DNA from: Promethearchaeota archaeon
GTDB taxonomy: Archaea; Asgardarchaeota; Lokiarchaeia; Sigyniarchaeales; SOKP01
Length of the DNA: 64,000 nt
Assembly: GCA_016839555.1 (NCBI GenBank)
Contig: JAEOUA010000007.1
Coordinates: 32,001 to 96,000, forward strand
Direction of reading: 5' to 3'
Positions 1 to 64,000 of this stretch are shown piece by piece; positions within the stretch are counted from its first letter, which is position 1, and each line of letters opens with the position of its first letter. Under the pieces are notes generated by a model. It was not told the DNA's origin. It did not search any database and saw nothing but the letters and a program-made list of their open reading frames with translations. The position numbers and the translations under genes were made by a program.

Positions 1-84
1 GGCTGAAAATGATTCTCCTTTACGTTTCTCTCTCTTAAGTAATTTATAAACACGTTCTGATAACGATATAGTTTTTTGTCCCAT
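1..84 (-). CDS. Antitoxin VapB-like (UPF0330/DUF217-type), 5' part only; runs off the window
   Basis: Manual translation MGQKTISLSERVYKLLKREKRKGESFSA matches the archaeal KTISLS..Y..L...K..GESFS pattern. Confidence 0.7.
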   Translation of the reverse strand, partial: MGQKTISLSERVYKLLKREKRKGESFSA

Positions 85-397
85 AGTATTATTAAATAAG
101 CAGAAGTATTTAAACAGATCTATTTATTTTAAAAATAAAATTTAATCTCCTCATTTAAAAAATTGCTTATCAGAAATAAATTGTATATTACATTTAGAAA
201 TATTAAAAAAAAACAAAAAATTAGTATAGAAATAATTTAAGCCTTTAATATTAATTTATAATATCCTTTTCTAAAGAGTTAGAATTTTACATTTTTTTGC
301 CATTAAAACTTTAAAAGCTTAATATAAGTAAAAGATATAAATAGAAATAATGTAAAATACTAAATATAAAAAAAATAAAAAGAGTTAAGTTTAAAAA

Positions 398-1270
398 ATG
401 TGTCAATGGTGTTTGAAGCACGGTGCTGGAAAAAAGTGGTATATGAATGCCAGGAATTATCAAGCAGACCAACTTGGAAATGAAGAGGACATAGTAAATT
501 ATCTCGAAGAACAGTGGATGAACTTCGAAACAGTGTTCATTAGGAAGATTATGGGAATCTCCTCAAAAAATTTAGGATATAAACTTAAGATGCCGATTAT
601 CGGTCGATTACTTCGTTGGAAGGCGGAGAGTATGATTCATAGCGAGAAAAAAGGAAGGAATGCTCAGCGAGCTGATGGACATTTTGGTCAAGCCATTCCT
701 TTAGAAGATGGAAAAGCAATTCTTTCGGAGCTTGCTGCAGAACCCATCTTATGTAATTATTGTATGTGTCGTTGGATGCAGCGGGGTGAAAAAGAAGCGG
801 TATGTATTAATTTTGGAGCATTATCGGGTGTACTTGAAAAAATGCCGCGTTTTATGCCTAAAGAAAGGACGAATCCAATCGATCGCGAAGAGGCAATTGA
901 ACTTTTGGAACGAAACAATAAAAAAGGATATATTGCGTCAGTATGGTTCCAACCTGTTCCCTATATCAATGCAATTTGTTCCTGTGAAAGTCCGGAATGC
1001 GGTGGTCTCAATTTAAGAAACAATTTCGGGCTTAATGCGTTCTATAAAGCAGAGTATATCATTCAATTGGACCAAGACAAATGTCAAGGATGCAAAAAAT
1101 GCGTAGCGATGTGCCAATTTAGCGCTATTAGATATATCCCCTCCTTGGGAAGGGTTACAATTAATTATGATAAATGTTTTGGTTGTGGCGTATGCCGTCA
1201 TGCGTGCGAATTTGACGCGCTAAAATTGATACCCAGGGAGGAATATCCCGGGTTTGATGGAACATATTAG
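398..1270 (+). CDS. 4Fe-4S dicluster ferredoxin-domain protein
   Basis: C-terminal CQGCKKCVAMC and CFGCGVCRHAC motifs, plus a Cys-rich N-terminal part. Confidence 0.8.
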   Translation: MCQWCLKHGAGKKWYMNARNYQADQLGNEEDIVNYLEEQWMNFETVFIRKIMGISSKNLGYKLKMPIIGRLLRWKAESMIHSEKKGRNAQRADGHFGQAIPLEDGKAILSELAAEPILCNYCMCRWMQRGEKEAVCINFGALSGVLEKMPRFMPKERTNPIDREEAIELLERNNKKGYIASVWFQPVPYINAICSCESPECGGLNLRNNFGLNAFYKAEYIIQLDQDKCQGCKKCVAMCQFSAIRYIPSLGRVTINYDKCFGCGVCRHACEFDALKLIPREEYPGFDGTY

Positions 1271-1281
1271 GGGGGAGGATA

Positions 1282-1542
1282 ATGGGAAAAACAAAAATAA
1301 CAATAGATTACTCCTTATGTGGAGAAAATGGAAAGGTAGATCCGAGAGATTGTGCTAAATGTTTAAAAGTGTGTGATCCAGCGGTATTTCTTATGCATGA
1401 AACTATTGGAACTGAAGACCAACAAAAAAATCCATACGACCCCCAAGACTGGAGGATAACTCCAATATGGGGCTCTATTTGCACAAGATGCATGAAATGC
1501 GTAAAAATTTGTCCAGAACAAGCAATTACTGTAGAATGGTAA
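1282..1542 (+). CDS. Small ferredoxin
   Basis: CAKCLKVC and CTRCMKCVKICP motifs; GGAGG RBS upstream. Confidence 0.8.
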   Translation: MGKTKITIDYSLCGENGKVDPRDCAKCLKVCDPAVFLMHETIGTEDQQKNPYDPQDWRITPIWGSICTRCMKCVKICPEQAITVEW

Positions 1543-1843
1543 TTTTTTTCTTTTTATCTTCTATTTTTTAGTTTCAGATTTTCCATTCGTGAGGTTTTAG
1601 GAAGGCATTATTTGAATTTTATTACTAATACAATGAATTATTGATTTCTCCTTTTGAATACCTCAAATTTTAAAAAAATCAATATAGAGTTTATTTGTGT
1701 CGGACGAACGAAATAATTAAAAAGCTATCGACTTTTAAAAACAGTTGTCATTTATATTAAATGTTAGGGATACTAAATTGATTTTACTTAGATAATATAT
1801 TATCTTTTTTCATTCAAATTGCAGTAATTAGGGTAAAGTAAAT

Positions 1844-2428
1844 ATGATATATAATGGTATTAATGAGAGAGAATCCCAAATAAAGCTTGCTAAACTATTA
1901 TCTAATGTCTCAAATATGAATGATTATTCTAAATTAAAGGATATTACCACCGAATTATTAGAAAAAAAGAACAAGGAAGAATTTAATAAATATTTGGAGC
2001 TCACAACAATTTGGTTTCAATCTATTTTAGGATTGAAAAATAGTCCGTCAAATGGAACCTCTGATAACAGAAGAATGGTCGGCGTTTCAATGAAAAAATT
2101 TATGAATAAAGTAAATGAATTTCACGATTTTATTTCGCAAAAAAAAGAGTTTTTACTATTCATTCCCAATAAAATAGATTTGTATTCGAAATGCATTAAA
2201 AATAACCCAGAAGCAGTAAGAATTGTGGAAAGTTTTAAAAATATTGCTAACAAGAATTTGGAAAAGCTTAATTTAATTATTAATGATTTCAATATATTTT
2301 TATTCAAACTTGAAGGAAATAATAATAGAGAAGAAAAGCAATATTATTTAAAAATTCAAGATGCTCTTCTTAAATTACTCATATTACTTCATGAACCAAT
2401 TAATAATGTGTTTTTTCGGTTTGAATAG
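1844..2428 (+). CDS. Hypothetical protein
   Basis: 194-aa ORF, no recognised motif. Confidence 0.5.
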   Translation: MIYNGINERESQIKLAKLLSNVSNMNDYSKLKDITTELLEKKNKEEFNKYLELTTIWFQSILGLKNSPSNGTSDNRRMVGVSMKKFMNKVNEFHDFISQKKEFLLFIPNKIDLYSKCIKNNPEAVRIVESFKNIANKNLEKLNLIINDFNIFLFKLEGNNNREEKQYYLKIQDALLKLLILLHEPINNVFFRFE

Positions 2429-2633
2429 TGCTTAAGACCAGCTCTTTCTTTAAAAAAAGAGATAATTCAAATTTCAAGATAATTTGAATATTGAGATAAA
2501 AATTATTATAAACAACTCCATTATCTAATTATTCATAACAAAGTCAATTTATTGGTGCATTTTAATTAAAAAAATTATAACTCCAAGATTTAAAATTGTA
2601 TTCTTTTGTTCAGCATTTAATTTATTTGCTGAA

Positions 2634-3389
2634 ATGTCCGTAAGAGGGTTTATTGGGTTGTTTCAAGGCTTACTCCCACTTTTTTTATTTCTTCATTATT
2701 TTACCTATTTTTATATCATTATTCATTTCATTGGAAAAAGCAAGGGATATGATATGGCAATATTAGCTATAGCAATTACTTATGCGTGGTTTGTAATGAT
2801 GTTCGAAACCGGTCTCGCATTTATTTGGGGTATTATTTCTTGGCTCATATTTATTCCCATCATATTTATTGGGGAATGGGGTATTCTTCAAACACTCCTA
2901 CTCCTCTATATTTCTGAAAATTATCTGGGTTGGCATTTATCGAAAACTCGACTTTCTAAAGTTGGCTGGATACTTTGTATAGGCTATTTTGCTTTATTTT
3001 GTATTTTTTCTTTTCCAGGAGCGATTAAAGGAAAACCTTGGTTGTATATCTTATCATTTATTGCGTTCGGAATAAATTTATTATTAGCAAGAAGGTTAGT
3101 ATTAAAAGGAGCTGAAAGGGATAACCCCTCAATTAAAAATAATGCAACTGGGCAATCCAGATTTTTATTAATTTGGTTTATTCTTACCATTATAATTGGT
3201 ATTATTAGTAGTATAATAGTTCCATTACTTTTTGAACCCATTACTACGCGAAGAGGAAGTGAAATGTTTTATATTCAATCTTTTTTATTAATGACGGGAT
3301 GGTCCTTTATCTCAGCTATAGTAATATTGCTATGGAGAAATAAAAAAGGAAGGATCTCATTGCCTTATCCAGAAAACAATAGAATTTGA
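2634..3389 (+). CDS. Hypothetical multi-pass membrane protein
   Basis: Several hydrophobic segments across 251 aa. Confidence 0.6.
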   Translation: MSVRGFIGLFQGLLPLFLFLHYFTYFYIIIHFIGKSKGYDMAILAIAITYAWFVMMFETGLAFIWGIISWLIFIPIIFIGEWGILQTLLLLYISENYLGWHLSKTRLSKVGWILCIGYFALFCIFSFPGAIKGKPWLYILSFIAFGINLLLARRLVLKGAERDNPSIKNNATGQSRFLLIWFILTIIIGIISSIIVPLLFEPITTRRGSEMFYIQSFLLMTGWSFISAIVILLWRNKKGRISLPYPENNRI

Positions 3390-3448
3390 ATATTTCTTAT
3401 TATTTTAATATTTTTTTTTAAAAAAACCGAATAATAGGCTATCAATAC

Positions 3449-4243
3449 TTATATAGAGGCAAGTTCGGCAGTCTCATATAAATAGCTAAAATAAAAATTA
3501 GCGGCGGGTCCAAAAGCGATATGATCAGTAACAATGCCGAAGTATGACAGCTTTTCAAAAAATCTCTGAGATAAAATGATAAACGCATTTTCACCCTCAT
3601 CTATTATAATTGAGGTGCCGAATAATTGATCTCGATACTTTATTTCAGCGATTTCTTTATATTTTAAGAGAAAATCTTTAAAATTTTTATCGCCTAAGGC
3701 TTCTTCTTCTATAAGAATCTTGATATCAGTAACTCCTCGTGCTCGTGCTTTTTTAATATCATTGTAATATATTTTAAGGAATTCAAAATCAGTAGTTACT
3801 AAATAGATTGAAGTCTTGGCTAAATTAATGATAGATAATGATCTATTTATACATACATTTCGTCCTCGATGAATATATAATGCGATTTTTATTGGTGTAT
3901 CATGACTTTGATAAATAGGTGTGAGATTATGAATAATAGTATTGGAATTATCATCAAACATCTCATTGTACTGCTTCTTAGCAATTACCAAGGCTTCATC
4001 GGGACTTTTTGCGAAGTAGCGGCTCGGTCTGGACTCTTCCTCTTTATGAATCCATTTTTTCTCCTTTTCGAGCTGCGTCAAGATATTATATATTCGACTG
4101 TAGGGTACACCCGATTCTTCTGAAAGCTCCTTGGCAGCCATAGGTCCTTTTGCTATTAGGGTCAGATAAATTGAAATTTCATAATCTGTCAGACCTAAAT
4201 TTTTCAATGAATCTTTCACGATTTCGGGGACTTCATCAGACAT
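3449..4243 (-). CDS. TrmB-family transcriptional regulator
   Basis: LKNLGLTDYEISIYLTL...LSEESGVPYSRIYNILTQL wHTH signature. Confidence 0.9.
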   Translation of the reverse strand: MSDEVPEIVKDSLKNLGLTDYEISIYLTLIAKGPMAAKELSEESGVPYSRIYNILTQLEKEKKWIHKEEESRPSRYFAKSPDEALVIAKKQYNEMFDDNSNTIIHNLTPIYQSHDTPIKIALYIHRGRNVCINRSLSIINLAKTSIYLVTTDFEFLKIYYNDIKKARARGVTDIKILIEEEALGDKNFKDFLLKYKEIAEIKYRDQLFGTSIIIDEGENAFIILSQRFFEKLSYFGIVTDHIAFGPAANFYFSYLYETAELASI

Positions 4244-4516
4244 ATTAAAACCTTAAGCTATTGAAAATACTTGTTTTAGTATATTTAATATTGGTATTAT
4301 AATATCAATAATTGTTGAAATACTATTAGAAAGATAATATTTATCTTTTCAAATTACTAAAAAATTTTACTGATTTATAATAACGGGTTTAGTTAATAAA
4401 AGAAATTTATTATATTATAACAATATTAATTAGTTTCATATAAAAACTTTTTCCTCTCAATTTTTTAGATAATAGAGTTAATAAAAATAAGCTTTTAATT
4501 CTCTAATGATTATGTA

Positions 4517-6133
4517 CTATTTAAAATATATTTGTATGAATTTTAATCTTTCTTGCTCGGGATTTTCAGTTTTTCTTAAGAAATAATTTTCATATGATTG
4601 ATAAAGAGTTAGCATATCATCATAGAGCATCTGATATTTTTCATCTGGATGGATAATCTGTTTATCTTGAATATTTAAGAATTGAGAAGTTAATTCTTCC
4701 CATTCAATATTATTCTTGGTAAAATCAAGATATGATTTCGCCGCTCGCAAACTTGCTCCCAAAGCAGCTGAATCTGTGATTTGAAATTGAACCACAGGCG
4801 TATTGAATATATTTGCAGCAACTTGAAGAATCTCTTTATTCATTGATGCGCTTCCCGTGGCATAAAGTATTTCTGGTTTCTCGCTGATCCATTGCGAATG
4901 CAGCTTCATAGATAAAAATTGGGCTTCAATTATACCTCTAATACTTCTCTTGATATCATTTTCATCAAATCCAAATCTTTGAACTTTAGGATCTAATACT
5001 AATGGAACAATTTCTGGAAAAAAATAGGGGAGCATAATTTTACCATCATTTCCTGGCGGTGTTTCCTCCAAAATTTTTGAAAATGAGTTCCAGTCCAAAT
5101 TAAAACGATTTTTTATTTGTTCACGCGCTAATGAGCCATTCTTAAAACAGATTAAACTCATATAATCTCCTGTTGGAGCCCCAAATACATGGCCTTCTCC
5201 TTTAAAATCAAGAGAAAGTTGTTCTAAATAACTAAAAAAGGTATCACTCGTTCCCAAACTAATAGCTGCTCTTCCTTTTTTTATTAATCCTGTTCCTATG
5301 AGGCTATTAGGATTATCTCCCGAAAATGCGATTATTTTGCAATTATTTGAAAAGCCATATTTTTTAATAAAATATTTAGATATATTTCCTATGATATTTG
5401 GTGAATTTACTAAAGATGGTAACTTATCTATTAAATTAGGTGCTGTTGCTTCTAATGCTCGTGAATCCCACTCTTTAGTAGAAATATTCATCAAATTCAT
5501 TCCAGCACCATCTCCATAATCAATTGGGGCATTCTTTCCAATCAGAATAGAAGCCATAAAAGAGCTTACTAAATGTATTATTGCTGTATCTTTGTATTGC
5601 ATTGGATTATTTTGAAAAAATTTTCTAATTTGGGGCCCAGAAAAGCGTTCAAAAGTATTGGAGCCTGTAATTTTAATAGTCTCTTTCATGCCACCTAAAG
5701 ACTCTCTTATTTCTTCACATTGCTTAGTTGTGCTGGAATCCATCCAAATAGGACTTGTTTTTCGAGTAAAAGTATTTTCTAATTGAATTTTAAGGGTTTT
5801 TACTGGGTTCAAAGTTTTAAGAACCTTCTCAAAGGTATCATTTAAATACACAGTACCATGTTGTTGTCCTGACCCAGAAATTGCTTTTATATCCCCAATA
5901 CACACCTTACTCTTCTTCATAATATTAAATAATAAATCTAAAGATTCCACCCACATTAAAGGATACGAATGCACCACTGTCTCATTCTCCGAATATATCG
6001 CACCATTTTCTGTATTATAATGGGGTAAAGATTTATCAAAATTTATCTTTCTTTTATATACTACCTTATTTTTTTCAATATCAATTACTATTACAGTAAT
6101 AGATTGAGTAGAAAAATCTAATCCAAGAAACAT
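4517..6133 (-). CDS. xylB: FGGY carbohydrate kinase, xylulokinase (eukaryotic XYLB-like subtype)
   Basis: LGLDFSTQS, SGSGQQHGTVY, PIWMDSST, ERFSGPQIRK, HLVSSF, GDNP, ISLGTSDT motifs. Confidence 0.85.
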   Translation of the reverse strand: MFLGLDFSTQSITVIVIDIEKNKVVYKRKINFDKSLPHYNTENGAIYSENETVVHSYPLMWVESLDLLFNIMKKSKVCIGDIKAISGSGQQHGTVYLNDTFEKVLKTLNPVKTLKIQLENTFTRKTSPIWMDSSTTKQCEEIRESLGGMKETIKITGSNTFERFSGPQIRKFFQNNPMQYKDTAIIHLVSSFMASILIGKNAPIDYGDGAGMNLMNISTKEWDSRALEATAPNLIDKLPSLVNSPNIIGNISKYFIKKYGFSNNCKIIAFSGDNPNSLIGTGLIKKGRAAISLGTSDTFFSYLEQLSLDFKGEGHVFGAPTGDYMSLICFKNGSLAREQIKNRFNLDWNSFSKILEETPPGNDGKIMLPYFFPEIVPLVLDPKVQRFGFDENDIKRSIRGIIEAQFLSMKLHSQWISEKPEILYATGSASMNKEILQVAANIFNTPVVQFQITDSAALGASLRAAKSYLDFTKNNIEWEELTSQFLNIQDKQIIHPDEKYQMLYDDMLTLYQSYENYFLRKTENPEQERLKFIQIYFK

Positions 6134-6273
6134 TTTACGGTTTTATTCTTTATTATTAGCAAGATTTAATATATTTTTCAATAAATGGTATTTTTATTGA
6201 TAGTTTTGTTTATCTATTATTTAAAACTAATTGGTTGATTGAATCCTAAGAGAATTTCGATTATACGGTTATA

Positions 6274-6711
6274 TTAACTATTTTTCAAATAAGAATTAAT
6301 TAGATCCATATTAAGAGGTATTACCCATTCAGCAATGTCCTTCAATCTACTTCTTAATTTTAATTTTTCTGCACGATTATTAGGTAATCCTTTCACTAGA
6401 GAATGACCATAATTTCTCAATATTGGATTATGGATGACTGATAAGGCAGGAATTTTACGAATGTTTCCAACATTCATTTTAATTACTCCATTAAATTTAG
6501 GAACTCTTGATAGGCGTCTTAGCTTTTTTGCACTACAATATTTTTCCCAAGCAGTAGATATTCCATCACTCTTTTCATCCCTAAAGGCATTTATTGGCAC
6601 TTCATTGGCAGAATATCCCCTAGGCTTAAGAATTAGTTTTAAGTTGAAATTTCGGAATAAATTATCATTATTAGGAATATATTTGACTTTTAACGGAAGT
6701 TTTTTAGCCAT
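6274..6711 (-). CDS. Hypothetical protein, possible RES/ADP-ribosyltransferase-like toxin
   Basis: LFR...AF...GISTAW...V.H.P...N.GH pattern; overlaps the end of the upstream gene. Confidence 0.45.
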   Translation of the reverse strand: MAKKLPLKVKYIPNNDNLFRNFNLKLILKPRGYSANEVPINAFRDEKSDGISTAWEKYCSAKKLRRLSRVPKFNGVIKMNVGNIRKIPALSVIHNPILRNYGHSLVKGLPNNRAEKLKLRSRLKDIAEWVIPLNMDLINSYLKNS

Positions 6712-7718
6712 GGAAAAATCACAATATGAATTTTATTGATATCAATTATTCCTTGAATTTCATTATTTTTATTATCCCTTCCATAAAAACTAGGCAAATT
6801 TAGAAACTCTTCAGAAAAATTGATTGTTAATTCCATTTCTTCAGTTTTCCAATGAATATCAACGCTTAAATCTCCGACAGGTAAAATATTAGGAACTTCT
6901 AAATTTAAGGAGTATAACTTATTAAACTTATAAAACAATCGGATTAAGAAATCTGTGGCAAATCTCCAGACCTCGATGTTAAAAGCCTTACTATCCTCAC
7001 CATCCCAATTTTCCCCTAAACTTAATATATGTTCTCTAGAATTATTGATTTCATTTTTTAATGTTTCATATTGTTTAGTATTGAAAAATGACATTTCATC
7101 AAAATCATCTAGCTTGGAAAAATCGTCTTTTTCTGATTTAAGAAATGGCTCTGTTTCTAATCCCTCAATAACAACTGTGTGATCATCTAATTCAGATTCC
7201 TCTATAAGTAATGAATCGCTGCTTTTAGTTTCTCGGTCAATATTTTTAGTATCTTCTTCTGATTTAATTTTAAAACTAGTTTGTATAAAATCATCTTTAT
7301 CTTTTAAAAGCTTTACAGATTCTCCATTAATCATAAAATCGGAAGAATCAGAATCATTAAAGATACCAATATTTCTGGTATCATAATAAGCATTATTATA
7401 AGCATAGGCTTTCGAGAAACCTGTTAAAATTGACTTGATACTTTTATATTCTGTTATCTTTTCATCCTTTTCTATTTTAGAGTCTGTTAATATTTGAGCC
7501 TTCTTAGCTTGTCTACCCCTTTGTAATAATAGTTTCATACGAGTAAATCGATCTAATTTATCCTTTAATCCAAACTCATTGACTTTGGTATAATATATCT
7601 CTGTGATTTGGCTACCTATAGATTTGATAATTTCTTCTCGAGTGCAATTTGGGTTAGTTTTTTCGATTTCAAGTATAATATTATTAAAATCAAAAGTCTT
7701 CTCTACTGTTTCTGTCAT
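6690..7718 (-). CDS. Hypothetical protein; C-terminal domain resembles putative antitoxin/immunity partners
   Basis: C-terminal L.ENWDGE...P.I.P..D.SVDIHW pattern; acidic middle region. Confidence 0.5.
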   Translation of the reverse strand: MTETVEKTFDFNNIILEIEKTNPNCTREEIIKSIGSQITEIYYTKVNEFGLKDKLDRFTRMKLLLQRGRQAKKAQILTDSKIEKDEKITEYKSIKSILTGFSKAYAYNNAYYDTRNIGIFNDSDSSDFMINGESVKLLKDKDDFIQTSFKIKSEEDTKNIDRETKSSDSLLIEESELDDHTVVIEGLETEPFLKSEKDDFSKLDDFDEMSFFNTKQYETLKNEINNSREHILSLGENWDGEDSKAFNIEVWRFATDFLIRLFYKFNKLYSLNLEVPNILPVGDLSVDIHWKTEEMELTINFSEEFLNLPSFYGRDNKNNEIQGIIDINKIHIVIFPWLKNFR

Positions 7719-8623
7719 TATTTTTTATCCTCAAGCTTAGATCCAATTAAATCTGAAACTATTTCATCTAAATCTTCTTTTACTTTCTTAGGAACTGATA
7801 CTTGTTTTTCTACAACAGAAGTTGATGTTTTTGGAATCTCTAACATTCTAATAAACATATATCTCCATTCTTCACAAATCTCAAATAAAAAATCAATACT
7901 ATTCTCTATATATTCTTCATCATCATTAAATTTTTTCAGATTATCTAATAATTTATTCTTAAATATATTATAGGATTCTTTCCATCTTTTAATTTTATTC
8001 TCTTCATATTGCAAATAAAATCTGAAGTATTCATACATTCTTCCAAATGAATTTAAGATGATTTTAAGCATTAATTGTTTAGAAGTGGAGCCATGACTCT
8101 TAATTACCCTATTTATTTCATTGAGAACTCCAAAAATCAGAACATCTAAATTAATTGGGGTATCATTAAAATTTAATTCCTTTATATAAAATGCAAGACA
8201 GAAATTGATTGAAAATTGAGAAAAATCTGGATTGTCTTTATAGGTTTCTCTTTCAACTTTAATTAAATCCCTAAATTCGGAATAATAATCCTGATAATCT
8301 TCCATTATCTTTTTTGTATGTAACTCATATTTATCTGAGTTATAATCACTAAGGATTTTTTTTAGTTTTCTTATTCCTTTTTTTAAATTTCCATCATCTT
8401 TATAAAATCTAAATTCATAAGTTATTTCTTTCAATACCGCCCCTAATAGAGCATATATTTTTGTTTTTAATATAGAAGCATTAGTCATCATACGATTACT
8501 TAAAATATTACAAAAACCAAAATCAAGCTCATCCAATCCATTAAGATAGGCTTTTAAATCTTCTTTTAATACATACTTAAATTTTTCAAATGAATTTTCT
8601 GTCATATTCATCATTCTTTTCAT
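7718..8623 (-). CDS. Hypothetical alpha-helical protein
   Basis: 301-aa ORF; its stop codon overlaps the start of the next gene by 1 nt. Confidence 0.6.
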   Translation of the reverse strand: MKRMMNMTENSFEKFKYVLKEDLKAYLNGLDELDFGFCNILSNRMMTNASILKTKIYALLGAVLKEITYEFRFYKDDGNLKKGIRKLKKILSDYNSDKYELHTKKIMEDYQDYYSEFRDLIKVERETYKDNPDFSQFSINFCLAFYIKELNFNDTPINLDVLIFGVLNEINRVIKSHGSTSKQLMLKIILNSFGRMYEYFRFYLQYEENKIKRWKESYNIFKNKLLDNLKKFNDDEEYIENSIDFLFEICEEWRYMFIRMLEIPKTSTSVVEKQVSVPKKVKEDLDEIVSDLIGSKLEDKK

Positions 8624-9307
8624 AATTACATTTTTATAAAATTGTCGTTCTATAAATATTTATTTTTTAAAATTCTCTTCTTCTTATTTTTTAAGACGAG
8701 AATTAATCATAAAATTATAATTAAATAAAATAAGATTTTTATGCTTCCCAGGATAATTATTGTTAAATTTAATAAATAATACCATAAATTAATAGAATTA
8801 TTATATTCTTATGAAGACTTTTCGGGTATCTATTACATCGTAATTAAAGGATCATTAAAATGCGAAGATGGAAAGACAATTGGACAAGAAAATAGGTATA
8901 TATTATTAGTAAAATTAAAAATACAGACTCGTGAATCTATTGAAGAACTAATATATAATATGACAATAGTTCGTGATTCTGTAATTGAATATGATAAATT
9001 AGATATATTCTCTTATCAATTTACATATTCTAAATCTTTTTCTTCCTATAATTTAAATTTTAGTATTTCTCCCAATATTCTTCTCATTTTTTTTACTTAA
9101 ATAATATTTTAAAAACATTTCTTATGGGTATTCACTCTTTTTTATTATTTTTTTAAAATTATTATCTTAAAAATGATTTTTTTCGATATTAAAATGAAAA
9201 AATTTTTAACAATTTAATATTTTTAAAAAAACGTATAGTTATTTTTTTACATAATTAGAAGTAATTTTATGCAATTTCAATTAACCAATTAAAAAGGGGT
9301 TTGAAAG

Positions 9308-9727
9308 CTGGACGTAATAGACTTGAAAATATTGGAAGAACTCAAAAAAGATGGCAGAATATCTTTTAGTGATATTTCTAATAAGGTGAATAAGACAGAA
9401 GCAACAGTGAGACGCAGAGTAAATCGGATGCTAAAAGAGGGGATAATAAAAAATTTTACTATTGATTACCAAATAGAAAGTAAACCAAAGGTCAAGGTTA
9501 CGGTTAAGATAGAACCAAATTATAAAGAAATAAAAGATATTTTAAAAAAATTAAGGCAGATTAATGAAATTACTCATATATGGCGTCTTTCCGGGGAATG
9601 TGGACTGTTTATTATTGTTGAGATTCCAACCATCGAACAGTTTAATCCTTTAATCGAAGAAAAAATATCCCAAATTGAAGGATTAAAAATCACAGAAACA
9701 TGTTTTATTACTGATGTTATTAAATAA
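9308..9727 (+). CDS. Lrp/AsnC-family regulator; probable CTG start at 9308 (ORF track starts 9323)
   Basis: (L)DVIDLKILEELKKDGRISFSDISNKVNKTEATVRRRVNRM..EGII HTH motif. Confidence 0.9.
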   Translation: MDVIDLKILEELKKDGRISFSDISNKVNKTEATVRRRVNRMLKEGIIKNFTIDYQIESKPKVKVTVKIEPNYKEIKDILKKLRQINEITHIWRLSGECGLFIIVEIPTIEQFNPLIEEKISQIEGLKITETCFITDVIK

Positions 9728-9747
9728 ATTTGAATATTCCAATAAAA

Positions 9748-9813
9748 TACCATAATTATTTTTTAATAAGATTATTATAATACCATAGTTATTTTTTAAT
9801 AACATTATTATAA
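9748..9813. repeat. 33-bp tandem direct duplication in an intergenic region
   Basis: taccataattattttttaataagattattataa followed by taccatagttattttttaataacattattataa (2 mismatches). Confidence 0.8.
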
Positions 9814-9834
9814 TATGATGATTAGGTTATAACT

Positions 9835-10077
9835 ATGTCTAAAGATCAGAAAAACAGATGCCCATATTGTAATAAGGTCCTTAAACATCCATACTGGGCT
9901 CATATCCAGCAATATCATCCAGAAGAATACAAAAAGAAGAAGACGTGGATTAAACTATATCAAGATTATTCAAGTGTAGGGATGGATGATAAAGTGATTT
10001 TTATTATTATGGCGGAATTATTTAATGTATCTGCCGATGAAATCAAATTTTATTTAGAAAAAAATAAAGTTCTCTAA
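9835..10077 (+). CDS. Small C2H2-type zinc-finger protein
   Basis: CPYC...HIQQYH. Confidence 0.7.
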   Translation: MSKDQKNRCPYCNKVLKHPYWAHIQQYHPEEYKKKKTWIKLYQDYSSVGMDDKVIFIIMAELFNVSADEIKFYLEKNKVL

Positions 10078-10175
10078 CTATTTCCTATTAAGGGTTTTAA
10101 AATTTTCACCCTAATTTTAAACTTGGGATTTTTTACAAATAAGTTTCTAGCTATTTTTTCAGTTTCATTATATGC

Positions 10176-10718
10176 TTAAGCAAGATATGGGCGAATTTTT
10201 TTCCATATTGAATTAATGAGTTCTTTTTCTTCCGTATCAGGTTTGAATTTTAAGTTTTCAAGAATATATTGAGTTTCTTTGGTGTATCTTTCAATAAAAG
10301 AGTGTGGTGCTCCAGACATAGTAGAAACATTATGTTCTCTGTCTGCGAGCTTGATAATACGGGCTTCTTTAGATATATTATTTATTTTTTTTGTTAAATA
10401 TTGAGCTTTTGCTTTATAATCAGTTTCATTCTTATTGTTTTTATATTGTTTCTTATCAGAGGTTAATTCTTGAACTAAATCAGCGATTTCTTTGTTAAAA
10501 TTATACTTTAGTTCATCATATGTGGTGTCAGTATCTTCCAAAGTATCATGTAAATATGCGGCAGCTAAAATTGTTTTATTATTCTTATATTTATTGAATG
10601 TTTTCAAACGGTCAACGACCGCAAAAGGATGAGTGTAATATAACTCATTTGTGTATTTCCTTTGATCTTTTCCGTGCTTTAATTTCGCAAATGTTTTTGC
10701 TTTTTCTATTAAATCCAT
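10176..10718 (-). CDS. HD-domain protein, small alarmone hydrolase/Mesh1-like
   Basis: H..DQRK....Y..HP, AAYLHDTLEDT and IKLADREHN motifs. Confidence 0.85.
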   Translation of the reverse strand: MDLIEKAKTFAKLKHGKDQRKYTNELYYTHPFAVVDRLKTFNKYKNNKTILAAAYLHDTLEDTDTTYDELKYNFNKEIADLVQELTSDKKQYKNNKNETDYKAKAQYLTKKINNISKEARIIKLADREHNVSTMSGAPHSFIERYTKETQYILENLKFKPDTEEKELINSIWKKIRPYLA

Positions 10719-10731
10719 TTTGTTATAAAAT

Positions 10732-12030
10732 TTAACTTATTTTTTTTAGTGGAGTGATAACTTTCTTTCCGTTCATATACTTTCTAAGAACCTTGGGAAT
10801 TGTTATTGAGTGATCATGATTTTGAAAATTCTCAATAAGAGAACAGATTGTCCTTTCTGTTGCGATGGCCGTTGAATTAAGGGTATGAACGTTTTCTTTT
10901 TCTTCTGTTACTCCGACTTTGCCCATTCTAATTTTAAGTTTTCTTGCTTGATAATCTAGGCAATTACTACATGATACTAATTCTCTATAAGTATTAGAAG
11001 CAGGAAACCAAGCTTCTAAATCATATTTCTTAGCAGCATTATCATTTAGCTCTCCAGACGCAATACTCACAATTCGGTAGGGAATTTCTAATTTTTTATA
11101 TAATTCTTCAGCATTTTGAATGAGTTCTTCATGGAATTTCCAAGAATTCTCCGGCTTACAGAATACATATTGTTCAACTTTTTCAAATTGATGAACTCTA
11201 AAAATTCCCAGCGTATCTTTTCCATGAGAACCTGCCTCTCTCCTAAAACATGAAGATATACCGGCATATTTAAGCGGTAAGTTATCAGGATCTATAATTT
11301 CATCATAATGATAAGCAGCTAAAGTTTGCTCGGAAGTGGCAATCATATATAAATCCTCGTCTTGAATTTTATATAACTGCTCTTCAAAATCGGTAAGTTC
11401 TGCAGCAGCTTTAATTATTTCATATTTCACAAAAAAGGGAGTCCACATTGGAAGATATCCTTTATTTTCCAAAAAATCTATAGCAAATCTCATTAATGCC
11501 AAATTTAATAGAGCCAAGTCCCCCTTCAAATAATAAAAACGAGAACCCACCACCTCTGATGCCTTTAAAACATCTGCTCCATTGATTAGTTCAATTAAGT
11601 CCACATGTGATACCGGTTTAAATTTAAAATCTGCAGTTTCTCCAACTAACCTGATGATCTGGTTTTCTTCCTCCGTTTCTCCTATGGGAACAGATTCATG
11701 AACAATATTTCCTACAATGTATCTATATTCTTCCCTTTGTTGGAGAAATTTTTCCGCTTCTTGCTCTAACTCTTCTATCTCTTCTTTAATTTTGGTTGAT
11801 TGTTCGATCGCCTTACTAGCTTCTTTTTCTTTACCCGCCTTTTTATATTTTCCTATATGGCGAGAAATTTCATTACGCTTTCTTCTGGCCTCTTCTAATT
11901 GTTGTAAGGCATCACGCCATTTTATATCATATTCTAATACTTTTTTGGCATTATTGGGGTCTTTGAATCGCTTTTCTTCAGAGGCGATTATTTTCTCCAA
12001 ATTGTTTCGAAATAATTCAATATCAAGCAA
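10732..12030 (-). CDS. serS: Serine--tRNA ligase
   Basis: N-terminal coiled coil, ATSEQ, FRREAGSHGKDTLGIFRVHQFEKVEQ, ELVSCSNC, HTLNST. Confidence 0.97.
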   Translation of the reverse strand: MLDIELFRNNLEKIIASEEKRFKDPNNAKKVLEYDIKWRDALQQLEEARRKRNEISRHIGKYKKAGKEKEASKAIEQSTKIKEEIEELEQEAEKFLQQREEYRYIVGNIVHESVPIGETEEENQIIRLVGETADFKFKPVSHVDLIELINGADVLKASEVVGSRFYYLKGDLALLNLALMRFAIDFLENKGYLPMWTPFFVKYEIIKAAAELTDFEEQLYKIQDEDLYMIATSEQTLAAYHYDEIIDPDNLPLKYAGISSCFRREAGSHGKDTLGIFRVHQFEKVEQYVFCKPENSWKFHEELIQNAEELYKKLEIPYRIVSIASGELNDNAAKKYDLEAWFPASNTYRELVSCSNCLDYQARKLKIRMGKVGVTEEKENVHTLNSTAIATERTICSLIENFQNHDHSITIPKVLRKYMNGKKVITPLKKIS

Positions 12031-12380
12031 AATTAGTTCCCTTCCATGATAAATTAATTAGATCTTATATATAGATACAATCAATTGTTAATGAAATTAA
12101 TGATTTAACATAAAAAAAGTCTTATATCATATTATATTAGGCTTATTCTTTCTTAGCGTTTATACTACTCATTCTATGAAACAATTTTTGAATTATTGGA
12201 CAGAAAAACCTTAAAAAATAAGTAAAAATAATTACTATTTATCTCTTACTTATTTGAAGGTGAGAATAAATGGTGTCTAACTTTGAGCATAATTTAAGTT
12301 ACTATAGAATAAATAGTATGCAAGATTATGAGAATTATTGATAAAAAAATATATAATATAAAATAAAAATAATAAAAATT

Positions 12381-12971
12381 ATGGCTTTTATTAATGCAAA
12401 ATTAGAAACTCTGGTAAGGTACCTAGGTATGGTATTTCTGCTTATTGCCATTCCATTCACTATTATCTCAGATTATATATTAATGAATAACTCTTTCATA
12501 TTCCTCTTATATGTTATTAGCTTCTTTTTATGGCTACTTTTTTTCATACTTTTAAAATTTGAAATAGATTTAATTACTGATAATGAAATAATCCTCCAAA
12601 AACTATTATTAATCTTTACTTGTATTATGGGTATTGTTTCAATTCTTCTTATTATTTTTTTAATGGAATTGAGATTTTTGATTTTATATCTCATTCAGAC
12701 AATTTCAATAATAATGCTTATCTATTGCTGGAACTTCTCATTATCAATTTTTAAAAGAAAAAAGTACATATTTATTCTCTCGGGAGTTGTTTATCTTCTC
12801 CTTACTCTTGTTTTTGATATCCCATCTCTTAATATTAATAAGATTTCTGATATATTTGTTTTTGAGAATTTTTTTAGAATCGTCTCAGTTCTTTTAACTT
12901 TAATAGGACTAATCTTTATAATTTTAGGAGAATTAAGAATGAAGAAAAAAGGATTATTAAACTATATTTAA
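12381..12971 (+). CDS. Hypothetical membrane protein
   Basis: About six hydrophobic helices, basic C-terminus. Confidence 0.65.
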   Translation: MAFINAKLETLVRYLGMVFLLIAIPFTIISDYILMNNSFIFLLYVISFFLWLLFFILLKFEIDLITDNEIILQKLLLIFTCIMGIVSILLIIFLMELRFLILYLIQTISIIMLIYCWNFSLSIFKRKKYIFILSGVVYLLLTLVFDIPSLNINKISDIFVFENFFRIVSVLLTLIGLIFIILGELRMKKKGLLNYI

Positions 12972-13035
12972 CAATTGTAATTATTAAAATTCAAAAAAAA
13001 TATAGAAATAAAAAAAATAATTAAAAAAATTTAAG

Positions 13036-13575
13036 GTGATTTATATCAAACTTGAAGATCTTAAAAATCTAAAGGTTCCTAAGGTAATGATAAAGAAAAT
13101 ACTCCCACCGAAAAAAGCAGTTTCCACAGTAGATACTTCTGGCGATGGAAAAGCGGATAGTATTAAAATATCCTTTCTCAATTTATTAATGCCTTTCACG
13201 ATTCCCTCTCAAGAAGATTTGGGAGATATTGATGTCGACGAGATTGATCCTTCCGAATATGGTACAATATTATTGAACGGGGAAAAAATTGATATTTCTA
13301 AGGGAGCGGCAAATACAGAATTAATTAAGAAAAGTTTACAGGTTCATCATAAAGGAGAATCATTCACTTTTTATGACGCAATCGGAGGTAAGATGGGAGG
13401 CAGAACTATAGCAATGGGAGATGAGATCATAATTGTGTTCAAACTAGAGGATACCCTCTTGGAAAAATTAACCGAAGGAAAACATACCATTGGAATCGAA
13501 TCTGAAAAATTCCCAAATATTGAATTCGGGTTTGAATTAACAGATAAGAATATGAACCAACCGTTCAATCCCTAA
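13036..13575 (+). CDS. Hypothetical protein; start uncertain because the GTG lies inside the GGTGA RBS
   Basis: 179-aa ORF with a DTSGDGKAD Ca-binding-like loop. Confidence 0.6.
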   Translation: MIYIKLEDLKNLKVPKVMIKKILPPKKAVSTVDTSGDGKADSIKISFLNLLMPFTIPSQEDLGDIDVDEIDPSEYGTILLNGEKIDISKGAANTELIKKSLQVHHKGESFTFYDAIGGKMGGRTIAMGDEIIIVFKLEDTLLEKLTEGKHTIGIESEKFPNIEFGFELTDKNMNQPFNP

Positions 13576-13754
13576 AGAATTGCAAATATTAATCTTTCTT
13601 AATGGTTTTAAAATTTCTTAATAGTTATAAAACTCTCCAATAATTTTATGGGAGTATAAAAATTTTAAAAAAATAGATTAAAAAAAATAATTGAGAGAAA
13701 TTTCCAGTGAAAAAAAATTTAGATCTTTAAGATGCGATTCAGAAATATGTGTTT

Positions 13755-14051
13755 TCAGAATTCCTCTTCTTCTAGCTCGTCTTTGAGCAACCCAGCCTGT
13801 TTGAGAAGATCTTCCACACTATCTCTTGCTTTAATGACTTGCTCATTCTCGTTTAACTTCAGACTCTCTAACACCGAGTCAGAGAATTCCAAAAATTTCT
13901 TAATGGATTGACTTGAAAAATCTTTTACTTTTTCTTGGGTATCTTCAATGAATTCTTTACCTTGTTCTCCAAAAATATTTTCGGCCAAATTTACGACAGC
14001 ATTATTTAACTGATCAAGTATATTCTTCTTCTCTTCTTGTTCTTCACTCAT
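13755..14051 (-). CDS. Hypothetical acidic helical protein
   Basis: 98-aa ORF with coding-like composition. Confidence 0.65.
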   Translation of the reverse strand: MSEEQEEKKNILDQLNNAVVNLAENIFGEQGKEFIEDTQEKVKDFSSQSIKKFLEFSDSVLESLKLNENEQVIKARDSVEDLLKQAGLLKDELEEEEF

Positions 14052-14269
14052 TTTACATCGTTTTATTAAAAATAATTTGATTGTTTGTAGAAAAATATTA
14101 GCTATTTATAATTATTTTTCCAATTTTTACTCATATTTCTTATATTATTTTCCCGTTATAAAATTTTAAAAAATAAAAGTAAGAAACAAAAAATCTTCTA
14201 TTAAAAGAGTAAATTTATAAAAATGAGAGTCTTTAAAAATTAATTAAATGAAAATACTTGGTTTTATCG

Positions 14270-14827
14270 TTATTTATTTATTAAATCAGAAAATTTTTTA
14301 CCGAAACCTGTAATTCTGTCCCAATCTCTCAGATCATTTTTATCATTCGGCTTTATATTAGGATCTTCCTTTGCTGCCATCATTAGCATTTTTTTGGAGA
14401 AACCGCCTAATTTCGAATCTTCCGTAAGATCTAAGACCCCTCCAAATGCTTCCAGCATACCAGCATTAATATTATAAGGTTCTATAACCTTTTTAATATA
14501 GTTATTCTTCGCTTGTTCTCGTTTTTCGGGGTTTCCCCCATCACCACAACTCACAAACACGCCTAACATGTTTTCTTTTGATTTTAATTCATCAGCATAT
14601 TTTTTAACAAATTTACGAGCATTTTTAGTCCATTTTCCAATTTGGATGCCGGATCCTAATAAAATTCCATCAAATTCATCTAAGGAAGGTATATCACTTT
14701 TTTTTGATGTTTCTAAATTAATAAGTTGTGTCTCTATATCATTATCCTCTAAAACTTTTGCCAATTCTTGAGAAATCTCCTCGGTGCTTCCATACCGCGT
14801 TCCGTATAATATTAAGACTTTTTTCAT
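14270..14827 (-). CDS. Flavodoxin-domain protein (HemG-like)
   Basis: LILYGTRYGSTEEI, FGG, DLRDWDRI. Confidence 0.85.
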   Translation of the reverse strand: MKKVLILYGTRYGSTEEISQELAKVLEDNDIETQLINLETSKKSDIPSLDEFDGILLGSGIQIGKWTKNARKFVKKYADELKSKENMLGVFVSCGDGGNPEKREQAKNNYIKKVIEPYNINAGMLEAFGGVLDLTEDSKLGGFSKKMLMMAAKEDPNIKPNDKNDLRDWDRITGFGKKFSDLINK

Positions 14828-15049
14828 AATTAATTATCACTTATATATTTTTTATTTTTAATAGTTGTTAAGTGGATTTAAATTCACACCTTTTTGCTTA
14901 TAAATATTAAGGTTTGAATTGATTCTATTATTTAAAATAAAAAAAACAGAAAAAAACTCTAAGAAATAAATTACTTAAATTTAAAAGCGAAGATTTAATT
15001 AAATTTAATAAGAAAAATCTCTATCTTTTTACAAGAATATAGATTTTTG

Positions 15050-15123
15050 GTAGTGAAGTATGGCTTGAATGGGTAATTCCGACTAGAGCAAGTCTAGTAA
15101 GAATACTATTCAGTTTTCACTAC
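15050..15123 (+). other. Long intergenic stem-loop, candidate structured RNA
   Basis: Nested pairings gtagtgaa/ttcactac, tgaatgg/ctattca and actaga/tctagt. Confidence 0.5.
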
Positions 15124-15261
15124 TTATTTACTAATTGTGTTGTTCTCCTTTTAATCTTATTATTAGACCCTTAATAATCTAGGCATTCATTAATAAAAAA
15201 AAAGGAAATTTTTAATATCAATTAGTTTTTTTAAATGAGAATAAATTAGTTAATAAAATTT

Positions 15262-16680
15262 CTAATTAAAACTTGGTCTTTTATCTTGCCAAGGTTGCAG
15301 ATCTTCAAAAGCTTTTGAAACTCGAAGTACAGTTATTTCATCGAGTCTTTTTCCCACGATCTGCATTCCTATGGGTAATCCATTATTTGTCCAGCCACAT
15401 GGAATTGATGCTGCAGGATTCCAAGTCATATTAAAAGGATAACAAAAGCTCATCAATCCTGTAATTGGAGAAGATTTACCCGCAACTTCTGAGGGATATG
15501 GGATTCCTAACTCTATGGCGGGAATTGGTGTTGTCGGAGTAATTAAAATGTCGTATTTTTTAAAGTATTGGGTAAAAACATTGTCAATTTCTTTTGCATA
15601 TGATTCTGCTTGTATTAAATCAAAAGTATTGAACATCGTTCCAGCATCTATCATTTTAACAAGTTCTGGTGCCATTTTTTCCCTCCATTGTTTTATAAGT
15701 GGTTTATAATCATAATCCATGGAAGTAGCTACAATAATTGAAAATGCATATAAGGCTTTTTTCACCTTAATTTTAACCTTTTCAATTGTAGAACACCACT
15801 CAAATTCTTGAAATTTCTGAATTGCATCTAAAATAAATTTTTCAACTTCATTATCACATGCCTTTACATTCAAATCTAATGAGTAACCAATTTTCAGTTT
15901 TTTTGGTTCATCTTCAAGAGCCTTTAAGAAATTAGGTTTTTTTTGCGGTATAGAATACTTATCTGCAAGATCTGGTCCAGCCATAGCATCCAGCATCAGA
16001 GCGGCATCCTTTACATATCTTGTTAAGGGACCATAATGAGATAGTGTTGAAAAGGCCATTTTTTTAGAAATTCTGGGAATTCTTCCAAAGGTAGGTTTCA
16101 AACCATAAACTCCACAGAGGCTAGCTGGAATTCTAATAGATCCGCCACCATCAGAACCTAAAGCTAATGGTCCCATTCCTGTCGCTACAGCTACAGCGGC
16201 GCCACCGCTTGATCCTCCACAAGTTCTTTTTAAATCCCATGGATTAAGAGTTTCTCCAAAAATGTAATTATCTGTAGCAGTTTTGTGGCCATCTTCAGGC
16301 GTATTCGTCTTTCCAAGTATCACACACCCTGCGTCTTTTAATCTCTTCACTACAATCTCATCTACTTCAGGAACATAATTTTCGTAAATCAAACTGCCAT
16401 AAGTTGTCCTAATTCCCTTGGTTTCAATAAGATCTTTAATAGAAATGGGAATACCTTGTAATGAACCTAATTTTTCGCCTTTTTTAATAGCATCATCAGA
16501 TTGTTTTGCCATTTCTCTGGCCAACTCAAAGGTAGGAGTACAATATGCGTTTACTATAGGGTTAATTTTTTCAATTCGCTCAATAATCGTTTCTGTTACC
16601 TCAACGGAGGTCAATTCTTGATTTTTAATTTTTTCTGCCATATCATAAGCAGAAATATAGTATATTTCTTCTTTATTCAA
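15262..16680 (-). CDS. Amidase signature family enzyme
   Basis: [29 protein letters not shown]. Confidence 0.92.
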
Positions 16681-16823
16681 ATTTATCGGCTCATTAAATT
16701 AAATTTCTTGCAATAGAATATGTAACTTAAAATTTAAATCATTTCACAGAACAAATATAAAAATTAAATTAAGAAATCTGAAGTTTGTTAATAATGAAAA
16801 AAAGAAAAGAAATTTTTGGGTAC

Positions 16824-18284
16824 TTATTTCTCGATATCGAGTATATCTTTTACTAAGTTTTTTTTCTCTTCAAGATCTGCTTGTCGAGAGATCATAATTC
16901 TCTGGGTTTGAGGAGAACCGGCCCCATGCATTGATTCTGTCCTATAGCTTACAGAGGCAACCCCCATCGTTAGATTTTCTATAAATCTCAAGATCTTATA
17001 TCTATCTTCTGTGGGGGTTTCAGGAGAAGTTTTTAAGTATTTTTTTAATAATGGACCCACCTCATTTGATCGGAAATCGGCTTCAGAAGGCAAGGTGCAT
17101 ATTAATCCTCCAGCGATATCTTCCGCCAAACGTGCGATTTCGTAAGGAAATCGGGTGACATTTTGTTTACATACATTCGCCAATAACATATCCATTTCAT
17201 AATTTCCCGCTTCACGCTGAAATCCTAACGCACTACAAGCGATTCCAGAGCTAAAAAGAGTTTCATTTAAATGTATCATTTCTACGAGTTTATCTCGTAT
17301 ATGAGATGCACGATCTACTCCATGATATTGTGCTGATAATGCTGCAGCACCTATTAATATATCTCCTACACCTACTTTACATCCCCCATATGATTGTCGA
17401 TGAAATCCTGCGAATCGATTAACCAATGCTCGAGAGAATTCTATTTCACCATTCATAAAAATATTTTCTTTAGGAATAAACACATTATCAAAAATTACAA
17501 AGATCTCTTGCCCGCCATATTTGAAGTTTCCAATATCTAATTTTCCCTCTTCCATTTTACGGGTATCAGATGTTTGTCTTCCATAAATGAGCGTAATTCC
17601 CTCTGCATTCGTATCAACTCCGCAACTTATGGCATATTCCTCTTCCCCATCTTGTAATGTAAGGGTGGGCATGATAATTGCTCTATGAGAGTTTAAAAAT
17701 CCCGTTTGATGAATTTTCGCACCCTTTATTATCACTCCGTCTTCATTCTCATCAACCACATGTAAGTATGCGTCAGGATCTTCTTGATCCTTAGGTCTAT
17801 TACGACGATCGCCTTTTGTGTCCGTCATTGCGCCACCGACCATTAAATCTTGATCTTGAACTTCGATCCAGTATTTTTTAAATCTTTCATGATAATTGGT
17901 GCCATATTTCTTATCTATTTCATAGGTCACGCTATAGAGTGCATTAGCAGTATCAAGTCCAACACATCTCTGAAAACAACATCCGGTTTTTTGTCCTAAT
18001 AATCTTTGCATCTGCACCTTCTTGATAAGATCATCTACAGACTGATGAATGTGAGTAAATCTATTTATTGTATTCCCTGTTAAATGCGATCGGGCGGTCA
18101 TTAAATCTTTATATTCGTCTATTTGCGCCAATTCATAAATTTTCATTACGGTATTAATAGAAGGACGTATAATGGGATGATTCCAAAACTCAGTTACTTT
18201 TTCCCCAAACATATAGAGATTAATTGGTCGCTTGATGCTTTCTAAATATTCTTGAACAGTTTTTAAAGGCATTTTTAATAACAA
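16824..18284 (-). CDS. abfD: 4-hydroxybutyryl-CoA dehydratase/vinylacetyl-CoA isomerase
   Basis: CFQRCVGLD, FHRQSYGGCKVGVGD, ESMHGAGSP. Confidence 0.9.
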   Translation of the reverse strand: MLLKMPLKTVQEYLESIKRPINLYMFGEKVTEFWNHPIIRPSINTVMKIYELAQIDEYKDLMTARSHLTGNTINRFTHIHQSVDDLIKKVQMQRLLGQKTGCCFQRCVGLDTANALYSVTYEIDKKYGTNYHERFKKYWIEVQDQDLMVGGAMTDTKGDRRNRPKDQEDPDAYLHVVDENEDGVIIKGAKIHQTGFLNSHRAIIMPTLTLQDGEEEYAISCGVDTNAEGITLIYGRQTSDTRKMEEGKLDIGNFKYGGQEIFVIFDNVFIPKENIFMNGEIEFSRALVNRFAGFHRQSYGGCKVGVGDILIGAAALSAQYHGVDRASHIRDKLVEMIHLNETLFSSGIACSALGFQREAGNYEMDMLLANVCKQNVTRFPYEIARLAEDIAGGLICTLPSEADFRSNEVGPLLKKYLKTSPETPTEDRYKILRFIENLTMGVASVSYRTESMHGAGSPQTQRIMISRQADLEEKKNLVKDILDIEK

Positions 18285-18368
18285 CTCCTACTTTAATTAA
18301 AAAGAAAACTAAGGATTAAAATTTATTATGATTATTAATAATTATATCAGCGATTTTAATTGTTTTTA

Positions 18369-18436
18369 AAATTATTTTTATTTGATATTCAAATTATATT
18401 TGATTTTTCCCAATCTTTTAACTTCTCTTTTGGATA
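18369..18436. repeat. Direct repeat, copy 1: duplicate of the CaiB gene 3' end
   Basis: 62/68 nt identical to 20309-20376. Confidence 0.85.
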
Positions 18437-18549
18437 CTATACAGAAAAAGATTTATGAAAACATTTTTAAGATTAAGGATAATTTTAATAAATTCTTGAT
18501 TTACTAAATAGAAATAAAATTTATTAAGTAATTTAATTATTTACTAAAT

Positions 18550-18804
18550 ATGAATATTGAAAAAATAATTAGAGAAAAACCTGTTAAAGTGACCAATAAT
18601 GGAATGATTACAATCCCTGCGGTATTTAGAAGAAAATATAACTTAAATGATGGGGATAAGGTTTTGGTTTTAGAAGATGAAGGAGTGTTGAAAATAATCC
18701 CCATTAGGAGTGATAAAGAATTGCGTAAAAATTCATATAGTAGGGAAGATATGAAAGATTTATCAAAAAAAATAAAACAAGAAGAACTTAAGAGGGAGAA
18801 ATAA
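18550..18804 (+). CDS. AbrB/MazE/SpoVT-type antitoxin
   Basis: VKVTNNGMITIPAVFRRKYNLNDGDKV. Confidence 0.88.
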   Translation: MNIEKIIREKPVKVTNNGMITIPAVFRRKYNLNDGDKVLVLEDEGVLKIIPIRSDKELRKNSYSREDMKDLSKKIKQEELKREK

Positions 18805-19218
18805 TTGAAAAATGTTTGTTGTATAGACACAGGTATCATTACCCAGTTTTATTCAAAAAATCCTCCTGAAGAAATACTGGAATTGATGAGGGATGTAAAA
18901 AAGAAAAAAATTGAGAGTTTTTTCCCTTATCCAATCCTAATTGAAGCTTATTACTATATTTGCAGACTATTGGGTAATATAGCTGCAGAAATAAGAATTG
19001 CATCTTTTATAAATAACTATCCTGTTAAATTAGTCAATTTAAATTCTTCCTTGGTCTTAAAGGCAGGAGAGTTAAAGTGTAAACATTCAAATATTCTCTC
19101 ATATAATGATTGCATAATTATTGCTTATGCTCTAAATAAAAAAATCTTTCTCCACACGACTAAGAAGAATTTACATAAGATTTTACCTACTCTTAAATTA
19201 AAAGAATATAGTTTTTAA
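18805..19218 (+). CDS. vapC: PIN-domain (VapC) toxin
   Basis: IDTG...E...LSYNDCIIIAYA; directly after the antitoxin gene. Confidence 0.85.
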   Translation: MKNVCCIDTGIITQFYSKNPPEEILELMRDVKKKKIESFFPYPILIEAYYYICRLLGNIAAEIRIASFINNYPVKLVNLNSSLVLKAGELKCKHSNILSYNDCIIIAYALNKKIFLHTTKKNLHKILPTLKLKEYSF

Positions 19219-19398
19219 AAATAATTCTATTATCCAATTACTATTATTATATTTAGTTTTATTTGGAATAGAATATAAAATTCGTTTCACAATAAAAATT
19301 TAGTTTAATCTCGTGGATAATTAAAAAGATAATGTTTAATGTATTTGATTTATATTATTTCATTTCGTTTCCACTTTTTCAAATTTTCTTTTGGATAA

Positions 19399-20148
19399 TT
19401 AAGAAGCTAATTTAAGACAAATTATTTGTTTTTTACCAAATAAATAAGTATCTAGTTGGTCTAATAAATTCCTCCCTATTAAAGCGTTAAAAGGAAAACA
19501 ATCAGCAATCGGTGCAAGAATAAATTCTGTATTAAATTTTTTATTAAATATTGTAATTTCACAGCTATACATTTTCGTTATAATAATACCAGTCGCAGTC
19601 GAGACTTTTTCCTCTCTCTTTACTTCAAAATCTTCAGAATCAAAACTATTCTTTTTTAATACACATAAAGAGGAAGCTGTATCTATGGATGATGATAATA
19701 TTTTTTCACCTAAATTAGTTTTAAAATTAATAGGGAAGATAGGATAAGAAGATTCTTCAACTTGCGCATATTTCCAACAATTTAATTCAGATAAATTAAG
19801 AAAGCAATATTCCATCTGTTTTTTTTTAGCACCATTATACTTTATCACTAAAGGTAAATCTGGAAAGTTTTTAACCGCAATTTGAGCAATTTCACTGGGA
19901 TTATCGCTAACAGCAATTATTGCCCCTCTTATGAATCCGACATATTTATTTTTTGGTATATAATCAGGAATCTTAACCTTTTGGCTTTCTTTTTCCGATA
20001 ATGATGTTTCCTGGATTTTAATTTGTTCTGTGATTAATTTGCGTATAAATTCACTCATTGATTTATTATTCTGTGATTCTGTTAAATCCTTTACTTTTTT
20101 CTTATCTTTATTATCTATATGAATATTTAAGATTGTCATATATATCAA
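19399..20148 (-). CDS. RHH-like / DUF5678-like / retropepsin-like aspartyl protease fusion
   Basis: N-terminal SMSEFIRKLI, middle NKYVGFIRGAIIAVSD, C-terminal IDTASS...LIGRNLL. Confidence 0.65.
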   Translation of the reverse strand: MIYMTILNIHIDNKDKKKVKDLTESQNNKSMSEFIRKLITEQIKIQETSLSEKESQKVKIPDYIPKNKYVGFIRGAIIAVSDNPSEIAQIAVKNFPDLPLVIKYNGAKKKQMEYCFLNLSELNCWKYAQVEESSYPIFPINFKTNLGEKILSSSIDTASSLCVLKKNSFDSEDFEVKREEKVSTATGIIITKMYSCEITIFNKKFNTEFILAPIADCFPFNALIGRNLLDQLDTYLFGKKQIICLKLAS

Positions 20149-20308
20149 AAAATTATTGAGAAATAATATTGATCATTGTGATATAAAAAGAAGATATATA
20201 TTAATATTTTGCCTAACGATTTTTATTATGTTGATTTATGAAATTTGGTTTTTTACTAACTATACGCATAATTTTGATTAGGTTATAATATTATTTGAAC
20301 AATTGTTG

Positions 20309-20376
20309 AAATTATTTTTACTTGATATTCAAATTATTTTTAATTTTTTCCATTCTTTTAACTTCTCTTTTGGGTA
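20309..20376. repeat. Direct repeat, copy 2: current 3' end of the CaiB gene
   Basis: 62/68 nt identical to 18369-18436. Confidence 0.85.
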
Positions 20377-21549
20377 TTTTAGAAGATCACAATAAATTTT
20401 TTCATTATGTTGTCCAAATGTAGGTCCTGGTGCTAATACTTCTCCAGGTGTCTCTGAAAATCGTATTAATCTATTTGGGATTGTTGCTTTTTCAACATTA
20501 TATTCGGAGAAATCAAACTGATCACATAACATCCCCCTTGCTCTTAAATTAGGATGATTATAAACCTCATACATGCTTAACGACTCTCCACATGGAATTC
20601 TCTCTGCTTCAAGAAGTTTAATTGCTTCTTTAGAGGTGTAAGATTTTGTCCATTTTTCAATAATATCATCCAATAAATCTACATAATTAAATCTCTTTAT
20701 AGGGTTAGAAAATCGAGGATCTTTTACTAATTCTGGTTTCTGGAGAATATTCTCACATAATCTTTTAAATTGCCGCTCGGTTAACGTAGTCATCACAATT
20801 AATCCATCTTTAGTATGATATTGATTATAAATTGGTAAAAATTTCACCCCTAAATCTAATTTTTTCGCCATTGGCATAAATTCTCTTGCCTGGGCTCGCA
20901 TATTAATAGCAAACATTATATCATGCATAGAAATGTCTAAAAATTGACCTTTACCAGTTTTTTCTCTATAATAAAGTGCCTGACTAATACCGATTGCTGC
21001 AACGTGACCTGCAGAGTAATCAGCTACAGGTAATTTTGGTGGTCCTTCTTTTAAATCCAACGTATCTAATATCGCTGCTTCTGCTTGAATTATAATATCG
21101 AAAGCGGTTTTCTTTGTATATCTTTCCAACCCCTCATTTCCATATCCAGATATTTTACAATAAATTAATCGAGGATTTAACTCCTTTAAAACATCATATC
21201 CAAGTCCCCATCTTTCCATTGTGCCCTTGACGAAATTCTCTACTATAATATCCGATTTTATTACAAGGTTTTTAAAGATTTCTTGTGCCTGTTGTTCCCG
21301 TAAATTTAAGGATATTGATTTTTTCCCACGGTTTAATATTGAAAATAAGGGAAAGATAGTTTTATCATACATAGAAAAGTAGCGAAAGGCTTCCCCGAAA
21401 GGAGGAGGATTTAGTATAACCACCAAATGCGGTTATATTTCTACCTTTATAACTTCCGCTCCTTGATCTGCGAAGAAAATGCTAGTCCACGGGCCACTAA
21501 TAAACTGACTACAATCTAATAATCTTATATTTTCAAAAATTTTGGGCAT
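20329..21549 (-). CDS. CaiB/BaiF (class III) CoA-transferase, interrupted by a 30-nt candidate intron; exons 21549-21439 and 21408-20329, 396 aa spliced
   Basis: Upstream ATG gives MPKIFENIRLLDCSQFISGPWTSIFFADQGAEVIKVE, which joins PPPFGEAFR...NRGKKSISLNL...DIIVENF. Confidence 0.9.
21409..21438 (-). other. Candidate 30-nt BHB-type intron in the CoA-transferase mRNA
   Basis: Hairpin tataaccgc/gtggttata containing an in-frame TAA; relaxed BHB; removal restores VIKVEPP. Confidence 0.7.
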
Positions 21550-21717
21550 GATATTATTAAAATTGAATTATTTTACATTTTAATTTTTTTATAAAATTTT
21601 TAATTTTTTATCGCTTTAAAGAGGCTCTAATCTATCAAAAAAAAAGTTAAAATTCTAATTAAATTTTTTACAAATCAATAATTTGAGAAATTACAGAGAT
21701 TATTTAGGTTTTGTTTT

Positions 21718-23199
21718 ATGGAAATTTTGGATTTCATGGCTTATGAATTGATACAAAAGATAAAAAACAAAGAACTTAAAATTGAGAATATAATTCGGCA
21801 AACATTCAAAAGAATTGAAGCGACAGAATCAACCTTACATTCATTTGTTCATTTATCTAAAGATGAAGCATTAGAAAAGGCTAAAAAATTAGATAAAGAC
21901 TTAGCAAAAGGAAAACCTATAGGAAAATTATATGGTCTGCCGATTGCAATAAAAGATTGTATCTGTGTAAAGAATTCACCTACCACATGTTCTTCCAAAA
22001 TTTTAGAGGGATATAGACCTCCCTATAATGCTACGGTCGTAGAAAAATTAGTAAATGAAAATAATGCTATTTGTATTGGGCGTACAAATATGGACGAGTT
22101 TGCGATGGGCACTTCTACAGAGAATAGTTGCTATGGACCAACTTATAATCCTTGGAATGTAGAATATGTTCCAGGGGGTTCTAGTGGAGGTTCTGGAGCT
22201 GCAGTGGCTTCTGGACAAGCAATTTTTGCCTTAGGAAGTGATACTGGAGGGAGCATAAGATGTCCGGCAGCATATTGTGGCGTGGTTGGTTTAAAACCGA
22301 CTTATGGGCGTAATTCTCGATATGGATTAGTTTCTTATGCCAATTCATTAGAGCAAATTGGACCGATTACCCGCTGTGTTAAGGATACAGCTTTACTAAT
22401 GGAAATTATGGCTGGAAATGATCCCTTGGATTCAACTACTGCAGATGTTCCTGTTGATAAATATACTGAACACTTAGATGAACCAATAAAAGGGATGACG
22501 CTGGGTATTCCTAAGGAGTTTTTTGGAGAAGGAATAGAATATGATGTTAAAAAAAAAGTAAACGATGCTATAGAAACTCTAAAAGATTTAAATGTAAAAA
22601 CCATAGAAGTCTCATTACCTCATTTGGAGTATACAATTCCTACCTATTATTTAATAGCAATGAGCGAAGCGAGCTCTAATTTGGAAAGGTTTGACGGATT
22701 GAGATATGGAAAGATGGCTGACGATTTAAGTGGTGATGTCTTTGATGTTTTTAAACGCACTCGAGGAAAAAATTTTGGTACAGAAGTGAAACGAAGAATT
22801 ATTCTCGGAACCTATGCGTTATCAGCAGGATATTATGATATGTTTTACATGAAAGCATTAAAAGTAAGAACTTTAATAAAAAACGACTTTCAAGAAGTGT
22901 TTAAAAAAACTGATGCGATTGTGTGTCCAACAATGCCCACAACAGCATTTAAAATAGGAGAATTGGTAGATGATCCCTTAAAAATGTATATGATGGATAT
23001 TTTGACTTGTCCTGTGAATATAGCAGGTTTACCAGCAATCTCTATTCCATGTGGGTTTGATTCCAACCATCTTCCAATTGGCTTTCAAATTATTGGAAAC
23101 TATTTTGCGGAAAAAAGTATTTTGAATTTAGCATATAAGCTTGAGCAAGAATTAAATCTTTATAGGAAATTACCGAATTTAGAAGAATTGGGGGAGTAA
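21718..23199 (+). CDS. gatA: Asp-tRNA(Asn)/Glu-tRNA(Gln) amidotransferase subunit A
   Basis: TNMDEFAMG, GGSSGGS, GSDTGGSIR, SSNLERFDG, EVKRRIILGTYALSAGYY. Confidence 0.96.
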   Translation: MEILDFMAYELIQKIKNKELKIENIIRQTFKRIEATESTLHSFVHLSKDEALEKAKKLDKDLAKGKPIGKLYGLPIAIKDCICVKNSPTTCSSKILEGYRPPYNATVVEKLVNENNAICIGRTNMDEFAMGTSTENSCYGPTYNPWNVEYVPGGSSGGSGAAVASGQAIFALGSDTGGSIRCPAAYCGVVGLKPTYGRNSRYGLVSYANSLEQIGPITRCVKDTALLMEIMAGNDPLDSTTADVPVDKYTEHLDEPIKGMTLGIPKEFFGEGIEYDVKKKVNDAIETLKDLNVKTIEVSLPHLEYTIPTYYLIAMSEASSNLERFDGLRYGKMADDLSGDVFDVFKRTRGKNFGTEVKRRIILGTYALSAGYYDMFYMKALKVRTLIKNDFQEVFKKTDAIVCPTMPTTAFKIGELVDDPLKMYMMDILTCPVNIAGLPAISIPCGFDSNHLPIGFQIIGNYFAEKSILNLAYKLEQELNLYRKLPNLEELGE

Positions 23200-23200
23200 G

Positions 23201-24652
23201 ATGTCTGATAATGAAGTTATTATTGGATTAGAAGTCCATATCCAATTAACTAATTTGAAAACAAAATTATTTTGTAGTTGTAATAGTGATTATCGTGGAA
23301 AAGAACCAAATACCCTTATATGTCCCATTTGCTTAGGTTTTCCCGGATCTCTTCCCGTTTTAAATAAAAAAGCCGTGGAATTTGCCATTCGGCTCGCATT
23401 AGCCTTAGATTGTGATATTAATAAACAATTCTTTTTCTTTAGAAAAAATTATTTTTATCCAGATTTGCCAAAAAATTTTCAAATAACCCAGTATAACAAA
23501 GCTGGTGGAAAAGCATTGGCGGACGGGGGATCTATAACCATAAAACTTGATAGTAAGCCAAAAACCATTCATTTAAATCGAATTCATTTAGAAGAAGATC
23601 CCGCTCGTTTAGTTCATCAAGGAAGTATTGCGAGTTCTCCTTATGCCTTAGTTGATTATAATAGATCTGGAATAACCCTTATTGAAATTGTTTCCGAACC
23701 AGAATTAAGTTCTCCAGAAGAAGCTAGAGAATATTTAAACCAATTAAAATCAATTATTCAATATACTGGGATTGCTGATTTAGATTTGGAGGGTTCATGT
23801 AGAGTAGATGCTAACATTTCATTAAAAGGACATGCTCGGACAGAAGTTAAAAATATTACGAGTTTTAAAGAAGTGGAAAGAGCATTAAAATGGGAAATTC
23901 AAAGACATAAAAATATGCTAAAACGCGATAAAGAGTTAATTCAAGAAACCAGACACTGGGATGATGTAAGGAGAGTCACAATTTCTCTTAGGACTAAAGA
24001 ATTCGAAAAAGATTATCGCTATTTTCCGGAAGAAGATTTAGTACCGGTTGAATTAGATCAATCTTTTATTGAAAAGGTAAAAGAAAAGCTACCTGAAATG
24101 CCAAATGAGAGAAAAAAACGCTTTCAAGAGCAATATAATTTGCCTGAATTCAATGCGGAAATTTTAGTAATTGATAAAAATATTGCGGATTTTTTTGAGA
24201 AAACAGTTAAAACAAATGAGAAATTTGATTCAGAGGACTTTAACCAGATTTGTAATTGGATAATGGGAGATATTTCTCGATGGTTAAATGAAAATAATAA
24301 AAGTATTAACCAAACGCAATTAACTCCAGAAATATTAAGTGAACTTATTATATTAATTAATGAAGGAAAAATCACGGGGAAAATCGCTAAGACTTTTGTT
24401 GATGATATGATGAAGGGGGAATCTCCTAAAAAGATTATGAAAAAGACTGGGAAAGAAAGAATTTCGGATAAAGAAACTATTAGAAAGATTGTAAGGGAAG
24501 TTATCGAAAAAAACCCTGAAATTGTAAAAGATTATAGAGAAAATCCCAAAGCACTCCAGGCTTTGGTTGGAAAATGCATGGCTAAAACAAAAGGTCAAGC
24601 AGATCCCAAAATCACTCGAGATATTATGCTCAAAGAGTTAGCAGAAAAATAG
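23201..24652 (+). CDS. gatB: Amidotransferase subunit B
   Basis: IGLEVHIQL, RKNYFYPDLPK, IHLEED, DYNRSG, DYRYFPE. Confidence 0.96.
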   Translation: MSDNEVIIGLEVHIQLTNLKTKLFCSCNSDYRGKEPNTLICPICLGFPGSLPVLNKKAVEFAIRLALALDCDINKQFFFFRKNYFYPDLPKNFQITQYNKAGGKALADGGSITIKLDSKPKTIHLNRIHLEEDPARLVHQGSIASSPYALVDYNRSGITLIEIVSEPELSSPEEAREYLNQLKSIIQYTGIADLDLEGSCRVDANISLKGHARTEVKNITSFKEVERALKWEIQRHKNMLKRDKELIQETRHWDDVRRVTISLRTKEFEKDYRYFPEEDLVPVELDQSFIEKVKEKLPEMPNERKKRFQEQYNLPEFNAEILVIDKNIADFFEKTVKTNEKFDSEDFNQICNWIMGDISRWLNENNKSINQTQLTPEILSELIILINEGKITGKIAKTFVDDMMKGESPKKIMKKTGKERISDKETIRKIVREVIEKNPEIVKDYRENPKALQALVGKCMAKTKGQADPKITRDIMLKELAEK

Positions 24653-24890
24653 CTCTAACAAATTTTTTTTCGAAATTATAATATAGAGCTTTAGTTTCCC
24701 CCTTATGAAAGAATTTTACCTTATAAATACAGATACAAAAAAAATAATGTGCTGTGCATTAATATCATTTAATTTAATGATCATACTTGAGTAAAATTTA
24801 ATAGATTTGAAATCGAAAATATGCATTAAGTAATAAAAATAAAATGAAAAAATCAAACGCTTACGAAATAAAAAATAAAGGTAAAAATTT

Positions 24891-26879
24891 ATGAGTGAAG
24901 AACGCAAAAAATTATGGGAACCCTCCAGAGAATGGATACAAAATGCGCAAGCAACTAAATTCATTGAATTCGTAAAAAAAAATTATGATACGAATATAAA
25001 AGATGGTAAAGAGCTTTACAAATGGTCCGTTGAAGATATATCGGAATTTTGGGCTGCCCTTTGGGATTTTACTGATATAAAAGCCTCAAAGAGTTATGAT
25101 AAAGTAGTTGAAAATCTTAGTGTATTTCCGGGGACAAAATGGTTTCCTGGAGCTAAGCTAAATTTCGCTGAAAACTTATTAAGATATAAGGACGAACAGT
25201 TAGCTTTTATCTTCCAAGGAGAAATGAGAGTTACTCAAAAAATGACTTACAAAGAGCTAAATAAGAAAGTAGCACAATTGGCAAAATCACTTCGAGATAT
25301 GGGTGTTAAGAAGGGGGATCGAGTGGTCTCCTATATTCCAAATCTGATTGAAACTCCAATGGCAATGTTGGCAGTTGCAAGTATAGGAGCGATTTGGGCA
25401 TCATGTGGAGCTGAACTACAAGCAAGAGCCGTTATAGATAGATTTGGTCAAATAGAACCAAAAGTCCTTTTCGCAGTTGATGGTTATTTTTATAAAGATA
25501 AGGCTTTCGATACGATTTCTAACGCAAAAGAAGTAGTTGAGGCCATACCATCTATTGAAAAAGTAATAGTAGTTTCATATGTTTCTGAAAATAAACCTGA
25601 TATCAGCAGTATTCCAAATGCTGTCCATTGGGATGATTTTATTTCAAAAGAAGATCTCAAAGAACCCGAATTTGAACAATTGCCCTTCGAACATCCCATT
25701 TATGTAATGTTTTCAAGTGGAACCACCGGAAAACCTAAAAGTATGGTACAAAGTGCAGGAGGAGTTCTTATTAATCATCTTAAAGAATTGATCCTTTCCA
25801 CTGATTTAAAACGAAGCGATGTAATAAATTATATAACTGCCCCCTCTTGGATGATGTGGAATTGGCTTATAAGTTCTTTAGCTGTGGGAGCAACTATTTT
25901 TCTCTATGATGGAAATCCCTTATATCCGGATCCTTTAAGAATGTTTGAATTGATACAAAAATACGGGATCACAATTTTTGGAGTATCAGCTACCTATCTT
26001 CATACTTTAATGGGTCAAGGATTAAAGCCTAAAGAGCAATATGATCTATCCAGCTTAAGGGAAATTTCGCAAACTGCAAGCACTTTAAGTCCAGAAGGAT
26101 TTGAATGGTGCTATAATCAAATTAAAGAGGATTTATACTTCAATTCAATTTCAGGGGGTACTGATATTAATGGCTGTTTTGCCGGAGCATTACCAATTCT
26201 TCCCGTATATTCAGGAGAATTACAGGGAAAAGCATTAGGGATGAAGGTTCAAGCATACGATACCGAAGGAAAACCTGTAAAAGATCAACAAGCTGAGTTG
26301 GTTTGCGAGGCACCAGCTCCCTCCATGCCAATATACTTTTGGGGAGACGATGATAATATGAGCAAATACAAATCTGCTTATTTTGAATTTTATGATGCCT
26401 TGGGGATAAATGTATGGCGACACGGTGACTGGATTGTAGAACATAGCGATACTGATGGAATCACTTTCTGGGGACGCTCTGATGCTACTTTAAAACCTTC
26501 TGGAGTGCGAATTGGTACTTCAGAAATATATAATGTGGTAGAGCAACTTCCGGAGGTTGTTGATTCATTAGCGATTGGACTGCCTGATGAAAAGGGAAAT
26601 GTAGCGGTAATATTGTTCACACAATTATGTGAAGGAATACAAATGACAGATGAAATTAAGGAAAAAATTAAAACGACGCTACGACAAAAAGCATCACCAA
26701 GACATGTTCCAGCTCAGATTATTGAAGTCCCTGAAGAAACTATTCCCTATACTTTCTCTGGCAAGAAGGTTGAAATCGCAGTCACGAAAATTCTCCGTGG
26801 TATGCAGGTAGCAAATAGAGGAGCATTGCGAAATCCCGACTCTCTTGACTTTTTTGAAGATTTACGAGGAAAAATATAA
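24891..26879 (+). CDS. Acetoacetate--CoA ligase (AMP-forming)
   Basis: WFPGAKLNFAENLL, FSSGTTGKPK, SISGGTD, GRSDATLKPSGVRIGTSEIY, ASPRHVP. Confidence 0.9.
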   Translation: MSEERKKLWEPSREWIQNAQATKFIEFVKKNYDTNIKDGKELYKWSVEDISEFWAALWDFTDIKASKSYDKVVENLSVFPGTKWFPGAKLNFAENLLRYKDEQLAFIFQGEMRVTQKMTYKELNKKVAQLAKSLRDMGVKKGDRVVSYIPNLIETPMAMLAVASIGAIWASCGAELQARAVIDRFGQIEPKVLFAVDGYFYKDKAFDTISNAKEVVEAIPSIEKVIVVSYVSENKPDISSIPNAVHWDDFISKEDLKEPEFEQLPFEHPIYVMFSSGTTGKPKSMVQSAGGVLINHLKELILSTDLKRSDVINYITAPSWMMWNWLISSLAVGATIFLYDGNPLYPDPLRMFELIQKYGITIFGVSATYLHTLMGQGLKPKEQYDLSSLREISQTASTLSPEGFEWCYNQIKEDLYFNSISGGTDINGCFAGALPILPVYSGELQGKALGMKVQAYDTEGKPVKDQQAELVCEAPAPSMPIYFWGDDDNMSKYKSAYFEFYDALGINVWRHGDWIVEHSDTDGITFWGRSDATLKPSGVRIGTSEIYNVVEQLPEVVDSLAIGLPDEKGNVAVILFTQLCEGIQMTDEIKEKIKTTLRQKASPRHVPAQIIEVPEETIPYTFSGKKVEIAVTKILRGMQVANRGALRNPDSLDFFEDLRGKI

Positions 26880-27040
26880 TTTTACTTCAATATTTTTTTT
26901 AGAAAAATCCTAAAAAAATTGACTTATATTAAAAATATATTTCATAATTTCCTTTTTTTTAAATCTAAAAATTTATAAATATCAAATCGAAGAATTTAGT
27001 AGGGTTAGTTTTGATATTTGAGATTTAAATTAAGAATAAT

Positions 27041-27307
27041 ATGTTTTCAATTCATTTCATGAGAACGCATAAATTAAACAGATGGAACTATAGTGAAACA
27101 GCTAAAAAATGGGTTTATGTTAATCTTAAAAATGGCAAAAGATATTACAAGTATCAGAACACCAATCCTACAAAATTTCATGAGCTAATAGTAAAATTAG
27201 AACATCTAAATCAACAATTACAGACTGAAACAGATCACGAAAAAAAGAAAGAAATTTTTAAAAAAATGCAAAAGATTAGCCATCAAATGCAAAATATGAA
27301 AAAATAA
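27041..27307 (+). CDS. Small hypothetical protein, paralog of 29613-29870
   Basis: KLN.W..SE...KWVY..LK.GK motif shared with the paralog. Confidence 0.75.
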   Translation: MFSIHFMRTHKLNRWNYSETAKKWVYVNLKNGKRYYKYQNTNPTKFHELIVKLEHLNQQLQTETDHEKKKEIFKKMQKISHQMQNMKK

Positions 27308-27342
27308 ATGTAAATTAGTTATTTTTAATCCTACATCCAAAA

Positions 27343-29346
27343 TTATGAAGTTTTAGGAAGTGAGATATAAAAAGTGGATCCTCTACTTTTCCCTTCAGAT
27401 TTTGCCCAAATCTTCCCATCATGTAATTCAATGATCTTTTTTGAAATATAAAGACCTAAACCTGTTCCTTCATTATTTAAATGGGAATTTCCTTCTTTTC
27501 GTATAATTTTACCGAATTGTGTAAATAATATCTTTTTTTCTCTCTCTGTAAACCCAATCCCATCATCTTGGATAGCTATAAGATACTCCTTAGGGGAATC
27601 AATTGAAGTAAGTTTTATAGACCCCCCCTCTGGAGTATTTTTTATGGCGTTTAATATTATATTATCTAAGACTTGTAGAATTTTTTCTTTTTCAATTTCG
27701 AGGGTCATATTCTCATGAATATCTAAGTTAATTGTCTGATTTTTTAAGTCTGCCGCAGATTTTAGAGATTTAACAGAAATTTCAATTAATTCACTTAAAT
27801 TTTCTTTTGATTTTAAGAATTCTATTTTTCCAGATTCTAATTTTGCCGCGTCTAAAATATCTTTAATAAGTTGTTCCAGTCGTTCACACCCATATTCTAT
27901 TTCATTTACAAATTTAATGGCGTCTTCACTTAACTCATTAATGTGGAATTGCATTAATAAATGTAAAAATCCTTTAATCGAAACAAGAGGAGTTTTTAAC
28001 TCATGAGAAGTTCTTCTTAATAATTCTGATTTTAATTTATTTAATTGTTGTAATTCTCTCTGAGATTCTTTTATTTTTTTTTTGGCCATTACTCGCTTAT
28101 GAATATTACTTATTGTGCCAACAAAACCTATAATTTTCCCTTCTCTATAAAGAGGTCTTGAATGTATGCGGGCGAAAAAAGTAGTTCCATTTTTTCTAAC
28201 TAATAGATATTCCGATGCTTCTGTTTCTTCTCCTTTTAAAAGTCTCTTTATATTTGCTTTTGCTTTACTTTTATGTTCATCTGCAATTATATCCATCACG
28301 TTTATTCCTTTTTGCAAATCCTCTTTTGTATAGCCAAATTCTTTAAATCCTTTTGTATTTGTAAAGGTAACATTACATTTTTTGTCAGCTTCATAAATTA
28401 TATCAGGAAGCAAATCCGTTAATTCCCTATATTTTTTTTCTGATGCTATTAATTTTTCTTTTGCTTCATTTTTTTTGCTGATATCCCGAGCTATTCCCCA
28501 TAAATATATAGGATTTTTATTATCATTAAAAACAGCATATGATTGTAACTCTACTGGAAAGATAGATCCATCTTTTCTAATATATTCCTTTTCATAAACT
28601 CCGGAGTATCCTTTCTTTAATAATCGATTATTCCATATTTCTTTTTCTTCCCAATCCCAATACTTTCTTGGTGTGATTTCATAAAAATTTTTAAATTCTT
28701 TAAGTTCCTTAAGAGTATATCCCAGCATCTTACAGTATGCCTTGTTCGCATCAATTATTTTACCATCAATATCAACCATCACAAATCCATCCCGGCTCCC
28801 CTCAAAAATTTCTCGATATTTTTCTTCAGATTCCTTTATTTTTTTTTGTGCTATTTTTCTTTCAGTGATATCTTGGAGAATAAATTGAATAAATTTTTTC
28901 CCATTCAGCTTTAATATAGAAGTGTATATACGAACCCATGCCAGATCGCCTTTTATTTTATAGATTGGAAACTCTAACTCCAAAGGCTTTTCATATTGTT
29001 TGATGTGTTCAATTATATCTTCATATTTAGGTATGAATTGCTGATTTTGTTTATTAAGGCTACAAATATCCTTATAAGATCTTCCAAGAATATCTTGAAT
29101 TGAATGGATTGATATAAAGCAATTCCCGGATTCATTAAAATATAATAATTTCCCATCTAAATCACAAAGTCCAATGTTATAAGGTGATTTTTGAAAGATA
29201 TCCTTCATTGTAGATTTTATCTTAAACCTTATTTTGTTTTCTAATGTTTGAATAATCTCCTCGAAGTCTTCATAAGGTTCTTTCAAATAATCTATTATCT
29301 TCTTTTTTTCAGCTTTTGAAAAGATTCTGATTCCAGTATTACCCAC
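27343..29346 (-). CDS. PAS-domain sensor histidine kinase
   Basis: Three PAS/PAC repeats, SHELKTPL H-box, NAIK, DDGIG, GTGLGL. Confidence 0.93.
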   Translation of the reverse strand: MGNTGIRIFSKAEKKKIIDYLKEPYEDFEEIIQTLENKIRFKIKSTMKDIFQKSPYNIGLCDLDGKLLYFNESGNCFISIHSIQDILGRSYKDICSLNKQNQQFIPKYEDIIEHIKQYEKPLELEFPIYKIKGDLAWVRIYTSILKLNGKKFIQFILQDITERKIAQKKIKESEEKYREIFEGSRDGFVMVDIDGKIIDANKAYCKMLGYTLKELKEFKNFYEITPRKYWDWEEKEIWNNRLLKKGYSGVYEKEYIRKDGSIFPVELQSYAVFNDNKNPIYLWGIARDISKKNEAKEKLIASEKKYRELTDLLPDIIYEADKKCNVTFTNTKGFKEFGYTKEDLQKGINVMDIIADEHKSKAKANIKRLLKGEETEASEYLLVRKNGTTFFARIHSRPLYREGKIIGFVGTISNIHKRVMAKKKIKESQRELQQLNKLKSELLRRTSHELKTPLVSIKGFLHLLMQFHINELSEDAIKFVNEIEYGCERLEQLIKDILDAAKLESGKIEFLKSKENLSELIEISVKSLKSAADLKNQTINLDIHENMTLEIEKEKILQVLDNIILNAIKNTPEGGSIKLTSIDSPKEYLIAIQDDGIGFTEREKKILFTQFGKIIRKEGNSHLNNEGTGLGLYISKKIIELHDGKIWAKSEGKSRGSTFYISLPKTS

Positions 29347-29612
29347 AATTAATACCTCTCTTTTTTAGCAAATCATAAATTCTTCTCTAAATAGTAAGAA
29401 AAAAAAATAAACAATTAAATCCATGATATAATTTGATATTTTTAAATTTTTATTTTTAGAAAGGGGAAAATTTTAAAAAGAATAATAAGAAATTAAAAAT
29501 ATATATTAATAGAAAATTTTATTAATAATTTTATTTTAAACTTAAATTAAATTCAATTTAATATTATATTTAAAAAAAGATAAAATTAGATATTTCCTTA
29601 TATACGCTAACT

Positions 29613-29870
29613 ATGAATAAACCAAAGCTTAACGAATGGATCTGGAGCGAAAAAGATGGCAAGTGGGTGTATATTGAATTAAAAGATGGGAAGGAAGTAT
29701 ATACATATTCTGAAAAGCCTCCGAAGAAATTTATGGAATTAAGCAATGAAATTATCAAATTAAATAAAAAATTATTGGAAGAAAAAGAATACGAAAAAAA
29801 TATTAAACTCTACAAGAAGATGATGGCTCTTTCTAAGAAAATGCAAGAAATGCGTATTGATCCTGAATGA
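29613..29870 (+). CDS. Small hypothetical protein, paralog of 27041-27307
   Basis: Shared Trp-rich N-terminal motif and C-terminal helical hairpin. Confidence 0.75.
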   Translation: MNKPKLNEWIWSEKDGKWVYIELKDGKEVYTYSEKPPKKFMELSNEIIKLNKKLLEEKEYEKNIKLYKKMMALSKKMQEMRIDPE

Positions 29871-29989
29871 GCCCCATAATATTTAATTTATATTAAATAT
29901 AGTAATTAGCATCTTTCTTTAAATAAAAAATGAAATTTTAATATTAATCACTCCTTATAGAAAGCGTATTTAATCTAAATTGTCGCTCC

Positions 29990-30106
29990 TTACTTCATTA
30001 CATTATTTCTATGACATTGACAACAGTATCCTTCTTTGCCTCGAGCTTGTTCTGCTCTACAACGATCACATTCTTGATGACCACAATAACTACATTTTCG
30101 AGCCAT
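29990..30106 (-). CDS. 38-aa Cys-rich microprotein, putative zinc finger; absent from the ORF track
   Basis: MARKCSYCGHQECDRCRAEQARGKEGYCCQCHRNNVMK; GGAGGT RBS upstream. Confidence 0.7.
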   Translation of the reverse strand: MARKCSYCGHQECDRCRAEQARGKEGYCCQCHRNNVMK

Positions 30107-30295
30107 AATATTTTTTTTACCTCCATTATTATTTTTTAGTATATAATTTTCTAATACCTTTTTATTATATTTTAATTCAAAATAGTTTTCAAAATCAGAA
30201 TAAAATATTAAAGTAGAATATTTATAAAATTTATCTAATAAAAATTTTAAGATCTTATTTGGCTAAAATAAACTTATAATGTTTTAATATTTTTT

Positions 30296-30859
30296 TTATA
30301 ACTCTACTTTATTAAGATATTTTGAGGGAATAATATCAGCTAAATACATATCCCCTGATTTATAAAATTTCACTCCGTCTTTTAATGCCCTATTAACATT
30401 TATTTCCAAAATTATTGGATTATTAGTGCGTCTTTGTGCTACACTCCTCGCGGTTTTGAGATCTTGACTTAAATGTACATATTGTCTCCCTTTACTCTTA
30501 AGCCCTTCATTTTTAATCTTTTTATAACTCCATGTGGTAGTCCCATGATATAATTTCTCCGGAGGATTTTTAATTTCAGCCATATTAATTTTTATATTGA
30601 TACTATGGCCATAGAATGCTCTTATGGAATTTTTATTTATTTCAAATCTCTTTTTATCAGATTTTTTGATTAAATCTTGAACTAATTCTTTATTAATTTC
30701 TATATTAGTAAATTTTTCATTAAGAATTTTTAAAACAGATTCTAATTTTGCATAACCCTTTGAATCGAGTTGAAAATCAAATTTTTCGGGATGATGACGT
30801 AAAATATAGGATAGGAATTTTGAGATCTTTATATATAATTCATTCAAAAAAAATATCAC
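30296..30859 (-). CDS. kptA: RNA 2'-phosphotransferase (Tpt1/KptA)
   Basis: SKFLSYILRH, KKRF, IRAFYGHS, LYHGT, RQYVHLS. Confidence 0.93.
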   Translation of the reverse strand: MIFFLNELYIKISKFLSYILRHHPEKFDFQLDSKGYAKLESVLKILNEKFTNIEINKELVQDLIKKSDKKRFEINKNSIRAFYGHSINIKINMAEIKNPPEKLYHGTTTWSYKKIKNEGLKSKGRQYVHLSQDLKTARSVAQRRTNNPIILEINVNRALKDGVKFYKSGDMYLADIIPSKYLNKVEL

Positions 30860-30892
30860 GTCATAAAATGTACGTAAGATTTTAATTATATC

Positions 30893-32929
30893 TTATTTAA
30901 AAAGCTTTTGAAGGTTTTCGTTTAAAGCCCCTTCCAGAGTTTTCATAGCATCGATCATTTCATATTGAATTTTATCCCATGATTGTTCGTTTTTTAACCC
31001 CTTTCCGGCAATTTTATATTCAATACATTGATAATCCCTATTTTTTTCGATATTCCAGGTTAAATCTTTTGATAAACTCCAGCCGATTTCGTTAAATCTC
31101 TTTTCTATTTCTTTTTTATACAATTTTAATGTTTCAATTCTCTGAGTATTGAGTGATGCATTTTTATCAATGAAATATAAAGCAACACCACTCCAAGTTT
31201 CATTTATTAAGTATCTATATTCAATATTATCAAAATTCGTAGGATAAGCGAGCCACGGATATTTTGTGATTTTTATATCGCTTTGTTCGGGATAAGTGTC
31301 ATATATCTTATTTACCAACTCAATCCAAAAATCGATTCTAATTTTCTGGGCATTAGTTAATGTTTTATCAACTTTTTTCATTCTTTTAGCTAGGGAAGTT
31401 TCAGGAGGCTTTACAGAAATTTTAAATCTTGGAAAGGGAGGATATTCCTTATATTTTAATACTTCCAGTTCAATCAAATAAAATAAAACATTATAATTAA
31501 TATTTTTATTAAGCCATCGAATGGTTTTTTGATATTCCTGTAATGCTTCTTCACAAACCCATATTATAGTGGTAAATTCGCTCTTTATTAATTTAGAAAT
31601 GAGAATGCCTAAATGATAATAATCTGTTTGATTAAATTGAGGTAATATTAGAGCTTTTTCTCCGATTTCATCAATTAGAATTAAATCTTTTGAATACCGT
31701 TTCTTTTCTGATTTTTTAAGTTCTAAGTGTACATCTAATATTTCATTTAATGATTCCAGATTTTTTTTTATCCAAGGAGATAAATCCCTTTCGATGTTTT
31801 CCCACACTTTATTAATAGGTAATTTTATATAATCCTTTTCTTCCAAGATAATTTCTGGTATTTGGCTTTTACTGCCGATTTTTAGCGAATCTGATGTTTT
31901 AGAAATGATTTTATACACTTCTTCCGCTTTCATAAACCTCTGGATTAATTGTAAAGCTAACATTTTAAAAGCTTCATTAATATTCTCACCGGTTTTTGCG
32001 GACGACTCTATATATGAAAGCCCTATTTCTTCTGCCAATGCTTTTCCTTCAGCACTGGAGACTACTCTTTCGTCTTTTAAATCTATTTTATTTCCAACTA
32101 AAATTAAAAAAATATCAGGAGGTGCTGATTCTGTAATTTCTTGATACCAATTTTTAATATTATCAAACGAATTTCGATCGGTTACATCAAAAACTAAAAT
32201 TCCCGCACCAGAATTAGCAAGATAAGATGGTCTGATCCTCTTGAATTGAGGTTGTCCTGCGAGATCCCATATCATAAATCGAACTGTTGAATCTAAACCC
32301 TCAAATTTACATTCTTTTTTAGAAATTGAAGTACCTATCGTAGCTTTATAATCTTTCTGAAAAGTACCTTCTGTAAATCGTTTTACAATACTGGTCTTTC
32401 CGACTGCGCCATCTCCTCCAAGAATGAGTTTATATACGTTTTCCTTTGAATGGAACCTGATTTTTTGAAGAGTTAACACTTTTCGTTCAATTTTTTGTAA
32501 GTTTTTATCAACGATAATTTTTGGAATTACAGGGCTTACATCCTCCCCCTCAAAAATTCGTGCAATTTTTTCGGCAGCAAGATAGGAATAAGCAAAATAT
32601 GGATCAATCATCGCCAAGGCATCTAATACACTTACTAGAATTAATTCTTGACCCGCTTCGCAAAAAATGAATCGGTATTTATCGGTATCGAACGTACCTG
32701 CTCCGAAAGTGCCTAAATCAAAATCTTTGGTAATTTTTTTTAAAATTGTTTCTACTAATGCTCCGAAAGCTCCAATAAACTTCTCTTCCACTCGCTTTTC
32801 AGAACTTTTTGATATAGCATCGATTAATAAGCCGTCTCTATCAACAATTAATGCGGCGATTAAATCATTCCCTACTTCTTGCTTATACCATTCAAGAAGG
32901 GCTCTTAATCTCTGGCGATCAAAATACAA
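30893..32929 (-). CDS. Roadblock/LC7 + Rab-like small GTPase + DUF4268-like fusion protein
   Basis: N-terminal AALIVDRDGL; G-motifs GDGAVGKT, WDLAGQ, NKID, SAK; C-terminal nuclease-associated-like region. Confidence 0.85.
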   Translation of the reverse strand: MYFDRQRLRALLEWYKQEVGNDLIAALIVDRDGLLIDAISKSSEKRVEEKFIGAFGALVETILKKITKDFDLGTFGAGTFDTDKYRFIFCEAGQELILVSVLDALAMIDPYFAYSYLAAEKIARIFEGEDVSPVIPKIIVDKNLQKIERKVLTLQKIRFHSKENVYKLILGGDGAVGKTSIVKRFTEGTFQKDYKATIGTSISKKECKFEGLDSTVRFMIWDLAGQPQFKRIRPSYLANSGAGILVFDVTDRNSFDNIKNWYQEITESAPPDIFLILVGNKIDLKDERVVSSAEGKALAEEIGLSYIESSAKTGENINEAFKMLALQLIQRFMKAEEVYKIISKTSDSLKIGSKSQIPEIILEEKDYIKLPINKVWENIERDLSPWIKKNLESLNEILDVHLELKKSEKKRYSKDLILIDEIGEKALILPQFNQTDYYHLGILISKLIKSEFTTIIWVCEEALQEYQKTIRWLNKNINYNVLFYLIELEVLKYKEYPPFPRFKISVKPPETSLAKRMKKVDKTLTNAQKIRIDFWIELVNKIYDTYPEQSDIKITKYPWLAYPTNFDNIEYRYLINETWSGVALYFIDKNASLNTQRIETLKLYKKEIEKRFNEIGWSLSKDLTWNIEKNRDYQCIEYKIAGKGLKNEQSWDKIQYEMIDAMKTLEGALNENLQKLFK

Positions 32930-33075
32930 AGCTAAAAACTTCTTTATAATTATTTATATTAATTTTGGATATATATATGAATAAATAAAGTGAATTTTTT
33001 TAAAATTTTTTTAATATAATACAATAATTCAAAAATTAACAATTCTAAATTAACTTAGTTATAAATGAATTATGA

Positions 33076-33507
33076 ATGTTCATAAATAATTATACCATGT
33101 TAGATATAATTTTAATCCAACATATGATATCCGGATTAAATATTCTAGAATATCGTTTGAAGCATACAAAATTAGATGAAAAGCATTCAGACATTTTTAG
33201 TGGGTTCCTATCTGCCATACAAAATATTACAAAAGAATTAAATATCGGTTCAGTTATATTAATCTCTACGCAAGGAGAAAAGGGTCATAATTGTATAATA
33301 ATCAATAGGGATCCAATAAGAGTGATTTTGTTGGTTGATGAGACAGATCCAATTAGTGTTTGGCGAGAAACTGGTGAACTCATAGTAGAAAAATTTTTGA
33401 AAATGTACGCTCATACTAAAGATTATAATGAAATTACACAATTTGAAAGTTTTAAACCAATTTTACAAAATATTTGTAAAAATACCACTTATTGTGGAGA
33501 AACATAA
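33076..33507 (+). CDS. Longin/roadblock-like protein
   Basis: SGLNIL...DIFSGFLSAIQNITKEL pattern of Asgard longin-type domains. Confidence 0.6.
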   Translation: MFINNYTMLDIILIQHMISGLNILEYRLKHTKLDEKHSDIFSGFLSAIQNITKELNIGSVILISTQGEKGHNCIIINRDPIRVILLVDETDPISVWRETGELIVEKFLKMYAHTKDYNEITQFESFKPILQNICKNTTYCGET

Positions 33508-33521
33508 AGATATTAGGTATT

Positions 33522-34976
33522 TTATTCAGTTTTTTTTTTCTTTTTCATAATTTCAAAATTTCTAGAAATTTTAGGTAAAAGAGGAATAACTTCCAATGGG
33601 TCTCCAAATACGGGTATTTTTTTTTCATTTAATTTTCTTACTATTCTAATCCTATCCTCGGGACAATTAACCCGCTGAATGATTGGGATTAAAGGTTTAT
33701 GATATTTATGCCCCAAACCAAATGCTTTTATGATTATAGGTTCAAAATATCTATCCTTCCTAAAAAGATAATCCGTATTAAAAAACCATGCGGGCAAATC
33801 TATAATTAATCCATCAATTTCTTTATCATATAGTGCTATATCAATTATATTATAAATTGATTCAGTATTATATATCTGTGCTGCTACATCTAAAGGATTA
33901 TTTGAGCTGGTACCTGAAGTAAAAATCTCCTTTTCAAGTTTAATCTGTGTTGCTTTACTAAATGGGGGCACATGTAATCCAAATTTTTCAATTAAATCTA
34001 CTAAAATAACTCCATATCCTCCACTGCAACTAAGAACTGCAATATTCTTAATGTTAAAAGTTCCATAGCATTTAATTAATCGTGCCACGTTTAATAATTG
34101 TTCTATAGATTCAACTTCAATAACGCCATATTGCTTGAAAAGGGTCTCCCATATCTTTTTTTCTCCCGTCATTGTCCCCGTATGCGTTTTAGCTGCCACA
34201 GAACCTATTCCCGATTTGCCCCCTTTTACGACGACAATTGGTTTATCATTGAGTTCTAACGCTTTCTGTAAGGCTTTTCCTCGTCCTTTAGAGATGCCCT
34301 CAATATATCCTAAAATTATATCTGTTTCAGGATCCTTGCTTAAAAAATAAATTAAATCGACAAAATCAATATCTACACCATTTCCAAATGAAAAAACCTT
34401 AGAAAAATTAAATCCCAATTCTTGAGAGGAATAAATAGCAATATTACAAATTCCACCTGATTGTGCAATAAACCCAACGTTTCCAGGAAAATTTGGAAAT
34501 TTGGGTCGCCAAGCGATTCCTAATTTTGGATAAAATAATCCCATTCCATTGGGTCCCAAAATTCTAAGCTTATTTTTAGCATGTTCAATTAATTTCTTTT
34601 CTAATTCTATTCCTTCCTTTGTACCTGCATCGGAAAATTCTGCTGTGAAGATACTTGCCAATCTTACACCCTTCTCTACACAATCATCAATCACTTCAAT
34701 TATCTTAGTTGGGGGAACTGCTATAAACACAAAATCGACATTTCCAGGCACATTTTTAACTGAGGAGTAGATTTTGCCTTCCGTTCCATCATCAAATCTG
34801 GGTATTTTTTGTATTTTTGGATTTATAGCATATAAATCACCTTGAAAGTGTTCCTGATGATTTCTTAGAAAAAAGAAATCCCGATTTTCTGATGTACCAA
34901 TTACCGCCATCGATTTAATGTTATTTATGAAAGAAAGGTCTTTAAATGTATTACTTCGATTTTTCTCAGTCATCAA
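33522..34976 (-). CDS. ADP-forming acyl-CoA synthetase alpha-type, CoA-binding protein
   Basis: RILGPNGMG, AQSGG, SFGN, HTG, NPLD. Confidence 0.88.
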   Translation of the reverse strand: MMTEKNRSNTFKDLSFINNIKSMAVIGTSENRDFFFLRNHQEHFQGDLYAINPKIQKIPRFDDGTEGKIYSSVKNVPGNVDFVFIAVPPTKIIEVIDDCVEKGVRLASIFTAEFSDAGTKEGIELEKKLIEHAKNKLRILGPNGMGLFYPKLGIAWRPKFPNFPGNVGFIAQSGGICNIAIYSSQELGFNFSKVFSFGNGVDIDFVDLIYFLSKDPETDIILGYIEGISKGRGKALQKALELNDKPIVVVKGGKSGIGSVAAKTHTGTMTGEKKIWETLFKQYGVIEVESIEQLLNVARLIKCYGTFNIKNIAVLSCSGGYGVILVDLIEKFGLHVPPFSKATQIKLEKEIFTSGTSSNNPLDVAAQIYNTESIYNIIDIALYDKEIDGLIIDLPAWFFNTDYLFRKDRYFEPIIIKAFGLGHKYHKPLIPIIQRVNCPEDRIRIVRKLNEKKIPVFGDPLEVIPLLPKISRNFEIMKKKKKTE

Positions 34977-35020
34977 AAACGAAAATTTAATTTTAAACTT
35001 AAATTTTACTTTTAAATGAT

Positions 35021-35935
35021 ATGAATTCTATAATAAAACAGAAACTAAAAGATTTAAAAGAAGATAATTCCTCTGGAGCCCGTGAATTAATAGATAAATC
35101 AATTAAAATTATAAAAGTCTTTTTAGATACTATCTCTAATGAAAAAAAAGAGATATATAAGGAATTTATAGAGTTAGCAATAGAAATTATCCATTCTCGT
35201 CCCAGTATGGCACCGTTAATTAATTCAATGGGATTTCTAATAGGAGATATGAAAATTATTAATAAAAAAAATCTCTTAGAACGCATAAAACAGTTTTTTA
35301 ATTATCGAGAAAATCAAATGAAATCTTTAAAGAATCATTTTAAGACACTTTTTAATAATTTATATAAGCCCTCTTTAAATATCATGTTAATATCTCATAG
35401 TTCTACCATTAATACTTTATTTTCATCTTATAAAGACAGTGATTTGGTTTTTTATGTGTTAGAATCCCGTCCTCTTCTAGAAGGGCGAAAAACAGCAGAA
35501 TTGTTTTCTCAAGATTTTGAAACTCATTTAATAGTTGACGCCGCGATTGGTAAATTTATGAAAAAGATCAATGTGGTATTTGTGGGCATCGATAGTATAT
35601 TAAAAAATGGGTCTATTGTAAATAAAATTGGGACGTATCCATTAGCTGTGCTCTCGAAAATTAATGATAAAGAATTTTACGCTATTGGTGATTCTTTTAA
35701 ATATAATTTAAGAAGCCATTTCGTTCAAAAAATTGTTATTGAAAAAAAGCCCGTTAAAGAGGTCTATGATAATCAAATTAGCGAAAATCTTAGTGTTAAT
35801 AATTATTATTTTGATATTACCCCCTCTGATTATATTAGTAAAATTATTTCGGATTTAGGTATATTAAAACCTCTTCAATTTATTAATAAAATCACAACCT
35901 ATCTTCCAATAGACTGGTTTAAAGCCTTTTTTTAA
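35021..35935 (+). CDS. eIF-2B alpha/beta/delta family protein
   Basis: RPSMAPL, ESRPLLEG, VGIDSI, NKIGTYPLA, YFDITP. Confidence 0.85.
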   Translation: MNSIIKQKLKDLKEDNSSGARELIDKSIKIIKVFLDTISNEKKEIYKEFIELAIEIIHSRPSMAPLINSMGFLIGDMKIINKKNLLERIKQFFNYRENQMKSLKNHFKTLFNNLYKPSLNIMLISHSSTINTLFSSYKDSDLVFYVLESRPLLEGRKTAELFSQDFETHLIVDAAIGKFMKKINVVFVGIDSILKNGSIVNKIGTYPLAVLSKINDKEFYAIGDSFKYNLRSHFVQKIVIEKKPVKEVYDNQISENLSVNNYYFDITPSDYISKIISDLGILKPLQFINKITTYLPIDWFKAFF

Positions 35936-36069
35936 AAAATAAAATGCTTTATGGTCGTTAAAGAGTTATTTGATCTCAGAATTTTTAGCTCTTTTTAAAA
36001 TATTAAAGAAATCTATTTTTACTATTTAGATTTATTCAATACAACTCAATTATAATTCTGGTTTTCTAA

Positions 36070-36591
36070 ATGAGTCAACAAGATAAAAAAATTGAGAAAA
36101 GATCGGAAAGAATGATTAAACTATTTAAATCATTTAAGGGTAGACCTATTTCAGAACATCCAGGCCCAATTCCTCCCTTCTCAAGATGGTTAAATGGAAA
36201 AATAATAAGCGTTAAAAGGGGAGATATTGTGGTAGAATATGAACTCCGTCCCGAAATGGCTAATCCAACCGGATTACTTCACGGAGGAATGCAAGCAGCT
36301 TTAATTGATGATACTATAGGGATGTGTACCGTTACGCTTGGTTATCAGGGTTTTTTAATCACGATTGATAATCAGATTAATTATTTGGATAAAGTTAAGG
36401 TGGATGAGTCTGTAAGAGTAAAAGCAAGTATGGTCAGAGAAGGAAGAAATATTGTGCATTATTATACTCAAATTTCTGATTTAAACGGAAAATTAATCGC
36501 TACGGGCAATACTAATCTTTTAAAAACAAAGTTTACCCCAGAATATGTAAAAGCTGTTGATAATGCTAAAGAGTTTAATATCCCGGAATAA
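36070..36591 (+). CDS. PaaI-family thioesterase
   Basis: NPTGLLHGG..AALID. Confidence 0.9.
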   Translation: MSQQDKKIEKRSERMIKLFKSFKGRPISEHPGPIPPFSRWLNGKIISVKRGDIVVEYELRPEMANPTGLLHGGMQAALIDDTIGMCTVTLGYQGFLITIDNQINYLDKVKVDESVRVKASMVREGRNIVHYYTQISDLNGKLIATGNTNLLKTKFTPEYVKAVDNAKEFNIPE

Positions 36592-36745
36592 ATGAGAAGA
36601 AATCTCTCTTTTGCTTAGTCTTTTTGCTTTTTATTTTTCTTCTTTCATTTAATATTTTTCAATTATTAACAATCTTTTATTATTACAATGGAATATATAA
36701 TATAAATAGAAGATTGAAAATATCAATTTTGATGAGCTCATTAGA

Positions 36746-37831
36746 ATGAAGACTGAGCATATACTTTATTTTAAAAATTCCAATGAAATGAAGGAAATAA
36801 ATTCAAATACTATCGATTTAATCGTTACATCTCCACCTTATCCTATGATAGAGATGTGGGATGAGATCTTTATTTCAGCAAATCATAAAATTAAAGAATA
36901 TATTAAAAATGGAAAAGGATTTAAAGCATTCCAATTAATGCATGAGGAATTAAATAATACGTGGAGAGAATGTTTTCGGGTATTAAATGAGGGAGGCCTT
37001 ATATGCATTAATATTGGTGATGCTACAAGAAAAGTGGGAAATAGCTTTCAATTATATCCAAACCATGTTAAAATTACTAGCTTTTTTCAAAATTACGATT
37101 GTTTAATATTACCAATAATTTTATGGAGAAAACCAACCAACAGTCCAACTAAATTCATGGGTTCAGGGATGCTACCTACAAATGCCTATGTAACTCTCGA
37201 GCATGAATATATTTTGATTTTTAGAAAAGGTAAAAAGAATAGAAGATTTAAGCCAAAATCGGAGAAAAGATATAATAGCGCCTATTTTTGGGAGGAAAGG
37301 AATAAATGGTTTTCTGATGAATGGTCGGATATAATAGGAAAGTCCCAGTCATTAGAAAATTATTCAGATTTAAGAGAACGATCTGCAGCATTCCCACTTG
37401 AAATTCCTTATCGAATGATAAATATGTTTTCCATTTATGGAGATTATGTGTTGGATCCGTTTTGGGGTACTGGAACAACAACTCTTGCAGCAATGATATC
37501 GGCACGAAATTCATACGGATATGAAATTGACCCAGAGTTCTCTAAAGTATTCCAAAATAATGTTAAAAAAATAAAACCGTTAACAGATTCAACTAATAAA
37601 GAGCGCATAGCAACACATCTTAACTTTCTTAAAAGCTATATTAAGAATAAGCAAGTAAAATATACTTCAGTTCATTATAATTTCCCCGTGATAACTGCTC
37701 AAGAAAAAGACATTTTATTTTACTCGATAAAAGATATTAAAAAATTGGACAATATCTATAATTTAGAGCATGAAAAATTTTCATATAAGAAAAAATACGA
37801 TAAAGAAGTTCATTCATCTTTAATTAAATAA
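36746..37831 (+). CDS. Orphan DNA methyltransferase (N4/N6 amino-MTase, beta class)
   Basis: IVTSPPY precedes VLDPFWGTGTT; no restriction gene adjacent. Confidence 0.88.
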   Translation: MKTEHILYFKNSNEMKEINSNTIDLIVTSPPYPMIEMWDEIFISANHKIKEYIKNGKGFKAFQLMHEELNNTWRECFRVLNEGGLICINIGDATRKVGNSFQLYPNHVKITSFFQNYDCLILPIILWRKPTNSPTKFMGSGMLPTNAYVTLEHEYILIFRKGKKNRRFKPKSEKRYNSAYFWEERNKWFSDEWSDIIGKSQSLENYSDLRERSAAFPLEIPYRMINMFSIYGDYVLDPFWGTGTTTLAAMISARNSYGYEIDPEFSKVFQNNVKKIKPLTDSTNKERIATHLNFLKSYIKNKQVKYTSVHYNFPVITAQEKDILFYSIKDIKKLDNIYNLEHEKFSYKKKYDKEVHSSLIK

Positions 37832-37835
37832 AAAC

Positions 37836-38117
37836 TTAACCCCCCGATATAGGATAAGAAATGTATATCTTATCTCCATCCTGTACCTTTGTCTTAACAT
37901 TTTTTCCATTATTTACATTTTTGCCATTCAATAATACTACCATTTGAGGATTTAACTTTCTTTTTTTCTTATCCAAGAGATTATTATCCAATAGATTTTT
38001 GTATTCTTTTACAAATTTTTTGATAACCTCTTCAACCGTCTGACCCTCATAAAGCAAATTTTTTTTGTTTGTTCTAAGGGCAAAAATATTTAATAAGTTT
38101 AATTCAACCTCAGCCAT
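37836..38117 (-). CDS. MoaD/ThiS/SAMP ubiquitin-like protein
   Basis: LLNGKNV...DGDKI...PISGG with C-terminal di-glycine. Confidence 0.85.
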   Translation of the reverse strand: MAEVELNLLNIFALRTNKKNLLYEGQTVEEVIKKFVKEYKNLLDNNLLDKKKRKLNPQMVVLLNGKNVNNGKNVKTKVQDGDKIYISYPISGG

Positions 38118-38378
38118 CCTATGACTACTAAAATAAATTATAATTTAAGATTTGTTTTTATAATTCATTATCTTGGATAAATAAGAATTTATCTAATTGA
38201 AAAAACTAAATTTCCTCTAACTTCAGAAGGCTCAATGAATTTTAATGATTATTCAGAAAAAATACCTCACATATTTCTAAGAAATGTATTATCTTAAGGT
38301 AAAAAATTAATATTTTATTGAAAATTATAATATTGAAATATATCTATATTAGAAAATGATAATAATTTTTGATACAAT

Positions 38379-39383
38379 ATGTATGATCGCGAACAAATGG
38401 AAGAAATTTTAAAAGAAAACTGTGTTAATCTGCGCTTTCATGCTCGTGGAGGACAAGGAGGAGTCACAGCATCAAACTTATGCGTTGAAGCGTTTTATGG
38501 ATCTGGAATATGTCAACCTAGATTCGGTGCAGAACGAATGGGAAGTCCAACTGAAAGTTATGTACGATTAAGTCTTAATCAAGATTTGATAAGATCAAAT
38601 GAACAAGTATATGCCCCTCATTTTGTTTCTGTGTTAGATCCTTCATTACTCACAGAGGTGGATGTAACTGCGGGAGTTCATGAGGGAGGATGGTTAATAG
38701 TAAATACCACATTAAATCAACAGGATATTCAAGATCTTGTAGGTAGGAAAGATATTAATATCGCTACTATAGATGCTATTCGTATCGCCTTAGATGTTTT
38801 GGGGCGAAATATAACTAATACTATTATACTTGGCGCATTAATTAGAGTTTCTCAATTATTTAGTCTTGAAGAATTATCGGATGCCGTTATGAGAAGATTT
38901 AAAGATAGTATCGCAGCAAAAAATATTGAAGCGATTGAACAAGCAATTGAAGAGACTTGTGTGTATGATATTGGAATTGATATTGATTTTTCCCAAGATA
39001 CCAAAGTCGAATGGCAACAGGTAGAACTTGGCTTACCGGGTTATAAGGAAGTAGATAAAGCCGGAGTATGGTATTGCGATGAAGATGCCATTGAAGTGGG
39101 AAGTGATCAAGTTCATACGGGATCTTGGGGTGAATGGGACATAATATGGGATAAGGACACCTGTACTGATTGTGCTCAATGTTGGTTTATCTGCCCTGAT
39201 TTTGCAATTCTCAGAGAAAAAGGAGAGGATGGAAAATATCACATGGCAGGAATTGATAAAGATCATTGTAAATCGTGTCAGAATTGCTTAGAAATATGTC
39301 CTGTAAATGCAATTACAAAACAATTAAAACAAGGTCCAGCTTCATGTGCTGTACCTGAAGAAGAAGTCAAGGAGGCGAATTGA
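38379..39383 (+). CDS. porC: 2-oxoacid:ferredoxin oxidoreductase gamma-delta fusion
   Basis: RGGQGGVTAS, FGAERMGSP, NTIILGA; C-terminal CTDCAQCWFICP and CKSCQNCLEICP. Confidence 0.9.
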   Translation: MYDREQMEEILKENCVNLRFHARGGQGGVTASNLCVEAFYGSGICQPRFGAERMGSPTESYVRLSLNQDLIRSNEQVYAPHFVSVLDPSLLTEVDVTAGVHEGGWLIVNTTLNQQDIQDLVGRKDINIATIDAIRIALDVLGRNITNTIILGALIRVSQLFSLEELSDAVMRRFKDSIAAKNIEAIEQAIEETCVYDIGIDIDFSQDTKVEWQQVELGLPGYKEVDKAGVWYCDEDAIEVGSDQVHTGSWGEWDIIWDKDTCTDCAQCWFICPDFAILREKGEDGKYHMAGIDKDHCKSCQNCLEICPVNAITKQLKQGPASCAVPEEEVKEAN

Positions 39384-39791
39384 ATGAGTATAGAACCTAT
39401 GAAATCCAATTACACTAAGAAAAGTCAAAACCACTTCTCTTTTTCTAATCTCCTCATGAACAGTTCTTTTTTTCATCGAAACTAAAAATCATAAAACCGA
39501 AAAGAGAGTCACTATATTATAAAAATAAAGAAGCTTTTTTTAAAACAGTTTAACCAATTCTTTAAAAACAAAGAAACAATAAATATATAAATTATTCATT
39601 ATAAAGATACTTGCAGTACTCTTTTACCAAACTTTCTATTTGTTCTTTAGATACTCTTTAATAGTATTATTGCAAACAAAAAATTTAATCCTTTGCTTAG
39701 TACCAGATGTAATTTTATATGGTAAAGTTTTAAGAACATCATTAATGCACTTAATTTTTTCGTTTTTATTCATATTTTCTAACTACCGCTA

Positions 39792-39833
39792 TGTTCACAT
39801 AAATATCAACATTGTTCACATAAATATAAACTC
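39792..39833 (+). repeat. Left imperfect inverted repeat with two TGTTCACATAAAT units
   Basis: 35/42 match to the reverse complement of 42864-42905. Confidence 0.75.
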
Positions 39834-40143
39834 ACAAACCATCACATCTAACACAAAATTCTAAAAAAGCAATTCTAATTGTGATAATGGTGTGTTGGTG
39901 AAAGGAGACTTATTATCTTCTCTTGATGAATGGAACATAAATATAAGATATCTATTTTCTTAGCTTCTTTTTCATAGAAAAAAGAATCTTGATGATAAAT
40001 TAATGATATGTCTCCTTAAACATAAAAGTGCAAATAAAGCAGAAGGAGGGGTAAATCATCCGTTGGCTTCACATGTCTATTTTTTAATGAATGAATAAAC
40101 CGAATTTAATTCTCAATAAACAATAAAAAGGAGATATAAGAAG

Positions 40144-40293
40144 ATGAATAGCAACGAATTATATGAGCTATATTACAAGGAGGAAAATCTCGTAAAAGTA
40201 TTTGATACTGTTTTTAAAAGGCTAAACCTTAATGAAAGGATAATAAGCCAATTAGAGGAAGAGATCCATCAACTAAAGGAGAAATGCGGTTAG
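40144..40293 (+). CDS. 49-aa hypothetical coiled-coil protein
   Basis: MNSNELYELYYKEENL...QLKEKCG; AGGAG upstream. Confidence 0.4.
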   Translation: MNSNELYELYYKEENLVKVFDTVFKRLNLNERIISQLEEEIHQLKEKCG

Positions 40294-40686
40294 CAAAGAA
40301 TATCCAATATTCTGAAGATAATCGGAGAGAGAATGCTAGGGTGAATATAATGTTCTATTAAATATGGTTATATATATATTTAAAATCAGTGGTTTTTTAG
40401 ATATTAATACGTATCACTCTATTAAGGCTCTTTTCCTCTGATTTGTTTTATTCTTTTGAATAAAAAAATATTATTCTCTAAGAAAGATGCAATTAAAAAA
40501 GGAGATAAATAGATAAGGATTTCCTCCTCAGATTTAATATATCATATCAGATGAAAACATTTAAAGCTCGCAAGGAATATTTACATAAAGGAAGTTTTTT
40601 AATAAAATTTTATAATATAAATCTATTAATACTATAAAAATAAGCGATAAGAAACTTGAAAAGATTTATGATGAGACCGTATTCTT

Positions 40687-41745
40687 CTAATTCTTCGGAT
40701 TTAATATTTTTTTAAATAAGTCGTATCGCTTTAATGATTCCTCCTTAAAAAACAAAATATTCTGAAATGAATAGGACGGATTACCAATAGCGTGCTGTTT
40801 TTTGGCAAATTCGATGAGGAATTCTCTATATTGCTTAGCACAATCAAATATGGAAAGGCCCTCAGTCGGATCGACTATAGCTGCGAGTAACTGTTGATCA
40901 TTAGAGAAAGTCTTCCACCACTTTTTATAATGAAATTTTGAACCAAAGGCTTTCTCGGCATTTTCAAACATATAAGAACCTATGCTGGCCATGTACTTAT
41001 TTAACTTTAAAGTTATGCGATATTTTTCAGCTAAGGATTTTCCATTAAATCTCTTGTTGAAGAAAAAATACTTTTCTTCCCTTATAGTGCTCTTGTCTGT
41101 CCCAGGCAAACATATAAGATAATTGTATGTAATTGGTAAATCCAACTCATTTCCAATTTTAACTATACGTTTAAACGATTTTAAATAATTGTTTATTCCT
41201 GAATATATTTGTCCATCATTCTTACCTAAAATTTTCCCCATTCTATAGAGTAAGGTTTTCGAGCATGATTCAAGCCCAAAACTAGGAGTTATATCAAATT
41301 TTTTATAGTTTTTTAAATCCTCTTCAGAGCAAAAATCAACACGATCGCTGACTGTGATGTAAAATGACAAGCCCCCCTCCTTCTCGACCATTTTTCCCAA
41401 TTTTTTAAAAAATTTTCTCCGAGCGGACTTTTTAGGTAAGAATATCATATCTGAAATATACAATCGTGTGATTGGCAGCCAGTCTGTTTCCTTTATAGCT
41501 TTTAATTCCTTTATACACTTCTCTGACGATTTAACTCTAACTTTCCTATAACAATTCACAAAATTTAAAGAATTAATACAAAATTTGCATCTATAGTTAC
41601 ATCCTCTAGAAAAATCTATCCATAATTTATTATCATTTGTTAGGTTTTTTTCATATTTCTTAAAAAGATCAAAATTTATTATAGGTAATTCGTCAAGGTT
41701 TTGGATGATTATTCCGATTTTATAACAGAGGCAATTGAAATGGAA
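40687..41745 (-). pseudogene. 5'-truncated radical SAM protein (B12-binding class-like)
   Basis: Frame stays open upstream of the ORF-track start: NLDELP...FSRGCNYRCKFC (CxxxCxxC at 41601-41578); no start codon and no N-terminal domain. Confidence 0.75.
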
Positions 41746-41981
41746 TTAGATGTTGATTTAGATGTTGATTAAGATAGCGTGTTTTGGCGGGTAAAGAGAT
41801 TGGTTTGTATATGTTGAGTTTGCTGGAAAAATAGGGGGCTTTTTCTTTTTTTGCACGAAACAGCTAAAGGCGCAGCAAGGGGTCAGAGCAATGATGGGAT
41901 AGAAAATTGATCTTGATACAAGAAATAGTAAAATATTTACCATTTGCTGGATGATTGAGAGATGAAAAGGTGGGGTAAAAT

Positions 41982-42188
41982 ATGGTTGAAGACTTGATTG
42001 GGTTTAGGCTAGGGCGAATTAAAAGTTATATTGCCAAAATACTGGAACGGTGGAGCGAAACGGACGCTTCTGTATTCTTGAAAAAGGCAAAGGACGGTAC
42101 CTATTCTGAGGTGGAAAGTGACGCCGTTATGCTGAGACAGTTATTGCTCGATGAGAAGAGGCTAGAGAGGCTATGTGACACTCTTTAG
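41982..42188 (+). CDS. Small protein, probable orphan antitoxin
   Basis: 68-aa ORF in a locally GC-richer patch; no partner gene follows. Confidence 0.45.
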   Translation: MVEDLIGFRLGRIKSYIAKILERWSETDASVFLKKAKDGTYSEVESDAVMLRQLLLDEKRLERLCDTL

Positions 42189-42863
42189 TGTGTCTTTTTG
42201 ATGTTGTTGCGCTTTATAATATCATCTACTTTATAATATCATACAAAACATTCTTTATTTTTAATTTGGAATTTTTAGGAATTTGTATAGTGGGATTAGA
42301 TTGATGATATGAAAGTCAACATAAAAGCAGAAGAGATGATTCAAATGTTCTTTAGTTGATTAGCTATGGGGGTGAAGCTGTGTCTGATGATAATTGTTTT
42401 ATCATAATCGGTGCCCGATATTATTATTGAGATCCTCTGTTTTTAGAGAGAACTTTTTTATTTAAATTTATACATTATGAATTTTCTTGTTATTTTAAGA
42501 CGTGTTTTATAATCAGTATTTCTATTTAAACGATCTCTAACTTTAAATATTTTTTAAATATATTGCAATATGGATCTACCAACTTTAAACAGAATAAACT
42601 CTTATTCCCCTTTCTGTCACGGAGCAAACCCATACTTGGCAAGAATAATTTATATGCTTTCCTAAGAACAAATAATGCTTAAGACTATAAAAAAGAAAAA
42701 AATAGGAAATAAAAGTATTAAGCCCCTAAGTTAGCAATTCTTTCATGTTTTTGATTCAATAAAATATTTAAATTACTTAAAACTTTTGGGGTGAAGTTTT
42801 TGAGGTTTTAAATTCTAATTTGATTGTTCTTTTAGATCATTGATAGTTTTTGTATTGATTTAT

Positions 42864-42905
42864 GAGTTCATATAGATATGAACATTGTTAACATTTATGT
42901 GAACA
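42864..42905 (-). repeat. Right imperfect inverted repeat
   Basis: Reverse complement reads tgttcacataaatgttaacaatgttcatatctatatgaactc. Confidence 0.75.
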
Positions 42906-43059
42906 GGGCAAGTTTATATGAATATAAACTTCATTGACGCTGGTACAAAACATCGAATCGAAAAGTGGGGGTTTTTTAATTTTCATGAATTAGCTATAAT
43001 CGTGTTCAATGATCAATTCAGCTAATATAATAATAAACTTTTAAAATAAAATTAAAGAT

Positions 43060-43272
43060 ATGAATCATTTTAGATATAATAACTATAGAAATACCATTCC
43101 AGAAAAATCATTAGAAAGAATGAAAAAATATTCGGAAATTAATTGGAAAAAAATAGATCGAAGTGCCCTTGAAAATTATCTTGAAAAATTAGAAAAGACT
43201 GATAAATTAACAACAAAATCTAATATTTATTATAATCTCTTCCAGTTTTTTCTTCTAATTCTAGTAGGTTGA
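43060..43272 (+). pseudogene. Degenerate RHH-type antitoxin remnant
   Basis: IPEKSLERMKKYSEINW....R.ALENYL pattern with non-matching termini. Confidence 0.45.
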
Positions 43273-43450
43273 TTTTAATAGTTTTCAGAAATGACCATAA
43301 TTCATTTTTGCTAATTTTTGCTTTAGGATCTAAAATATAATCTGTAATATTTTCATCAATAAACTTCTTTATGGTTTTCAATAATAATCGACATTCCTCG
43401 GAGATAAAGACTTTTTTATAAAAAGGTTTTAATTAATTTTAAAAGAAAAA

Positions 43451-45847
43451 ATGATTTCGCATTTTTTATTCATTGATGAAAATAATTTCAAGGATATTAT
43501 AAAGAAAGATCTAAATAAGATAGTAGGATTAAGTTTTAAAGAGAAATGTCAAATAATTGACATGATTAGTTCTAAAAAGTTTACTAATGAACTCAAATTT
43601 AAATTAAAAGACATCTTAAAGATTGTCTCAAATAAAGAATTGTTGGTTCTTATGGGAAAAATAGATAATAAATCATTACAAAATGAAGTTAATTATGAAA
43701 AAAAGATAAAGGATACCTTAGCTACATCTATAGAAGAAAATAAATCTTCTAAGAGAAAATATATTGATGGTGGAAAGATTGATTTAGACTATTATGGTAA
43801 CATTATCGTAAATAAATATAAGGATATAATAAGAAAAAGAAGAAAGGCTCTCGGATTTCCTACTACACAAAAAAGATTATCCGATATGACTCCTATTATG
43901 CATAATCAAGTAAGAGATATTGATCAGATTGTTTCTAAGAGTGGAAGAACTAGATATTTATGGTTTGGTTTAGTCTATCAAATAACGGTGGTCGAAAAAG
44001 ATGGTAACGAAGGTAAAAAATATGCTGGAATGACAGCTCAAACTTTAAAGCAGAGATGGCATTGGTATGTTAAAACTGCATTGGAAAAACAAGAACATTG
44101 GCACTACCCCATAATAAAATTAATCAGGAAAGTATTATTTGATGAAACGAAATATGATGAAACAGATTTAAAAATAAGGGAAATAGATTGGAATTGGGCA
44201 AAGATTAATGCAATTCTGGAACCTCGATTTAAAAGAGAAGTAAAAATCATTTGTTTTAATTCAAAATCATTAAAAGAAGAGGAAAGAAAATATATAAGAA
44301 AATATAATTTAATTAAAGATGGATTAAATATTAGGGCGGGGGGAGAGGGCGGTCATGCAATCGATTTACCCATGTTTAAAATTGCTAAAATGATCACAAA
44401 AGGAATGAGTTTAAAAGAAATGGAAAAGATCATCAATTGGGTTACTCATACTACTATTTGGGACAGAATTAATGATTATTGGATATCCTATGAGAATTCT
44501 TTATTACTTTTCTTAAGACCTATGCTAAAGTTATTAATTATTTCTAAATTTGAATTATATGAAATAAATGAGACATATAATCGATTTATGCATGATACAA
44601 TAAAGACTTTTTTTGAAGGTCTTTCTTATAGACAATTAATAGATTTGAAGGAAGAAGAATGGAATTCTTTAGATTATGAACATCTCTCTCCTCGGACAAT
44701 AACTGGGCAAGTTAAATATATGATCCCTGGAAAAATCCTGAAAGATTTAATTCTAAGGAATAAAACAGCTATCTCTGCTATTGATGATCCCTCAATAGAG
44801 GATTCACTTTCTATTTATTGTTCGGATGTTGCTCGGCAGCAAATCGTATATCAAATACAGCAACAATTAGATTATGATAGTTGGATAAATGCTAGGAGAC
44901 ATATTTGTGGGAATTTTATTATTAAAAATCTAAAAAATCGTACTATAGAAGCAAAGGAGATATATATGAGAATAGGATATGATGAACCATCTGCTTATAC
45001 TCATACCACGCTAACTCAAATCTATTTTTTTGGTTTAACAACTGAAAAATTAAAAGAAATATTACAAAAAAATCCCTATATTGAAAAATATATTGATCTC
45101 AAAAAGTACATAGATAAATTAAAATCTAAAAAAACCAAATTACCAAAGACTAAAATTGATAAATTATTATTAAGAAAATTAAAAAGTAAAGATATGATAC
45201 AAGAGATAATAGGATGGTCAACTAAGGATTTCTTGAAAGAAGTTAAAAAATATTATCCTAACTTTAAAGAAGCAAAATGGATTGTTAAAGCACCCTATAT
45301 AATAAATAAATTTAGAAATATTTCCCTTCCCTATGATTCTAATGAATTGAATAAAATCGTGATTCATCTAGGTTATAGTAATTCTGTAAAAATTAGTTCA
45401 ATTATTAGAGATATGTTATTTGGTATGGGTTTGAAGGATGCTATAGCATTAGTAAGATATTATCCCGGAATTAAAACGTATCAAGATGCTTTAGAGAAAA
45501 TTAAAGAACTTAACAATTTTAGAAGACTTTTTAAAGCTGGAACATCAAAGAAAGAAACTCTAAATAAGATATTAGATATCTTTTTGAAAAAAGAATTTAT
45601 AACTATTAAACAAATAGCTAATCACACAGGATTTCTTAAAAGAACAATTAGAGGGTACTTGAAGGATTTAACTTCTCAAGGAATTTTGGAGAGAAAAATT
45701 CTTGATGGAAATCCTTTTTGGAAATTAAAAGTTTCAAAGAAAAAATTGGAGAAATTATTTGATGATTCTCCTATCAAATATCCATGGGATGATGATCCTA
45801 GTTTTTCGTTAAAAAATAAAATAAAACCTATAAAAGATAAAGAATAG
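43451..45847 (+). CDS. Large GIY-YIG endonuclease-domain protein with helical repeats and a C-terminal wHTH
   Basis: GLVYQI...KKYAGMT...LKQRW...LKEEERKYI...GLNIRAGG; C-terminal ITIKQIANHTGFLKRTIRGYLKDL. Confidence 0.75.
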   Translation: MISHFLFIDENNFKDIIKKDLNKIVGLSFKEKCQIIDMISSKKFTNELKFKLKDILKIVSNKELLVLMGKIDNKSLQNEVNYEKKIKDTLATSIEENKSSKRKYIDGGKIDLDYYGNIIVNKYKDIIRKRRKALGFPTTQKRLSDMTPIMHNQVRDIDQIVSKSGRTRYLWFGLVYQITVVEKDGNEGKKYAGMTAQTLKQRWHWYVKTALEKQEHWHYPIIKLIRKVLFDETKYDETDLKIREIDWNWAKINAILEPRFKREVKIICFNSKSLKEEERKYIRKYNLIKDGLNIRAGGEGGHAIDLPMFKIAKMITKGMSLKEMEKIINWVTHTTIWDRINDYWISYENSLLLFLRPMLKLLIISKFELYEINETYNRFMHDTIKTFFEGLSYRQLIDLKEEEWNSLDYEHLSPRTITGQVKYMIPGKILKDLILRNKTAISAIDDPSIEDSLSIYCSDVARQQIVYQIQQQLDYDSWINARRHICGNFIIKNLKNRTIEAKEIYMRIGYDEPSAYTHTTLTQIYFFGLTTEKLKEILQKNPYIEKYIDLKKYIDKLKSKKTKLPKTKIDKLLLRKLKSKDMIQEIIGWSTKDFLKEVKKYYPNFKEAKWIVKAPYIINKFRNISLPYDSNELNKIVIHLGYSNSVKISSIIRDMLFGMGLKDAIALVRYYPGIKTYQDALEKIKELNNFRRLFKAGTSKKETLNKILDIFLKKEFITIKQIANHTGFLKRTIRGYLKDLTSQGILERKILDGNPFWKLKVSKKKLEKLFDDSPIKYPWDDDPSFSLKNKIKPIKDKE

Positions 45848-46049
45848 GAATATTATTATATTTTAAAAGAAAATTAAGAATGATACTATAATAATAATTA
45901 ACTAAATTGAGATTAAATATTCCTATAGTTTCATTTTTAATCTAAAAAGTATAAAAATTAATAAGAAGTAATATTAATAATGTAAAAAAATGAAAATATA
46001 TATTTTTTTAAAAAAATGAAGATATACAACTTAAAATCAAGATCAATAG

Positions 46050-47288
46050 GTGATATTTATTAGTATTCAGCCGATGAAGCTTTTCTTCCGTGAAATAAAA
46101 GAGCCTATTAGAACCACTATGATAGGAAATTATGCCGTGGCAGGCGGCGTTACCCAGACGGATCCTGATGTCATTTGTGCATTTCCAATAACTCCCCAAA
46201 CCCAATCAGTCGAAGGATTATCTGACGTGGTACATCAAGGTAGATTAAAAGCTGCATTTGTAAATGTAGAATCTGAATTAGCAGCCATGAGTTTTTCTAC
46301 TGCTGCGTGTGCTGCAGGTGCTCGTACATTCACTGCGACAGCTTCTCAAGGATATCTTTTAATGACAGAGGCGTTGCCAATGGCGGTGGGTTGGAGAGTA
46401 CCCTTAACCATGATGATTAGTGCCCGAGCTTTTAATTCCCCAAATCTCTCAATTTGGAATAGCTGGGAATTTACTGAAACGAATTCCGAAATTGGATGGA
46501 ATACCATCGTCTCAGAAAATGTTCAAGAGACCTATGATGCAGCCATTTTATCGGTGATGATGTCAGAGGATTCATTATTTCCAACAATGTTTATCCACGA
46601 TGGGTTTATTATTTCTCATTCCGTACAAAATGTGACTTTAATACCTGATGAAACCGTGCGAAAATTAACTCCTAAGAAACCACGACACCGCATTACGCCA
46701 AAAAAACCGGGAACTTGGGGCGGAATAGTCACTCCAAGCTATTTTATGGAATTTAGAAAAAGCCTCGATGTAGATAAAGAGCCAGTATTAGGTATTATGG
46801 AAGATGTTTTCGACCGATTTGAGAAAGCAACGGAGAGAAGATATGATCTTATTGAAACCTATAACTTGGATAACCCCTCAAATACCGCCTTTATAACGAT
46901 GGGATCCATGTGCGGAAATATAGTAAGTTGGATGACTAAAAATAAAGATGTTGGATTAATTAAGCTTCGCACATTTAGACCTTTTCCTTATGAACAATTA
47001 CAGCAAATCGTAGAAGACTATGGTTTAGAAAAATTAATCATTTTAGAAAAATCAGATTCTCTGAATGGAATGCTACCTCCGTTCTCGATGTCAATAGCAT
47101 CAGCACTTTACCCGCTGGGTACCTTGTTCAGAAGCTTTATCGTAGGATTAGGTGGCAGGGATGTCACCAGAGATGAGTTAAACATCGCACGAAAAAAAAT
47201 GGAAAATGTAAAAGATATGAAAGGTAAGCTTTATATGTATCTCGGTGTGAGAGAAACTAAAAATAAAATTTATGGGGTGAATATGTAA
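46050..47288 (+). CDS. porA: 2-oxoacid (pyruvate):ferredoxin oxidoreductase alpha subunit; true start possibly ATT at 46059
   Basis: AFPITPQT, VESELAAMS, TATASQG, DGFIISH, GLGGRDV. Confidence 0.93.
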   Translation: MIFISIQPMKLFFREIKEPIRTTMIGNYAVAGGVTQTDPDVICAFPITPQTQSVEGLSDVVHQGRLKAAFVNVESELAAMSFSTAACAAGARTFTATASQGYLLMTEALPMAVGWRVPLTMMISARAFNSPNLSIWNSWEFTETNSEIGWNTIVSENVQETYDAAILSVMMSEDSLFPTMFIHDGFIISHSVQNVTLIPDETVRKLTPKKPRHRITPKKPGTWGGIVTPSYFMEFRKSLDVDKEPVLGIMEDVFDRFEKATERRYDLIETYNLDNPSNTAFITMGSMCGNIVSWMTKNKDVGLIKLRTFRPFPYEQLQQIVEDYGLEKLIILEKSDSLNGMLPPFSMSIASALYPLGTLFRSFIVGLGGRDVTRDELNIARKKMENVKDMKGKLYMYLGVRETKNKIYGVNM

Positions 47289-47289
47289 A

Positions 47290-48418
47290 ATGTCAAATGG
47301 AGATAGAAATATTATAACGATGGAAGATATATTAGCGAGAGAAGGTAAATGCAATGTACTATTTCTAAACTATGATAACGAGGCATTTATGAACACCGGA
47401 ATCCAAGGGAATTCTACATTTTAGTAGAATTCTGGAAAAATCTGGTGGTACGCCTCCATATGCAAGTACAACTACAGGACCAGCAGGAGAAAAAATACCC
47501 GGAAAAGTTGGAGTGAAACAAGATTTAGTCACTCCATTTGCATTTTATGGTTCAAAAAAATTGTTTTTAGCAACGGTAAATCCAGCATATCCTCTTGATT
47601 TAATGGGAAAAATAATGGATGCCCTTAAATCCGACGGATCAGCTTTTATACAGGCCTTAAGTGATTGTATGAGAGGCTGGAGGCATGATGCTAAGGATGC
47701 TTTGAAAATCTCTAAACTTGCGACTGATAGTGGGTATTGGCCTTTATATACCATTCGAGTTGAAGAGGGTATACCCGTATTTTCATATTATAGAGGACTT
47801 GATATTGATAAAGATAAGTTTGTGGAATTTTTGCAATCTATGGGGCGCTTTAGGCATCTTTTTAAACCAAAATTTATGGAAAAAGAAATCAATGAAATAA
47901 TCTTTCAAACGGAACAAAGAAACAAGAAGATAAAGGGGTTAATTGAACAGTTTGGCGCTGATAAACCTAAAGACATCTATAGAATTGATAGAAAAGCATT
48001 AAAACCACAGGAGCATTTGCTTCCTGGACATGGCTTATGCCCAGGGTGCGGTGCGGGCATGGTTCTTTTTCAAATGGCTACAGCAGCTTATCAAGTAGCT
48101 GGTAATAATATGATCTATGTAAATAATACAAGCTGCTCGGAAGTTTCAACATCAAAAGATAATGTGACCTCTTGGAAAGTACCTTGGGTACATCATCTCT
48201 TTGAATCAGGTGCCACCGTTGCTGATGCTCTGGCAACTGCTTATAAAATTTTGAAAAAGAAAGGTTTATTTGGAAAACCAATGGAAGAAGAGGTGCCTTA
48301 TGTTATTCATATCGGTGGGGATGGCAGTACTTATGATATAGGATTTCAATTTTTGAAAGCAGCATTAATTCGGACCAGTACTTTCATGGAAATGAGCGAA
48401 CTTTTAAACGAAAAATAA
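47290..48418 (+). CDS. porB: 2-oxoacid:ferredoxin oxidoreductase beta subunit, circularly permuted and interrupted by a 31-nt candidate intron; exons 47290-47407 and 47439-48418, 365 aa spliced
   Basis: ATG 1 nt after the porA stop gives ...YDNEAFMNTGIQ, which joins ESGGTPPYASTTT...; GHGLCPGC and GGDGSTYDIG lie in the C-terminal half. Confidence 0.9.
47408..47438 (+). other. Candidate 31-nt BHB-type intron in the porB mRNA
   Basis: Exon helix caccgga/tctggtg, 4-bp central helix tcca/tgga, 3-nt bulges agg and aaa, 9-bp intron stem gaattctac/gtagaattc. Confidence 0.85.
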
Positions 48419-48598
48419 GTTTTCTTTTTTTAAATTAACCTAATTTTTATATTCTTATTTTTTATACTTTTTTATCAATAAATGATATTTTATTGCAGAT
48501 TTGTAATTCCGTTGATTATTATATCATCATAGCAGAAGTTAGGTAAAAATTTTCAATATAATAATATTAGATAATTACATAATTATATATGGTAAACT

Positions 48599-49357
48599 AT
48601 GATTAAAATTGAAAAGGATAATCCCGTTTATACTGTAATTATAGATAATCCAGAATTTAGAAATGCGATTGATAGACCTTCAGCTCAAGCACTTGCTGAT
48701 GCATTTAGAGAATTTGAGAGAGATGATGAAGCCCTTATTGCTGTATTATGGGGTGCTAACGGAAACTTCTGCTCAGGAGCGAATCTTAAAGCTATTTCTG
48801 AGGGAGTTCCTAATAGAATTGAAAAAAGAGGAGATGGTCCAATGGGACCTACTCGAATGCTTCTTTCAAAACCCATTATTGCTGCAGTTTCAGGATATGC
48901 GGTTGCTGGAGGTTTAGAGCTTGCTATTTGGTGTGATTTACGACTAGTAGAGAAAGATGCGATTTTTGGGGTATTTTGCAGAAGATATGGAGTACCTTTA
49001 ATTGATGGAGGTACCGTTCGCTTGTCCAGATTAATTGGTTTGAGCCGCGCGTTGGATATGATTTTAACGGGGCGTCCTATATCAGCTCAAGAAGCTTATG
49101 AATGGGGATTAGCTAATAGAGTAGTTGAAAATGGGCAATCAAGATATGAAGCAGAAAAATTAGCCAAGGAACTAGCAAGATTTCCCCAAATTTGTATGAG
49201 AAACGATCGACTTTCTGCTTATGAACAATTTGGTCTGGATATACCTGAGGCGATGAAGAATGAATTTGAATATGGCTTAAAAACTCTTGAAAAAGGAGAA
49301 TTTCTGGAAGGAAGTAAGGAATTTATGAAAGGAAAAGGAAAACATGGAAAGTTTTAA
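48599..49357 (+). CDS. Enoyl-CoA hydratase/isomerase (crotonase)
   Basis: RNAID, FCSGANL, KPIIAAVSGYAVAGGLELAIWCDLR. Confidence 0.92.
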   Translation: MIKIEKDNPVYTVIIDNPEFRNAIDRPSAQALADAFREFERDDEALIAVLWGANGNFCSGANLKAISEGVPNRIEKRGDGPMGPTRMLLSKPIIAAVSGYAVAGGLELAIWCDLRLVEKDAIFGVFCRRYGVPLIDGGTVRLSRLIGLSRALDMILTGRPISAQEAYEWGLANRVVENGQSRYEAEKLAKELARFPQICMRNDRLSAYEQFGLDIPEAMKNEFEYGLKTLEKGEFLEGSKEFMKGKGKHGKF

Positions 49358-49485
49358 AGTTGATATAAAAGTTATTCTCTTTAGAAAATATTGACACAAT
49401 TAAAAAGCAAAAGATTTATATTTTTTTATCCATCATCTTAGATTAAGAAACCAGAAAAATAATTAATTTAAGAGGTGTATTTTTC

Positions 49486-49887
49486 ATTCTGTTTAAAGAA
49501 TTAAAAGTTAAAACCCCTCAGCGTGAAATTTTATTGGATATTACTCAAGAAGTGAGAAGCAATATTGAAAATAGTGGAATTAAAGAAGGATCCTGCAATA
49601 TTTTTGTTCCACATACAACAGCGGGAGTAACCATTAATGAAAATGCTGACCCCGCCGTGAAAAAGGATATCATTCAGCATCTACACAAAATAATTCCAAA
49701 AAATGCGAATTTTTCACATATGGAAGGAAATTCTGATGCCCATATTAAAAGCTCCCTCACTGGTCCCTCTTTAACTGTGCTAATTCATAATGGAAAACTG
49801 ATTTTGGGAACTTGGCAAGGTATATTGTTTGCTGAATATGACGGGCCACGGACTAGGAAAGTATATCTTCAAATTCAAGGAGATTAA
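49486..49887 (+). CDS. YjbQ/UPF0047 family protein; start probably ATT/CTG near 49486-49489
   Basis: HTTAGVTINENADP, HMEGNSDAHIKS, LGTWQGI..EYDGPR. Confidence 0.9.
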   Translation: MLFKELKVKTPQREILLDITQEVRSNIENSGIKEGSCNIFVPHTTAGVTINENADPAVKKDIIQHLHKIIPKNANFSHMEGNSDAHIKSSLTGPSLTVLIHNGKLILGTWQGILFAEYDGPRTRKVYLQIQGD

Positions 49888-50165
49888 TATCATTTTAAAT
49901 ATAAGCAATATTTTTTCATTAATTTCCAATTAATTTTAGGGAATTATCCATATTTTCATTAAAATCACAAAATTTTATTTTTTAACCAAAAAAGGAAAAA
50001 TTTATGATTAATAAAATTTTTTTTAAATTTTAATCCATCTATGCTTTTTATTCCTCATTTTCTTTAAGTCTAGAATAAAAATATCAAATTCTTAATATTG
50101 AGAGCATTTAATTATTTAATTAACATCAAAATTAAATTAGGAAAAAATATTTTAAAGTATTAATA

Positions 50166-51692
50166 ATGACTGATAAAAAGAACGTATTATTTATTATTTC
50201 TGATGCTCATCGAGCAGATCACCTCAGCTGTTATGGAAATCCAACTTTAAAAACCCCTAATCTTGATAGACTTGCGAATGAAGGCGTCAGATTTACAAAT
50301 TATTTCTGTACAAATCCTATATGCATGCCAAATCGTGCGACATTAATGACTGGAAAATATCCTAATCTTCATGGCGTAAGAAGTAATGGAATAAATTTAG
50401 ATAAAGATATTCCCACTGTTGCTCAAACGCTGAAAAAAAGAGGATGGCATACTGCAGCAGTAGGGAAAATTCATCACCAATATTGGATGGCTCCCTTTAA
50501 AAGAAAATATACTTCAGCCGAGAATCTCATAAGTTGGGCTCTTGATGATCCTGGCAATGATCCTGTAAAAGAAAAATTTCCATTACCTTATTATGGGTAT
50601 GAGGAAGTGGAATTGGTAGTAGGAAACGGCAGTATCTGCTCAGGGCATTATTTAGAATGGCTAGAAGAAAAAAATCCTTCAGTTGCTGAGGAGGTTAAGC
50701 AAAGAATCCCGAATTATGATAATCTTTTCAGCTTATTTTGTGAAGATATTCCTGGAGAGTATTATAGCAGTACATTCATAAGAGAACGAACAATCGCCTT
50801 TCTGGAACGATATGTTAATGGAGAATATGGTGAAAAACCATTTTATTTACATTGCTCATTTCCAGATCCTCATTATCCCGTGGCTCCTCCGAAAAGATTT
50901 CAGGAAATGTATCCACCAGAGGATATTCAGCTTCCAGAAACTTTTAATGACACAGAAAGACTCTATTCTCATCCATTCTTAGGACCACACTTAGAGAAAC
51001 CCCCATTCAAGAAGGCATTTCTTCGGGAAGCCACCGAAGAGGAAACTCGTAAATTTATAGCATTAACTTATGCTTCAATTGCCTATATAGATCACTGCAT
51101 TGGCGAAATATTAGCCTCTTTGGAACAATTGGGTCTTGCGGAAAATACAATTGCAATTTATACGAGTGATCATGGTGATCTTATGGGAGATCATGGCCTA
51201 TTATTTAAAGGTCCATGCCCTTTTAATGGTGTACTGCAATTACCTTTTATTTGGAGAGTACCAGGTATGACTCCACCAGGAAGCGTGAGCGATTCATTAA
51301 TTAGTTCTGTTGATTATGCGAAAACTATTTTGAATTTATTAGGTGTTAAAGAGCGCTACCATCCTCCCGATATGCAGGGTAAAGATTTTTCTCCCCTCTT
51401 AAAAAACCCAGATGCAGAAGTGAGAGATTGTTGCTATATAGAAAATGATGAAGAGATTGGCACACTTAAGTCTAGGTTAAGGCATTTGATAACTAAGGAA
51501 TATAAATTAACGGTTTATCAAACCAAACCCAATCATGGTGATATTTATGATAGAATAAATGATCCCTTAGAACTCCATAATTTTTGGTATGAAGATAGCT
51601 TTAAAGAAAAAAGATTTGAGCTTTTAAATAAACTCCTTAATGAATGTCTTAAAGCATTAGGTCATTCTCCAAAAAGAATAGCCGGAACATAA
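50166..51692 (+). CDS. Formylglycine-type sulfatase
   Basis: NVLFIISD, CMPNR (CxPxR), GKIH, DPH, SDHGD. Confidence 0.9.
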   Translation: MTDKKNVLFIISDAHRADHLSCYGNPTLKTPNLDRLANEGVRFTNYFCTNPICMPNRATLMTGKYPNLHGVRSNGINLDKDIPTVAQTLKKRGWHTAAVGKIHHQYWMAPFKRKYTSAENLISWALDDPGNDPVKEKFPLPYYGYEEVELVVGNGSICSGHYLEWLEEKNPSVAEEVKQRIPNYDNLFSLFCEDIPGEYYSSTFIRERTIAFLERYVNGEYGEKPFYLHCSFPDPHYPVAPPKRFQEMYPPEDIQLPETFNDTERLYSHPFLGPHLEKPPFKKAFLREATEEETRKFIALTYASIAYIDHCIGEILASLEQLGLAENTIAIYTSDHGDLMGDHGLLFKGPCPFNGVLQLPFIWRVPGMTPPGSVSDSLISSVDYAKTILNLLGVKERYHPPDMQGKDFSPLLKNPDAEVRDCCYIENDEEIGTLKSRLRHLITKEYKLTVYQTKPNHGDIYDRINDPLELHNFWYEDSFKEKRFELLNKLLNECLKALGHSPKRIAGT

Positions 51693-51710
51693 TTGAAATA
51701 GAGAACAATC

Positions 51711-51943
51711 TTATTTTTTTAATCTTTTTAAATCTTCAGAAAAAGTTAAATCGTTTAATATTTTTACTTTATCATAATGATTGCCAGAAAATCAAGCTGC
51801 AGAAGGCGGATGTCCATGAATTTTTCCCATATTCAGTTATTTTTCAACTTTTTATCTCGCCTGGTTCTCTTGAAATATATCAAGCCACATTCTATATCAA
51901 TATCAAATTTTTTCCCATATCTTTAGCAAATGGGAGGTTTCAT
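51711..51943 (-). pseudogene. Decayed small Cys/His protein gene
   Basis: MKPPIC*...GLIYFKR then, after a frameshift, GHPP...; contains internal stops. Confidence 0.4.
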
Positions 51944-52094
51944 TTTTCTAAATACTCTAATCTATTCTTCTAATGAGTATATAAAAATAATGAAAAGAGG
52001 TACAACACGATAAATATCGAAAACTCATTTTAAAAAAGATTTCAGAATTTATTTAAGAAAGAATAATTAAAAATCTGAATTTAAATAGCTGGTA

Positions 52095-53078
52095 TTAAAC
52101 ATGAGTATTAATAAATTTTCCGATAATATTCCAAGCTTGAATACTTTCTTCTAATTCATCAGCAAATGTCTGAAAAACGTGAGTCATTCCTTCATATACT
52201 TCTAAAGTCACATCAACTCCTGCTTCTTTTGTTCTTTCTGCCAATAATATTGAATCATCCAAAACCACCTCAATTCCTCCAGCTTGGATCAAAAGGGGCG
52301 GTAAATCGTGTAAATCTGCATAAACAGGAGATATAAATGGATTTTTTAAACTTTCTTTACCAGCATATAATCTTGACATAACTTTCACACCAATAGCTAA
52401 TTCAGGTTCATACATATAAAATTTTTTAATCGATTTTCCTTTTGACCGTAAATCAACCCATGGTGATAACATTACTGCTGCAGCAGGTAAGGGAAGGTTT
52501 AATTCTCTAAGTTTTAACATTGTCGCCATTGTTAATCCTCCTCCAGCGGATTCTCCGCAGATTATTACATTTTTTGGATTAGTGCCTGAGTCTATTAGCC
52601 ATTTATATGCGTTTAAAGAATCTTTCAATGCAGCTGGATAAGAGTGTTCTGGGGCTAATCTATATCCAACATTTAAAACCCGTATTTTAGTAAGTCTTGA
52701 ATATAAATATGGTTCCCAACGAGTTGTTGGGAGGTCCCCCATAATATACCCTCCCCCAAATAAGTGAAACAATATCTTTTCTTCAGAAGCTTCTGGTACA
52801 TATATCCATTCTGACTGAACACCTCCCGCGTAGATCTTTTCAAAAATAACATCTTTAGAAATTTGTTTAGCTTTTTCTAAATCCATACAAGCTGAAATAT
52901 ATCGATTATATTCCAATAAAATATCCCAATCAGCTTTGAAACTAGTAATTTTTTCAAGAGATACTCCTTTTTTTTCAGCAAATTCTTTCGCATACTCCAA
53001 TTTTATTCTAAACTCTTCTTCCAATAGTTTACCTAATTTAGTGTGTACTTTAGCTACTTCTAAATATGACAATAACAT
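52095..53078 (-). CDS. Alpha/beta hydrolase (HSL-type esterase)
   Basis: FGGGY, YRLAPEH, GESAGG, LSPW, H in GMTHVF. Confidence 0.9.
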   Translation of the reverse strand: MLLSYLEVAKVHTKLGKLLEEEFRIKLEYAKEFAEKKGVSLEKITSFKADWDILLEYNRYISACMDLEKAKQISKDVIFEKIYAGGVQSEWIYVPEASEEKILFHLFGGGYIMGDLPTTRWEPYLYSRLTKIRVLNVGYRLAPEHSYPAALKDSLNAYKWLIDSGTNPKNVIICGESAGGGLTMATMLKLRELNLPLPAAAVMLSPWVDLRSKGKSIKKFYMYEPELAIGVKVMSRLYAGKESLKNPFISPVYADLHDLPPLLIQAGGIEVVLDDSILLAERTKEAGVDVTLEVYEGMTHVFQTFADELEESIQAWNIIGKFINTHV

Positions 53079-53383
53079 TCTCCTCTTTTCAACTTTAATT
53101 TAGTATCTTATAACAAAATTTCGAATTTTAATAAATTTTATTATGAATTTTTAATATTTTTCAATATTTTTAGTGGATTCATAGAAGATGTACTAAATTA
53201 ATATATTCTAAATAAAAATAAATAAAATGAAATTTGATTATTTTTTAAATCTTGGTCAGTATCAAAAATAAGATAGATATAACCTTATTATAGACGATTT
53301 ATAATTCAAATCTACCAAAAGTATTAATTTGAGTGATGCATAAAGATAAACGATCTTTTAAAAATTTATAGAGGCATCCAATT

Positions 53384-54286
53384 ATGAAAATATATATAAT
53401 TAAAAAATCAAAAAAGGTACCATTTCATTTGATAATAGTAATTATATTATTATTTTCGGGGCTATTAACCATATACAGCTTTAATTTCTTGTCTACTACT
53501 GGTAATAATATACCTCTTATGACACCAATATCTCCTTCTATTAAAGCAGCGCAAGGATCCAAGAATGATGACCAAAATGACTTCTATTATCTACTTGCGG
53601 GGGGAAAACTACCTTCTGGTCAGGAACCCGATCCAAGGTACGATTTGAAGAGATTGAGTTATGATGCTGATGGTGCAATTAACCTAACGGTTTGGGGTAC
53701 TTTAGACGTTAATGATGGAAATATGACAAATGCTGACCCTTTTTGGATTTCATTTAAATATCAAAATGAAATACATGGTATTCAAATAGGCACAGGGGCG
53801 TCTAAGAATGATAGTAAAATCAGGGCATATCTTACTAAAATGTCAGAAACTGAAATACAACTATATTGGAATGGATCTGATTGGGTGGATTTTGATAGTT
53901 TTAATGGCACAGCTGACGATGATTCTTGGGATTTATGTAGTACTCAACCCAATGGAACATCAAAAGTAATAATCGATATTCCCAGCGATACAGGGATAGT
54001 TCTTGCAAATGCACAATTTGCAGGTACTTTTATAAATCCTTTCTATCCACATAAAAAATTACATTATGGTGCGATGTCTGTAATTTATACTGGAGATGAT
54101 TATATACTTGACATTATAACATTTCCCATTGGCATAGATCCGATTCTTTTTTTGCTCTTCTCGCAAACATCCGAACCTTCAGTAATTCCTGGTTATCCTT
54201 CAGTAATTTTCATATCAACAACGATTATTATCATTCTTATGGTGCTGGTGATATTACAAAAAAAAAATCTTTTTACTTTGATTTAA
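53384..54286 (+). CDS. Secreted/surface protein with an IPGY (Loki-CTERM-like) C-terminal anchor
   Basis: N-terminal signal helix; C-terminal IPGY + transmembrane helix + KK. Confidence 0.7.
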   Translation: MKIYIIKKSKKVPFHLIIVIILLFSGLLTIYSFNFLSTTGNNIPLMTPISPSIKAAQGSKNDDQNDFYYLLAGGKLPSGQEPDPRYDLKRLSYDADGAINLTVWGTLDVNDGNMTNADPFWISFKYQNEIHGIQIGTGASKNDSKIRAYLTKMSETEIQLYWNGSDWVDFDSFNGTADDDSWDLCSTQPNGTSKVIIDIPSDTGIVLANAQFAGTFINPFYPHKKLHYGAMSVIYTGDDYILDIITFPIGIDPILFLLFSQTSEPSVIPGYPSVIFISTTIIIILMVLVILQKKNLFTLI

Positions 54287-54397
54287 ACGAGGTATCTTTA
54301 ATTTCCAATTAGTTTTAAATCCATTTTTTTATCTCTATTCTGTAAGATATATAAATTTCTCTAAATATTCGATTCTTTAATTTACAATACTTTAAAA

Positions 54398-55639
54398 TTA
54401 TCTATGTTTATATTTATCTTTAACAAATGTCAACGTTATAACAAAAGTTAATGATATTAGAAAGAATATCGAATAAAAAGGAAAAAACACATTATATTCA
54501 CCTAACCAGCATATAACAATTGGGCCGATAGCGCCGAAAAAAAACCCAATTGCGTTATTAAATCCGATCCCAGTCCCTTTTAAATTAGGATCAATCTCTA
54601 CGATTACATCTAACAAGAGTGTACTCCCAGCAGGGTCATATAACGCAAGTCCAACTCCAATAGCAATAGTTAAAATGACAAAAACAATAAAATCTTTAGA
54701 AAAATTAAAAAAAAAGAAAAATCCGAAACAAATTGTGATTGATTGCCCTATAAGCATCATTTTTTTTGGACCTTGTTTATCCAAGACCTTACTTGAGAGA
54801 ATTACAAAGCCTACATAAAATGCAACAATTATAATGAGAATATAACTACTTGTTATTTCATCTATTCCATAATAATTTTGGAGCACCCAGATTAAATACG
54901 CGACAACTCCTCCAAATATGAACCATCGCGTAGCATTTAAAAAAATTGTTATATTAACCTCTGAGTTTTTCAATAATTTAAAAATTTTCTCCCTTTTTAA
55001 AGTCTTATTGTTCTCCGACCCAAGATTAGTATTTTCAGAGTTCTGATTTTCCATTTGATTATTCTTGAAAACAATTAATAAAAAAATTGAACTTAATAAT
55101 ATTAAGCTCCCAGATATGGAAAAAATATGTCTAAAACCTAAATAAGAGGAGATATAACCTCCAAGAATAATACCGCTAAAATATCCAATATTAAGAGAGA
55201 GGGAATAATACGCCATTCCTTTGCCATGCTGCTCTTTTTTAAAGATATCACCAATAATTGCCTGCAATATGGAAGTATAAGCCCCAATACCTTGAATTGC
55301 TCTAAAAATTATTAATTGTCTGATAGTTTGAGCAAAAAAACATAAAAAAGTGCCAATTATATAAATACTCATTGCAATAAGTACTATTATTCTTCGTCCA
55401 AATTTATCAGAAGCAGCTGCGATTGGAAATTGGAAAATAGATTGCATTATAGAATATATACCGATAACTATACCATAGGAAATTAAAGAACCTTCCAATT
55501 CTATGATAAATGAGGGTAATCCTAAATCCACAATACTTATACCAATATTTCTTAAGGTGCAAGCAAATAATACTGCTAATAAAAGGATTTTTAAATGCTT
55601 CCCTAACTGATGGATATTTGGTTTTATATCCCCACTCAC
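54398..55639 (-). CDS. MFS transporter
   Basis: SDKFGRR motif A, FRAIQGIG, ~12 TM helices. Confidence 0.9.
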   Translation of the reverse strand: MSGDIKPNIHQLGKHLKILLLAVLFACTLRNIGISIVDLGLPSFIIELEGSLISYGIVIGIYSIMQSIFQFPIAAASDKFGRRIIVLIAMSIYIIGTFLCFFAQTIRQLIIFRAIQGIGAYTSILQAIIGDIFKKEQHGKGMAYYSLSLNIGYFSGIILGGYISSYLGFRHIFSISGSLILLSSIFLLIVFKNNQMENQNSENTNLGSENNKTLKREKIFKLLKNSEVNITIFLNATRWFIFGGVVAYLIWVLQNYYGIDEITSSYILIIIVAFYVGFVILSSKVLDKQGPKKMMLIGQSITICFGFFFFFNFSKDFIVFVILTIAIGVGLALYDPAGSTLLLDVIVEIDPNLKGTGIGFNNAIGFFFGAIGPIVICWLGEYNVFFPFYSIFFLISLTFVITLTFVKDKYKHR

Positions 55640-55836
55640 ATTAACATCAACTCATTAACTATTTGGTAAATTAAAAAAGCAATAAAAACTTGATTTTCAA
55701 ATTCTATTCTGTTTCAATATATCGTAAAAATTGAACTCTAAGTTTAAGATTCTATTTTTAAAAACAAGATTTAATAATTTTGAAACCAAAATTGAGAAAT
55801 TTATTTTACATTAGAATTTTTCAATTTTTTCAAATT

Positions 55837-57738
55837 TTAAATAAATTCTTCTAATTGCAATTCTGTCATTTTTGCTTTAGTAGGATGGCCTGTTTTAATG
55901 TCCCAACCACGTTCATCATAATAATTGTCTAATAGTTTTTCAGCAATTTCATGAGTAATTTTGACATCGCCTTGAAAATTTTTAAATTTGAGTTTATTTT
56001 CCCCATATTTTAATGGTTTGAACCATTCAGGAGGAAATTTATCGTCTTTTCGGCTAAAACCTTCTTTTACATTTAGAGATCTCAATAAGTTCCATGTCCT
56101 TTCTGCTGCTTTTCTTAAATGCTCGGAAGTGAAATCGAACCCTGTAGCTGCGTTATAAAAATCTATAACAGATTCTAGGCTATAGAATCTATTCATTTGA
56201 GCACGAGCACATAATCCCAATATTGTTAATACCGTATACCAATCTTCGGAATACCTAGTTAGACGCCCAACATCAACCCCCATTTCTGTTTTAGGAGGGT
56301 CAAATAATCGAGCAAAAGCACTCTGAGGGATACCCATTCTATCAAAGTGCCTCTTAAATTTTTCTTTAGAATGACCCGCTCCTACATAGGTTGGTGATCC
56401 TCCAGACGCGACATGTGCTCCTTTTGGATTAACTACTTGTTCAAATTCCATTGTTCCAAGGCGTAAGAAACGGGGCTCAAATATAACATCCAATCCTTTT
56501 ATTGTCAGCATTTTTTTATCTATTTCTGGATATTTTTCGGATAATTTATTCCATCCCTCAGCTAAAATATCTCCAAATCCTTTTCGATAAGTTATCATCT
56601 CAATTAATTTTATTAAAGAGTGATAATCTCGATTTAAGTTCTCCCCGATTTCATCCTCAGTTAAAATCCCTTTCTCATTCATAGTTGCTAAAAATTCTAA
56701 TAAGGAGGTTATTGTAAGAGAATCGAGACCATATCGATTAATTATATCAAAGGCGTTAATCGCTTGACCATAAGTCTCAACTCCATCCAGAGTTAACATT
56801 AGAAATGGATTAATAACTGAAGAAGTATAATTAGTTAAACCAGAAAAGTTTCCTTCTTGCAATTCTAATAAATCTTTATCACCCATCGGACAAGAGGGAC
56901 ACGCCATACGACGATATTTTATTTTTTTGAGATAGGTTCGTTCATTACACTGGCGAGCTTTTTTCTTCTGTCCTTTCGCTGCTAAAATCATATTAATCGG
57001 TAAGCTTCGTAGCATTCCTAATTCATGCCAAGATTCTCGGTGTGGGTAATTTTGTATTCTTTTATATAAATTTCGATATAAAATCATAAATTTTTTCGGT
57101 TTTGCTATAGATATACCTTTTGTTCCTTGAACTATAATGGCTTTTAAATTCTTAGAACCCATTATTGCTCCCAAGCCTCCTCTTCCGAGAGTTGATGTTT
57201 TATCAATTAATGTTAATGCTGATTTTACTAAGTTTTCACCTGCTTGTCCGATTGCTATTACACCAGAATTTCCATACTCTTTTTTAAGTATATTTGTGGT
57301 CTCTACTATATCTTTCCCCCATAATCCAATTGCATCTTTTATTATTACTGCATCATCTTTAATATATAAATAGCTGGGATTTTCTGCTTTATTTCGAATG
57401 ATAATATGATCATATCCTGCTTGTTTCAAATAAAATCCAAAACTCATACTCCCACAAGAGTTGACAATTGCTCCAGTTGCTGGAAATTTAGACATAACCA
57501 CAGTTCGCGATGCGCCTGGCATAATTGTTCCTACTAAGGGGCCGGTCCCAATAATAATTACATTTTCTGAGGATAATGGCTTTATCTCTGGAGTGAGGAA
57601 TTCAGCAGCTAATCGGCAATTCATTCCTATGCCTCCTATAAATTGAGAGATATCTTCAATTTCTTCCTTCTCAATAAACTTAGTTTTATTTGCTAAATTA
57701 ATATTAAGAATATTACCAGTATATCCATTCCATTTCAT
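55837..57738 (-). CDS. Aldehyde:ferredoxin oxidoreductase family (tungstopterin)
   Basis: GYTGNIL, IGQAGEN, GRGGLGAIMGSKNLKAI, YYDERGWD. Confidence 0.9.
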   Translation of the reverse strand: MKWNGYTGNILNINLANKTKFIEKEEIEDISQFIGGIGMNCRLAAEFLTPEIKPLSSENVIIIGTGPLVGTIMPGASRTVVMSKFPATGAIVNSCGSMSFGFYLKQAGYDHIIIRNKAENPSYLYIKDDAVIIKDAIGLWGKDIVETTNILKKEYGNSGVIAIGQAGENLVKSALTLIDKTSTLGRGGLGAIMGSKNLKAIIVQGTKGISIAKPKKFMILYRNLYKRIQNYPHRESWHELGMLRSLPINMILAAKGQKKKARQCNERTYLKKIKYRRMACPSCPMGDKDLLELQEGNFSGLTNYTSSVINPFLMLTLDGVETYGQAINAFDIINRYGLDSLTITSLLEFLATMNEKGILTEDEIGENLNRDYHSLIKLIEMITYRKGFGDILAEGWNKLSEKYPEIDKKMLTIKGLDVIFEPRFLRLGTMEFEQVVNPKGAHVASGGSPTYVGAGHSKEKFKRHFDRMGIPQSAFARLFDPPKTEMGVDVGRLTRYSEDWYTVLTILGLCARAQMNRFYSLESVIDFYNAATGFDFTSEHLRKAAERTWNLLRSLNVKEGFSRKDDKFPPEWFKPLKYGENKLKFKNFQGDVKITHEIAEKLLDNYYDERGWDIKTGHPTKAKMTELQLEEFI

Positions 57739-57983
57739 TTTTCATCTCCCTCCACAATTTCTAAAGCATTATATATGCAATATTCTACGCATAAACCACA
57801 CTTCTTGCAAGTTTCTAAAATTTCTAACTTAGGAGTTCGCCCATATGGATTTTCTATCCTAATATGAGAGAGGGAAGGGTTGAATTGTTGCGTGTAGGTA
57901 TAAGAACATATTAATTGGCACACACGACATCCCGTACAATTATTGGGGTTGAATCGTATATTAAAATCTGAATGTGTTTGCAA
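57735..57983 (-). CDS. 4Fe-4S ferredoxin partner of the AOR-family enzyme
   Basis: CTGCRVCQLIC and CKKCGLCVEYC; 4-nt overlap with the AOR gene. Confidence 0.85.
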   Translation of the reverse strand: MQTHSDFNIRFNPNNCTGCRVCQLICSYTYTQQFNPSLSHIRIENPYGRTPKLEILETCKKCGLCVEYCIYNALEIVEGDEK

Positions 57984-58363
57984 TTTAAAGCACTTTTATG
58001 TGTTTTATACTAACTTAGGTTATGCAAATTATAGAATTTGATTTCTTAAATACATTCTCATGTTGTTTTGTTTTCAATTTCTTCTGCTATTTTAAAGAAT
58101 ATATCATAAAAAACTTACAACAAGAATTCAAACATAAATATTTATTACTCTGATCAATTACTGAGAACCATATGAATAAAATTCCCTTTGAATGATTTTC
58201 CAAAAAGAAGTAATCTTTTTTAACTCATTTTAGTTCAAAATTATCGTCTCCATAAAAAATTTGTATAATTAATTGAAATTTTTCTTAGGACTAAAATTTA
58301 ATAACTTTAAAATTTGAATAGTATATAGAGGATAAAACTAAAAAATAAGTTAGTGGAGTAGAA

Positions 58364-60259
58364 TTGGAAAAATTTGAAGATCTCGAAAGAGATTGGAGAG
58401 AAAGGTGGAAAGATAAAGAAATTGAAGTAGCAGATGCCATTCAGAAGATAATTCCCGGGAATAGAGTTTTTATAGGTACTGGATGTTCCGAGCCTCAAGC
58501 ACTTACTAAAGAATTAATAAAGCAATCAGAGTCTCTGATTGATACGGAAATCATTCATTTTTTAACAATTGGCCCTGAAAAATATTTTCCAAAAGAAAAA
58601 AGAGAAGATCTTTTCCGACATAACGCGTTATTTATAGGAAAATCTTTACGGGAAGAAATTAATAAGGGGCAAGCGGATTATACACCAATTTTCGTTCAAG
58701 ACATCCCAGAGCTATTCACTTCTGGGAGAAAATATGTTGATGTAGCACTTATACAAGTATCTCCTCCGGATCGATATGGATTTTGCTCGTTTGGAATAAA
58801 TGTAGATATCACCAAGCCGATTGCCCAATCTTCTTATTTGACAATTGCAGAAATAAACCCCCAAATGCCAAGAACTTGGGGAAACTCCTTTATTCATATG
58901 AAGGAAATCGATTATTTCGTATACAATGATTCACCTTTGTTAGAATTTGAATTTACCCAACCTGATGAAATTGCAGAACGAATAGGAAAAAATGTTGCAA
59001 CACTAGTTGTGAATAAATCTACTATTCATATTGGTTTTGGCGATCTTCCCGTAGTAGTTTTAAAATATTTGAAAAATAAACATGATTTAGGGATGCATTC
59101 CCATCATATCACGGACCATATTATCCCTTTAATAGAGGATGGAGTGTTAACTTGTAGAAAAAAGAAGTTCCATCCAGAAAAAATTGTCACCAGCTTTTGT
59201 CTTGGCTCGCAAAAAATTTATGATTTTGTGGAAAATAATCCTTATATAGAATTTTATCCCTCTGATTACGTATGTAATCCTGTAAATATAGGAAATAATA
59301 ATGCAATGGTATCAATAAATTCTGCAAGACAGGTTGATTTAACGGGGCAAGTAAATGCTTCAGCGGAGGGTTATACCTTCTATTCTGGCTTTGGAGAAAC
59401 GGTAGATTTTATTAGGGGGGCAGCCATCTCTAAAAATGGAAAACCAATTATTATCTTACCATCAACAACCCGAGATGGTAAAAAATCTCGAATCGTGTCT
59501 CATTTAGATGAAGGTTCTGGAGTATTATTATCAAGAGGCGATGTGCATTATATTGTGACCGAATGGGGAATAGCATATTTACATGGGAAATCAATACGCG
59601 AAAGAGTAATCGAATTAATTTGCATCGCACATCCCAAATTTAGAGAGGAATTATTAGAAGAAGCTAAAAAATTGAATTACGTGTATTCTGACCAAATCCT
59701 CCCACTCGATTTTGATGGAAATATTTGTATCTATCCTGAACAATACGATACCTTTTTCAAGACCGAGGATGGTAAAAAGATCAGAGTTCGCCCCCTAAAA
59801 ACAACAGATGAACCCCTTTTAAAAAATTTATATTATTCTTTAGATGAACGCGATAGATATTTGCGGTTTTTCGAAATAAGAAAAGAATTTACTCATTCAA
59901 AAACTCAACATGAAGTGAATATTGATTATAAGAATGTTTTTTCCATAGGTGCATTTTTTGGCGATATTGGAAATGAAGATATGATTGGAACAGCATCTTA
60001 TCATTATAATCCCAGAAATAATATGGCAGAATTCGATTTTTTGGTCAATAAAAATTGGCGAAGTGCAGGGGTTGGTTCCTTTTTATATCATCACTTAATA
60101 ATTATCGCGAAAGAATACGGAATACGAGGATTTTATGGAAATATTCATATTCAAAATCGTAAGACTGTAAAAATTATAAAAGCAGGAGGTAAAACAAAAA
60201 TAACACCTCCAGATGTGGGTGAAAAGGAGCTATTTTACGAAGTCCTTTTTCAAGAATGA
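58364..60259 (+). CDS. Acetyl-CoA hydrolase/transferase with C-terminal GNAT domain
   Basis: DVALIQVSPPD, QVDLTGQV, DFIRGA, VTEWGIA, IAHPKFR; C-terminal W...GVG GNAT motif. Confidence 0.88.
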   Translation: MEKFEDLERDWRERWKDKEIEVADAIQKIIPGNRVFIGTGCSEPQALTKELIKQSESLIDTEIIHFLTIGPEKYFPKEKREDLFRHNALFIGKSLREEINKGQADYTPIFVQDIPELFTSGRKYVDVALIQVSPPDRYGFCSFGINVDITKPIAQSSYLTIAEINPQMPRTWGNSFIHMKEIDYFVYNDSPLLEFEFTQPDEIAERIGKNVATLVVNKSTIHIGFGDLPVVVLKYLKNKHDLGMHSHHITDHIIPLIEDGVLTCRKKKFHPEKIVTSFCLGSQKIYDFVENNPYIEFYPSDYVCNPVNIGNNNAMVSINSARQVDLTGQVNASAEGYTFYSGFGETVDFIRGAAISKNGKPIIILPSTTRDGKKSRIVSHLDEGSGVLLSRGDVHYIVTEWGIAYLHGKSIRERVIELICIAHPKFREELLEEAKKLNYVYSDQILPLDFDGNICIYPEQYDTFFKTEDGKKIRVRPLKTTDEPLLKNLYYSLDERDRYLRFFEIRKEFTHSKTQHEVNIDYKNVFSIGAFFGDIGNEDMIGTASYHYNPRNNMAEFDFLVNKNWRSAGVGSFLYHHLIIIAKEYGIRGFYGNIHIQNRKTVKIIKAGGKTKITPPDVGEKELFYEVLFQE

Positions 60260-60388
60260 ATATAATAAGGATTTCTTAATTTTGGCAAAAATATAAGGTA
60301 TATTTTTTTATTTCAAATGGAAAAGATAAAAAATATAAAATAAGGAGTTTAAAGAATTGTATAGCTAATGTTTATATATCGGTTAACT

Positions 60389-62365
60389 TTATTCTGGAGA
60401 TTCTAGTTTTTTATGCTCTTTAATCAAATCATCCACAACTGAGGGATCTGCTAAGGTGGTGGTATTTCCAATTGGCTGACCAGAAGCTATTGCTCTAAGA
60501 ATTCTACGCATTATCTTCCCGCTTCGGGTTTTAGGCAAAGCATCAGCGAATTGAACGACATCTGGTTGAAACACGGGACCTATTTCTGTTCTTACATGAT
60601 TAATGATATCTCTTCGTAATGCAACACTTTTTTCGACACCTTCCATTAATGTAACATATGCATATATTGCTTGCCCTTTTATATTATGTGGAAATGGAGC
60701 GACGGCAGCTTCTGCAACCTTTGGATGGCTCACAATTGCGGATTCGACCTCCATTGTTCCTATTCGATGTCCAGAAACCTTGATAACATCATCTAACCGA
60801 CCTAAAATCCAATAATATCCGTCCTGGTCTTGGCGTGCACCATCACCAGTATAGTAATTACCTGGATATCTTTCCAAATATGTCGATTTAAATCGTTCAG
60901 TATCACCCCAGACATCCCTTAACATACCTGGCCACGGCTGAGCCATACAGAAGTATCCTCCCTCATCTGGTTCTTTTATTTCATCCCCTTCTAAATCATA
61001 AATCACCGGCTTAATTCCCAGAAATGGTAAGCAACAAGATCCCGGTTTAGTAGGAGTTGCTGTGGCAATAGGAGTCATAATAAATCCTCCAGTTTCCGTT
61101 TGCCAGTAAGTATCTACAATGGGACATTTTCCTTTACCAATCACTGTATGATACCATGTCCACGCTTTTGGATTAATGGGCTCACCAACAGTACCCAGAA
61201 CTTTTAATGAACTTAAATTATGTTTTTCCACGGGCTCTTCTCCATATCTCATTAACGCTCGGATTGCTGTGGGCGCTGTATAAAACTGATTAACTTTATG
61301 TTTTTCTACAATATCCCAGAATCGATCTACTTCTGGATATGTTGGTGTGCCTTCAAACATTAGCGTTGTTGCTCCGTTTGCTAAAGGACCATATATGATA
61401 TAACTATGCCCCGTTATCCAGCCAATATCAGCAGTACAATACCATATTTCTCCCTGTTTATAATTAAATACCACTTCATGTGTATAAGAGGTGTATACAA
61501 TATATCCTCCAGTAGTATGTTTAACACCTTTAGGTTTCCCGGTTGTTCCACTAGTATATAGGATAAATAAGGTATCTTCAGCATCCATTTCTTCACATGG
61601 ACACTCTTCAGCCATTCCTTTTATAAAGTCTTTATATGTAATATCTTTATCAGTTTTAGCTACTTCATTTCCCGTACGCTCCACAACGATAATATGTTCT
61701 ATAGTGGGAACATCATCAATAATTTTTGCCACATCATCCATTTTAGGATAAAGTTTACCTGATCTTACTGTCTGATCACATGTAAATAATAATTTTGAAT
61801 CGGAATCATAGATCCTATCCTTGACCGCTTCCTTAGAGAATCCACCAAATACAATCGAGTGAATAACGCCAATTCTAGCACATGCGAGCATAATAATGGC
61901 TAGCTCTGGAATCATAGGTAACCATATTGTTACTCTGTCACCTTTTTTTAGGCCTAAGTTTTTCATTCTATTCGCAACTTTACATACTTCTTTTTTTAAC
62001 TCATTGAAAGAGAATTTTCTAATTTCTCCTGGTTCATCGGCTTCCCATATTATGGCAGTTTCCTCTCCTCTTCCCGCTTCAATATGCCTATCAATACAAT
62101 TATAACAGACATTTAATTTACCGCCCACAAACCATTTACCCGGGAATAAATCGGTCTTTTCCCATACTTTCTCGTAGGGGGAAAACCAACTAATCCTCTG
62201 AGCTACTTCATCCCAAAAACCTTCCATATCCGTAATGGATTTTTCATAGATTTCTTGATATTCTTTAAAAGACATTCCAGTTTTCGCATATTCGGGATTT
62301 AATTCAACTGGATCGAATATACGTTCCTCTGTGAGGATTGACTCCATTCTATCTTCTTCTGACAT
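60389..62365 (-). CDS. acs: Acetyl-CoA synthetase (AMP-forming)
   Basis: YTSGTTGKPKG, WITGHSY, DTYWQTETG, PKTRSGKIMRR. Confidence 0.95.
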   Translation of the reverse strand: MSEEDRMESILTEERIFDPVELNPEYAKTGMSFKEYQEIYEKSITDMEGFWDEVAQRISWFSPYEKVWEKTDLFPGKWFVGGKLNVCYNCIDRHIEAGRGEETAIIWEADEPGEIRKFSFNELKKEVCKVANRMKNLGLKKGDRVTIWLPMIPELAIIMLACARIGVIHSIVFGGFSKEAVKDRIYDSDSKLLFTCDQTVRSGKLYPKMDDVAKIIDDVPTIEHIIVVERTGNEVAKTDKDITYKDFIKGMAEECPCEEMDAEDTLFILYTSGTTGKPKGVKHTTGGYIVYTSYTHEVVFNYKQGEIWYCTADIGWITGHSYIIYGPLANGATTLMFEGTPTYPEVDRFWDIVEKHKVNQFYTAPTAIRALMRYGEEPVEKHNLSSLKVLGTVGEPINPKAWTWYHTVIGKGKCPIVDTYWQTETGGFIMTPIATATPTKPGSCCLPFLGIKPVIYDLEGDEIKEPDEGGYFCMAQPWPGMLRDVWGDTERFKSTYLERYPGNYYTGDGARQDQDGYYWILGRLDDVIKVSGHRIGTMEVESAIVSHPKVAEAAVAPFPHNIKGQAIYAYVTLMEGVEKSVALRRDIINHVRTEIGPVFQPDVVQFADALPKTRSGKIMRRILRAIASGQPIGNTTTLADPSVVDDLIKEHKKLESPE

Positions 62366-62816
62366 ACCTTAAATCAACTTTTTTTCAGTATTTTTTATTT
62401 TTCGATTTCATTACAAATTTTTTAAGTATAACTTTATAGATGTCTAAATATTAGAAAAATTTAAAATTTTCATTTATAATTTTTATATTTTTCCATAAGA
62501 TGAATAAAATCTTATTCTATTCAGAGCATGTTCTATTAAGGCTTTTTATTATAGATCTTTTCTGTTAGTATCATCTAAAAAGGTAAATCTTTCTCAGAAA
62601 TTATTCATAGAATAATTTTTTATAGCATTTTGTCTTACTCTTTTTCTCTCCTCTTTATTTTTGATCAAAATAAAAGTTCTTTTAGCATAAAACATGTATC
62701 TATTTAGATTTTAGAGATATTTTTTGATTATAATTCCTTTCCTATAATGAAAAAGGAAAATAATGACACAATTAAAAAAATTAGTAGATCAAATACAAGG
62801 TTTAGGTTTGATATAA

Positions 62817-63638
62817 TTGATTGATAAAGATTTTCCCATTTTTGACGCACATATGCATTATACAGGGAAATTTATGAATAAAAATGAAACACTTATTGAA
62901 TTTTTAGATCGATTTGGAATTGATAAAGCTATTATTACAACTTTAAACACCTCAGCGAATAGTAAACTCCTCTCTACTATAAATAATAAGGATTTAACTG
63001 ATAAACAGTTAGCAGATAAGTTTTATCCCAAAAATCAATATAATCATGAACATGTAAAAAAATTAATTGAATCTCATCCAAAAAGGTTAATTGGATTTTA
63101 TTGGTTTAATCCAAGAATTGCTGATGAAAAAGACTGGAAAGAGCTTACGAGATATATAAAAAATTATAATTTTAAAGGAGTTAAAACTCAAGCCTCGCTC
63201 GATAATTTAGATCCCCTAACAGATATGGATAAATTAGCTGAATTTTGTATTGATCTTGATATTCCTCTTTATTTTCATTCTGGAATTAATTTTTATTTTC
63301 AGAAACCCTTTAAAATTCAATCTCTCTACGAACTTAAGAAAAAGTATAAAAAATTAAAGTTAATAATTGGCCATGCGGCTTATACAATGGAATATATGAT
63401 CTCATTATTAAGATATTTTGAACCGTTTCCGCGGGTTTATTTTGAAACGAGCCTCTCAGTCCCCTATGGAATTAAGGTCTTAATAAAAGTGATGGGAGCA
63501 GAGAGAGTATTATATGGTTCTGACAGCCCGCCAGCAACTACGCCGGATATCGAAATCAATAAAATTAAAATTCTAGATCTACCTAAGGATATCCAAAAAA
63601 AAGTCTTTTATGAAAATACAAATAATTTATTAGTTTGA
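62817..63638 (+). CDS. Amidohydrolase_2 family metal-dependent hydrolase
   Basis: FDAHMH, FHSG, IGH, VLYGSD. Confidence 0.85.
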   Translation: MIDKDFPIFDAHMHYTGKFMNKNETLIEFLDRFGIDKAIITTLNTSANSKLLSTINNKDLTDKQLADKFYPKNQYNHEHVKKLIESHPKRLIGFYWFNPRIADEKDWKELTRYIKNYNFKGVKTQASLDNLDPLTDMDKLAEFCIDLDIPLYFHSGINFYFQKPFKIQSLYELKKKYKKLKLIIGHAAYTMEYMISLLRYFEPFPRVYFETSLSVPYGIKVLIKVMGAERVLYGSDSPPATTPDIEINKIKILDLPKDIQKKVFYENTNNLLV

Positions 63639-63802
63639 AAAGAATTTCAATGCGATTGGATTTTAATGTTTTAATAATATTCTCTAAAAATTGTTTTAAA
63701 TTATTTACTAAGAGTGAAAAAATCTAATATTTTATTATATAAAGGAATATAAATTAATATTAGCATTTGAAATATGGAAAAGTTAGATATGGAGGGTTAA
63801 AA

Positions 63803-64000
63803 ATGGCAAAAGGAATTTTTTTAAGTTCATTAAAAGAACGTGTTGGCAAGACAACACTGGCATTAGGTATAATTTTAAATCTTCAAGACCAAGGAAAAAA
63901 AGTGGGATATTATAAACCTATTGGAACTCCTAAAGCACCTTTTTCAAACAAAGCAGATCCGGATGTAGGCTTCTTACAAAGTTGTGCGGAAATTCCTAAT
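63803..64000 (+). CDS. BioD-like/phosphotransacetylase N-terminal domain protein, partial; runs off the window
   Basis: MAKGIFLSSLKERVGKTTLALG...VGYYKPIG; GGAGG RBS. Confidence 0.75.
   Translation, partial: MAKGIFLSSLKERVGKTTLALGIILNLQDQGKKVGYYKPIGTPKAPFSNKADPDVGFLQSCAEIPN

What the first reader, a model, noticed from the sequence alone, without database searches (positions are those of the whole stretch)
20329..48418. Candidate system: recurrent tRNA-type mini-introns in conserved motifs of Asgard protein-coding genes
Two unrelated metabolic genes within 27 kb each carry a ~30-nt stop-containing hairpin. Each sits in a highly conserved motif about 37-39 codons from the start, and the remaining coding sequence is intact. 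Two cases in one 64-kb window suggest more across the genome, hidden as apparent pseudogenes. Unspliced messages would terminate early, so EndA/RtcB activity could gate expression. This is relevant to intron origins in the lineage closest to eukaryotes. The genome-wide extrapolation is inference.
Basis: inference. Interest (0 to 1): 0.9.

Follow-up and report, generated by a model that had tools for sequence, protein, structure and literature searches.

The report
tRNA-type mini-introns in Asgard mRNAs
Two ordinary metabolic genes of an uncultured Loki-type (Asgard) archaeon are each broken by a 30-31-base hairpin shaped like a tRNA intron; comparison with dozens of related genomes indicates that the messenger RNA is cut and rejoined by the tRNA-splicing enzymes, which papers document for only one archaeal coding sequence.

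Summary
Observation confirmed. A family III CoA-transferase (minus strand) carries a 30-nt insert at 21409-21438. A circularly permuted PorB (plus strand) carries a 31-nt insert at 47408-47438. Both inserts contain stop codons and sit 37 and 39 codons from the start, inside invariant motifs.

Cutting at the canonical bulge-helix-bulge (BHB) positions gives a 396-aa and a 365-aa protein. Both align without gaps to insert-free orthologs.

The CoA-transferase insert is at the same site in 27 of 49 related loci. It is always 30 or 31 nt, and its sequence has diverged while its pairing is kept (8 of 13 pairs compensatory; 0 of 500 shuffles as good). Exon codons that pair with the intron are fixed only where the intron is present.

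PorB relatives carry such inserts at three sites within about 20 nt.

The genome encodes EndA alpha and beta subunits and RtcB.

By restored motifs I verified four more cases elsewhere in this genome: argG, AMP phosphorylase, a MoxR ATPase and RNase HII. Earlier notes of this scan had already reported such introns on other DNA of this genome.

Not shown: RNA-level splicing, because no RNA run was listed. The idea that splicing gates expression was not tested.

The parts
21439..21549 (-). CoA-transferase (family III) exon 1: 37 codons, ATG at 21549, ends ...GAEVIKVE
   Evidence: Pfam CoA_transf_3 profile positions 2-33, E 2e-8. The peptide is nearly invariant in 20 intron-bearing orthologs, while third codon positions vary.
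21409..21438 (-). 30-nt BHB-type intron with an in-frame TAA (21435-21433). Layout: 1 nt + 9-bp stem + 5-nt loop + 9-bp stem + 4 nt (CUAA) + 2 nt
   Evidence: A 30- or 31-nt insert sits at the same site in 27 of 49 orthologous loci, and covariation supports the fold.
21441..21444 (-). Exon side (GUAG) of the central 4-bp helix. It pairs with intron 21414-21411 (CUAA: 3 bp plus G.A here; CUAU, CUAC or CCAU in relatives). The 5' bulge is 21440-21438 and the cut falls after 21439
   Evidence: helix 94% paired across 21 sequences, with GUAG/CUAU changing to GUGG/CCAU as a double change; the Val codon is GUR in 27/27 intron-bearing loci against 7/22 intron-less loci.
20329..21408 (-). CoA-transferase exon 2 (359 codons plus stop), beginning PPPFGEAFR
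   Evidence: Pfam CoA_transf_3 positions 29-366, E 1e-78. The spliced 396-aa product aligns with 0 gaps to intron-less orthologs.
47290..47407 (+). PorB-like (2-oxoacid:ferredoxin oxidoreductase beta, circularly permuted) exon 1: 39 codons plus the first base of codon 40
47408..47438 (+). 31-nt near-canonical BHB intron containing TAG TAG. Inner hairpin 47409-47417/47424-47432, loop 47418-47423
   Evidence: The minimum-free-energy fold equals the BHB, z = -4.2. Removal gives ...NTGIQ-E-SGGTPPY, identical to 75 intron-less orthologs. A metagenome relative (L095) has a 31-nt insert at the same site with 4 compensatory stem changes.
47402..47405 (+). Exon side (UCCA) of the central 4-bp helix, pairing with 47433-47436 (UGGA). 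Bulges are 47406-47408 (AGG) and 47437-47439 (AAA). Cuts fall after 47407 and after 47438
47394..47400 (+). Outer exon-exon helix, 5' strand (CACCGGA), pairing with 47441-47447 (UCUGGUG); one A.A mismatch at 47401/47440
47439..48418 (+). PorB exon 2 (the rest of the 365-aa protein plus stop)

Best explanation
[quoted passage not shown] After transcription, four exon-1 bases (positions -6 to -3 from the 5' junction) pair with four bases near the 3' end of the insert. A 9-bp hairpin inside the insert and, in porB, a 7-bp exon-exon helix flank this 4-bp helix. This leaves two 3-nt bulges on opposite strands. The heterotetrameric (alpha-beta)2 splicing endonuclease EndA cuts after the second base of each bulge, and RtcB joins the exons (and probably circularises the 30-31-nt intron). 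The joined mRNAs encode a 396-aa family III CoA-transferase and a 365-aa PorB. Unspliced mRNA would give only a 38- or 44-residue peptide, so both enzymes depend on splicing. The introns belong to a small population in this Lokiarchaeia-type lineage. I verified at least six in this genome. They lie in the most conserved motifs, are inherited over long divergence, are lost precisely, and appear to be gained repeatedly at nearby sites. Shown here: the anatomy, the exact restoration of the protein sequence, the covariation, the presence of the enzymes, and the presence of the insert in DNA of independent samples. Inferred: the cutting and joining itself, and which enzymes perform it.
For: (1) The porB minimum-free-energy fold is a textbook hBHBh' motif, with z = -4.2 and 0 of 200 shuffles as good. 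(2) Canonical cuts remove 31 nt and give AUC CAA G|AA UCU GGU, i.e. NTGIQESGGTPP, which is the sequence of 75 intron-less orthologs. They remove 30 nt from the CoA-transferase and give VIKVE|PPPFGE, against VIKVE-x-PPFGE in 22 intron-less orthologs. Both spliced proteins align with 0 gaps. (3) In 27 of 49 CoA-transferase loci from many genera the insert is at the same site. It is 30 nt (8 loci) or 31 nt (19 loci), so the exons are in the same or in different frames, yet exon 2 is always intact. That fits only if the insert is removed. (4) On 21 distinct sequences, 84.6% of cells pair, against 27-49% when partners are slid. Eight of 13 pairs show double changes, and 0 of 500 shuffles reach the observed score. 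The exon-intron helix covaries (GUAG/CUAU against GUGG/CCAU). (5) Exon codons are constrained only where the intron is present: Val GUR in 27/27 against 7/22, and Lys AAG in 27/27 against 8/22 (the loci are not independent). (6) The exon-1 peptide is conserved in intron-bearing alleles, with mostly third-position changes. (7) Two EndA paralogs are present. One is closest to the catalytic subunit of the Aeropyrum pernix heterotetramer (3p1z_B, 5e-40). The other is divergent and, by my reading of its sequence, lacks the catalytic His. RtcB matches at 2.8e-169. Asgard EndA is reported as (alpha-beta)2 with the broad-specificity L1 loop (PMC5829648). (8) The same 1+9+5/6+9+4+2 layout restores SGGL-D-TS in argG, DKHS-T-GG in AMP phosphorylase and DEIDKAD|IEFPNDLL in a MoxR ATPase. 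In RNase HII a 28-nt insert with the same kind of central helix (AGGG/CCCU), whose inner hairpin I did not resolve, restores GLDEAGR|GPVLGP. (9) The porB insert is present in DNA of a second sample and of another study, with no intron-less joint.
Against: No RNA evidence: no RNA run holding this DNA was listed, so neither spliced junctions nor circular introns were seen. The CoA-transferase motif in this genome is relaxed. Its central helix has 3 bp plus a G.A mismatch, and its outer helix has only 1-2 bp, so cleavage needs a broad-specificity enzyme whose substrate range in Asgard archaea has not been measured. A genome-wide BHB descriptor plus frame-restoration test showed no enrichment over shifted-cut or random controls.
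Confidence: 0.85

Rival explanations
1. The inserts are removed from the RNA, but not by EndA/RtcB. Another nuclease/ligase pair, or an unknown structure-specific process, recognises the hairpin.
For: The CoA-transferase motif in this genome is not a strict BHB, and its outer helix is nearly absent. The uniform 9-bp stem is not a known EndA requirement.
Against: The only conserved features are those EndA reads: a 4-bp helix between exon and intron with a 3-nt bulge on each side. The canonical EndA cut positions, and no other register, reproduce the ortholog sequence in all six cases checked. Relaxed motifs are known substrates of (alpha-beta)2 enzymes (PMC5829648).
Confidence: 0.06
2. Programmed translational bypass: the ribosome hops over the hairpin, as in phage T4 gene 60 or the byp elements of yeast mitochondria, and the mRNA is never cut.
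For: A stop codon lies shortly after the junction, there is a stable hairpin, and the insert length (30-31 nt) is in the range of known bypass gaps.
Against: There are no matching take-off and landing codons. GAA is followed 30 nt later by CCU in the CoA-transferase. In porB the junction splits a codon (G|AA), and no CAA or CAG landing site exists in 47408-47445. Bypass does not explain the conserved, covarying pairing between exon 1 and the 3' end of the insert.
Confidence: 0.04
3. The genes are dead or split. The hairpin is an inert palindromic insertion (MITE-like) and only exon 2, or nothing, is expressed.
For: Taken at face value, both genes read as interrupted. In this genome a TTG inside the insert could start the exon-2 ORF.
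Against: Exon 1 and exon 2 are both under purifying selection in about 27 intron-bearing genomes at 66-84% protein identity, with no other lesions. Exon 1 holds the essential N-terminal motif. The 31-nt versions offer no consistent start codon. There is no terminal-repeat or target-duplication signature common to the inserts.
Confidence: 0.03
4. Assembly or sequencing artefact.
For: The genome is a metagenome-assembled genome of 12 contigs.
Against: The same insert occurs in independent MAGs and metagenome contigs, and in contigs of two further runs from two studies.
Confidence: 0.01

Closest known systems
BHB intron in the cbf5 (pseudouridine synthase) pre-mRNA of Crenarchaeota (Watanabe 2002; Yoshinari 2006; Yokobori 2009, PMC2738675)
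   Same: A short BHB intron inside a coding sequence, in an organism with a hetero-oligomeric (alpha-beta)2 EndA. Its distribution among relatives is patchy, with gain and loss.
   Different: The lineage differs (Lokiarchaeia-type Asgard) and so do the genes (metabolic enzymes). There are several genes per genome, multiple insertion sites within one motif, and a very uniform 30-31-nt architecture. Splicing of cbf5 was shown experimentally; splicing here was not.
Noncanonical tRNA introns of Asgard archaea (PMC11291895; bioRxiv 10.64898/2026.10.13.758758)
   Same: The same presumed enzymes and the same motif, a similar length (tRNA introns here are 8-43 nt), and repeated gains.
   Different: The host is an mRNA. 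The exon half of the motif is made of codons, so splicing constrains synonymous sites, and an unspliced RNA gives a truncated protein.
BHB intron in the 5' UTR of Haloferax volcanii HVO_1309 mRNA (PMC7714728)
   Same: An mRNA shown to be an EndA substrate.
   Different: That intron lies in the untranslated leader, not in the reading frame.
HAC1/XBP1 unconventional mRNA splicing in eukaryotes (IRE1 cut, RtcB or Trl1 ligation); from my own knowledge and the reference list of PMC5829648
   Same: Spliceosome-independent, hairpin-guided excision of a short frame-changing intron. Joining is by the tRNA ligase, and expression depends on the cut.
   Different: The nuclease (IRE1) and the motif differ, and that splicing is a regulated stress response. 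No regulation is shown here.
Programmed translational bypass (T4 gene 60; mitochondrial byp elements); from my own knowledge
   Same: A short stop-containing hairpin inside an intact gene.
   Different: Matching take-off and landing codons are required and are absent here. The exon-intron pairing seen here has no role in bypass.

Membership tests
Archaeal BHB intron (EndA/RtcB-spliced) | [quoted passage not shown] | tested here: met
   porB: UCCA/UGGA with bulges AGG and AAA, a 9-bp inner helix and a 7-bp outer helix; this is the minimum-free-energy fold. CoA-transferase: relaxed form. GUAG/CUAA is 3 bp plus G.A in this genome and 4 bp (G.U or G-C) in most relatives. The outer helix is only 1-2 bp.
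Archaeal BHB intron (EndA/RtcB-spliced) | Cuts after the second base of each bulge yield the functional RNA | tested here: met
   The predicted junctions reproduce the sequence of intron-less orthologs exactly, and the spliced proteins align without gaps.
Archaeal BHB intron (EndA/RtcB-spliced) | Pairing maintained in evolution (compensatory change) | tested here: met
   8 of 13 pairs show double changes, 84.6% of cells pair against 27-49% when slid, and 0 of 500 shuffles match. porB in G000 against L095: 4 double changes in 9 stem pairs.
Archaeal BHB intron (EndA/RtcB-spliced) | Splicing endonuclease and RNA ligase encoded in the genome | tested here: met
   Two tRNA_int_endo genes, one alpha-like and one beta-like, and one RtcB gene.
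Archaeal BHB intron (EndA/RtcB-spliced) | Excision and exon ligation seen at the RNA level | not testable with these tools
   No RNA run was listed for this DNA.
   348 vs 381-395; 3668 vs 3450; 1175 vs about 1157; 47 vs 55-61; 7 vs 5-6. The ORF-restoration criterion has a 1-3% chance rate in this 30% G+C genome. Five of the 7 hits of the strictest descriptor restore invariant motifs.
Programmed translational bypass | Matching take-off and landing codons flanking the gap | tested here: not met
   GAA...CCU in the CoA-transferase. In porB the junction splits a codon and no CAA or CAG landing site exists.
Self-splicing group I / group II intron or other known RNA family | Ribozyme core recognisable | tested here: not met
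   The inserts are 30-31 nt, and Rfam gives no meaningful match.
cbf5-type pre-mRNA intron (as a homologous intron) | Same host gene and site | tested here: not met
   The host genes are a CoA-transferase and PorB. This is the same mechanism class, not the same intron.

The most novel reading that the evidence does not exclude
Lokiarchaeia-type Asgard archaea maintain a turning-over population of EndA-spliced mini-introns in protein-coding genes. The introns are repeatedly gained at hot-spots inside the most conserved motifs: three sites within about 20 nt of the PorB TPP motif and two sites in the CoA-transferase N-terminus. They are lost precisely, with at least 7 state changes on well-supported branches of the gene tree. 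They also shape synonymous codon choice in the flanking exons. If so, an intron gain/loss cycle in mRNAs that does not depend on the spliceosome operates in the closest prokaryotic relatives of eukaryotes, and many of their 'pseudogenes' are live genes. A further step, that splicing efficiency tunes expression of these enzymes, is possible but has no support yet.
Probability: 0.55. Interest if true: 0.9.

Novelty: new variant of a known kind. Interest (0 to 1): 0.8.

Why it matters
Papers in the searchable library document a BHB intron inside an archaeal coding sequence for one gene only (cbf5, Crenarchaeota), plus one intron in a 5' UTR in Haloferax. Here such introns interrupt several unrelated genes in one Asgard genome, are conserved across genera, and recur at neighbouring sites.

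If confirmed, this has three consequences:
- Annotation pipelines miscall these genes as pseudogenes or truncated ORFs, which distorts metabolic reconstructions of Asgard archaea. POR, argG and RNase HII are core functions.
- mRNA expression becomes dependent on the tRNA-splicing machinery, as in eukaryotic HAC1/XBP1 splicing.
- It offers a tractable system for asking how introns enter and leave protein-coding genes in the lineage nearest to eukaryotes.

Tried and rejected
**Genome-wide BHB descriptor plus ORF-restoration tests, five versions**
- Strict hBHBh' motif: 16,169 sites, 348 restoring against 381-395 for shifted cuts.
- Hairpin-first, relaxed: 349,242 sites, 3,668 restoring against 3,450 at random positions.
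- With a codon-usage filter: 1,175 against about 1,157.
- 9-bp or 8-bp stems: 47 against 55-61, and 134 against 123-146.
- Exact architecture with A-first bulges: 202 sites, 7 restoring against 5-6.
- None showed enrichment. I do not take this as refutation. The criterion has a high chance rate, and the codon filter even dropped two true sites.

**Paralog-based search for split genes**
- I ran tblastn of 3,132 ORFs against the genome.
- It recovered only porB. The other 'split' hits were gene junctions or gene fusions in paralogs with in-frame TGA.

**RNA evidence**
- No RNA holder was listed. Contigs of DNA runs cannot show splicing.

**Rfam**
- Nothing meaningful matched at either site.

- The 798-aa ORF at 43451-45847 has no GIY-YIG Pfam hit, only a weak HTH_11. 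I did not pursue it.

**Target-site duplication**
- It is seen only where the 4-nt helix is palindromic (CAUG, porB site C), so it is not a general signature.

**In-frame stop as selenocysteine or pyrrolysine, or read-through of the insert**
- Rejected. The inserts are 30 or 31 nt at one site and are absent from many orthologs.

**ABC_tran sampling**
- 0 of 20 domains are interrupted, so these introns are rare per gene.

**First scan attempt**
- It timed out.
Full report
**What is there.**
The window is G000:C6:32001-96000 of a 3.74-Mb, 30% G+C metagenome-assembled genome. Its nearest public relatives are labelled Promethearchaeota/Promethearchaeia, the current names for the Loki-type Asgard archaea.
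- On the minus strand, a family III CoA-transferase is read as two ORFs in the same frame, 21549-21433 and 21426-20329. They match Pfam CoA_transf_3 positions 2-33 and 29-366.
- On the plus strand, just after porA, a PorB-like gene is read as 47290-47424 and then, in the +1 frame, 47513-48418.
- The sequence shows a 30-nt insert at 21438-21409 with TAA as its second codon, and a 31-nt insert at 47408-47438 with TAG TAG.
- Each insert is a perfect 9-bp hairpin with a 5- or 6-nt loop.

**Geometry.**
- For porB, the minimum-free-energy fold of 47395-47450 is a textbook bulge-helix-bulge. It has an outer exon-exon helix CACCGGA/UCUGGUG, a central helix UCCA/UGGA, bulges AGG and AAA, and an inner 9-bp hairpin (z = -4.2; 0 of 200 shuffles as stable).
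- Cutting after the second base of each bulge removes 47408-47438 and joins CAA G|AA UCU.
- For the CoA-transferase, the same layout gives GUAG/CUAA (3 bp plus a G.A mismatch), bulges AAA and AUC, and a 9-bp hairpin. The outer helix is only 1-2 bp, so this is a relaxed motif (z = -3.5).
- Both introns share the plan 1 nt + 9 bp + 5/6-nt loop + 9 bp + 4 nt + 2 nt.

**Test against orthologs.**
- Among 31 related genomes, CoA-transferase orthologs in six genomes of several genera carry an insert at exactly the same site. Others read VIKVE-x-PPFGE without interruption.
- Adding 40 loci from named public genomes gives 27 of 49 loci with an insert: 30 nt in 8 loci and 31 nt in 19.
- Because both lengths occur and exon 2 is always intact, the insert cannot be translated. 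It has to be taken out.
- The G000 products of the canonical cuts are 396 aa and 365 aa. They align with no gaps to intron-less orthologs, with 71-75% and 89% identity respectively.
- For porB, 75 of 94 loci are intron-less and read NTGIQESGGTPP. That is base for base what the predicted cut produces in G000.

**Covariation.**
- I aligned 21 distinct CoA-transferase introns with 12 nt of each exon (A1). On this alignment the proposed structure pairs in 84.6% of cells, against 27-49% when partners are slid by 1-3 columns.
- Eight of 13 pairs show changes on both sides, and none of 500 column shuffles reaches the observed values.
- The exon-intron helix itself covaries (GUAG/CUAU against GUGG/CCAU).
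- Exon codon choice depends on the intron. The Val codon that forms the helix is GUR in 27/27 intron-bearing loci but in only 7/22 intron-less loci. The preceding Lys codon is AAG in 27/27 against 8/22. These loci are related, so the P values are indicative only.
- The exon-1 peptide FISGPW..FFADQGAEVIKVE is almost invariant in intron-bearing alleles, while third codon positions vary. So exon 1 is still translated as part of the enzyme.
- The porB intron of G000 has one counterpart at the same site, in a metagenome contig (L095). It is also 31 nt. The central helix and bulges are the same, and four of the nine stem pairs have changed on both sides.

**Dynamics.**
- On a maximum-likelihood tree of the CoA-transferase, intron presence needs at least 7 changes on well-supported branches and 12 by parsimony.
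- Intron-less sisters of intron-bearing alleles carry exactly the spliced sequence. This indicates repeated precise loss, lateral replacement, or both.
- PorB relatives carry 30-31-nt inserts at three different positions within about 20 nt of the same TPP-binding motif: after AUGAA, after GGAA, and after CAAG. The hairpin sequences are unrelated, and each has a 3' segment complementary to its own upstream exon.
- Within the genus of G000 alone I see site B (G000), site A (G005, G002) and no intron (G001, G006).
- Some CoA-transferase orthologs have a second intron of 32-34 nt at LDCSQ|FISGPW. It is present or absent independently of the first.

**Machinery.**
- G000 has two tRNA-intron-endonuclease genes.
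  - One (198 aa) is closest to the catalytic subunit of the Aeropyrum pernix heterotetramer (3p1z_B, 5e-40). By my reading of the sequence it keeps the Tyr/His/Lys residues.
  - The other (208 aa) is divergent and, by the same reading, lacks the His, as structural beta subunits do.
- RtcB is present.
- Published work assigns Asgard archaea an (alpha-beta)2 EndA with the L1 loop, the type that accepts relaxed motifs (PMC5829648). The same enzyme type accompanies the cbf5 mRNA intron in Crenarchaeota.
- ARAGORN finds only 28 tRNAs in G000, 17 of them with introns of 8-43 nt. The genome is therefore already rich in such introns.

**Is it recurrent in the genome?**
- In this AT-rich genome there are 10^2-10^5 BHB-like hairpins, depending on stringency, and 1-3% of arbitrary cuts 'restore' an ORF by length criteria. 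About a dozen real sites are therefore invisible in the counts.
- The hits themselves are informative. Of the 7 hits of the strictest descriptor, 5 restore invariant family motifs: the two in the window, argG (SGGL-D-TS, 30 nt), AMP phosphorylase (DKHS-T-GG, 31 nt) and a MoxR ATPase Walker B (31 nt).
- I also confirmed a 28-nt insert in RNase HII that restores GLDEAGR|GPVLGP, with a central helix AGGG/CCCU.
- I saw two more frame breaks in the MoxR gene.
- Earlier notes of this scan had already reported these cases and others (top6B, cdhB) on other pieces of the same genome. I used them as leads and re-derived four of them.
- The introns are nevertheless rare per gene: 0 of 20 ABC ATPase domains are interrupted.
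- Whether they truly prefer conserved motifs or are only easier to recognise there cannot be decided here.

**Artefact and rivals.**
- The porB insert is present without gaps in contigs of a second run of the same study. It is also present in a marsh metagenome of another study, including a diverged strain. No joint skips it.
- Translational bypass fails for lack of matching take-off and landing codons, and because the porB junction splits a codon.
- Pseudogene or inert-insert readings fail on purifying selection of both exons.
- Rfam gives nothing.
- What remains open is direct RNA evidence. No RNA run was listed.

**Known or new.**
- Five full-text searches and four papers read found BHB introns in archaeal mRNAs only for cbf5 in Crenarchaeota (PMC2738675) and for a 5' UTR in Haloferax (PMC7714728).
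- Work on Asgard introns concerns tRNA genes (PMC11291895; bioRxiv 10.64898/2026.10.13.758758).
- The mechanism class is therefore known. New here are its occurrence in several unrelated genes of an Asgard lineage, the multiple sites per motif, and the imprint on codon choice.

**Verdict.**
- Regulation by splicing and relevance to eukaryotic intron origins remain conjecture.

Noticed in passing
window 47290-48418; loci L013-L026: PorB is circularly permuted. It starts with ...NYDNEAFMNTG (the second half of the TPP motif) and ends with ...CPGCG...GDGSTYDIGFQ (the first half). The same layout, with open frames of about 356-402 aa, is kept in relatives of four families (27 of 31 genomes had a match). 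Pfam TPP_enzyme_C does not recognise it.
   Followed up: partly
L005:~1370-1410; also L031, L035, L038, L039, L048, L061, L063: A second intron site in CoA-transferase orthologs, at LDCSQ|FISGPW. It is 32-34 nt, with central helix GCUC/GRGY and bulges ACA and AAA. It is present or absent independently of the KVE|PP intron, and it is absent from the window's gene.
   Followed up: partly
L076, L111, L122, L139, L148 (site C); L014, L022, L024, L026, L150 (site A); L095 (site B): Three different intron positions within about 20 nt of the PorB FMNTGIQE motif in different lineages. Each has its own hairpin sequence and an exon-complementary 3' segment. At site C the 4-nt helix is the palindrome CAUG, which mimics a 6-nt target duplication.
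   Followed up: partly
window 39384-46049: A gap of about 6.7 kb separates the porG/D fusion gene (38379-39383) from porA (46050). It holds a 798-aa ORF (43451-45847) with no Pfam family except a weak HTH_11.
   Followed up: partly
G000:C12:~203143-203300 and G000:C7:~14731-14900 (outside the window): Two HdrA/MvhD-like gene junctions with an in-frame TGA in the motif ...AFLC.K*GYG.... They are candidate selenocysteine codons, not introns.
   Followed up: no
G000 whole genome: ARAGORN finds only 28 tRNA genes, 17 of them with introns of 8-43 nt. Many tRNA genes are probably too interrupted to be called.
   Followed up: no
G000:C10 minus strand around 139548 (outside the window): A MoxR-type AAA+ ATPase gene has a 31-nt intron after DEIDKAD. 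It shows two more frame breaks upstream, one before TGKT of the P-loop and one after YDTIKRL.
   Followed up: partly

What the first reader, a model, noticed from the sequence alone, without database searches (positions are those of the whole stretch)
21400..21450. Second, independent BHB-like mini-intron (30 nt) in a CaiB/BaiF CoA-transferase
Seen in sequence (minus strand): ATG 21549 gives a normal CaiB N-terminus ending ...GAEVIKVE, followed by ATA TAA CCG CAT TTG GTG GTT ATA CTA AAT and then CCT CCT CCT TTC. The 30 nt contain a stop codon and the hairpin UAUAACCGC/GUGGUUAUA (one G.U pair). Register: central helix GUAG/CUAA (3 of 4 paired), bulges AAA and AUC, weak exon helix. Cleavage after bulge nucleotide 2 removes 21438-21409 and restores the family motif VIKVEPP in a 396-aa protein. 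The sequence is unrelated to the porB insert; only structure and size are shared. The motif is relaxed rather than strict, so support is weaker than for porB.
Basis: partly seen in the sequence, partly recalled or inferred. Interest (0 to 1): 0.88.

Follow-up and report, generated by a model that had tools for sequence, protein, structure and literature searches.

The report
tRNA-type mini-intron in CoA-transferase gene
A 30-base insert that breaks an enzyme gene of an uncultured Loki-type (Asgard) archaeon has the RNA shape cut by the tRNA-splicing enzyme and recurs, with compensating base changes, at the same codon in 23 related genomes, so this mRNA is very probably spliced, which papers report inside the coding sequence of only one other archaeal gene (cbf5).

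Summary
A family III (CaiB/BaiF) CoA-transferase gene on the minus strand (21549-20329) is interrupted by 30 nt (21438-21409) that carry an in-frame TAA. Removing them gives a 396-aa protein with the family motif VIKVE-PPPFGE.

Of 46 orthologues in the same Promethearchaeota family, 23 carry a 30-nt (5) or 31-nt (18) insert at exactly this codon boundary, and 23 carry none. The inserts differ in sequence but all fold as a bulge-helix-bulge, with compensatory changes in the 4-bp central helix and the 9-bp inner hairpin. The 31-nt forms shift the frame. Even so, exon 2 stays open in 22 of 23, with dN/dS 0.06-0.11 at saturated synonymous sites. The exon codons that form the helix are frozen (AAG GTA GAA) only in insert-bearing alleles.

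The genome encodes catalytic and structural EndA subunits and RtcB. No RNA data could be found, so splicing itself is inferred, not shown.

This is a new member of a known kind (the cbf5-type archaeal mRNA intron). Earlier follow-ups in this scan reached the same reading for other genes of this genome, and first readers noted this same intron in other genomes.

The parts
21439..21549 (-). Exon 1 of the CoA-transferase gene (37 codons, M...GAEVIKVE)
   Evidence: Pfam CoA_transf_3 begins at residue 6. It is 86-95% identical to exon 1 of the orthologues.
21409..21438 (-). 30-nt BHB mini-intron with an in-frame TAA (21435-21433)
   Evidence: The sequence occurs only once in the genome. Inserts of 30 or 31 nt lie at the same site in 23 of 46 orthologues.
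20329..21408 (-). Exon 2 (359 codons plus stop; PPPFGEAFR... to ...KKLKII)
   Evidence: dN/dS is 0.06-0.11 against insert-bearing orthologues. The catalytic-Asp region aligns to solved family III CoA-transferases.
21441..21444 (-). Central helix H, 5' strand (GUAG, in exon 1)
   Evidence: It pairs with 21414-21411. Across 23 orthologues 94.6% of cells are paired, and GUGG/CCAU is compensated twice. This 4-mer is fixed in insert-bearing alleles only.
21411..21414 (-). Central helix H, 3' strand (CUAA, at the intron 3' end)
   Evidence: Here 3 of 4 positions pair (G.A). In most orthologues the strand is CUAU or CUAC.
21438..21440 (-). 5' bulge AA|A; the predicted cut lies between 21439 and 21438
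   Evidence: The cut after bulge nucleotide 2 coincides with the boundary defined by intron-less orthologues.
21408..21410 (-). 3' bulge AU|C; the predicted cut lies between 21409 and 21408
   Evidence: Same evidence as for the 5' bulge.
21415..21437 (-). Inner helix h' (9 bp, 21437-21429 with 21423-21415) and its 5-nt loop AUUUG (21428-21424)
   Evidence: Seven of the 9 pairs show changes on both sides among orthologues.
21445..21446 (-). Outer helix h, 5' strand (A21446, G21445), pairing with U21406 and C21407
   Evidence: The G-C pair is present in 23 of 23 insert-bearing alleles but in 5 of 23 intron-less ones. The A-U pair is present in 13 of 23.
21406..21407 (-). Outer helix h, 3' strand (C21407, U21406, in exon 2)

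Best explanation
The 30 nt at 21438-21409 are an archaeal bulge-helix-bulge (tRNA-type) intron inside the coding sequence of a family III CoA-transferase.

Proposed mechanism. The primary transcript folds so that the last exon-1 bases (GUAG) pair with the intron's 3' end (CUAA). A 9-bp intron hairpin lies on one side and a short exon-exon helix on the other. This leaves two 3-nt bulges on opposite strands. The two-subunit splicing endonuclease EndA cuts after the second nucleotide of each bulge, and RtcB joins the exons. The result is ...GUA GAA|CCU CCU..., which encodes a 396-aa enzyme with an intact VIKVE-PPPFGE loop. Unspliced mRNA ends translation at the TAA two codons into the intron.

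Shown here: the anatomy; conservation of site and fold with covariation; selection on both exons; and the presence of the enzymes.

Inferred: cleavage and ligation in vivo, and the fate of the intron (probably a 30-nt circle).

The intron was probably present in the ancestor of this Promethearchaeota family and was then lost cleanly several times.
For: 1. Same site. 23 of 46 same-family orthologues have an insert exactly between codons 37 and 38 (5 of 30 nt, 18 of 31 nt). 23 have none, and 3 more distant orthologues have none.

2. Frame. A 31-nt insert shifts the frame and all 23 inserts have a stop in the exon-1 frame. Yet exon 2 is open for 358-360 codons in 22 of 23. dN/dS of this gene against the others is 0.06-0.11, with synonymous differences near saturation (pS 0.66-0.77). 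The codons that abut the insert on both sides vary synonymously while the amino acids stay fixed.

3. Fold. On alignment A1 the named BHB has 84% of cells paired, against 30-53% when partners are slid. Eight pairs change on both sides, and 0 of 500 shuffles reach the covariation score. The central helix reads GUAG/CUAU. It becomes GUGG/CCAU in two orthologues, AUAG/CUAU in one and GUAG/CUAC in two.

4. Exon constraint. AAG GTA GAA is found in 19 of 23 insert-bearing alleles and in 0 of 23 intron-less alleles, which use six different codons (GTN, ATT, TTG) for codon 36 and AAA, AAG or AGG for codon 35 (Fisher 4e-9, not corrected for kinship).

5. Cut sites. The cuts predicted from the fold (after bulge nucleotide 2, as at the canonical tRNA 37/38 intron) equal the boundaries defined independently by intron-less alleles.

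6. Machinery. One EndA paralogue keeps Tyr/His/Lys and aligns without gaps to the Aeropyrum pernix chain 3p1z_B, including the loop region. A second paralogue lacks the His. RtcB is present. The literature assigns Asgard archaea an (alpha-beta)2 EndA with the L1 loop that gives broad specificity (PMC5829648).

7. Context. 17 of the 28 tRNA genes that ARAGORN calls carry introns of 8-43 nt. Other genes of this genome are split by inserts of the same architecture.
Against: No transcript evidence exists: spliced junctions, the excised intron and the full-length protein have not been observed. In this genome the central helix has only 3 Watson-Crick pairs plus G.A, and the outer helix next to the bulge has 2 bp. 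Minimum-free-energy folding recovers the inner hairpin but not the 4-bp helix, and RNAalifold recovers only the top of the hairpin. The strict motif is no more frequent genome-wide than a parallel-pairing decoy, so the fold alone would not be convincing without the orthologues. One insert-bearing orthologue (L063) has a further frameshift.
Confidence: 0.86

Rival explanations
1. Dead gene: the insert is a disabling mutation and the CoA-transferase is a pseudogene.
For: There is an in-frame TAA. One orthologue (L063) has a further frameshift near codon 114.
Against: 22 of 23 insert-bearing orthologues from several genera keep both exons intact. dN/dS is 0.06-0.11 although synonymous sites are saturated. 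The insert is held at one site with a conserved fold and compensatory changes. A neutral scar would decay.
Confidence: 0.02
2. Two-piece or truncated enzyme: no splicing occurs. Exon 2 is translated from an internal start (here TTG 21426 inside the insert), with or without a separate 38-aa N-terminal peptide.
For: the ORF listing gives a 365-aa ORF from TTG 21426. Public gene callers annotate many orthologues as proteins of 339-367 aa.
Against: In 14 of 23 orthologues the exon-2 frame is closed by TAA or TAG as the very last codon of the insert, so no start can lie upstream of PPPFGE. Yet PPPFGE[AS]FR is conserved at the protein level with synonymous variation. Exon 1 (37 codons) is also conserved at 86-95% in another frame. 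The helix-forming exon codons are frozen only when the insert is present, which this model does not explain.
Confidence: 0.05
3. Translational bypass: the ribosome hops over the 30-31 nt, as at T4 gene 60 or the 'byp' inserts of yeast mitochondria.
For: The insert is short, carries a hairpin and has a stop soon after the take-off point. Its size is similar to known bypassed gaps (own knowledge).
Against: No landing codon matches the take-off codon GAA. The last three insert bases are AAT here and TAA, TAG, AAA, CAA, CAT, TAC, ATA or TAT elsewhere. The covariation lies between exon 1 and the 3' end of the insert, in the exact geometry of an EndA substrate, with 3-nt bulges at both borders. Hopping does not require that geometry.
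Confidence: 0.04
4. The insert is translated by stop-codon read-through or recoding and forms a 10-residue loop.
For: The 30-nt insert is in frame in this genome.
Against: 18 of 23 orthologous inserts are 31 nt long and shift the frame. Several contain two or three stops of different kinds. Solved homologues have no room for the 10 residues at this loop.
Confidence: 0.01

Closest known systems
BHB intron in the cbf5 (pseudouridine synthase) pre-mRNA of Crenarchaeota (Watanabe 2002; Yoshinari 2006; Yokobori 2009, PMC2738675)
   Same: Both are introns inside an archaeal coding sequence with a bulge-helix-bulge at the exon-intron borders. Both are attributed to a hetero-oligomeric EndA. In both cases the intron was inherited within a clade and lost cleanly in some lineages.
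   Different: The phylum differs (Promethearchaeota/Asgard rather than Crenarchaeota), and so does the gene (a metabolic CoA-transferase rather than an RNA-modification enzyme). Here splicing is inferred; for cbf5 it was shown by RT-PCR and in vitro cleavage. In some orthologues this gene has a second intron site, and the genome holds several other split genes.
BHB intron in the 5' UTR of HVO_1309, Haloferax volcanii (PMC7714728)
   Same: It is an mRNA substrate of the tRNA-splicing endonuclease outside tRNA and rRNA. The excised intron was seen as a circle.
   Different: That intron is 46 nt long, lies in the untranslated leader and does not interrupt the reading frame. It is cut by a homodimeric euryarchaeal EndA.
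BHB introns of Asgard tRNA genes (bioRxiv 10.64898/2026.10.13.758758; PMC5829648)
   Same: The same machinery would act, with the same motif, the same cut positions and similar lengths. In this genome ARAGORN reports tRNA introns of 8-43 nt.
   Different: The host RNA is a messenger. The exon halves of the motif must at the same time encode protein, which is visible as frozen codons.
Unconventional splicing of HAC1/XBP1 mRNA (Ire1 endonuclease plus tRNA ligase/RtcB)
   Same: It works like this case: a short intron (26 nt in XBP1, own knowledge) is removed from a mature-looking mRNA by a structure-specific endonuclease and the tRNA ligase, and its removal changes what is translated.
   Different: The endonuclease (Ire1) and the motif (twin stem-loops) are different. 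That splicing is a regulated stress switch, and no regulation is known here. This is not a family member.
Programmed translational bypass (T4 gene 60; mitochondrial 'byp' elements)
   Same: A short in-gene insert with a hairpin and a stop does not destroy the protein.
   Different: Bypass needs matched take-off and landing codons, which are absent here. It does not need a BHB.

Membership tests
Archaeal bulge-helix-bulge (EndA-type) intron | [quoted passage not shown] | tested here: met
   The bulges are AAA (21440-21438) and AUC (21410-21408). The helix is GUAG/CUAA with 3 pairs plus G.A in this genome. All 4 pairs are present in 18 of 23 orthologues, and 94.6% of cells are paired.
Archaeal bulge-helix-bulge (EndA-type) intron | Flanking helices h (exon-exon) and h' (intron-internal) | tested here: inconclusive
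   h' is met: 9 bp, with 7 pairs showing double changes. h is only G-C plus A-U next to the bulge. A possible distal extension CGGAAG/CUUUCG (21458-21453 with 21401-21396) pairs here, but it is equally present in intron-less alleles. The motif is therefore of the relaxed (HBh'-like) kind.
Archaeal bulge-helix-bulge (EndA-type) intron | Cuts after the second nucleotide of each bulge give the functional RNA | tested here: met
   The predicted cuts remove exactly 21438-21409. They reproduce the codon 37|38 junction of 23 intron-less orthologues, in this genome and in all 23 insert-bearing ones.
Archaeal bulge-helix-bulge (EndA-type) intron | Splicing endonuclease of a type that accepts the motif, and an RNA ligase, are encoded in the genome | tested here: met
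   There are two tRNA_int_endo genes. One is alpha-like with Tyr/His/Lys and aligns without gaps to 3p1z_B over the loop region. The other is beta-like without the His. RtcB matches at E 2.8e-169. The assignment of subunit type rests on sequence only.
Archaeal bulge-helix-bulge (EndA-type) intron | Excision and exon ligation observed in RNA | not testable with these tools
   No RNA run was listed for this stretch, so read laying could not be used.
Family III CoA-transferase (CaiB/BaiF, Pfam PF02515) | Full-length match to the family profile | tested here: met
   E 6e-88, model positions 2-366 of 366, across both exons.
Family III CoA-transferase (CaiB/BaiF, Pfam PF02515) | Conserved N-terminal loop (VIKVE-x-P-x-x-G-[DE]-x-x-R) and the catalytic Asp region | tested here: met
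   After removal of the insert the sequence reads VIKVEPPPFGEAFR. 'VADYSAGH' aligns with 'MTDIVAGM' of the solved formyl-CoA transferase 10uh_A. The substrate is unknown.

The most novel reading that the evidence does not exclude
This intron may be one of a whole population of 28-36-nt tRNA-type introns in protein-coding genes of Promethearchaeota. They would be old enough to be shared across genera, gained or lost gene by gene, and obligatorily removed by the tRNA-splicing machinery. If so, the closest archaeal relatives of eukaryotes already express many split protein genes. The frozen stop-containing inserts might also serve as a post-transcriptional gate on enzyme production, as in XBP1/HAC1.
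Probability: 0.6. Interest if true: 0.9.

Novelty: new member of a known kind. Interest (0 to 1): 0.78.

Why it matters
Papers held here name cbf5 of Crenarchaeota as the only archaeal coding sequence with an endonuclease-type intron (PMC7714728, PMC2738675). I found no paper that describes such introns in protein genes of Asgard archaea.

This gene gives an unusually clean comparative case. Intron-bearing and intron-less alleles occur in equal numbers, insert lengths shift the frame, both helices covary, and the exon codons show a visible cost of having to encode both protein and splice signal.

The finding has three consequences:
- It bears on how split genes and RNA-level repair of coding sequences arose in the lineage nearest to eukaryotes.
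- Current annotation is systematically wrong: orthologues are deposited as N-terminally truncated proteins of 339-367 aa.
- It offers a direct experimental substrate for Asgard EndA.

Tried and rejected
- **RNA evidence.** No RNA holder was listed for window:20250-21650, so no reads could be laid.
- **Repeat or mobile element.** The 30-nt sequence occurs once in the 3.74-Mb assembly even with 3 mismatches allowed. It is therefore not a multi-copy MITE. Rfam and ARAGORN find nothing in the window.
- **Genome-wide scan of my own for BHB motifs that restore ORFs.** It was not discriminating. The loose version gave 268 clusters against 227 for a parallel-pairing decoy. The strict version gave 2563 motifs against 2436, and 16 against 10 ORF-restoring hits with at least 25 codons on each side. 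AT-rich sequence and closely spaced genes create the background. The scan did recover this intron and the porB one, as the two strongest hairpins in the window, and it pointed to four more candidates. It missed introns that earlier notes report elsewhere in the genome.
- **Distal extension of the outer helix (CGGAAG/CUUUCG).** It pairs equally often in intron-less alleles (0.85 against 0.86 of cells), so it is not supported by comparison.
- **Thermodynamic folding alone.** Minimum-free-energy folds and RNAalifold recover the inner hairpin but not the 4-bp helix.
- **Spliced or intron-less copy of this genome's own allele.** None appeared among public proteins. The nearest are 91% (partial) and 83% identical.
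- **Careful tree search.** It did not finish in the time allowed, so the quick IQ-TREE tree was used.

Full report
**What is in the sequence**

On the minus strand an ATG at 21549 opens 37 codons of a clear family III CoA-transferase N-terminus ending GAEVIKVE. They are followed by 30 nt (21438-21409) that begin ATA TAA. After the 30 nt the frame continues with PPPFGEAFR... for 359 codons to a stop at 20331-20329. Pfam CoA_transf_3 matches across both pieces (E 6e-88, model 2-366 of 366). A solved formyl-CoA transferase aligns with a gap of exactly ten residues at the insert and with the catalytic-Asp region conserved.

**Organism and machinery**

The window is G000:C6:32001-96000 of a 3.74-Mb, 12-contig assembly with an archaeal SSU rRNA. 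The nearest records that carry the gene are MAGs labelled Promethearchaeota, i.e. Loki-type Asgard archaea.

The genome has two tRNA-intron-endonuclease genes:
- One (198 aa) keeps the Tyr/His/Lys triad. Its best match is the Aeropyrum pernix chain 3p1z_B, aligned without gaps through the N-terminal loop region.
- The other (208 aa) lacks the histidine and matches more weakly.

[quoted passage not shown] RtcB is present. ARAGORN calls only 28 tRNA genes, 17 of them with introns of 8-43 nt. That agrees with a preprint describing heavily interrupted Asgard tRNA genes (10.64898/2026.10.13.758758).

**Orthologues**

A search of 135 genomes of the same family found 48 with an orthologue. I fetched them and mapped each onto an intron-less reference protein with ungapped tblastn. 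Of the 46 for which the junction region could be read:
- 23 have no insert.
- 23 have an insert exactly between codons 37 and 38: 30 nt in five (this genome, L008, L010, L011, L027) and 31 nt in eighteen.
- Three orthologues from another family of the order (49% identity) have none.

All 23 inserts contain a stop in the exon-1 frame, and the 31-nt ones shift the frame. Exon 2 is nevertheless open for 358-360 codons in 22 of 23. The exception, L063, has a further frameshift near codon 114. dN/dS between this gene and the other insert-bearing alleles is 0.06-0.11, with synonymous differences close to saturation. The residues next to the insert on both sides (QGAEVIKVE and PPPFGE[AS]FR) are conserved through many synonymous changes. 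These genes are expressed as whole proteins, so the insert must be neutralised after transcription.

**The fold**

The inserts share little sequence but share one architecture:
- Exon 1 ends GUAG-AA.
- The intron starts with one unpaired base.
- A hairpin of about 9 bp with a 4-6-nt loop follows.
- Then come CUAU (or CUAA, CUAC, CCAU) and two unpaired bases.
- Exon 2 starts with an unpaired base followed by C.

I wrote this as a structure on the MAFFT alignment A1 and counted pairs:
- 84% of cells pair, against 30-53% when the 3' partners are slid by 1-3 columns.
- Eight of 15 pairs show changes on both sides.
- No shuffle of 500 reaches the covariation score or the percentage paired.

In the central helix, A-U becomes G-C in two orthologues (GUGG with CCAU). 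The outer pair is G.U in 15, G-C in 2, A-U in 1 and G.A in 5, this genome among the last. The cut positions that the motif dictates (after the second nucleotide of each bulge, as at the canonical tRNA 37/38 intron) are exactly the boundaries defined by the intron-less alleles.

**A cost to the exon**

In insert-bearing alleles codons 35-37 read AAG GTA GAA in 19 of 23. The four exceptions are the two compensated GTG alleles, one ATA (which turns the G.U pair into A-U) and one GAG at codon 37, in the 5' bulge. In intron-less alleles this string never occurs. There codon 36 is GTT, GTC, GTG, GTA, ATT or TTG, and codon 35 is mostly AAA (Fisher 4e-9, uncorrected for kinship). The G of AAG pairs with the second base of exon 2 in 23 of 23 insert-bearing alleles but in only 5 of 23 intron-less ones. 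The exon therefore carries a structural constraint only where the insert is present. This is what an exon-intron helix predicts, and the rival explanations do not predict it.

**History**

On a quick maximum-likelihood tree of exon-2 proteins, presence and absence of the insert are interleaved. Parsimony needs 13 changes, of which at least 6 are forced by well-supported branches. The inserts keep recognisable common features (3' end ACUAUAA, loop A/U-UUC). I therefore favour one old gain in the family followed by several clean losses, as proposed for cbf5 (PMC2738675). The gene tree may not equal the species tree, however, and repeated gain is not excluded.

**Rivals**

- Pseudogene: contradicted by selection on the exons and by conservation of the fold.
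- Internal start or two-piece enzyme: it fails because in 14 of 23 alleles the exon-2 frame is closed by the last codon of the insert, yet the following residues are conserved, and because exon 1 is conserved in another frame.
- Ribosome hopping: no landing codon matches the take-off codon in any allele.
- Read-through: excluded by the 31-nt alleles.

**What is missing**

There is no RNA evidence. No RNA run was listed, so cleavage and ligation are inferred. In this genome the motif is slightly relaxed (G.A in the central helix, a 2-bp outer helix). Thermodynamic folding alone finds only the hairpin. My own genome-wide motif scan showed that the motif by itself is not enriched over a decoy in this AT-rich genome. 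The case rests on the comparison with orthologues.

**Novelty**

Papers held here state that cbf5 is the one archaeal coding sequence known to carry such an intron, alongside a 5'-UTR intron in Haloferax (PMC7714728). Searches for Asgard or Promethearchaeota mRNA introns found none. The library is incomplete, so this is 'not found', not 'absent'.

Within this scan the phenomenon is not new. Earlier follow-ups reached the same reading for porB, top6B, rnhB, moxR and cdhB of this genome. First readers noted this very CoA-transferase intron in other genomes. I tested the latter independently through the orthologue set. I file the finding as a new member of the known cbf5-type class, with high interest because of the lineage and because this gene supplies strong comparative proof.

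Noticed in passing
window 47408-47438 (+): A second mini-intron lies in the window. A 31-nt insert sits in a long ORF (42 and 325 open codons on either side) with a perfect central helix UCCA/UGGA and a 9-bp hairpin of -9.4 kcal/mol. Its sequence is unrelated to the CoA-transferase insert.
   Followed up: partly
orthologue loci L011, L043, L046, L048, L052, L054, L056, L058, L063 (around codon 15/16 of the same gene): Nine orthologues carry a second insert of 32-35 nt inside LDCS[QH]|FISGPW. This genome does not have it. In L011 a register GCUC/GAGU with bulges ACA and AAA gives the expected S-Q-F-I junction, but the base of the inner hairpin is weak. Two of the nine (L043, L058) have this site occupied while the codon-37 site is empty.
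   Followed up: partly
G000 C12:324996-325025 (-), C12:205678-205708 (+), C10:447264-447293 (-), C10:139518-139548 (-): Four more 30-31-nt inserts have the same architecture (9-bp stem, 5-6-nt loop). Pfam shows that three of them split single genes: argininosuccinate synthase (exon 2 starts at model position 12), a Glycos_trans_3N/Glycos_transf_3 phosphorylase (exon 2 starts at model position 11), and a histone-deacetylase-family protein (model 4-154 and 193-296). The fourth has no Pfam match.
   Followed up: partly
window 18353-18441 and 20293-20381: An 89-nt direct repeat (84% identity) duplicates the 3' end of the CoA-transferase gene 1.94 kb downstream. It brackets an islet that includes an RHH/aspartyl-protease-like ORF (19399-20148, minus strand). 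A third, weaker copy lies at 19348-19397. The arrangement looks like the footprint of an insertion into the gene's 3' end.
   Followed up: partly
whole genome G000: ARAGORN finds only 28 tRNA genes in 3.74 Mb, 17 of them with introns. The shortfall suggests that many tRNA genes are too interrupted to be called.
   Followed up: no
public protein records: Orthologues fall into two length classes: 395-397 aa (intron-less alleles) and 339-367 aa (gene calls that start after the insert). Deposited annotations of the insert-bearing alleles are therefore N-terminally truncated. This window's own call is 364 aa.
   Followed up: partly
locus L063 (G072:C102): This orthologue carries both inserts and also a frameshift near codon 114. 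It has eight stops across the match and only 61% identity. It may be a true pseudogene or an assembly error.
   Followed up: no

What the first reader, a model, noticed from the sequence alone, without database searches (positions are those of the whole stretch)
47394..47447. Near-canonical BHB mini-intron (31 nt) inside the porB coding sequence
Seen in sequence: the frame from ATG 47290 reads ...YDNEAFMNTGIQ and then hits TAG TAG, while the motif resumes as SGGTPPYASTTT in another frame. The intervening RNA folds as exon helix CACCGGA/UCUGGUG, one A.A mismatch, a 4-bp central helix UCCA(47402-05)/UGGA(47433-36), 3-nt bulges AGG(47406-08) and AAA(47437-39), and a perfect 9-bp stem GAAUUCUAC/GUAGAAUUC with a 6-nt loop. 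Established: archaeal splicing endonuclease (EndA) cuts BHB bulges after the second nucleotide and RtcB ligates; the classic mRNA example is crenarchaeal cbf5. Applying that rule removes exactly 47408-47438 and gives NTGIQESGGTP in frame, a 365-aa protein. Inference: a central-metabolism mRNA in an Asgard archaeon is spliced by the tRNA machinery, and standard annotation would call it a frameshifted pseudogene.
Basis: partly seen in the sequence, partly recalled or inferred. Interest (0 to 1): 0.95.

Follow-up and report, generated by a model that had tools for sequence, protein, structure and literature searches.

The report
tRNA-type mini-intron in Asgard porB
A 31-base insert that breaks the gene for a central-metabolism enzyme subunit (a 2-oxoacid:ferredoxin oxidoreductase beta subunit) in a Loki-type Asgard archaeon has the RNA shape that the tRNA-splicing enzyme cuts. 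Relatives carry similar inserts at five other spots in the same gene, so this messenger RNA is very probably spliced, which papers document for only one other archaeal coding sequence (cbf5).

Summary
Window 47394-47447 folds as helix, bulge, 4-bp helix, bulge, helix. Removing 47408-47438 joins two frames into a 365-aa protein reading NTGIQESGGTPP, as in the uninterrupted orthologues read here; about 120 of about 125 relatives have an open frame of full length.

The insert is real DNA: contigs from another sample and from another study carry it without gaps. A second allele from a different clade has a 31-nt insert at the same site. It is only 15/31 identical, yet it keeps the central helix and 3' bulge and has four compensatory pair changes in the inner stem.

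Relatives carry other 30-43-nt inserts at five more sites in this gene, four of them within about 45 nt of this one. Each obeys the same rule: the cut falls two bases after a 4-nt central-helix strand. Interrupted alleles stay under purifying selection.

The genome has two EndA paralogues, RtcB, many intron-bearing tRNA genes, and an rnhB gene split in the same way.

No RNA data were available, so splicing itself is inferred. Earlier notes of this scan report similar introns in other genes of this genome and in other Asgard genomes.

In passing: this PorB family is circularly permuted.

The parts
46050..47288 (+). porA-like alpha subunit gene (412-aa ORF). Its stop lies one base before the porB start codon.
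   Evidence: Pfam POR_N 6.5e-54 and PFOR_II 2.3e-13; ORF list
47290..47407 (+). porB exon 1: 39 codons plus the first base of the Glu codon, ...YDNEAFMNTGIQ
47394..47400 (+). 5' strand of the outer (exon-exon) helix h, CACCGGA. It pairs with 47441-47447.
47402..47405 (+). 5' strand of the 4-bp central helix H (UCCA, exon)
47406..47408 (+). 5' bulge AGG; predicted cut after G47407
47408..47438 (+). 31-nt BHB mini-intron. It contains in-frame TAG TAG, the 9-bp inner helix 47409-17/47424-32, the loop 47418-23, and the 3' strand of H (UGGA, 47433-36).
47437..47439 (+). 3' bulge AAA; predicted cut after A47438
47441..47447 (+). 3' strand of the outer helix h (UCUGGUG, exon 2). A47440 faces A47401 as a mismatch.
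47439..48418 (+). porB exon 2, (E)SGGTPPYASTTT... to the stop codon. It contains the CPGCG and GDG motifs that lie in the N-terminal half of ordinary PorB.

Best explanation
Window 47408-47438 is a 31-nt bulge-helix-bulge (BHB) intron inside the coding sequence of a 2-oxoacid:ferredoxin oxidoreductase beta-subunit gene of a Promethearchaeia (Loki-type Asgard) archaeon.

How it most likely works:
- In the pre-mRNA, exon and intron bases form an outer helix, a 4-bp central helix and a 9-bp inner hairpin, with a 3-nt bulge on each strand.
- The host's two-subunit splicing endonuclease EndA cuts after the second base of each bulge, that is after G47407 and after A47438.
- RtcB joins the exons. This creates the Glu codon G|AA and a 365-aa reading frame.
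- Unspliced mRNA would give only a 44-aa peptide.

Shown here: the structure, the exact restoration of the frame, the comparative pattern, and the presence of the enzymes. Inferred: the cutting and the joining themselves.
For: 1. Structure and coordinates are as described.
2. Only one site-and-length combination restores the conserved motif, and it is the one with canonical BHB register: H 4/4, inner helix 9/9, outer helix 6 of 7.
3. All 15 uninterrupted orthologues of the first set read NTGIQ(E/Q)SGGTPP, 14 of them with E. About 120 of about 125 full-length orthologues in the class have an open frame of full length.
4. The insert is in DNA contigs from another sample and from another study, with 0 gaps. 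One such contig is 10% diverged.
5. A second allele (L039/L040/L045) from a different, well-supported clade has a 31-nt insert at the same site. It is 15/31 identical, has 4 both-sided compensatory changes in the inner stem, and keeps H and the 3' bulge (UGGAAA) unchanged.
6. Five further insert sites in orthologues (types B-E near this site, type C further downstream; 30, 31 or 43 nt) all place each cut two bases 3' of a central-helix strand with 3-4 of 4 pairs. Type B shows 3 compensatory changes.
7. Interrupted alleles are otherwise intact, with pN 0.06-0.16 against pS 0.70-0.87.
8. The 72 nt right after the intron differ from the second allele mostly by synonymous changes in the exon-2 frame (sequences). 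No ATG, GTG or TTG lies in that frame before 47513, so this stretch can only be translated when joined to exon 1.
9. The genome holds two EndA paralogues (one close to crenarchaeal catalytic subunits) and one RtcB. Asgard EndA is described as the (alpha-beta)2 type with the L1 loop that goes with broad specificity (PMC5829648).
10. 17 of 28 ARAGORN tRNA calls carry introns of 8-43 nt.
11. rnhB in the same genome is split in its DEAGR|G motif by a 28-nt insert with the same register.
Against: - No RNA evidence: no spliced read, no circular intron, no peptide.
- The motif is near-canonical rather than canonical. An A.A mismatch sits next to the 3' bulge. In the second allele the outer helix forms only in a register shifted by one base.
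- In type B inserts the outer helix is weak and H has 3 of 4 pairs.
- BHB-like geometry by itself is frequent by chance in this AT-rich genome, so the case rests on the comparative data.
Confidence: 0.85

Rival explanations
1. The gene is a pseudogene: a short palindromic insertion killed it, and the BHB-like fold is coincidence.
For: Loose BHB geometry is common by chance in this genome. The insert puts two stop codons in frame.
Against: - The permuted porB is single-copy in the genome.
- All interrupted alleles are otherwise intact and under strong purifying selection.
- The insert's stem evolves by compensatory changes while its loop drifts.
- Inserts at six sites all obey the same cutting register and restore the frame exactly.
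Confidence: 0.04
2. The insert stays in the mRNA and the ribosome skips it (bypassing of the T4 gene 60 kind), or shifts frame or reads through the stops.
For: A hairpin with stop codons directly after the break resembles bypass signals on the surface.
Against: - No matching take-off and landing codons give the right frame. AUC...AUC would land in the wrong frame (sequence).
- Type B, C and D inserts are 30 nt long, in frame, and carry TGA, TAA or TAG stops. No frameshift can rescue them, and readthrough would add 10 unconserved residues inside the thiamine-diphosphate motif.
- The insert sequences are not conserved as protein.
Confidence: 0.03
3. The insert is removed from the RNA by something other than EndA and RtcB, or from the DNA by a programmed deletion.
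For: Excision of some kind is required by the conservation data, and the enzyme was not tested.
Against: - The only feature shared by six unrelated insert sequences is the BHB register that defines EndA substrates.
- There are no group I or group II features in 31 nt.
- Rfam finds nothing.
- DNA contigs of near-identical strains keep the insert.
Confidence: 0.05
4. The gene is split: a 44-aa peptide and a 301-aa protein starting at GTG 47513 are made separately and assemble.
For: ORFs of these sizes exist.
Against: - The 72 nt between the insert and 47513 show a clear coding signature in the exon-2 frame but have no start codon.
- The peptide would end in unconserved insert-encoded residues.
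Confidence: 0.02
5. The insert is an assembly or sequencing artefact.
For: The source is a metagenome-assembled genome.
Against: - The same sequence appears in contigs of another sample and of another study.
- Homologous inserts appear in JGI and ENA assemblies.
Confidence: 0.01

Closest known systems
BHB intron in the cbf5 pre-mRNA of Crenarchaeota (Watanabe 2002; Yoshinari 2006; Yokobori 2009, PMC2738675)
   Same: - A short intron inside a coding sequence, with a bulge-helix-bulge boundary.
- The host has a hetero-oligomeric EndA.
- Patchy presence and absence among relatives.
- Breaks gene prediction.
   Different: - Different phylum (Asgard) and a different gene (a metabolic enzyme, not an RNA-modification enzyme).
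- Six alternative sites in one gene family, and up to two introns in one allele.
- Splicing is shown experimentally for cbf5 but not here.
BHB intron in the 5' UTR of Haloferax volcanii HVO_1309 mRNA (PMC7714728)
   Same: An mRNA substrate of the tRNA splicing endonuclease.
   Different: It lies in the untranslated leader rather than in the reading frame. The host is a euryarchaeon with a homodimeric EndA.
tRNA introns of Asgard archaea (bioRxiv 10.64898/2026.10.13.758758; PMC5829648)
   Same: - Same predicted enzymes and the same motif.
- Same size range: tRNA introns of 8-43 nt in this genome.
- Many positions and repeated gains are reported.
   Different: The host RNA here is a messenger, so precision to the base decides the reading frame.
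Unconventional HAC1/XBP1 mRNA splicing in eukaryotes (IRE1 cut; RtcB joins in animals). From general knowledge.
   Same: Spliceosome-independent removal of a short intron from a coding sequence, restoring or changing the frame, with a tRNA-ligase-type joining step.
   Different: Another nuclease (IRE1) and another recognition motif (two stem-loops). It is regulated by stress. No homology is implied.
Translational bypassing of T4 gene 60. From general knowledge.
   Same: A short hairpin-containing gap with a stop codon inside a coding sequence.
   Different: It needs matched take-off and landing codons, which are absent here.

Membership tests
Archaeal BHB intron (EndA substrate) | [quoted passage not shown] | tested here: met
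   Bulges 47406-08 and 47437-39; H 47402-05/47433-36, 4/4 Watson-Crick pairs
Archaeal BHB intron (EndA substrate) | Flanking helices on both sides (the strict hBHBh' form) | tested here: met
   Inner helix of 9 bp. Outer helix of 7 bp, but separated from the 3' bulge by one A.A mismatch, so near-canonical.
Archaeal BHB intron (EndA substrate) | Cuts after the second base of each bulge give a functional joined RNA | tested here: met
   In silico only. The product reads NTGIQESGGTPP, as in the uninterrupted orthologues read here (14 of the first 15 with E), and is 365 aa long.
Archaeal BHB intron (EndA substrate) | Structure kept by compensatory change among homologous introns | tested here: met
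   Window against L039: 4 both-sided changes in the inner helix and H unchanged, at 15/31 identity. Type B: 3 both-sided changes. Few sequences are available.
Archaeal BHB intron (EndA substrate) | Host encodes the splicing endonuclease and the RtcB ligase | tested here: met
   Two PF01974 genes (104 and 73 bits) and one PF01139 gene (564 bits). One EndA is closest to the A. pernix and S. tokodaii catalytic subunits.
Archaeal BHB intron (EndA substrate) | Excision observed: spliced RNA, circular intron, or in vitro cleavage | not testable with these tools
   No RNA run holds the locus; only DNA contigs could be laid.
Programmed translational bypass (T4 gene 60 type) | Matched take-off and landing codons that keep the correct frame | tested here: not met
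   The only repeated codon pair (AUC 47401 / AUC 47440) lands out of frame. The 30-nt in-frame inserts of relatives carry stops.
2-oxoacid:ferredoxin oxidoreductase beta subunit (PorB; thiamine-diphosphate domain PF02775) | GDG...NN thiamine-diphosphate motif and the N-terminal Cys motif, homologous to solved PorB chains | tested here: met
   Matches 9bt4_C (1e-37) and 5c4i_C (6e-35), but in permuted order. An uninterrupted orthologue hits PF02775 above its cut-off. The substrate was not determined.

The most novel reading that the evidence does not exclude
BHB mini-introns are a recurrent, possibly mobile class of introns in Asgard protein-coding genes.

- The region coding for the thiamine-diphosphate motif of this one gene has taken inserts at five sites within about 45 nt, plus a sixth further downstream.
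- Their distribution does not follow the gene tree.
- One allele carries two inserts.
- Type B inserts in different genera are 27/30 identical although synonymous sites of the host genes are saturated.

If so, the closest prokaryotic relatives of eukaryotes routinely need spliceosome-independent mRNA splicing to express core genes, and introns can spread or be regained at preferred sites.
Probability: 0.5. Interest if true: 0.9.

Novelty: new member of a known kind. Interest (0 to 1): 0.8.

Why it matters
In the papers I could search, archaeal mRNA splicing by the tRNA machinery is documented for one coding sequence (cbf5) and one 5' UTR.

- A precisely placed BHB intron in a central-metabolism gene of an Asgard archaeon, with sister introns at five other sites in orthologues and a similar insert in rnhB of the same genome, suggests this is a regular part of gene expression in these organisms.
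- Gene callers truncate such genes or call them pseudogenes, which distorts metabolic reconstructions of Asgard genomes.
- It offers a small, testable system for how introns are gained, lost and tolerated in coding sequences in the prokaryotic lineage closest to eukaryotes.

Tried and rejected
- **RNA evidence.** No RNA holder was listed for the locus, so expression and splicing could not be examined. Only DNA contigs were laid.
- **Repeat element.** The 24-nt hairpin is unique in the genome at up to 3 mismatches, so a repeated mobile element of that sequence is rejected.
- **Known RNA families.** Rfam gave only a chance-level snoRNA match (E = 0.77).
- **First genome-wide scan.** A scan for BHB geometry plus ORF merging gave 7442 real hits against 7418 in reversed sequence.
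- **Second genome-wide scan.** Stricter criteria gave 4657 hits against 4703 for the mirror geometry, and 64 against 58 ORF-merging hits. It recovers the porB intron but shows no enrichment. It cannot count mRNA introns, and structure alone is weak evidence in this AT-rich genome.
- **Two scan hits on contig C7.** Hits at 281093 and 283165 were looked at and left open. The downstream ORF can simply start at an ATG just after the hairpin.
- **Short open frames in relatives.** Those in G058 and G069 are contig ends, not inserts. The 'TAG inside' in G041 is the natural stop codon.
- **Uninformative loci.** L052, L054 and L056 gave nothing (contig end, rearranged sequence, Ns).
- **Frameshift, readthrough, bypass and split-protein readings.** These were considered and rejected for the reasons given under the rival explanations.

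Full report
**1. Observation**

- The frame from ATG 47290 encodes MSNGD...YDNEAFMNTGIQ, then GNSTF, and stops at TAG TAG (47422-47427).
- The +1 frame reads SGGTPPYASTTTGPAGE... from 47441 and stays open to 48418.
- RNA folding of 47385-47457 gives the proposed structure as the minimum-free-energy fold: -23.4 kcal/mol, z = -3.8.
- The structure has a 7-bp outer helix (47394-400/47441-47), an A.A mismatch (47401/47440), the central helix UCCA/UGGA (47402-05/47433-36), the bulges AGG (47406-08) and AAA (47437-39), and a 9-bp inner helix (47409-17/47424-32) with a 6-nt loop.
- The bulges lie 3' of each central-helix strand. That is the handedness of archaeal tRNA introns at position 37/38 (general knowledge of the motif; described in PMC5829648).
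- Cutting after the second base of each bulge removes 47408-47438 and gives a 365-aa ORF.

**2. Organism and gene**

Related contigs carry titles of Promethearchaeota/Promethearchaeia MAGs, so this is a Loki-type Asgard archaeon.
- The upstream ORF is a PorA-like alpha subunit. Its stop lies one base before the porB ATG.
- The interrupted gene is a 2-oxoacid:ferredoxin oxidoreductase beta subunit. It matches solved PorB and oxalate oxidoreductase beta chains.
- It is single-copy in its permuted form.

**3. Orthologues**

- The 15 uninterrupted relatives of the first set read ...NTGIQ(E/Q)SGGTPP..., 14 of them with E, which is the predicted spliced product.
- Across 161 genomes of the class, about 125 have a full-length orthologue. 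Only five are interrupted near this motif: the window's genome, G005, G002, G008 and G014.

**4. The insert is real DNA**

- A 1155-nt contig from another sample covers 47100-47512 with no difference.
- Two 151-nt contigs from a different study cover the insert, one identical and one with 15 substitutions and no gap.
- Intron-free contigs in those runs belong to diverged relatives. One joins exactly at 47407 to AATCTGG.

**5. A second allele of the same intron**

A pattern scan of metagenome contigs found L039/L040; the same sequence is also in an ENA contig, L045.
- Its insert is at the same site and also 31 nt long.
- It is only 15/31 identical. The loop is fully different.
- Four inner-helix pairs are changed on both sides and still pair.
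- The central helix and the intron's 3' end (UGGAAA) are unchanged.
- Two synonymous exon changes let the outer helix re-form in a register shifted by one base.
- This gene sits in another well-supported clade, next to an uninterrupted sister.

**6. More sites in the same gene**

| Type | Alleles | Junction and length |
|---|---|---|
| B | G005, G002, G014, G008, L046, L050 | GGAA, 30-31 nt, TTCAAG; 6 nt upstream of the window's site |
| D | L048, L055 | ATGAA, 30 nt, TACAGG |
| E | L049, L053 | GGGAC, 43 nt, ACCGCC |
| C | L039 | GCGTAT, 30 nt, TCTGAC; about 75 codons downstream, so this allele has two inserts |

- Most of these inserts carry in-frame stops.
- For every allele I listed all site-and-length combinations that restore the conserved protein motif. 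In each case the combination with the best BHB register scored far above the others. It had 3-4 of 4 central-helix pairs ending two bases before each cut, and an inner helix of 7-10 bp.
- Type B alleles show three both-sided compensatory changes.

**7. Selection**

- After removal of the inserts in silico, all interrupted alleles are intact.
- Between interrupted alleles, pN is 0.06-0.16 while pS is 0.70-0.87, which is saturated.
- The 72 nt just downstream of the window's insert differ from L039 mostly by synonymous changes in the exon-2 frame, including an AGT to TCC Ser-to-Ser change (sequences).
- That frame has no start codon before 47513. This segment must therefore be translated as a continuation of exon 1.

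**8. Machinery**

- The genome has two EndA-domain genes of 198 and 208 aa. The first is closest to the catalytic subunits of the crenarchaeal heterotetramers.
- It has one RtcB.
- ARAGORN calls only 28 tRNAs, 17 of them with introns of 8-43 nt. The splicing system is evidently in heavy use.
- The genome's only Pfam RNase HII match is split inside DEAGR|G by a 28-nt insert.

**9. Limits**

- No RNA run held the locus, so excision is inferred.
- Geometry alone is not diagnostic in this AT-rich genome. Two genome-wide scans found as many hits in reversed or mirror-image controls as in the real geometry.
- The argument therefore rests on three things: the junction fixed by orthologues (chance of the geometry there about 2e-5), the covariation, and the repeated pattern at six sites.

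**10. Comparison with what is known**

- The papers I could search name cbf5 as the only coding-sequence BHB intron, and HVO_1309 as a 5'-UTR case (PMC7714728, PMC2738675).
- The recent preprint on Asgard tRNA introns does not mention mRNA.
- This element works like the cbf5 intron and meets every sequence-level criterion of a BHB intron. It is a new member of that kind, in a new phylum and a new gene.
- Earlier notes of this scan describe similar inserts in other genes of this genome and in other Asgard genomes, some with RNA support. Apart from rnhB, I did not test those.

**11. Other observations**

- The PorB family here is circularly permuted. Query residues 190-312 align to residues 6-115 of 9bt4_C, and query residues 2-155 align to residues 137-283. 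Ordinary PorB paralogues match in swapped order.
- The new termini fall between the GDG and NN halves of the thiamine-diphosphate motif.
- The permuted form is conserved across the class. My paper search found no description of it.
- Insert types are scattered on the gene tree.
- Type B inserts of different genera are 27/30 identical despite saturated synonymous sites in the host genes. This hints at transfer or strong constraint.

Noticed in passing
window 47290-48418 (and orthologues L003-L031): This PorB family is circularly permuted. The part homologous to residues 137-283 of a solved PorB comes first, and the part homologous to residues 6-115 (CPGCG, GDG) comes last. The new ends fall between the GDG and NN halves of the thiamine-diphosphate motif. 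The permuted form is conserved across the class, and a paper search found no description of it.
   Followed up: partly
L039 10265-10351 and about 10530-10560 (same in L040, L045): One metagenome allele of the same gene carries two mini-inserts. The first is the 31-nt one at the window's site. The second is a 30-nt one (type C) at AFIQAY|SDCMRGW, with its own BHB-like fold.
   Followed up: yes
L003, L018, L021, L014, L050 (type B); L048, L055 (type D); L049, L053 (type E): Orthologues carry inserts of 30, 31 or 43 nt at three further sites (types B, D, E), all within about 45 nt of the window's site. Type B inserts from different genera (L003 and L018) are 27/30 identical although synonymous sites of the host genes are saturated. 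Insert types do not follow the gene tree.
   Followed up: partly
G000 contig C12, about 69913-70000 (locus L057): The only RNase HII gene is split inside DEAGR|GPV by a 28-nt insert with a 4-bp central helix (AGGG/CCCU) and 3-nt bulges in the BHB register.
   Followed up: partly
whole genome G000: ARAGORN finds only 28 tRNA genes in 3.7 Mb, 17 of them with introns of 8-43 nt. Many tRNA genes are probably missed because of non-canonical or multiple introns.
   Followed up: no
G000 contig C7, 281093 and 283165 (+ strand; locus L058): Two tandem paralogous genes each have the same 25-nt hairpin in BHB register just upstream of an ATG. It could be a mini-intron or a leader structure; this is undecided.
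   Followed up: partly
window 43451-45847 (+): A 798-aa ORF upstream of porA has only a weak HTH_11 match. In L044/L045 the gene in the same position (842 aa) carries a LAGLIDADG_3 hit.
   Followed up: no
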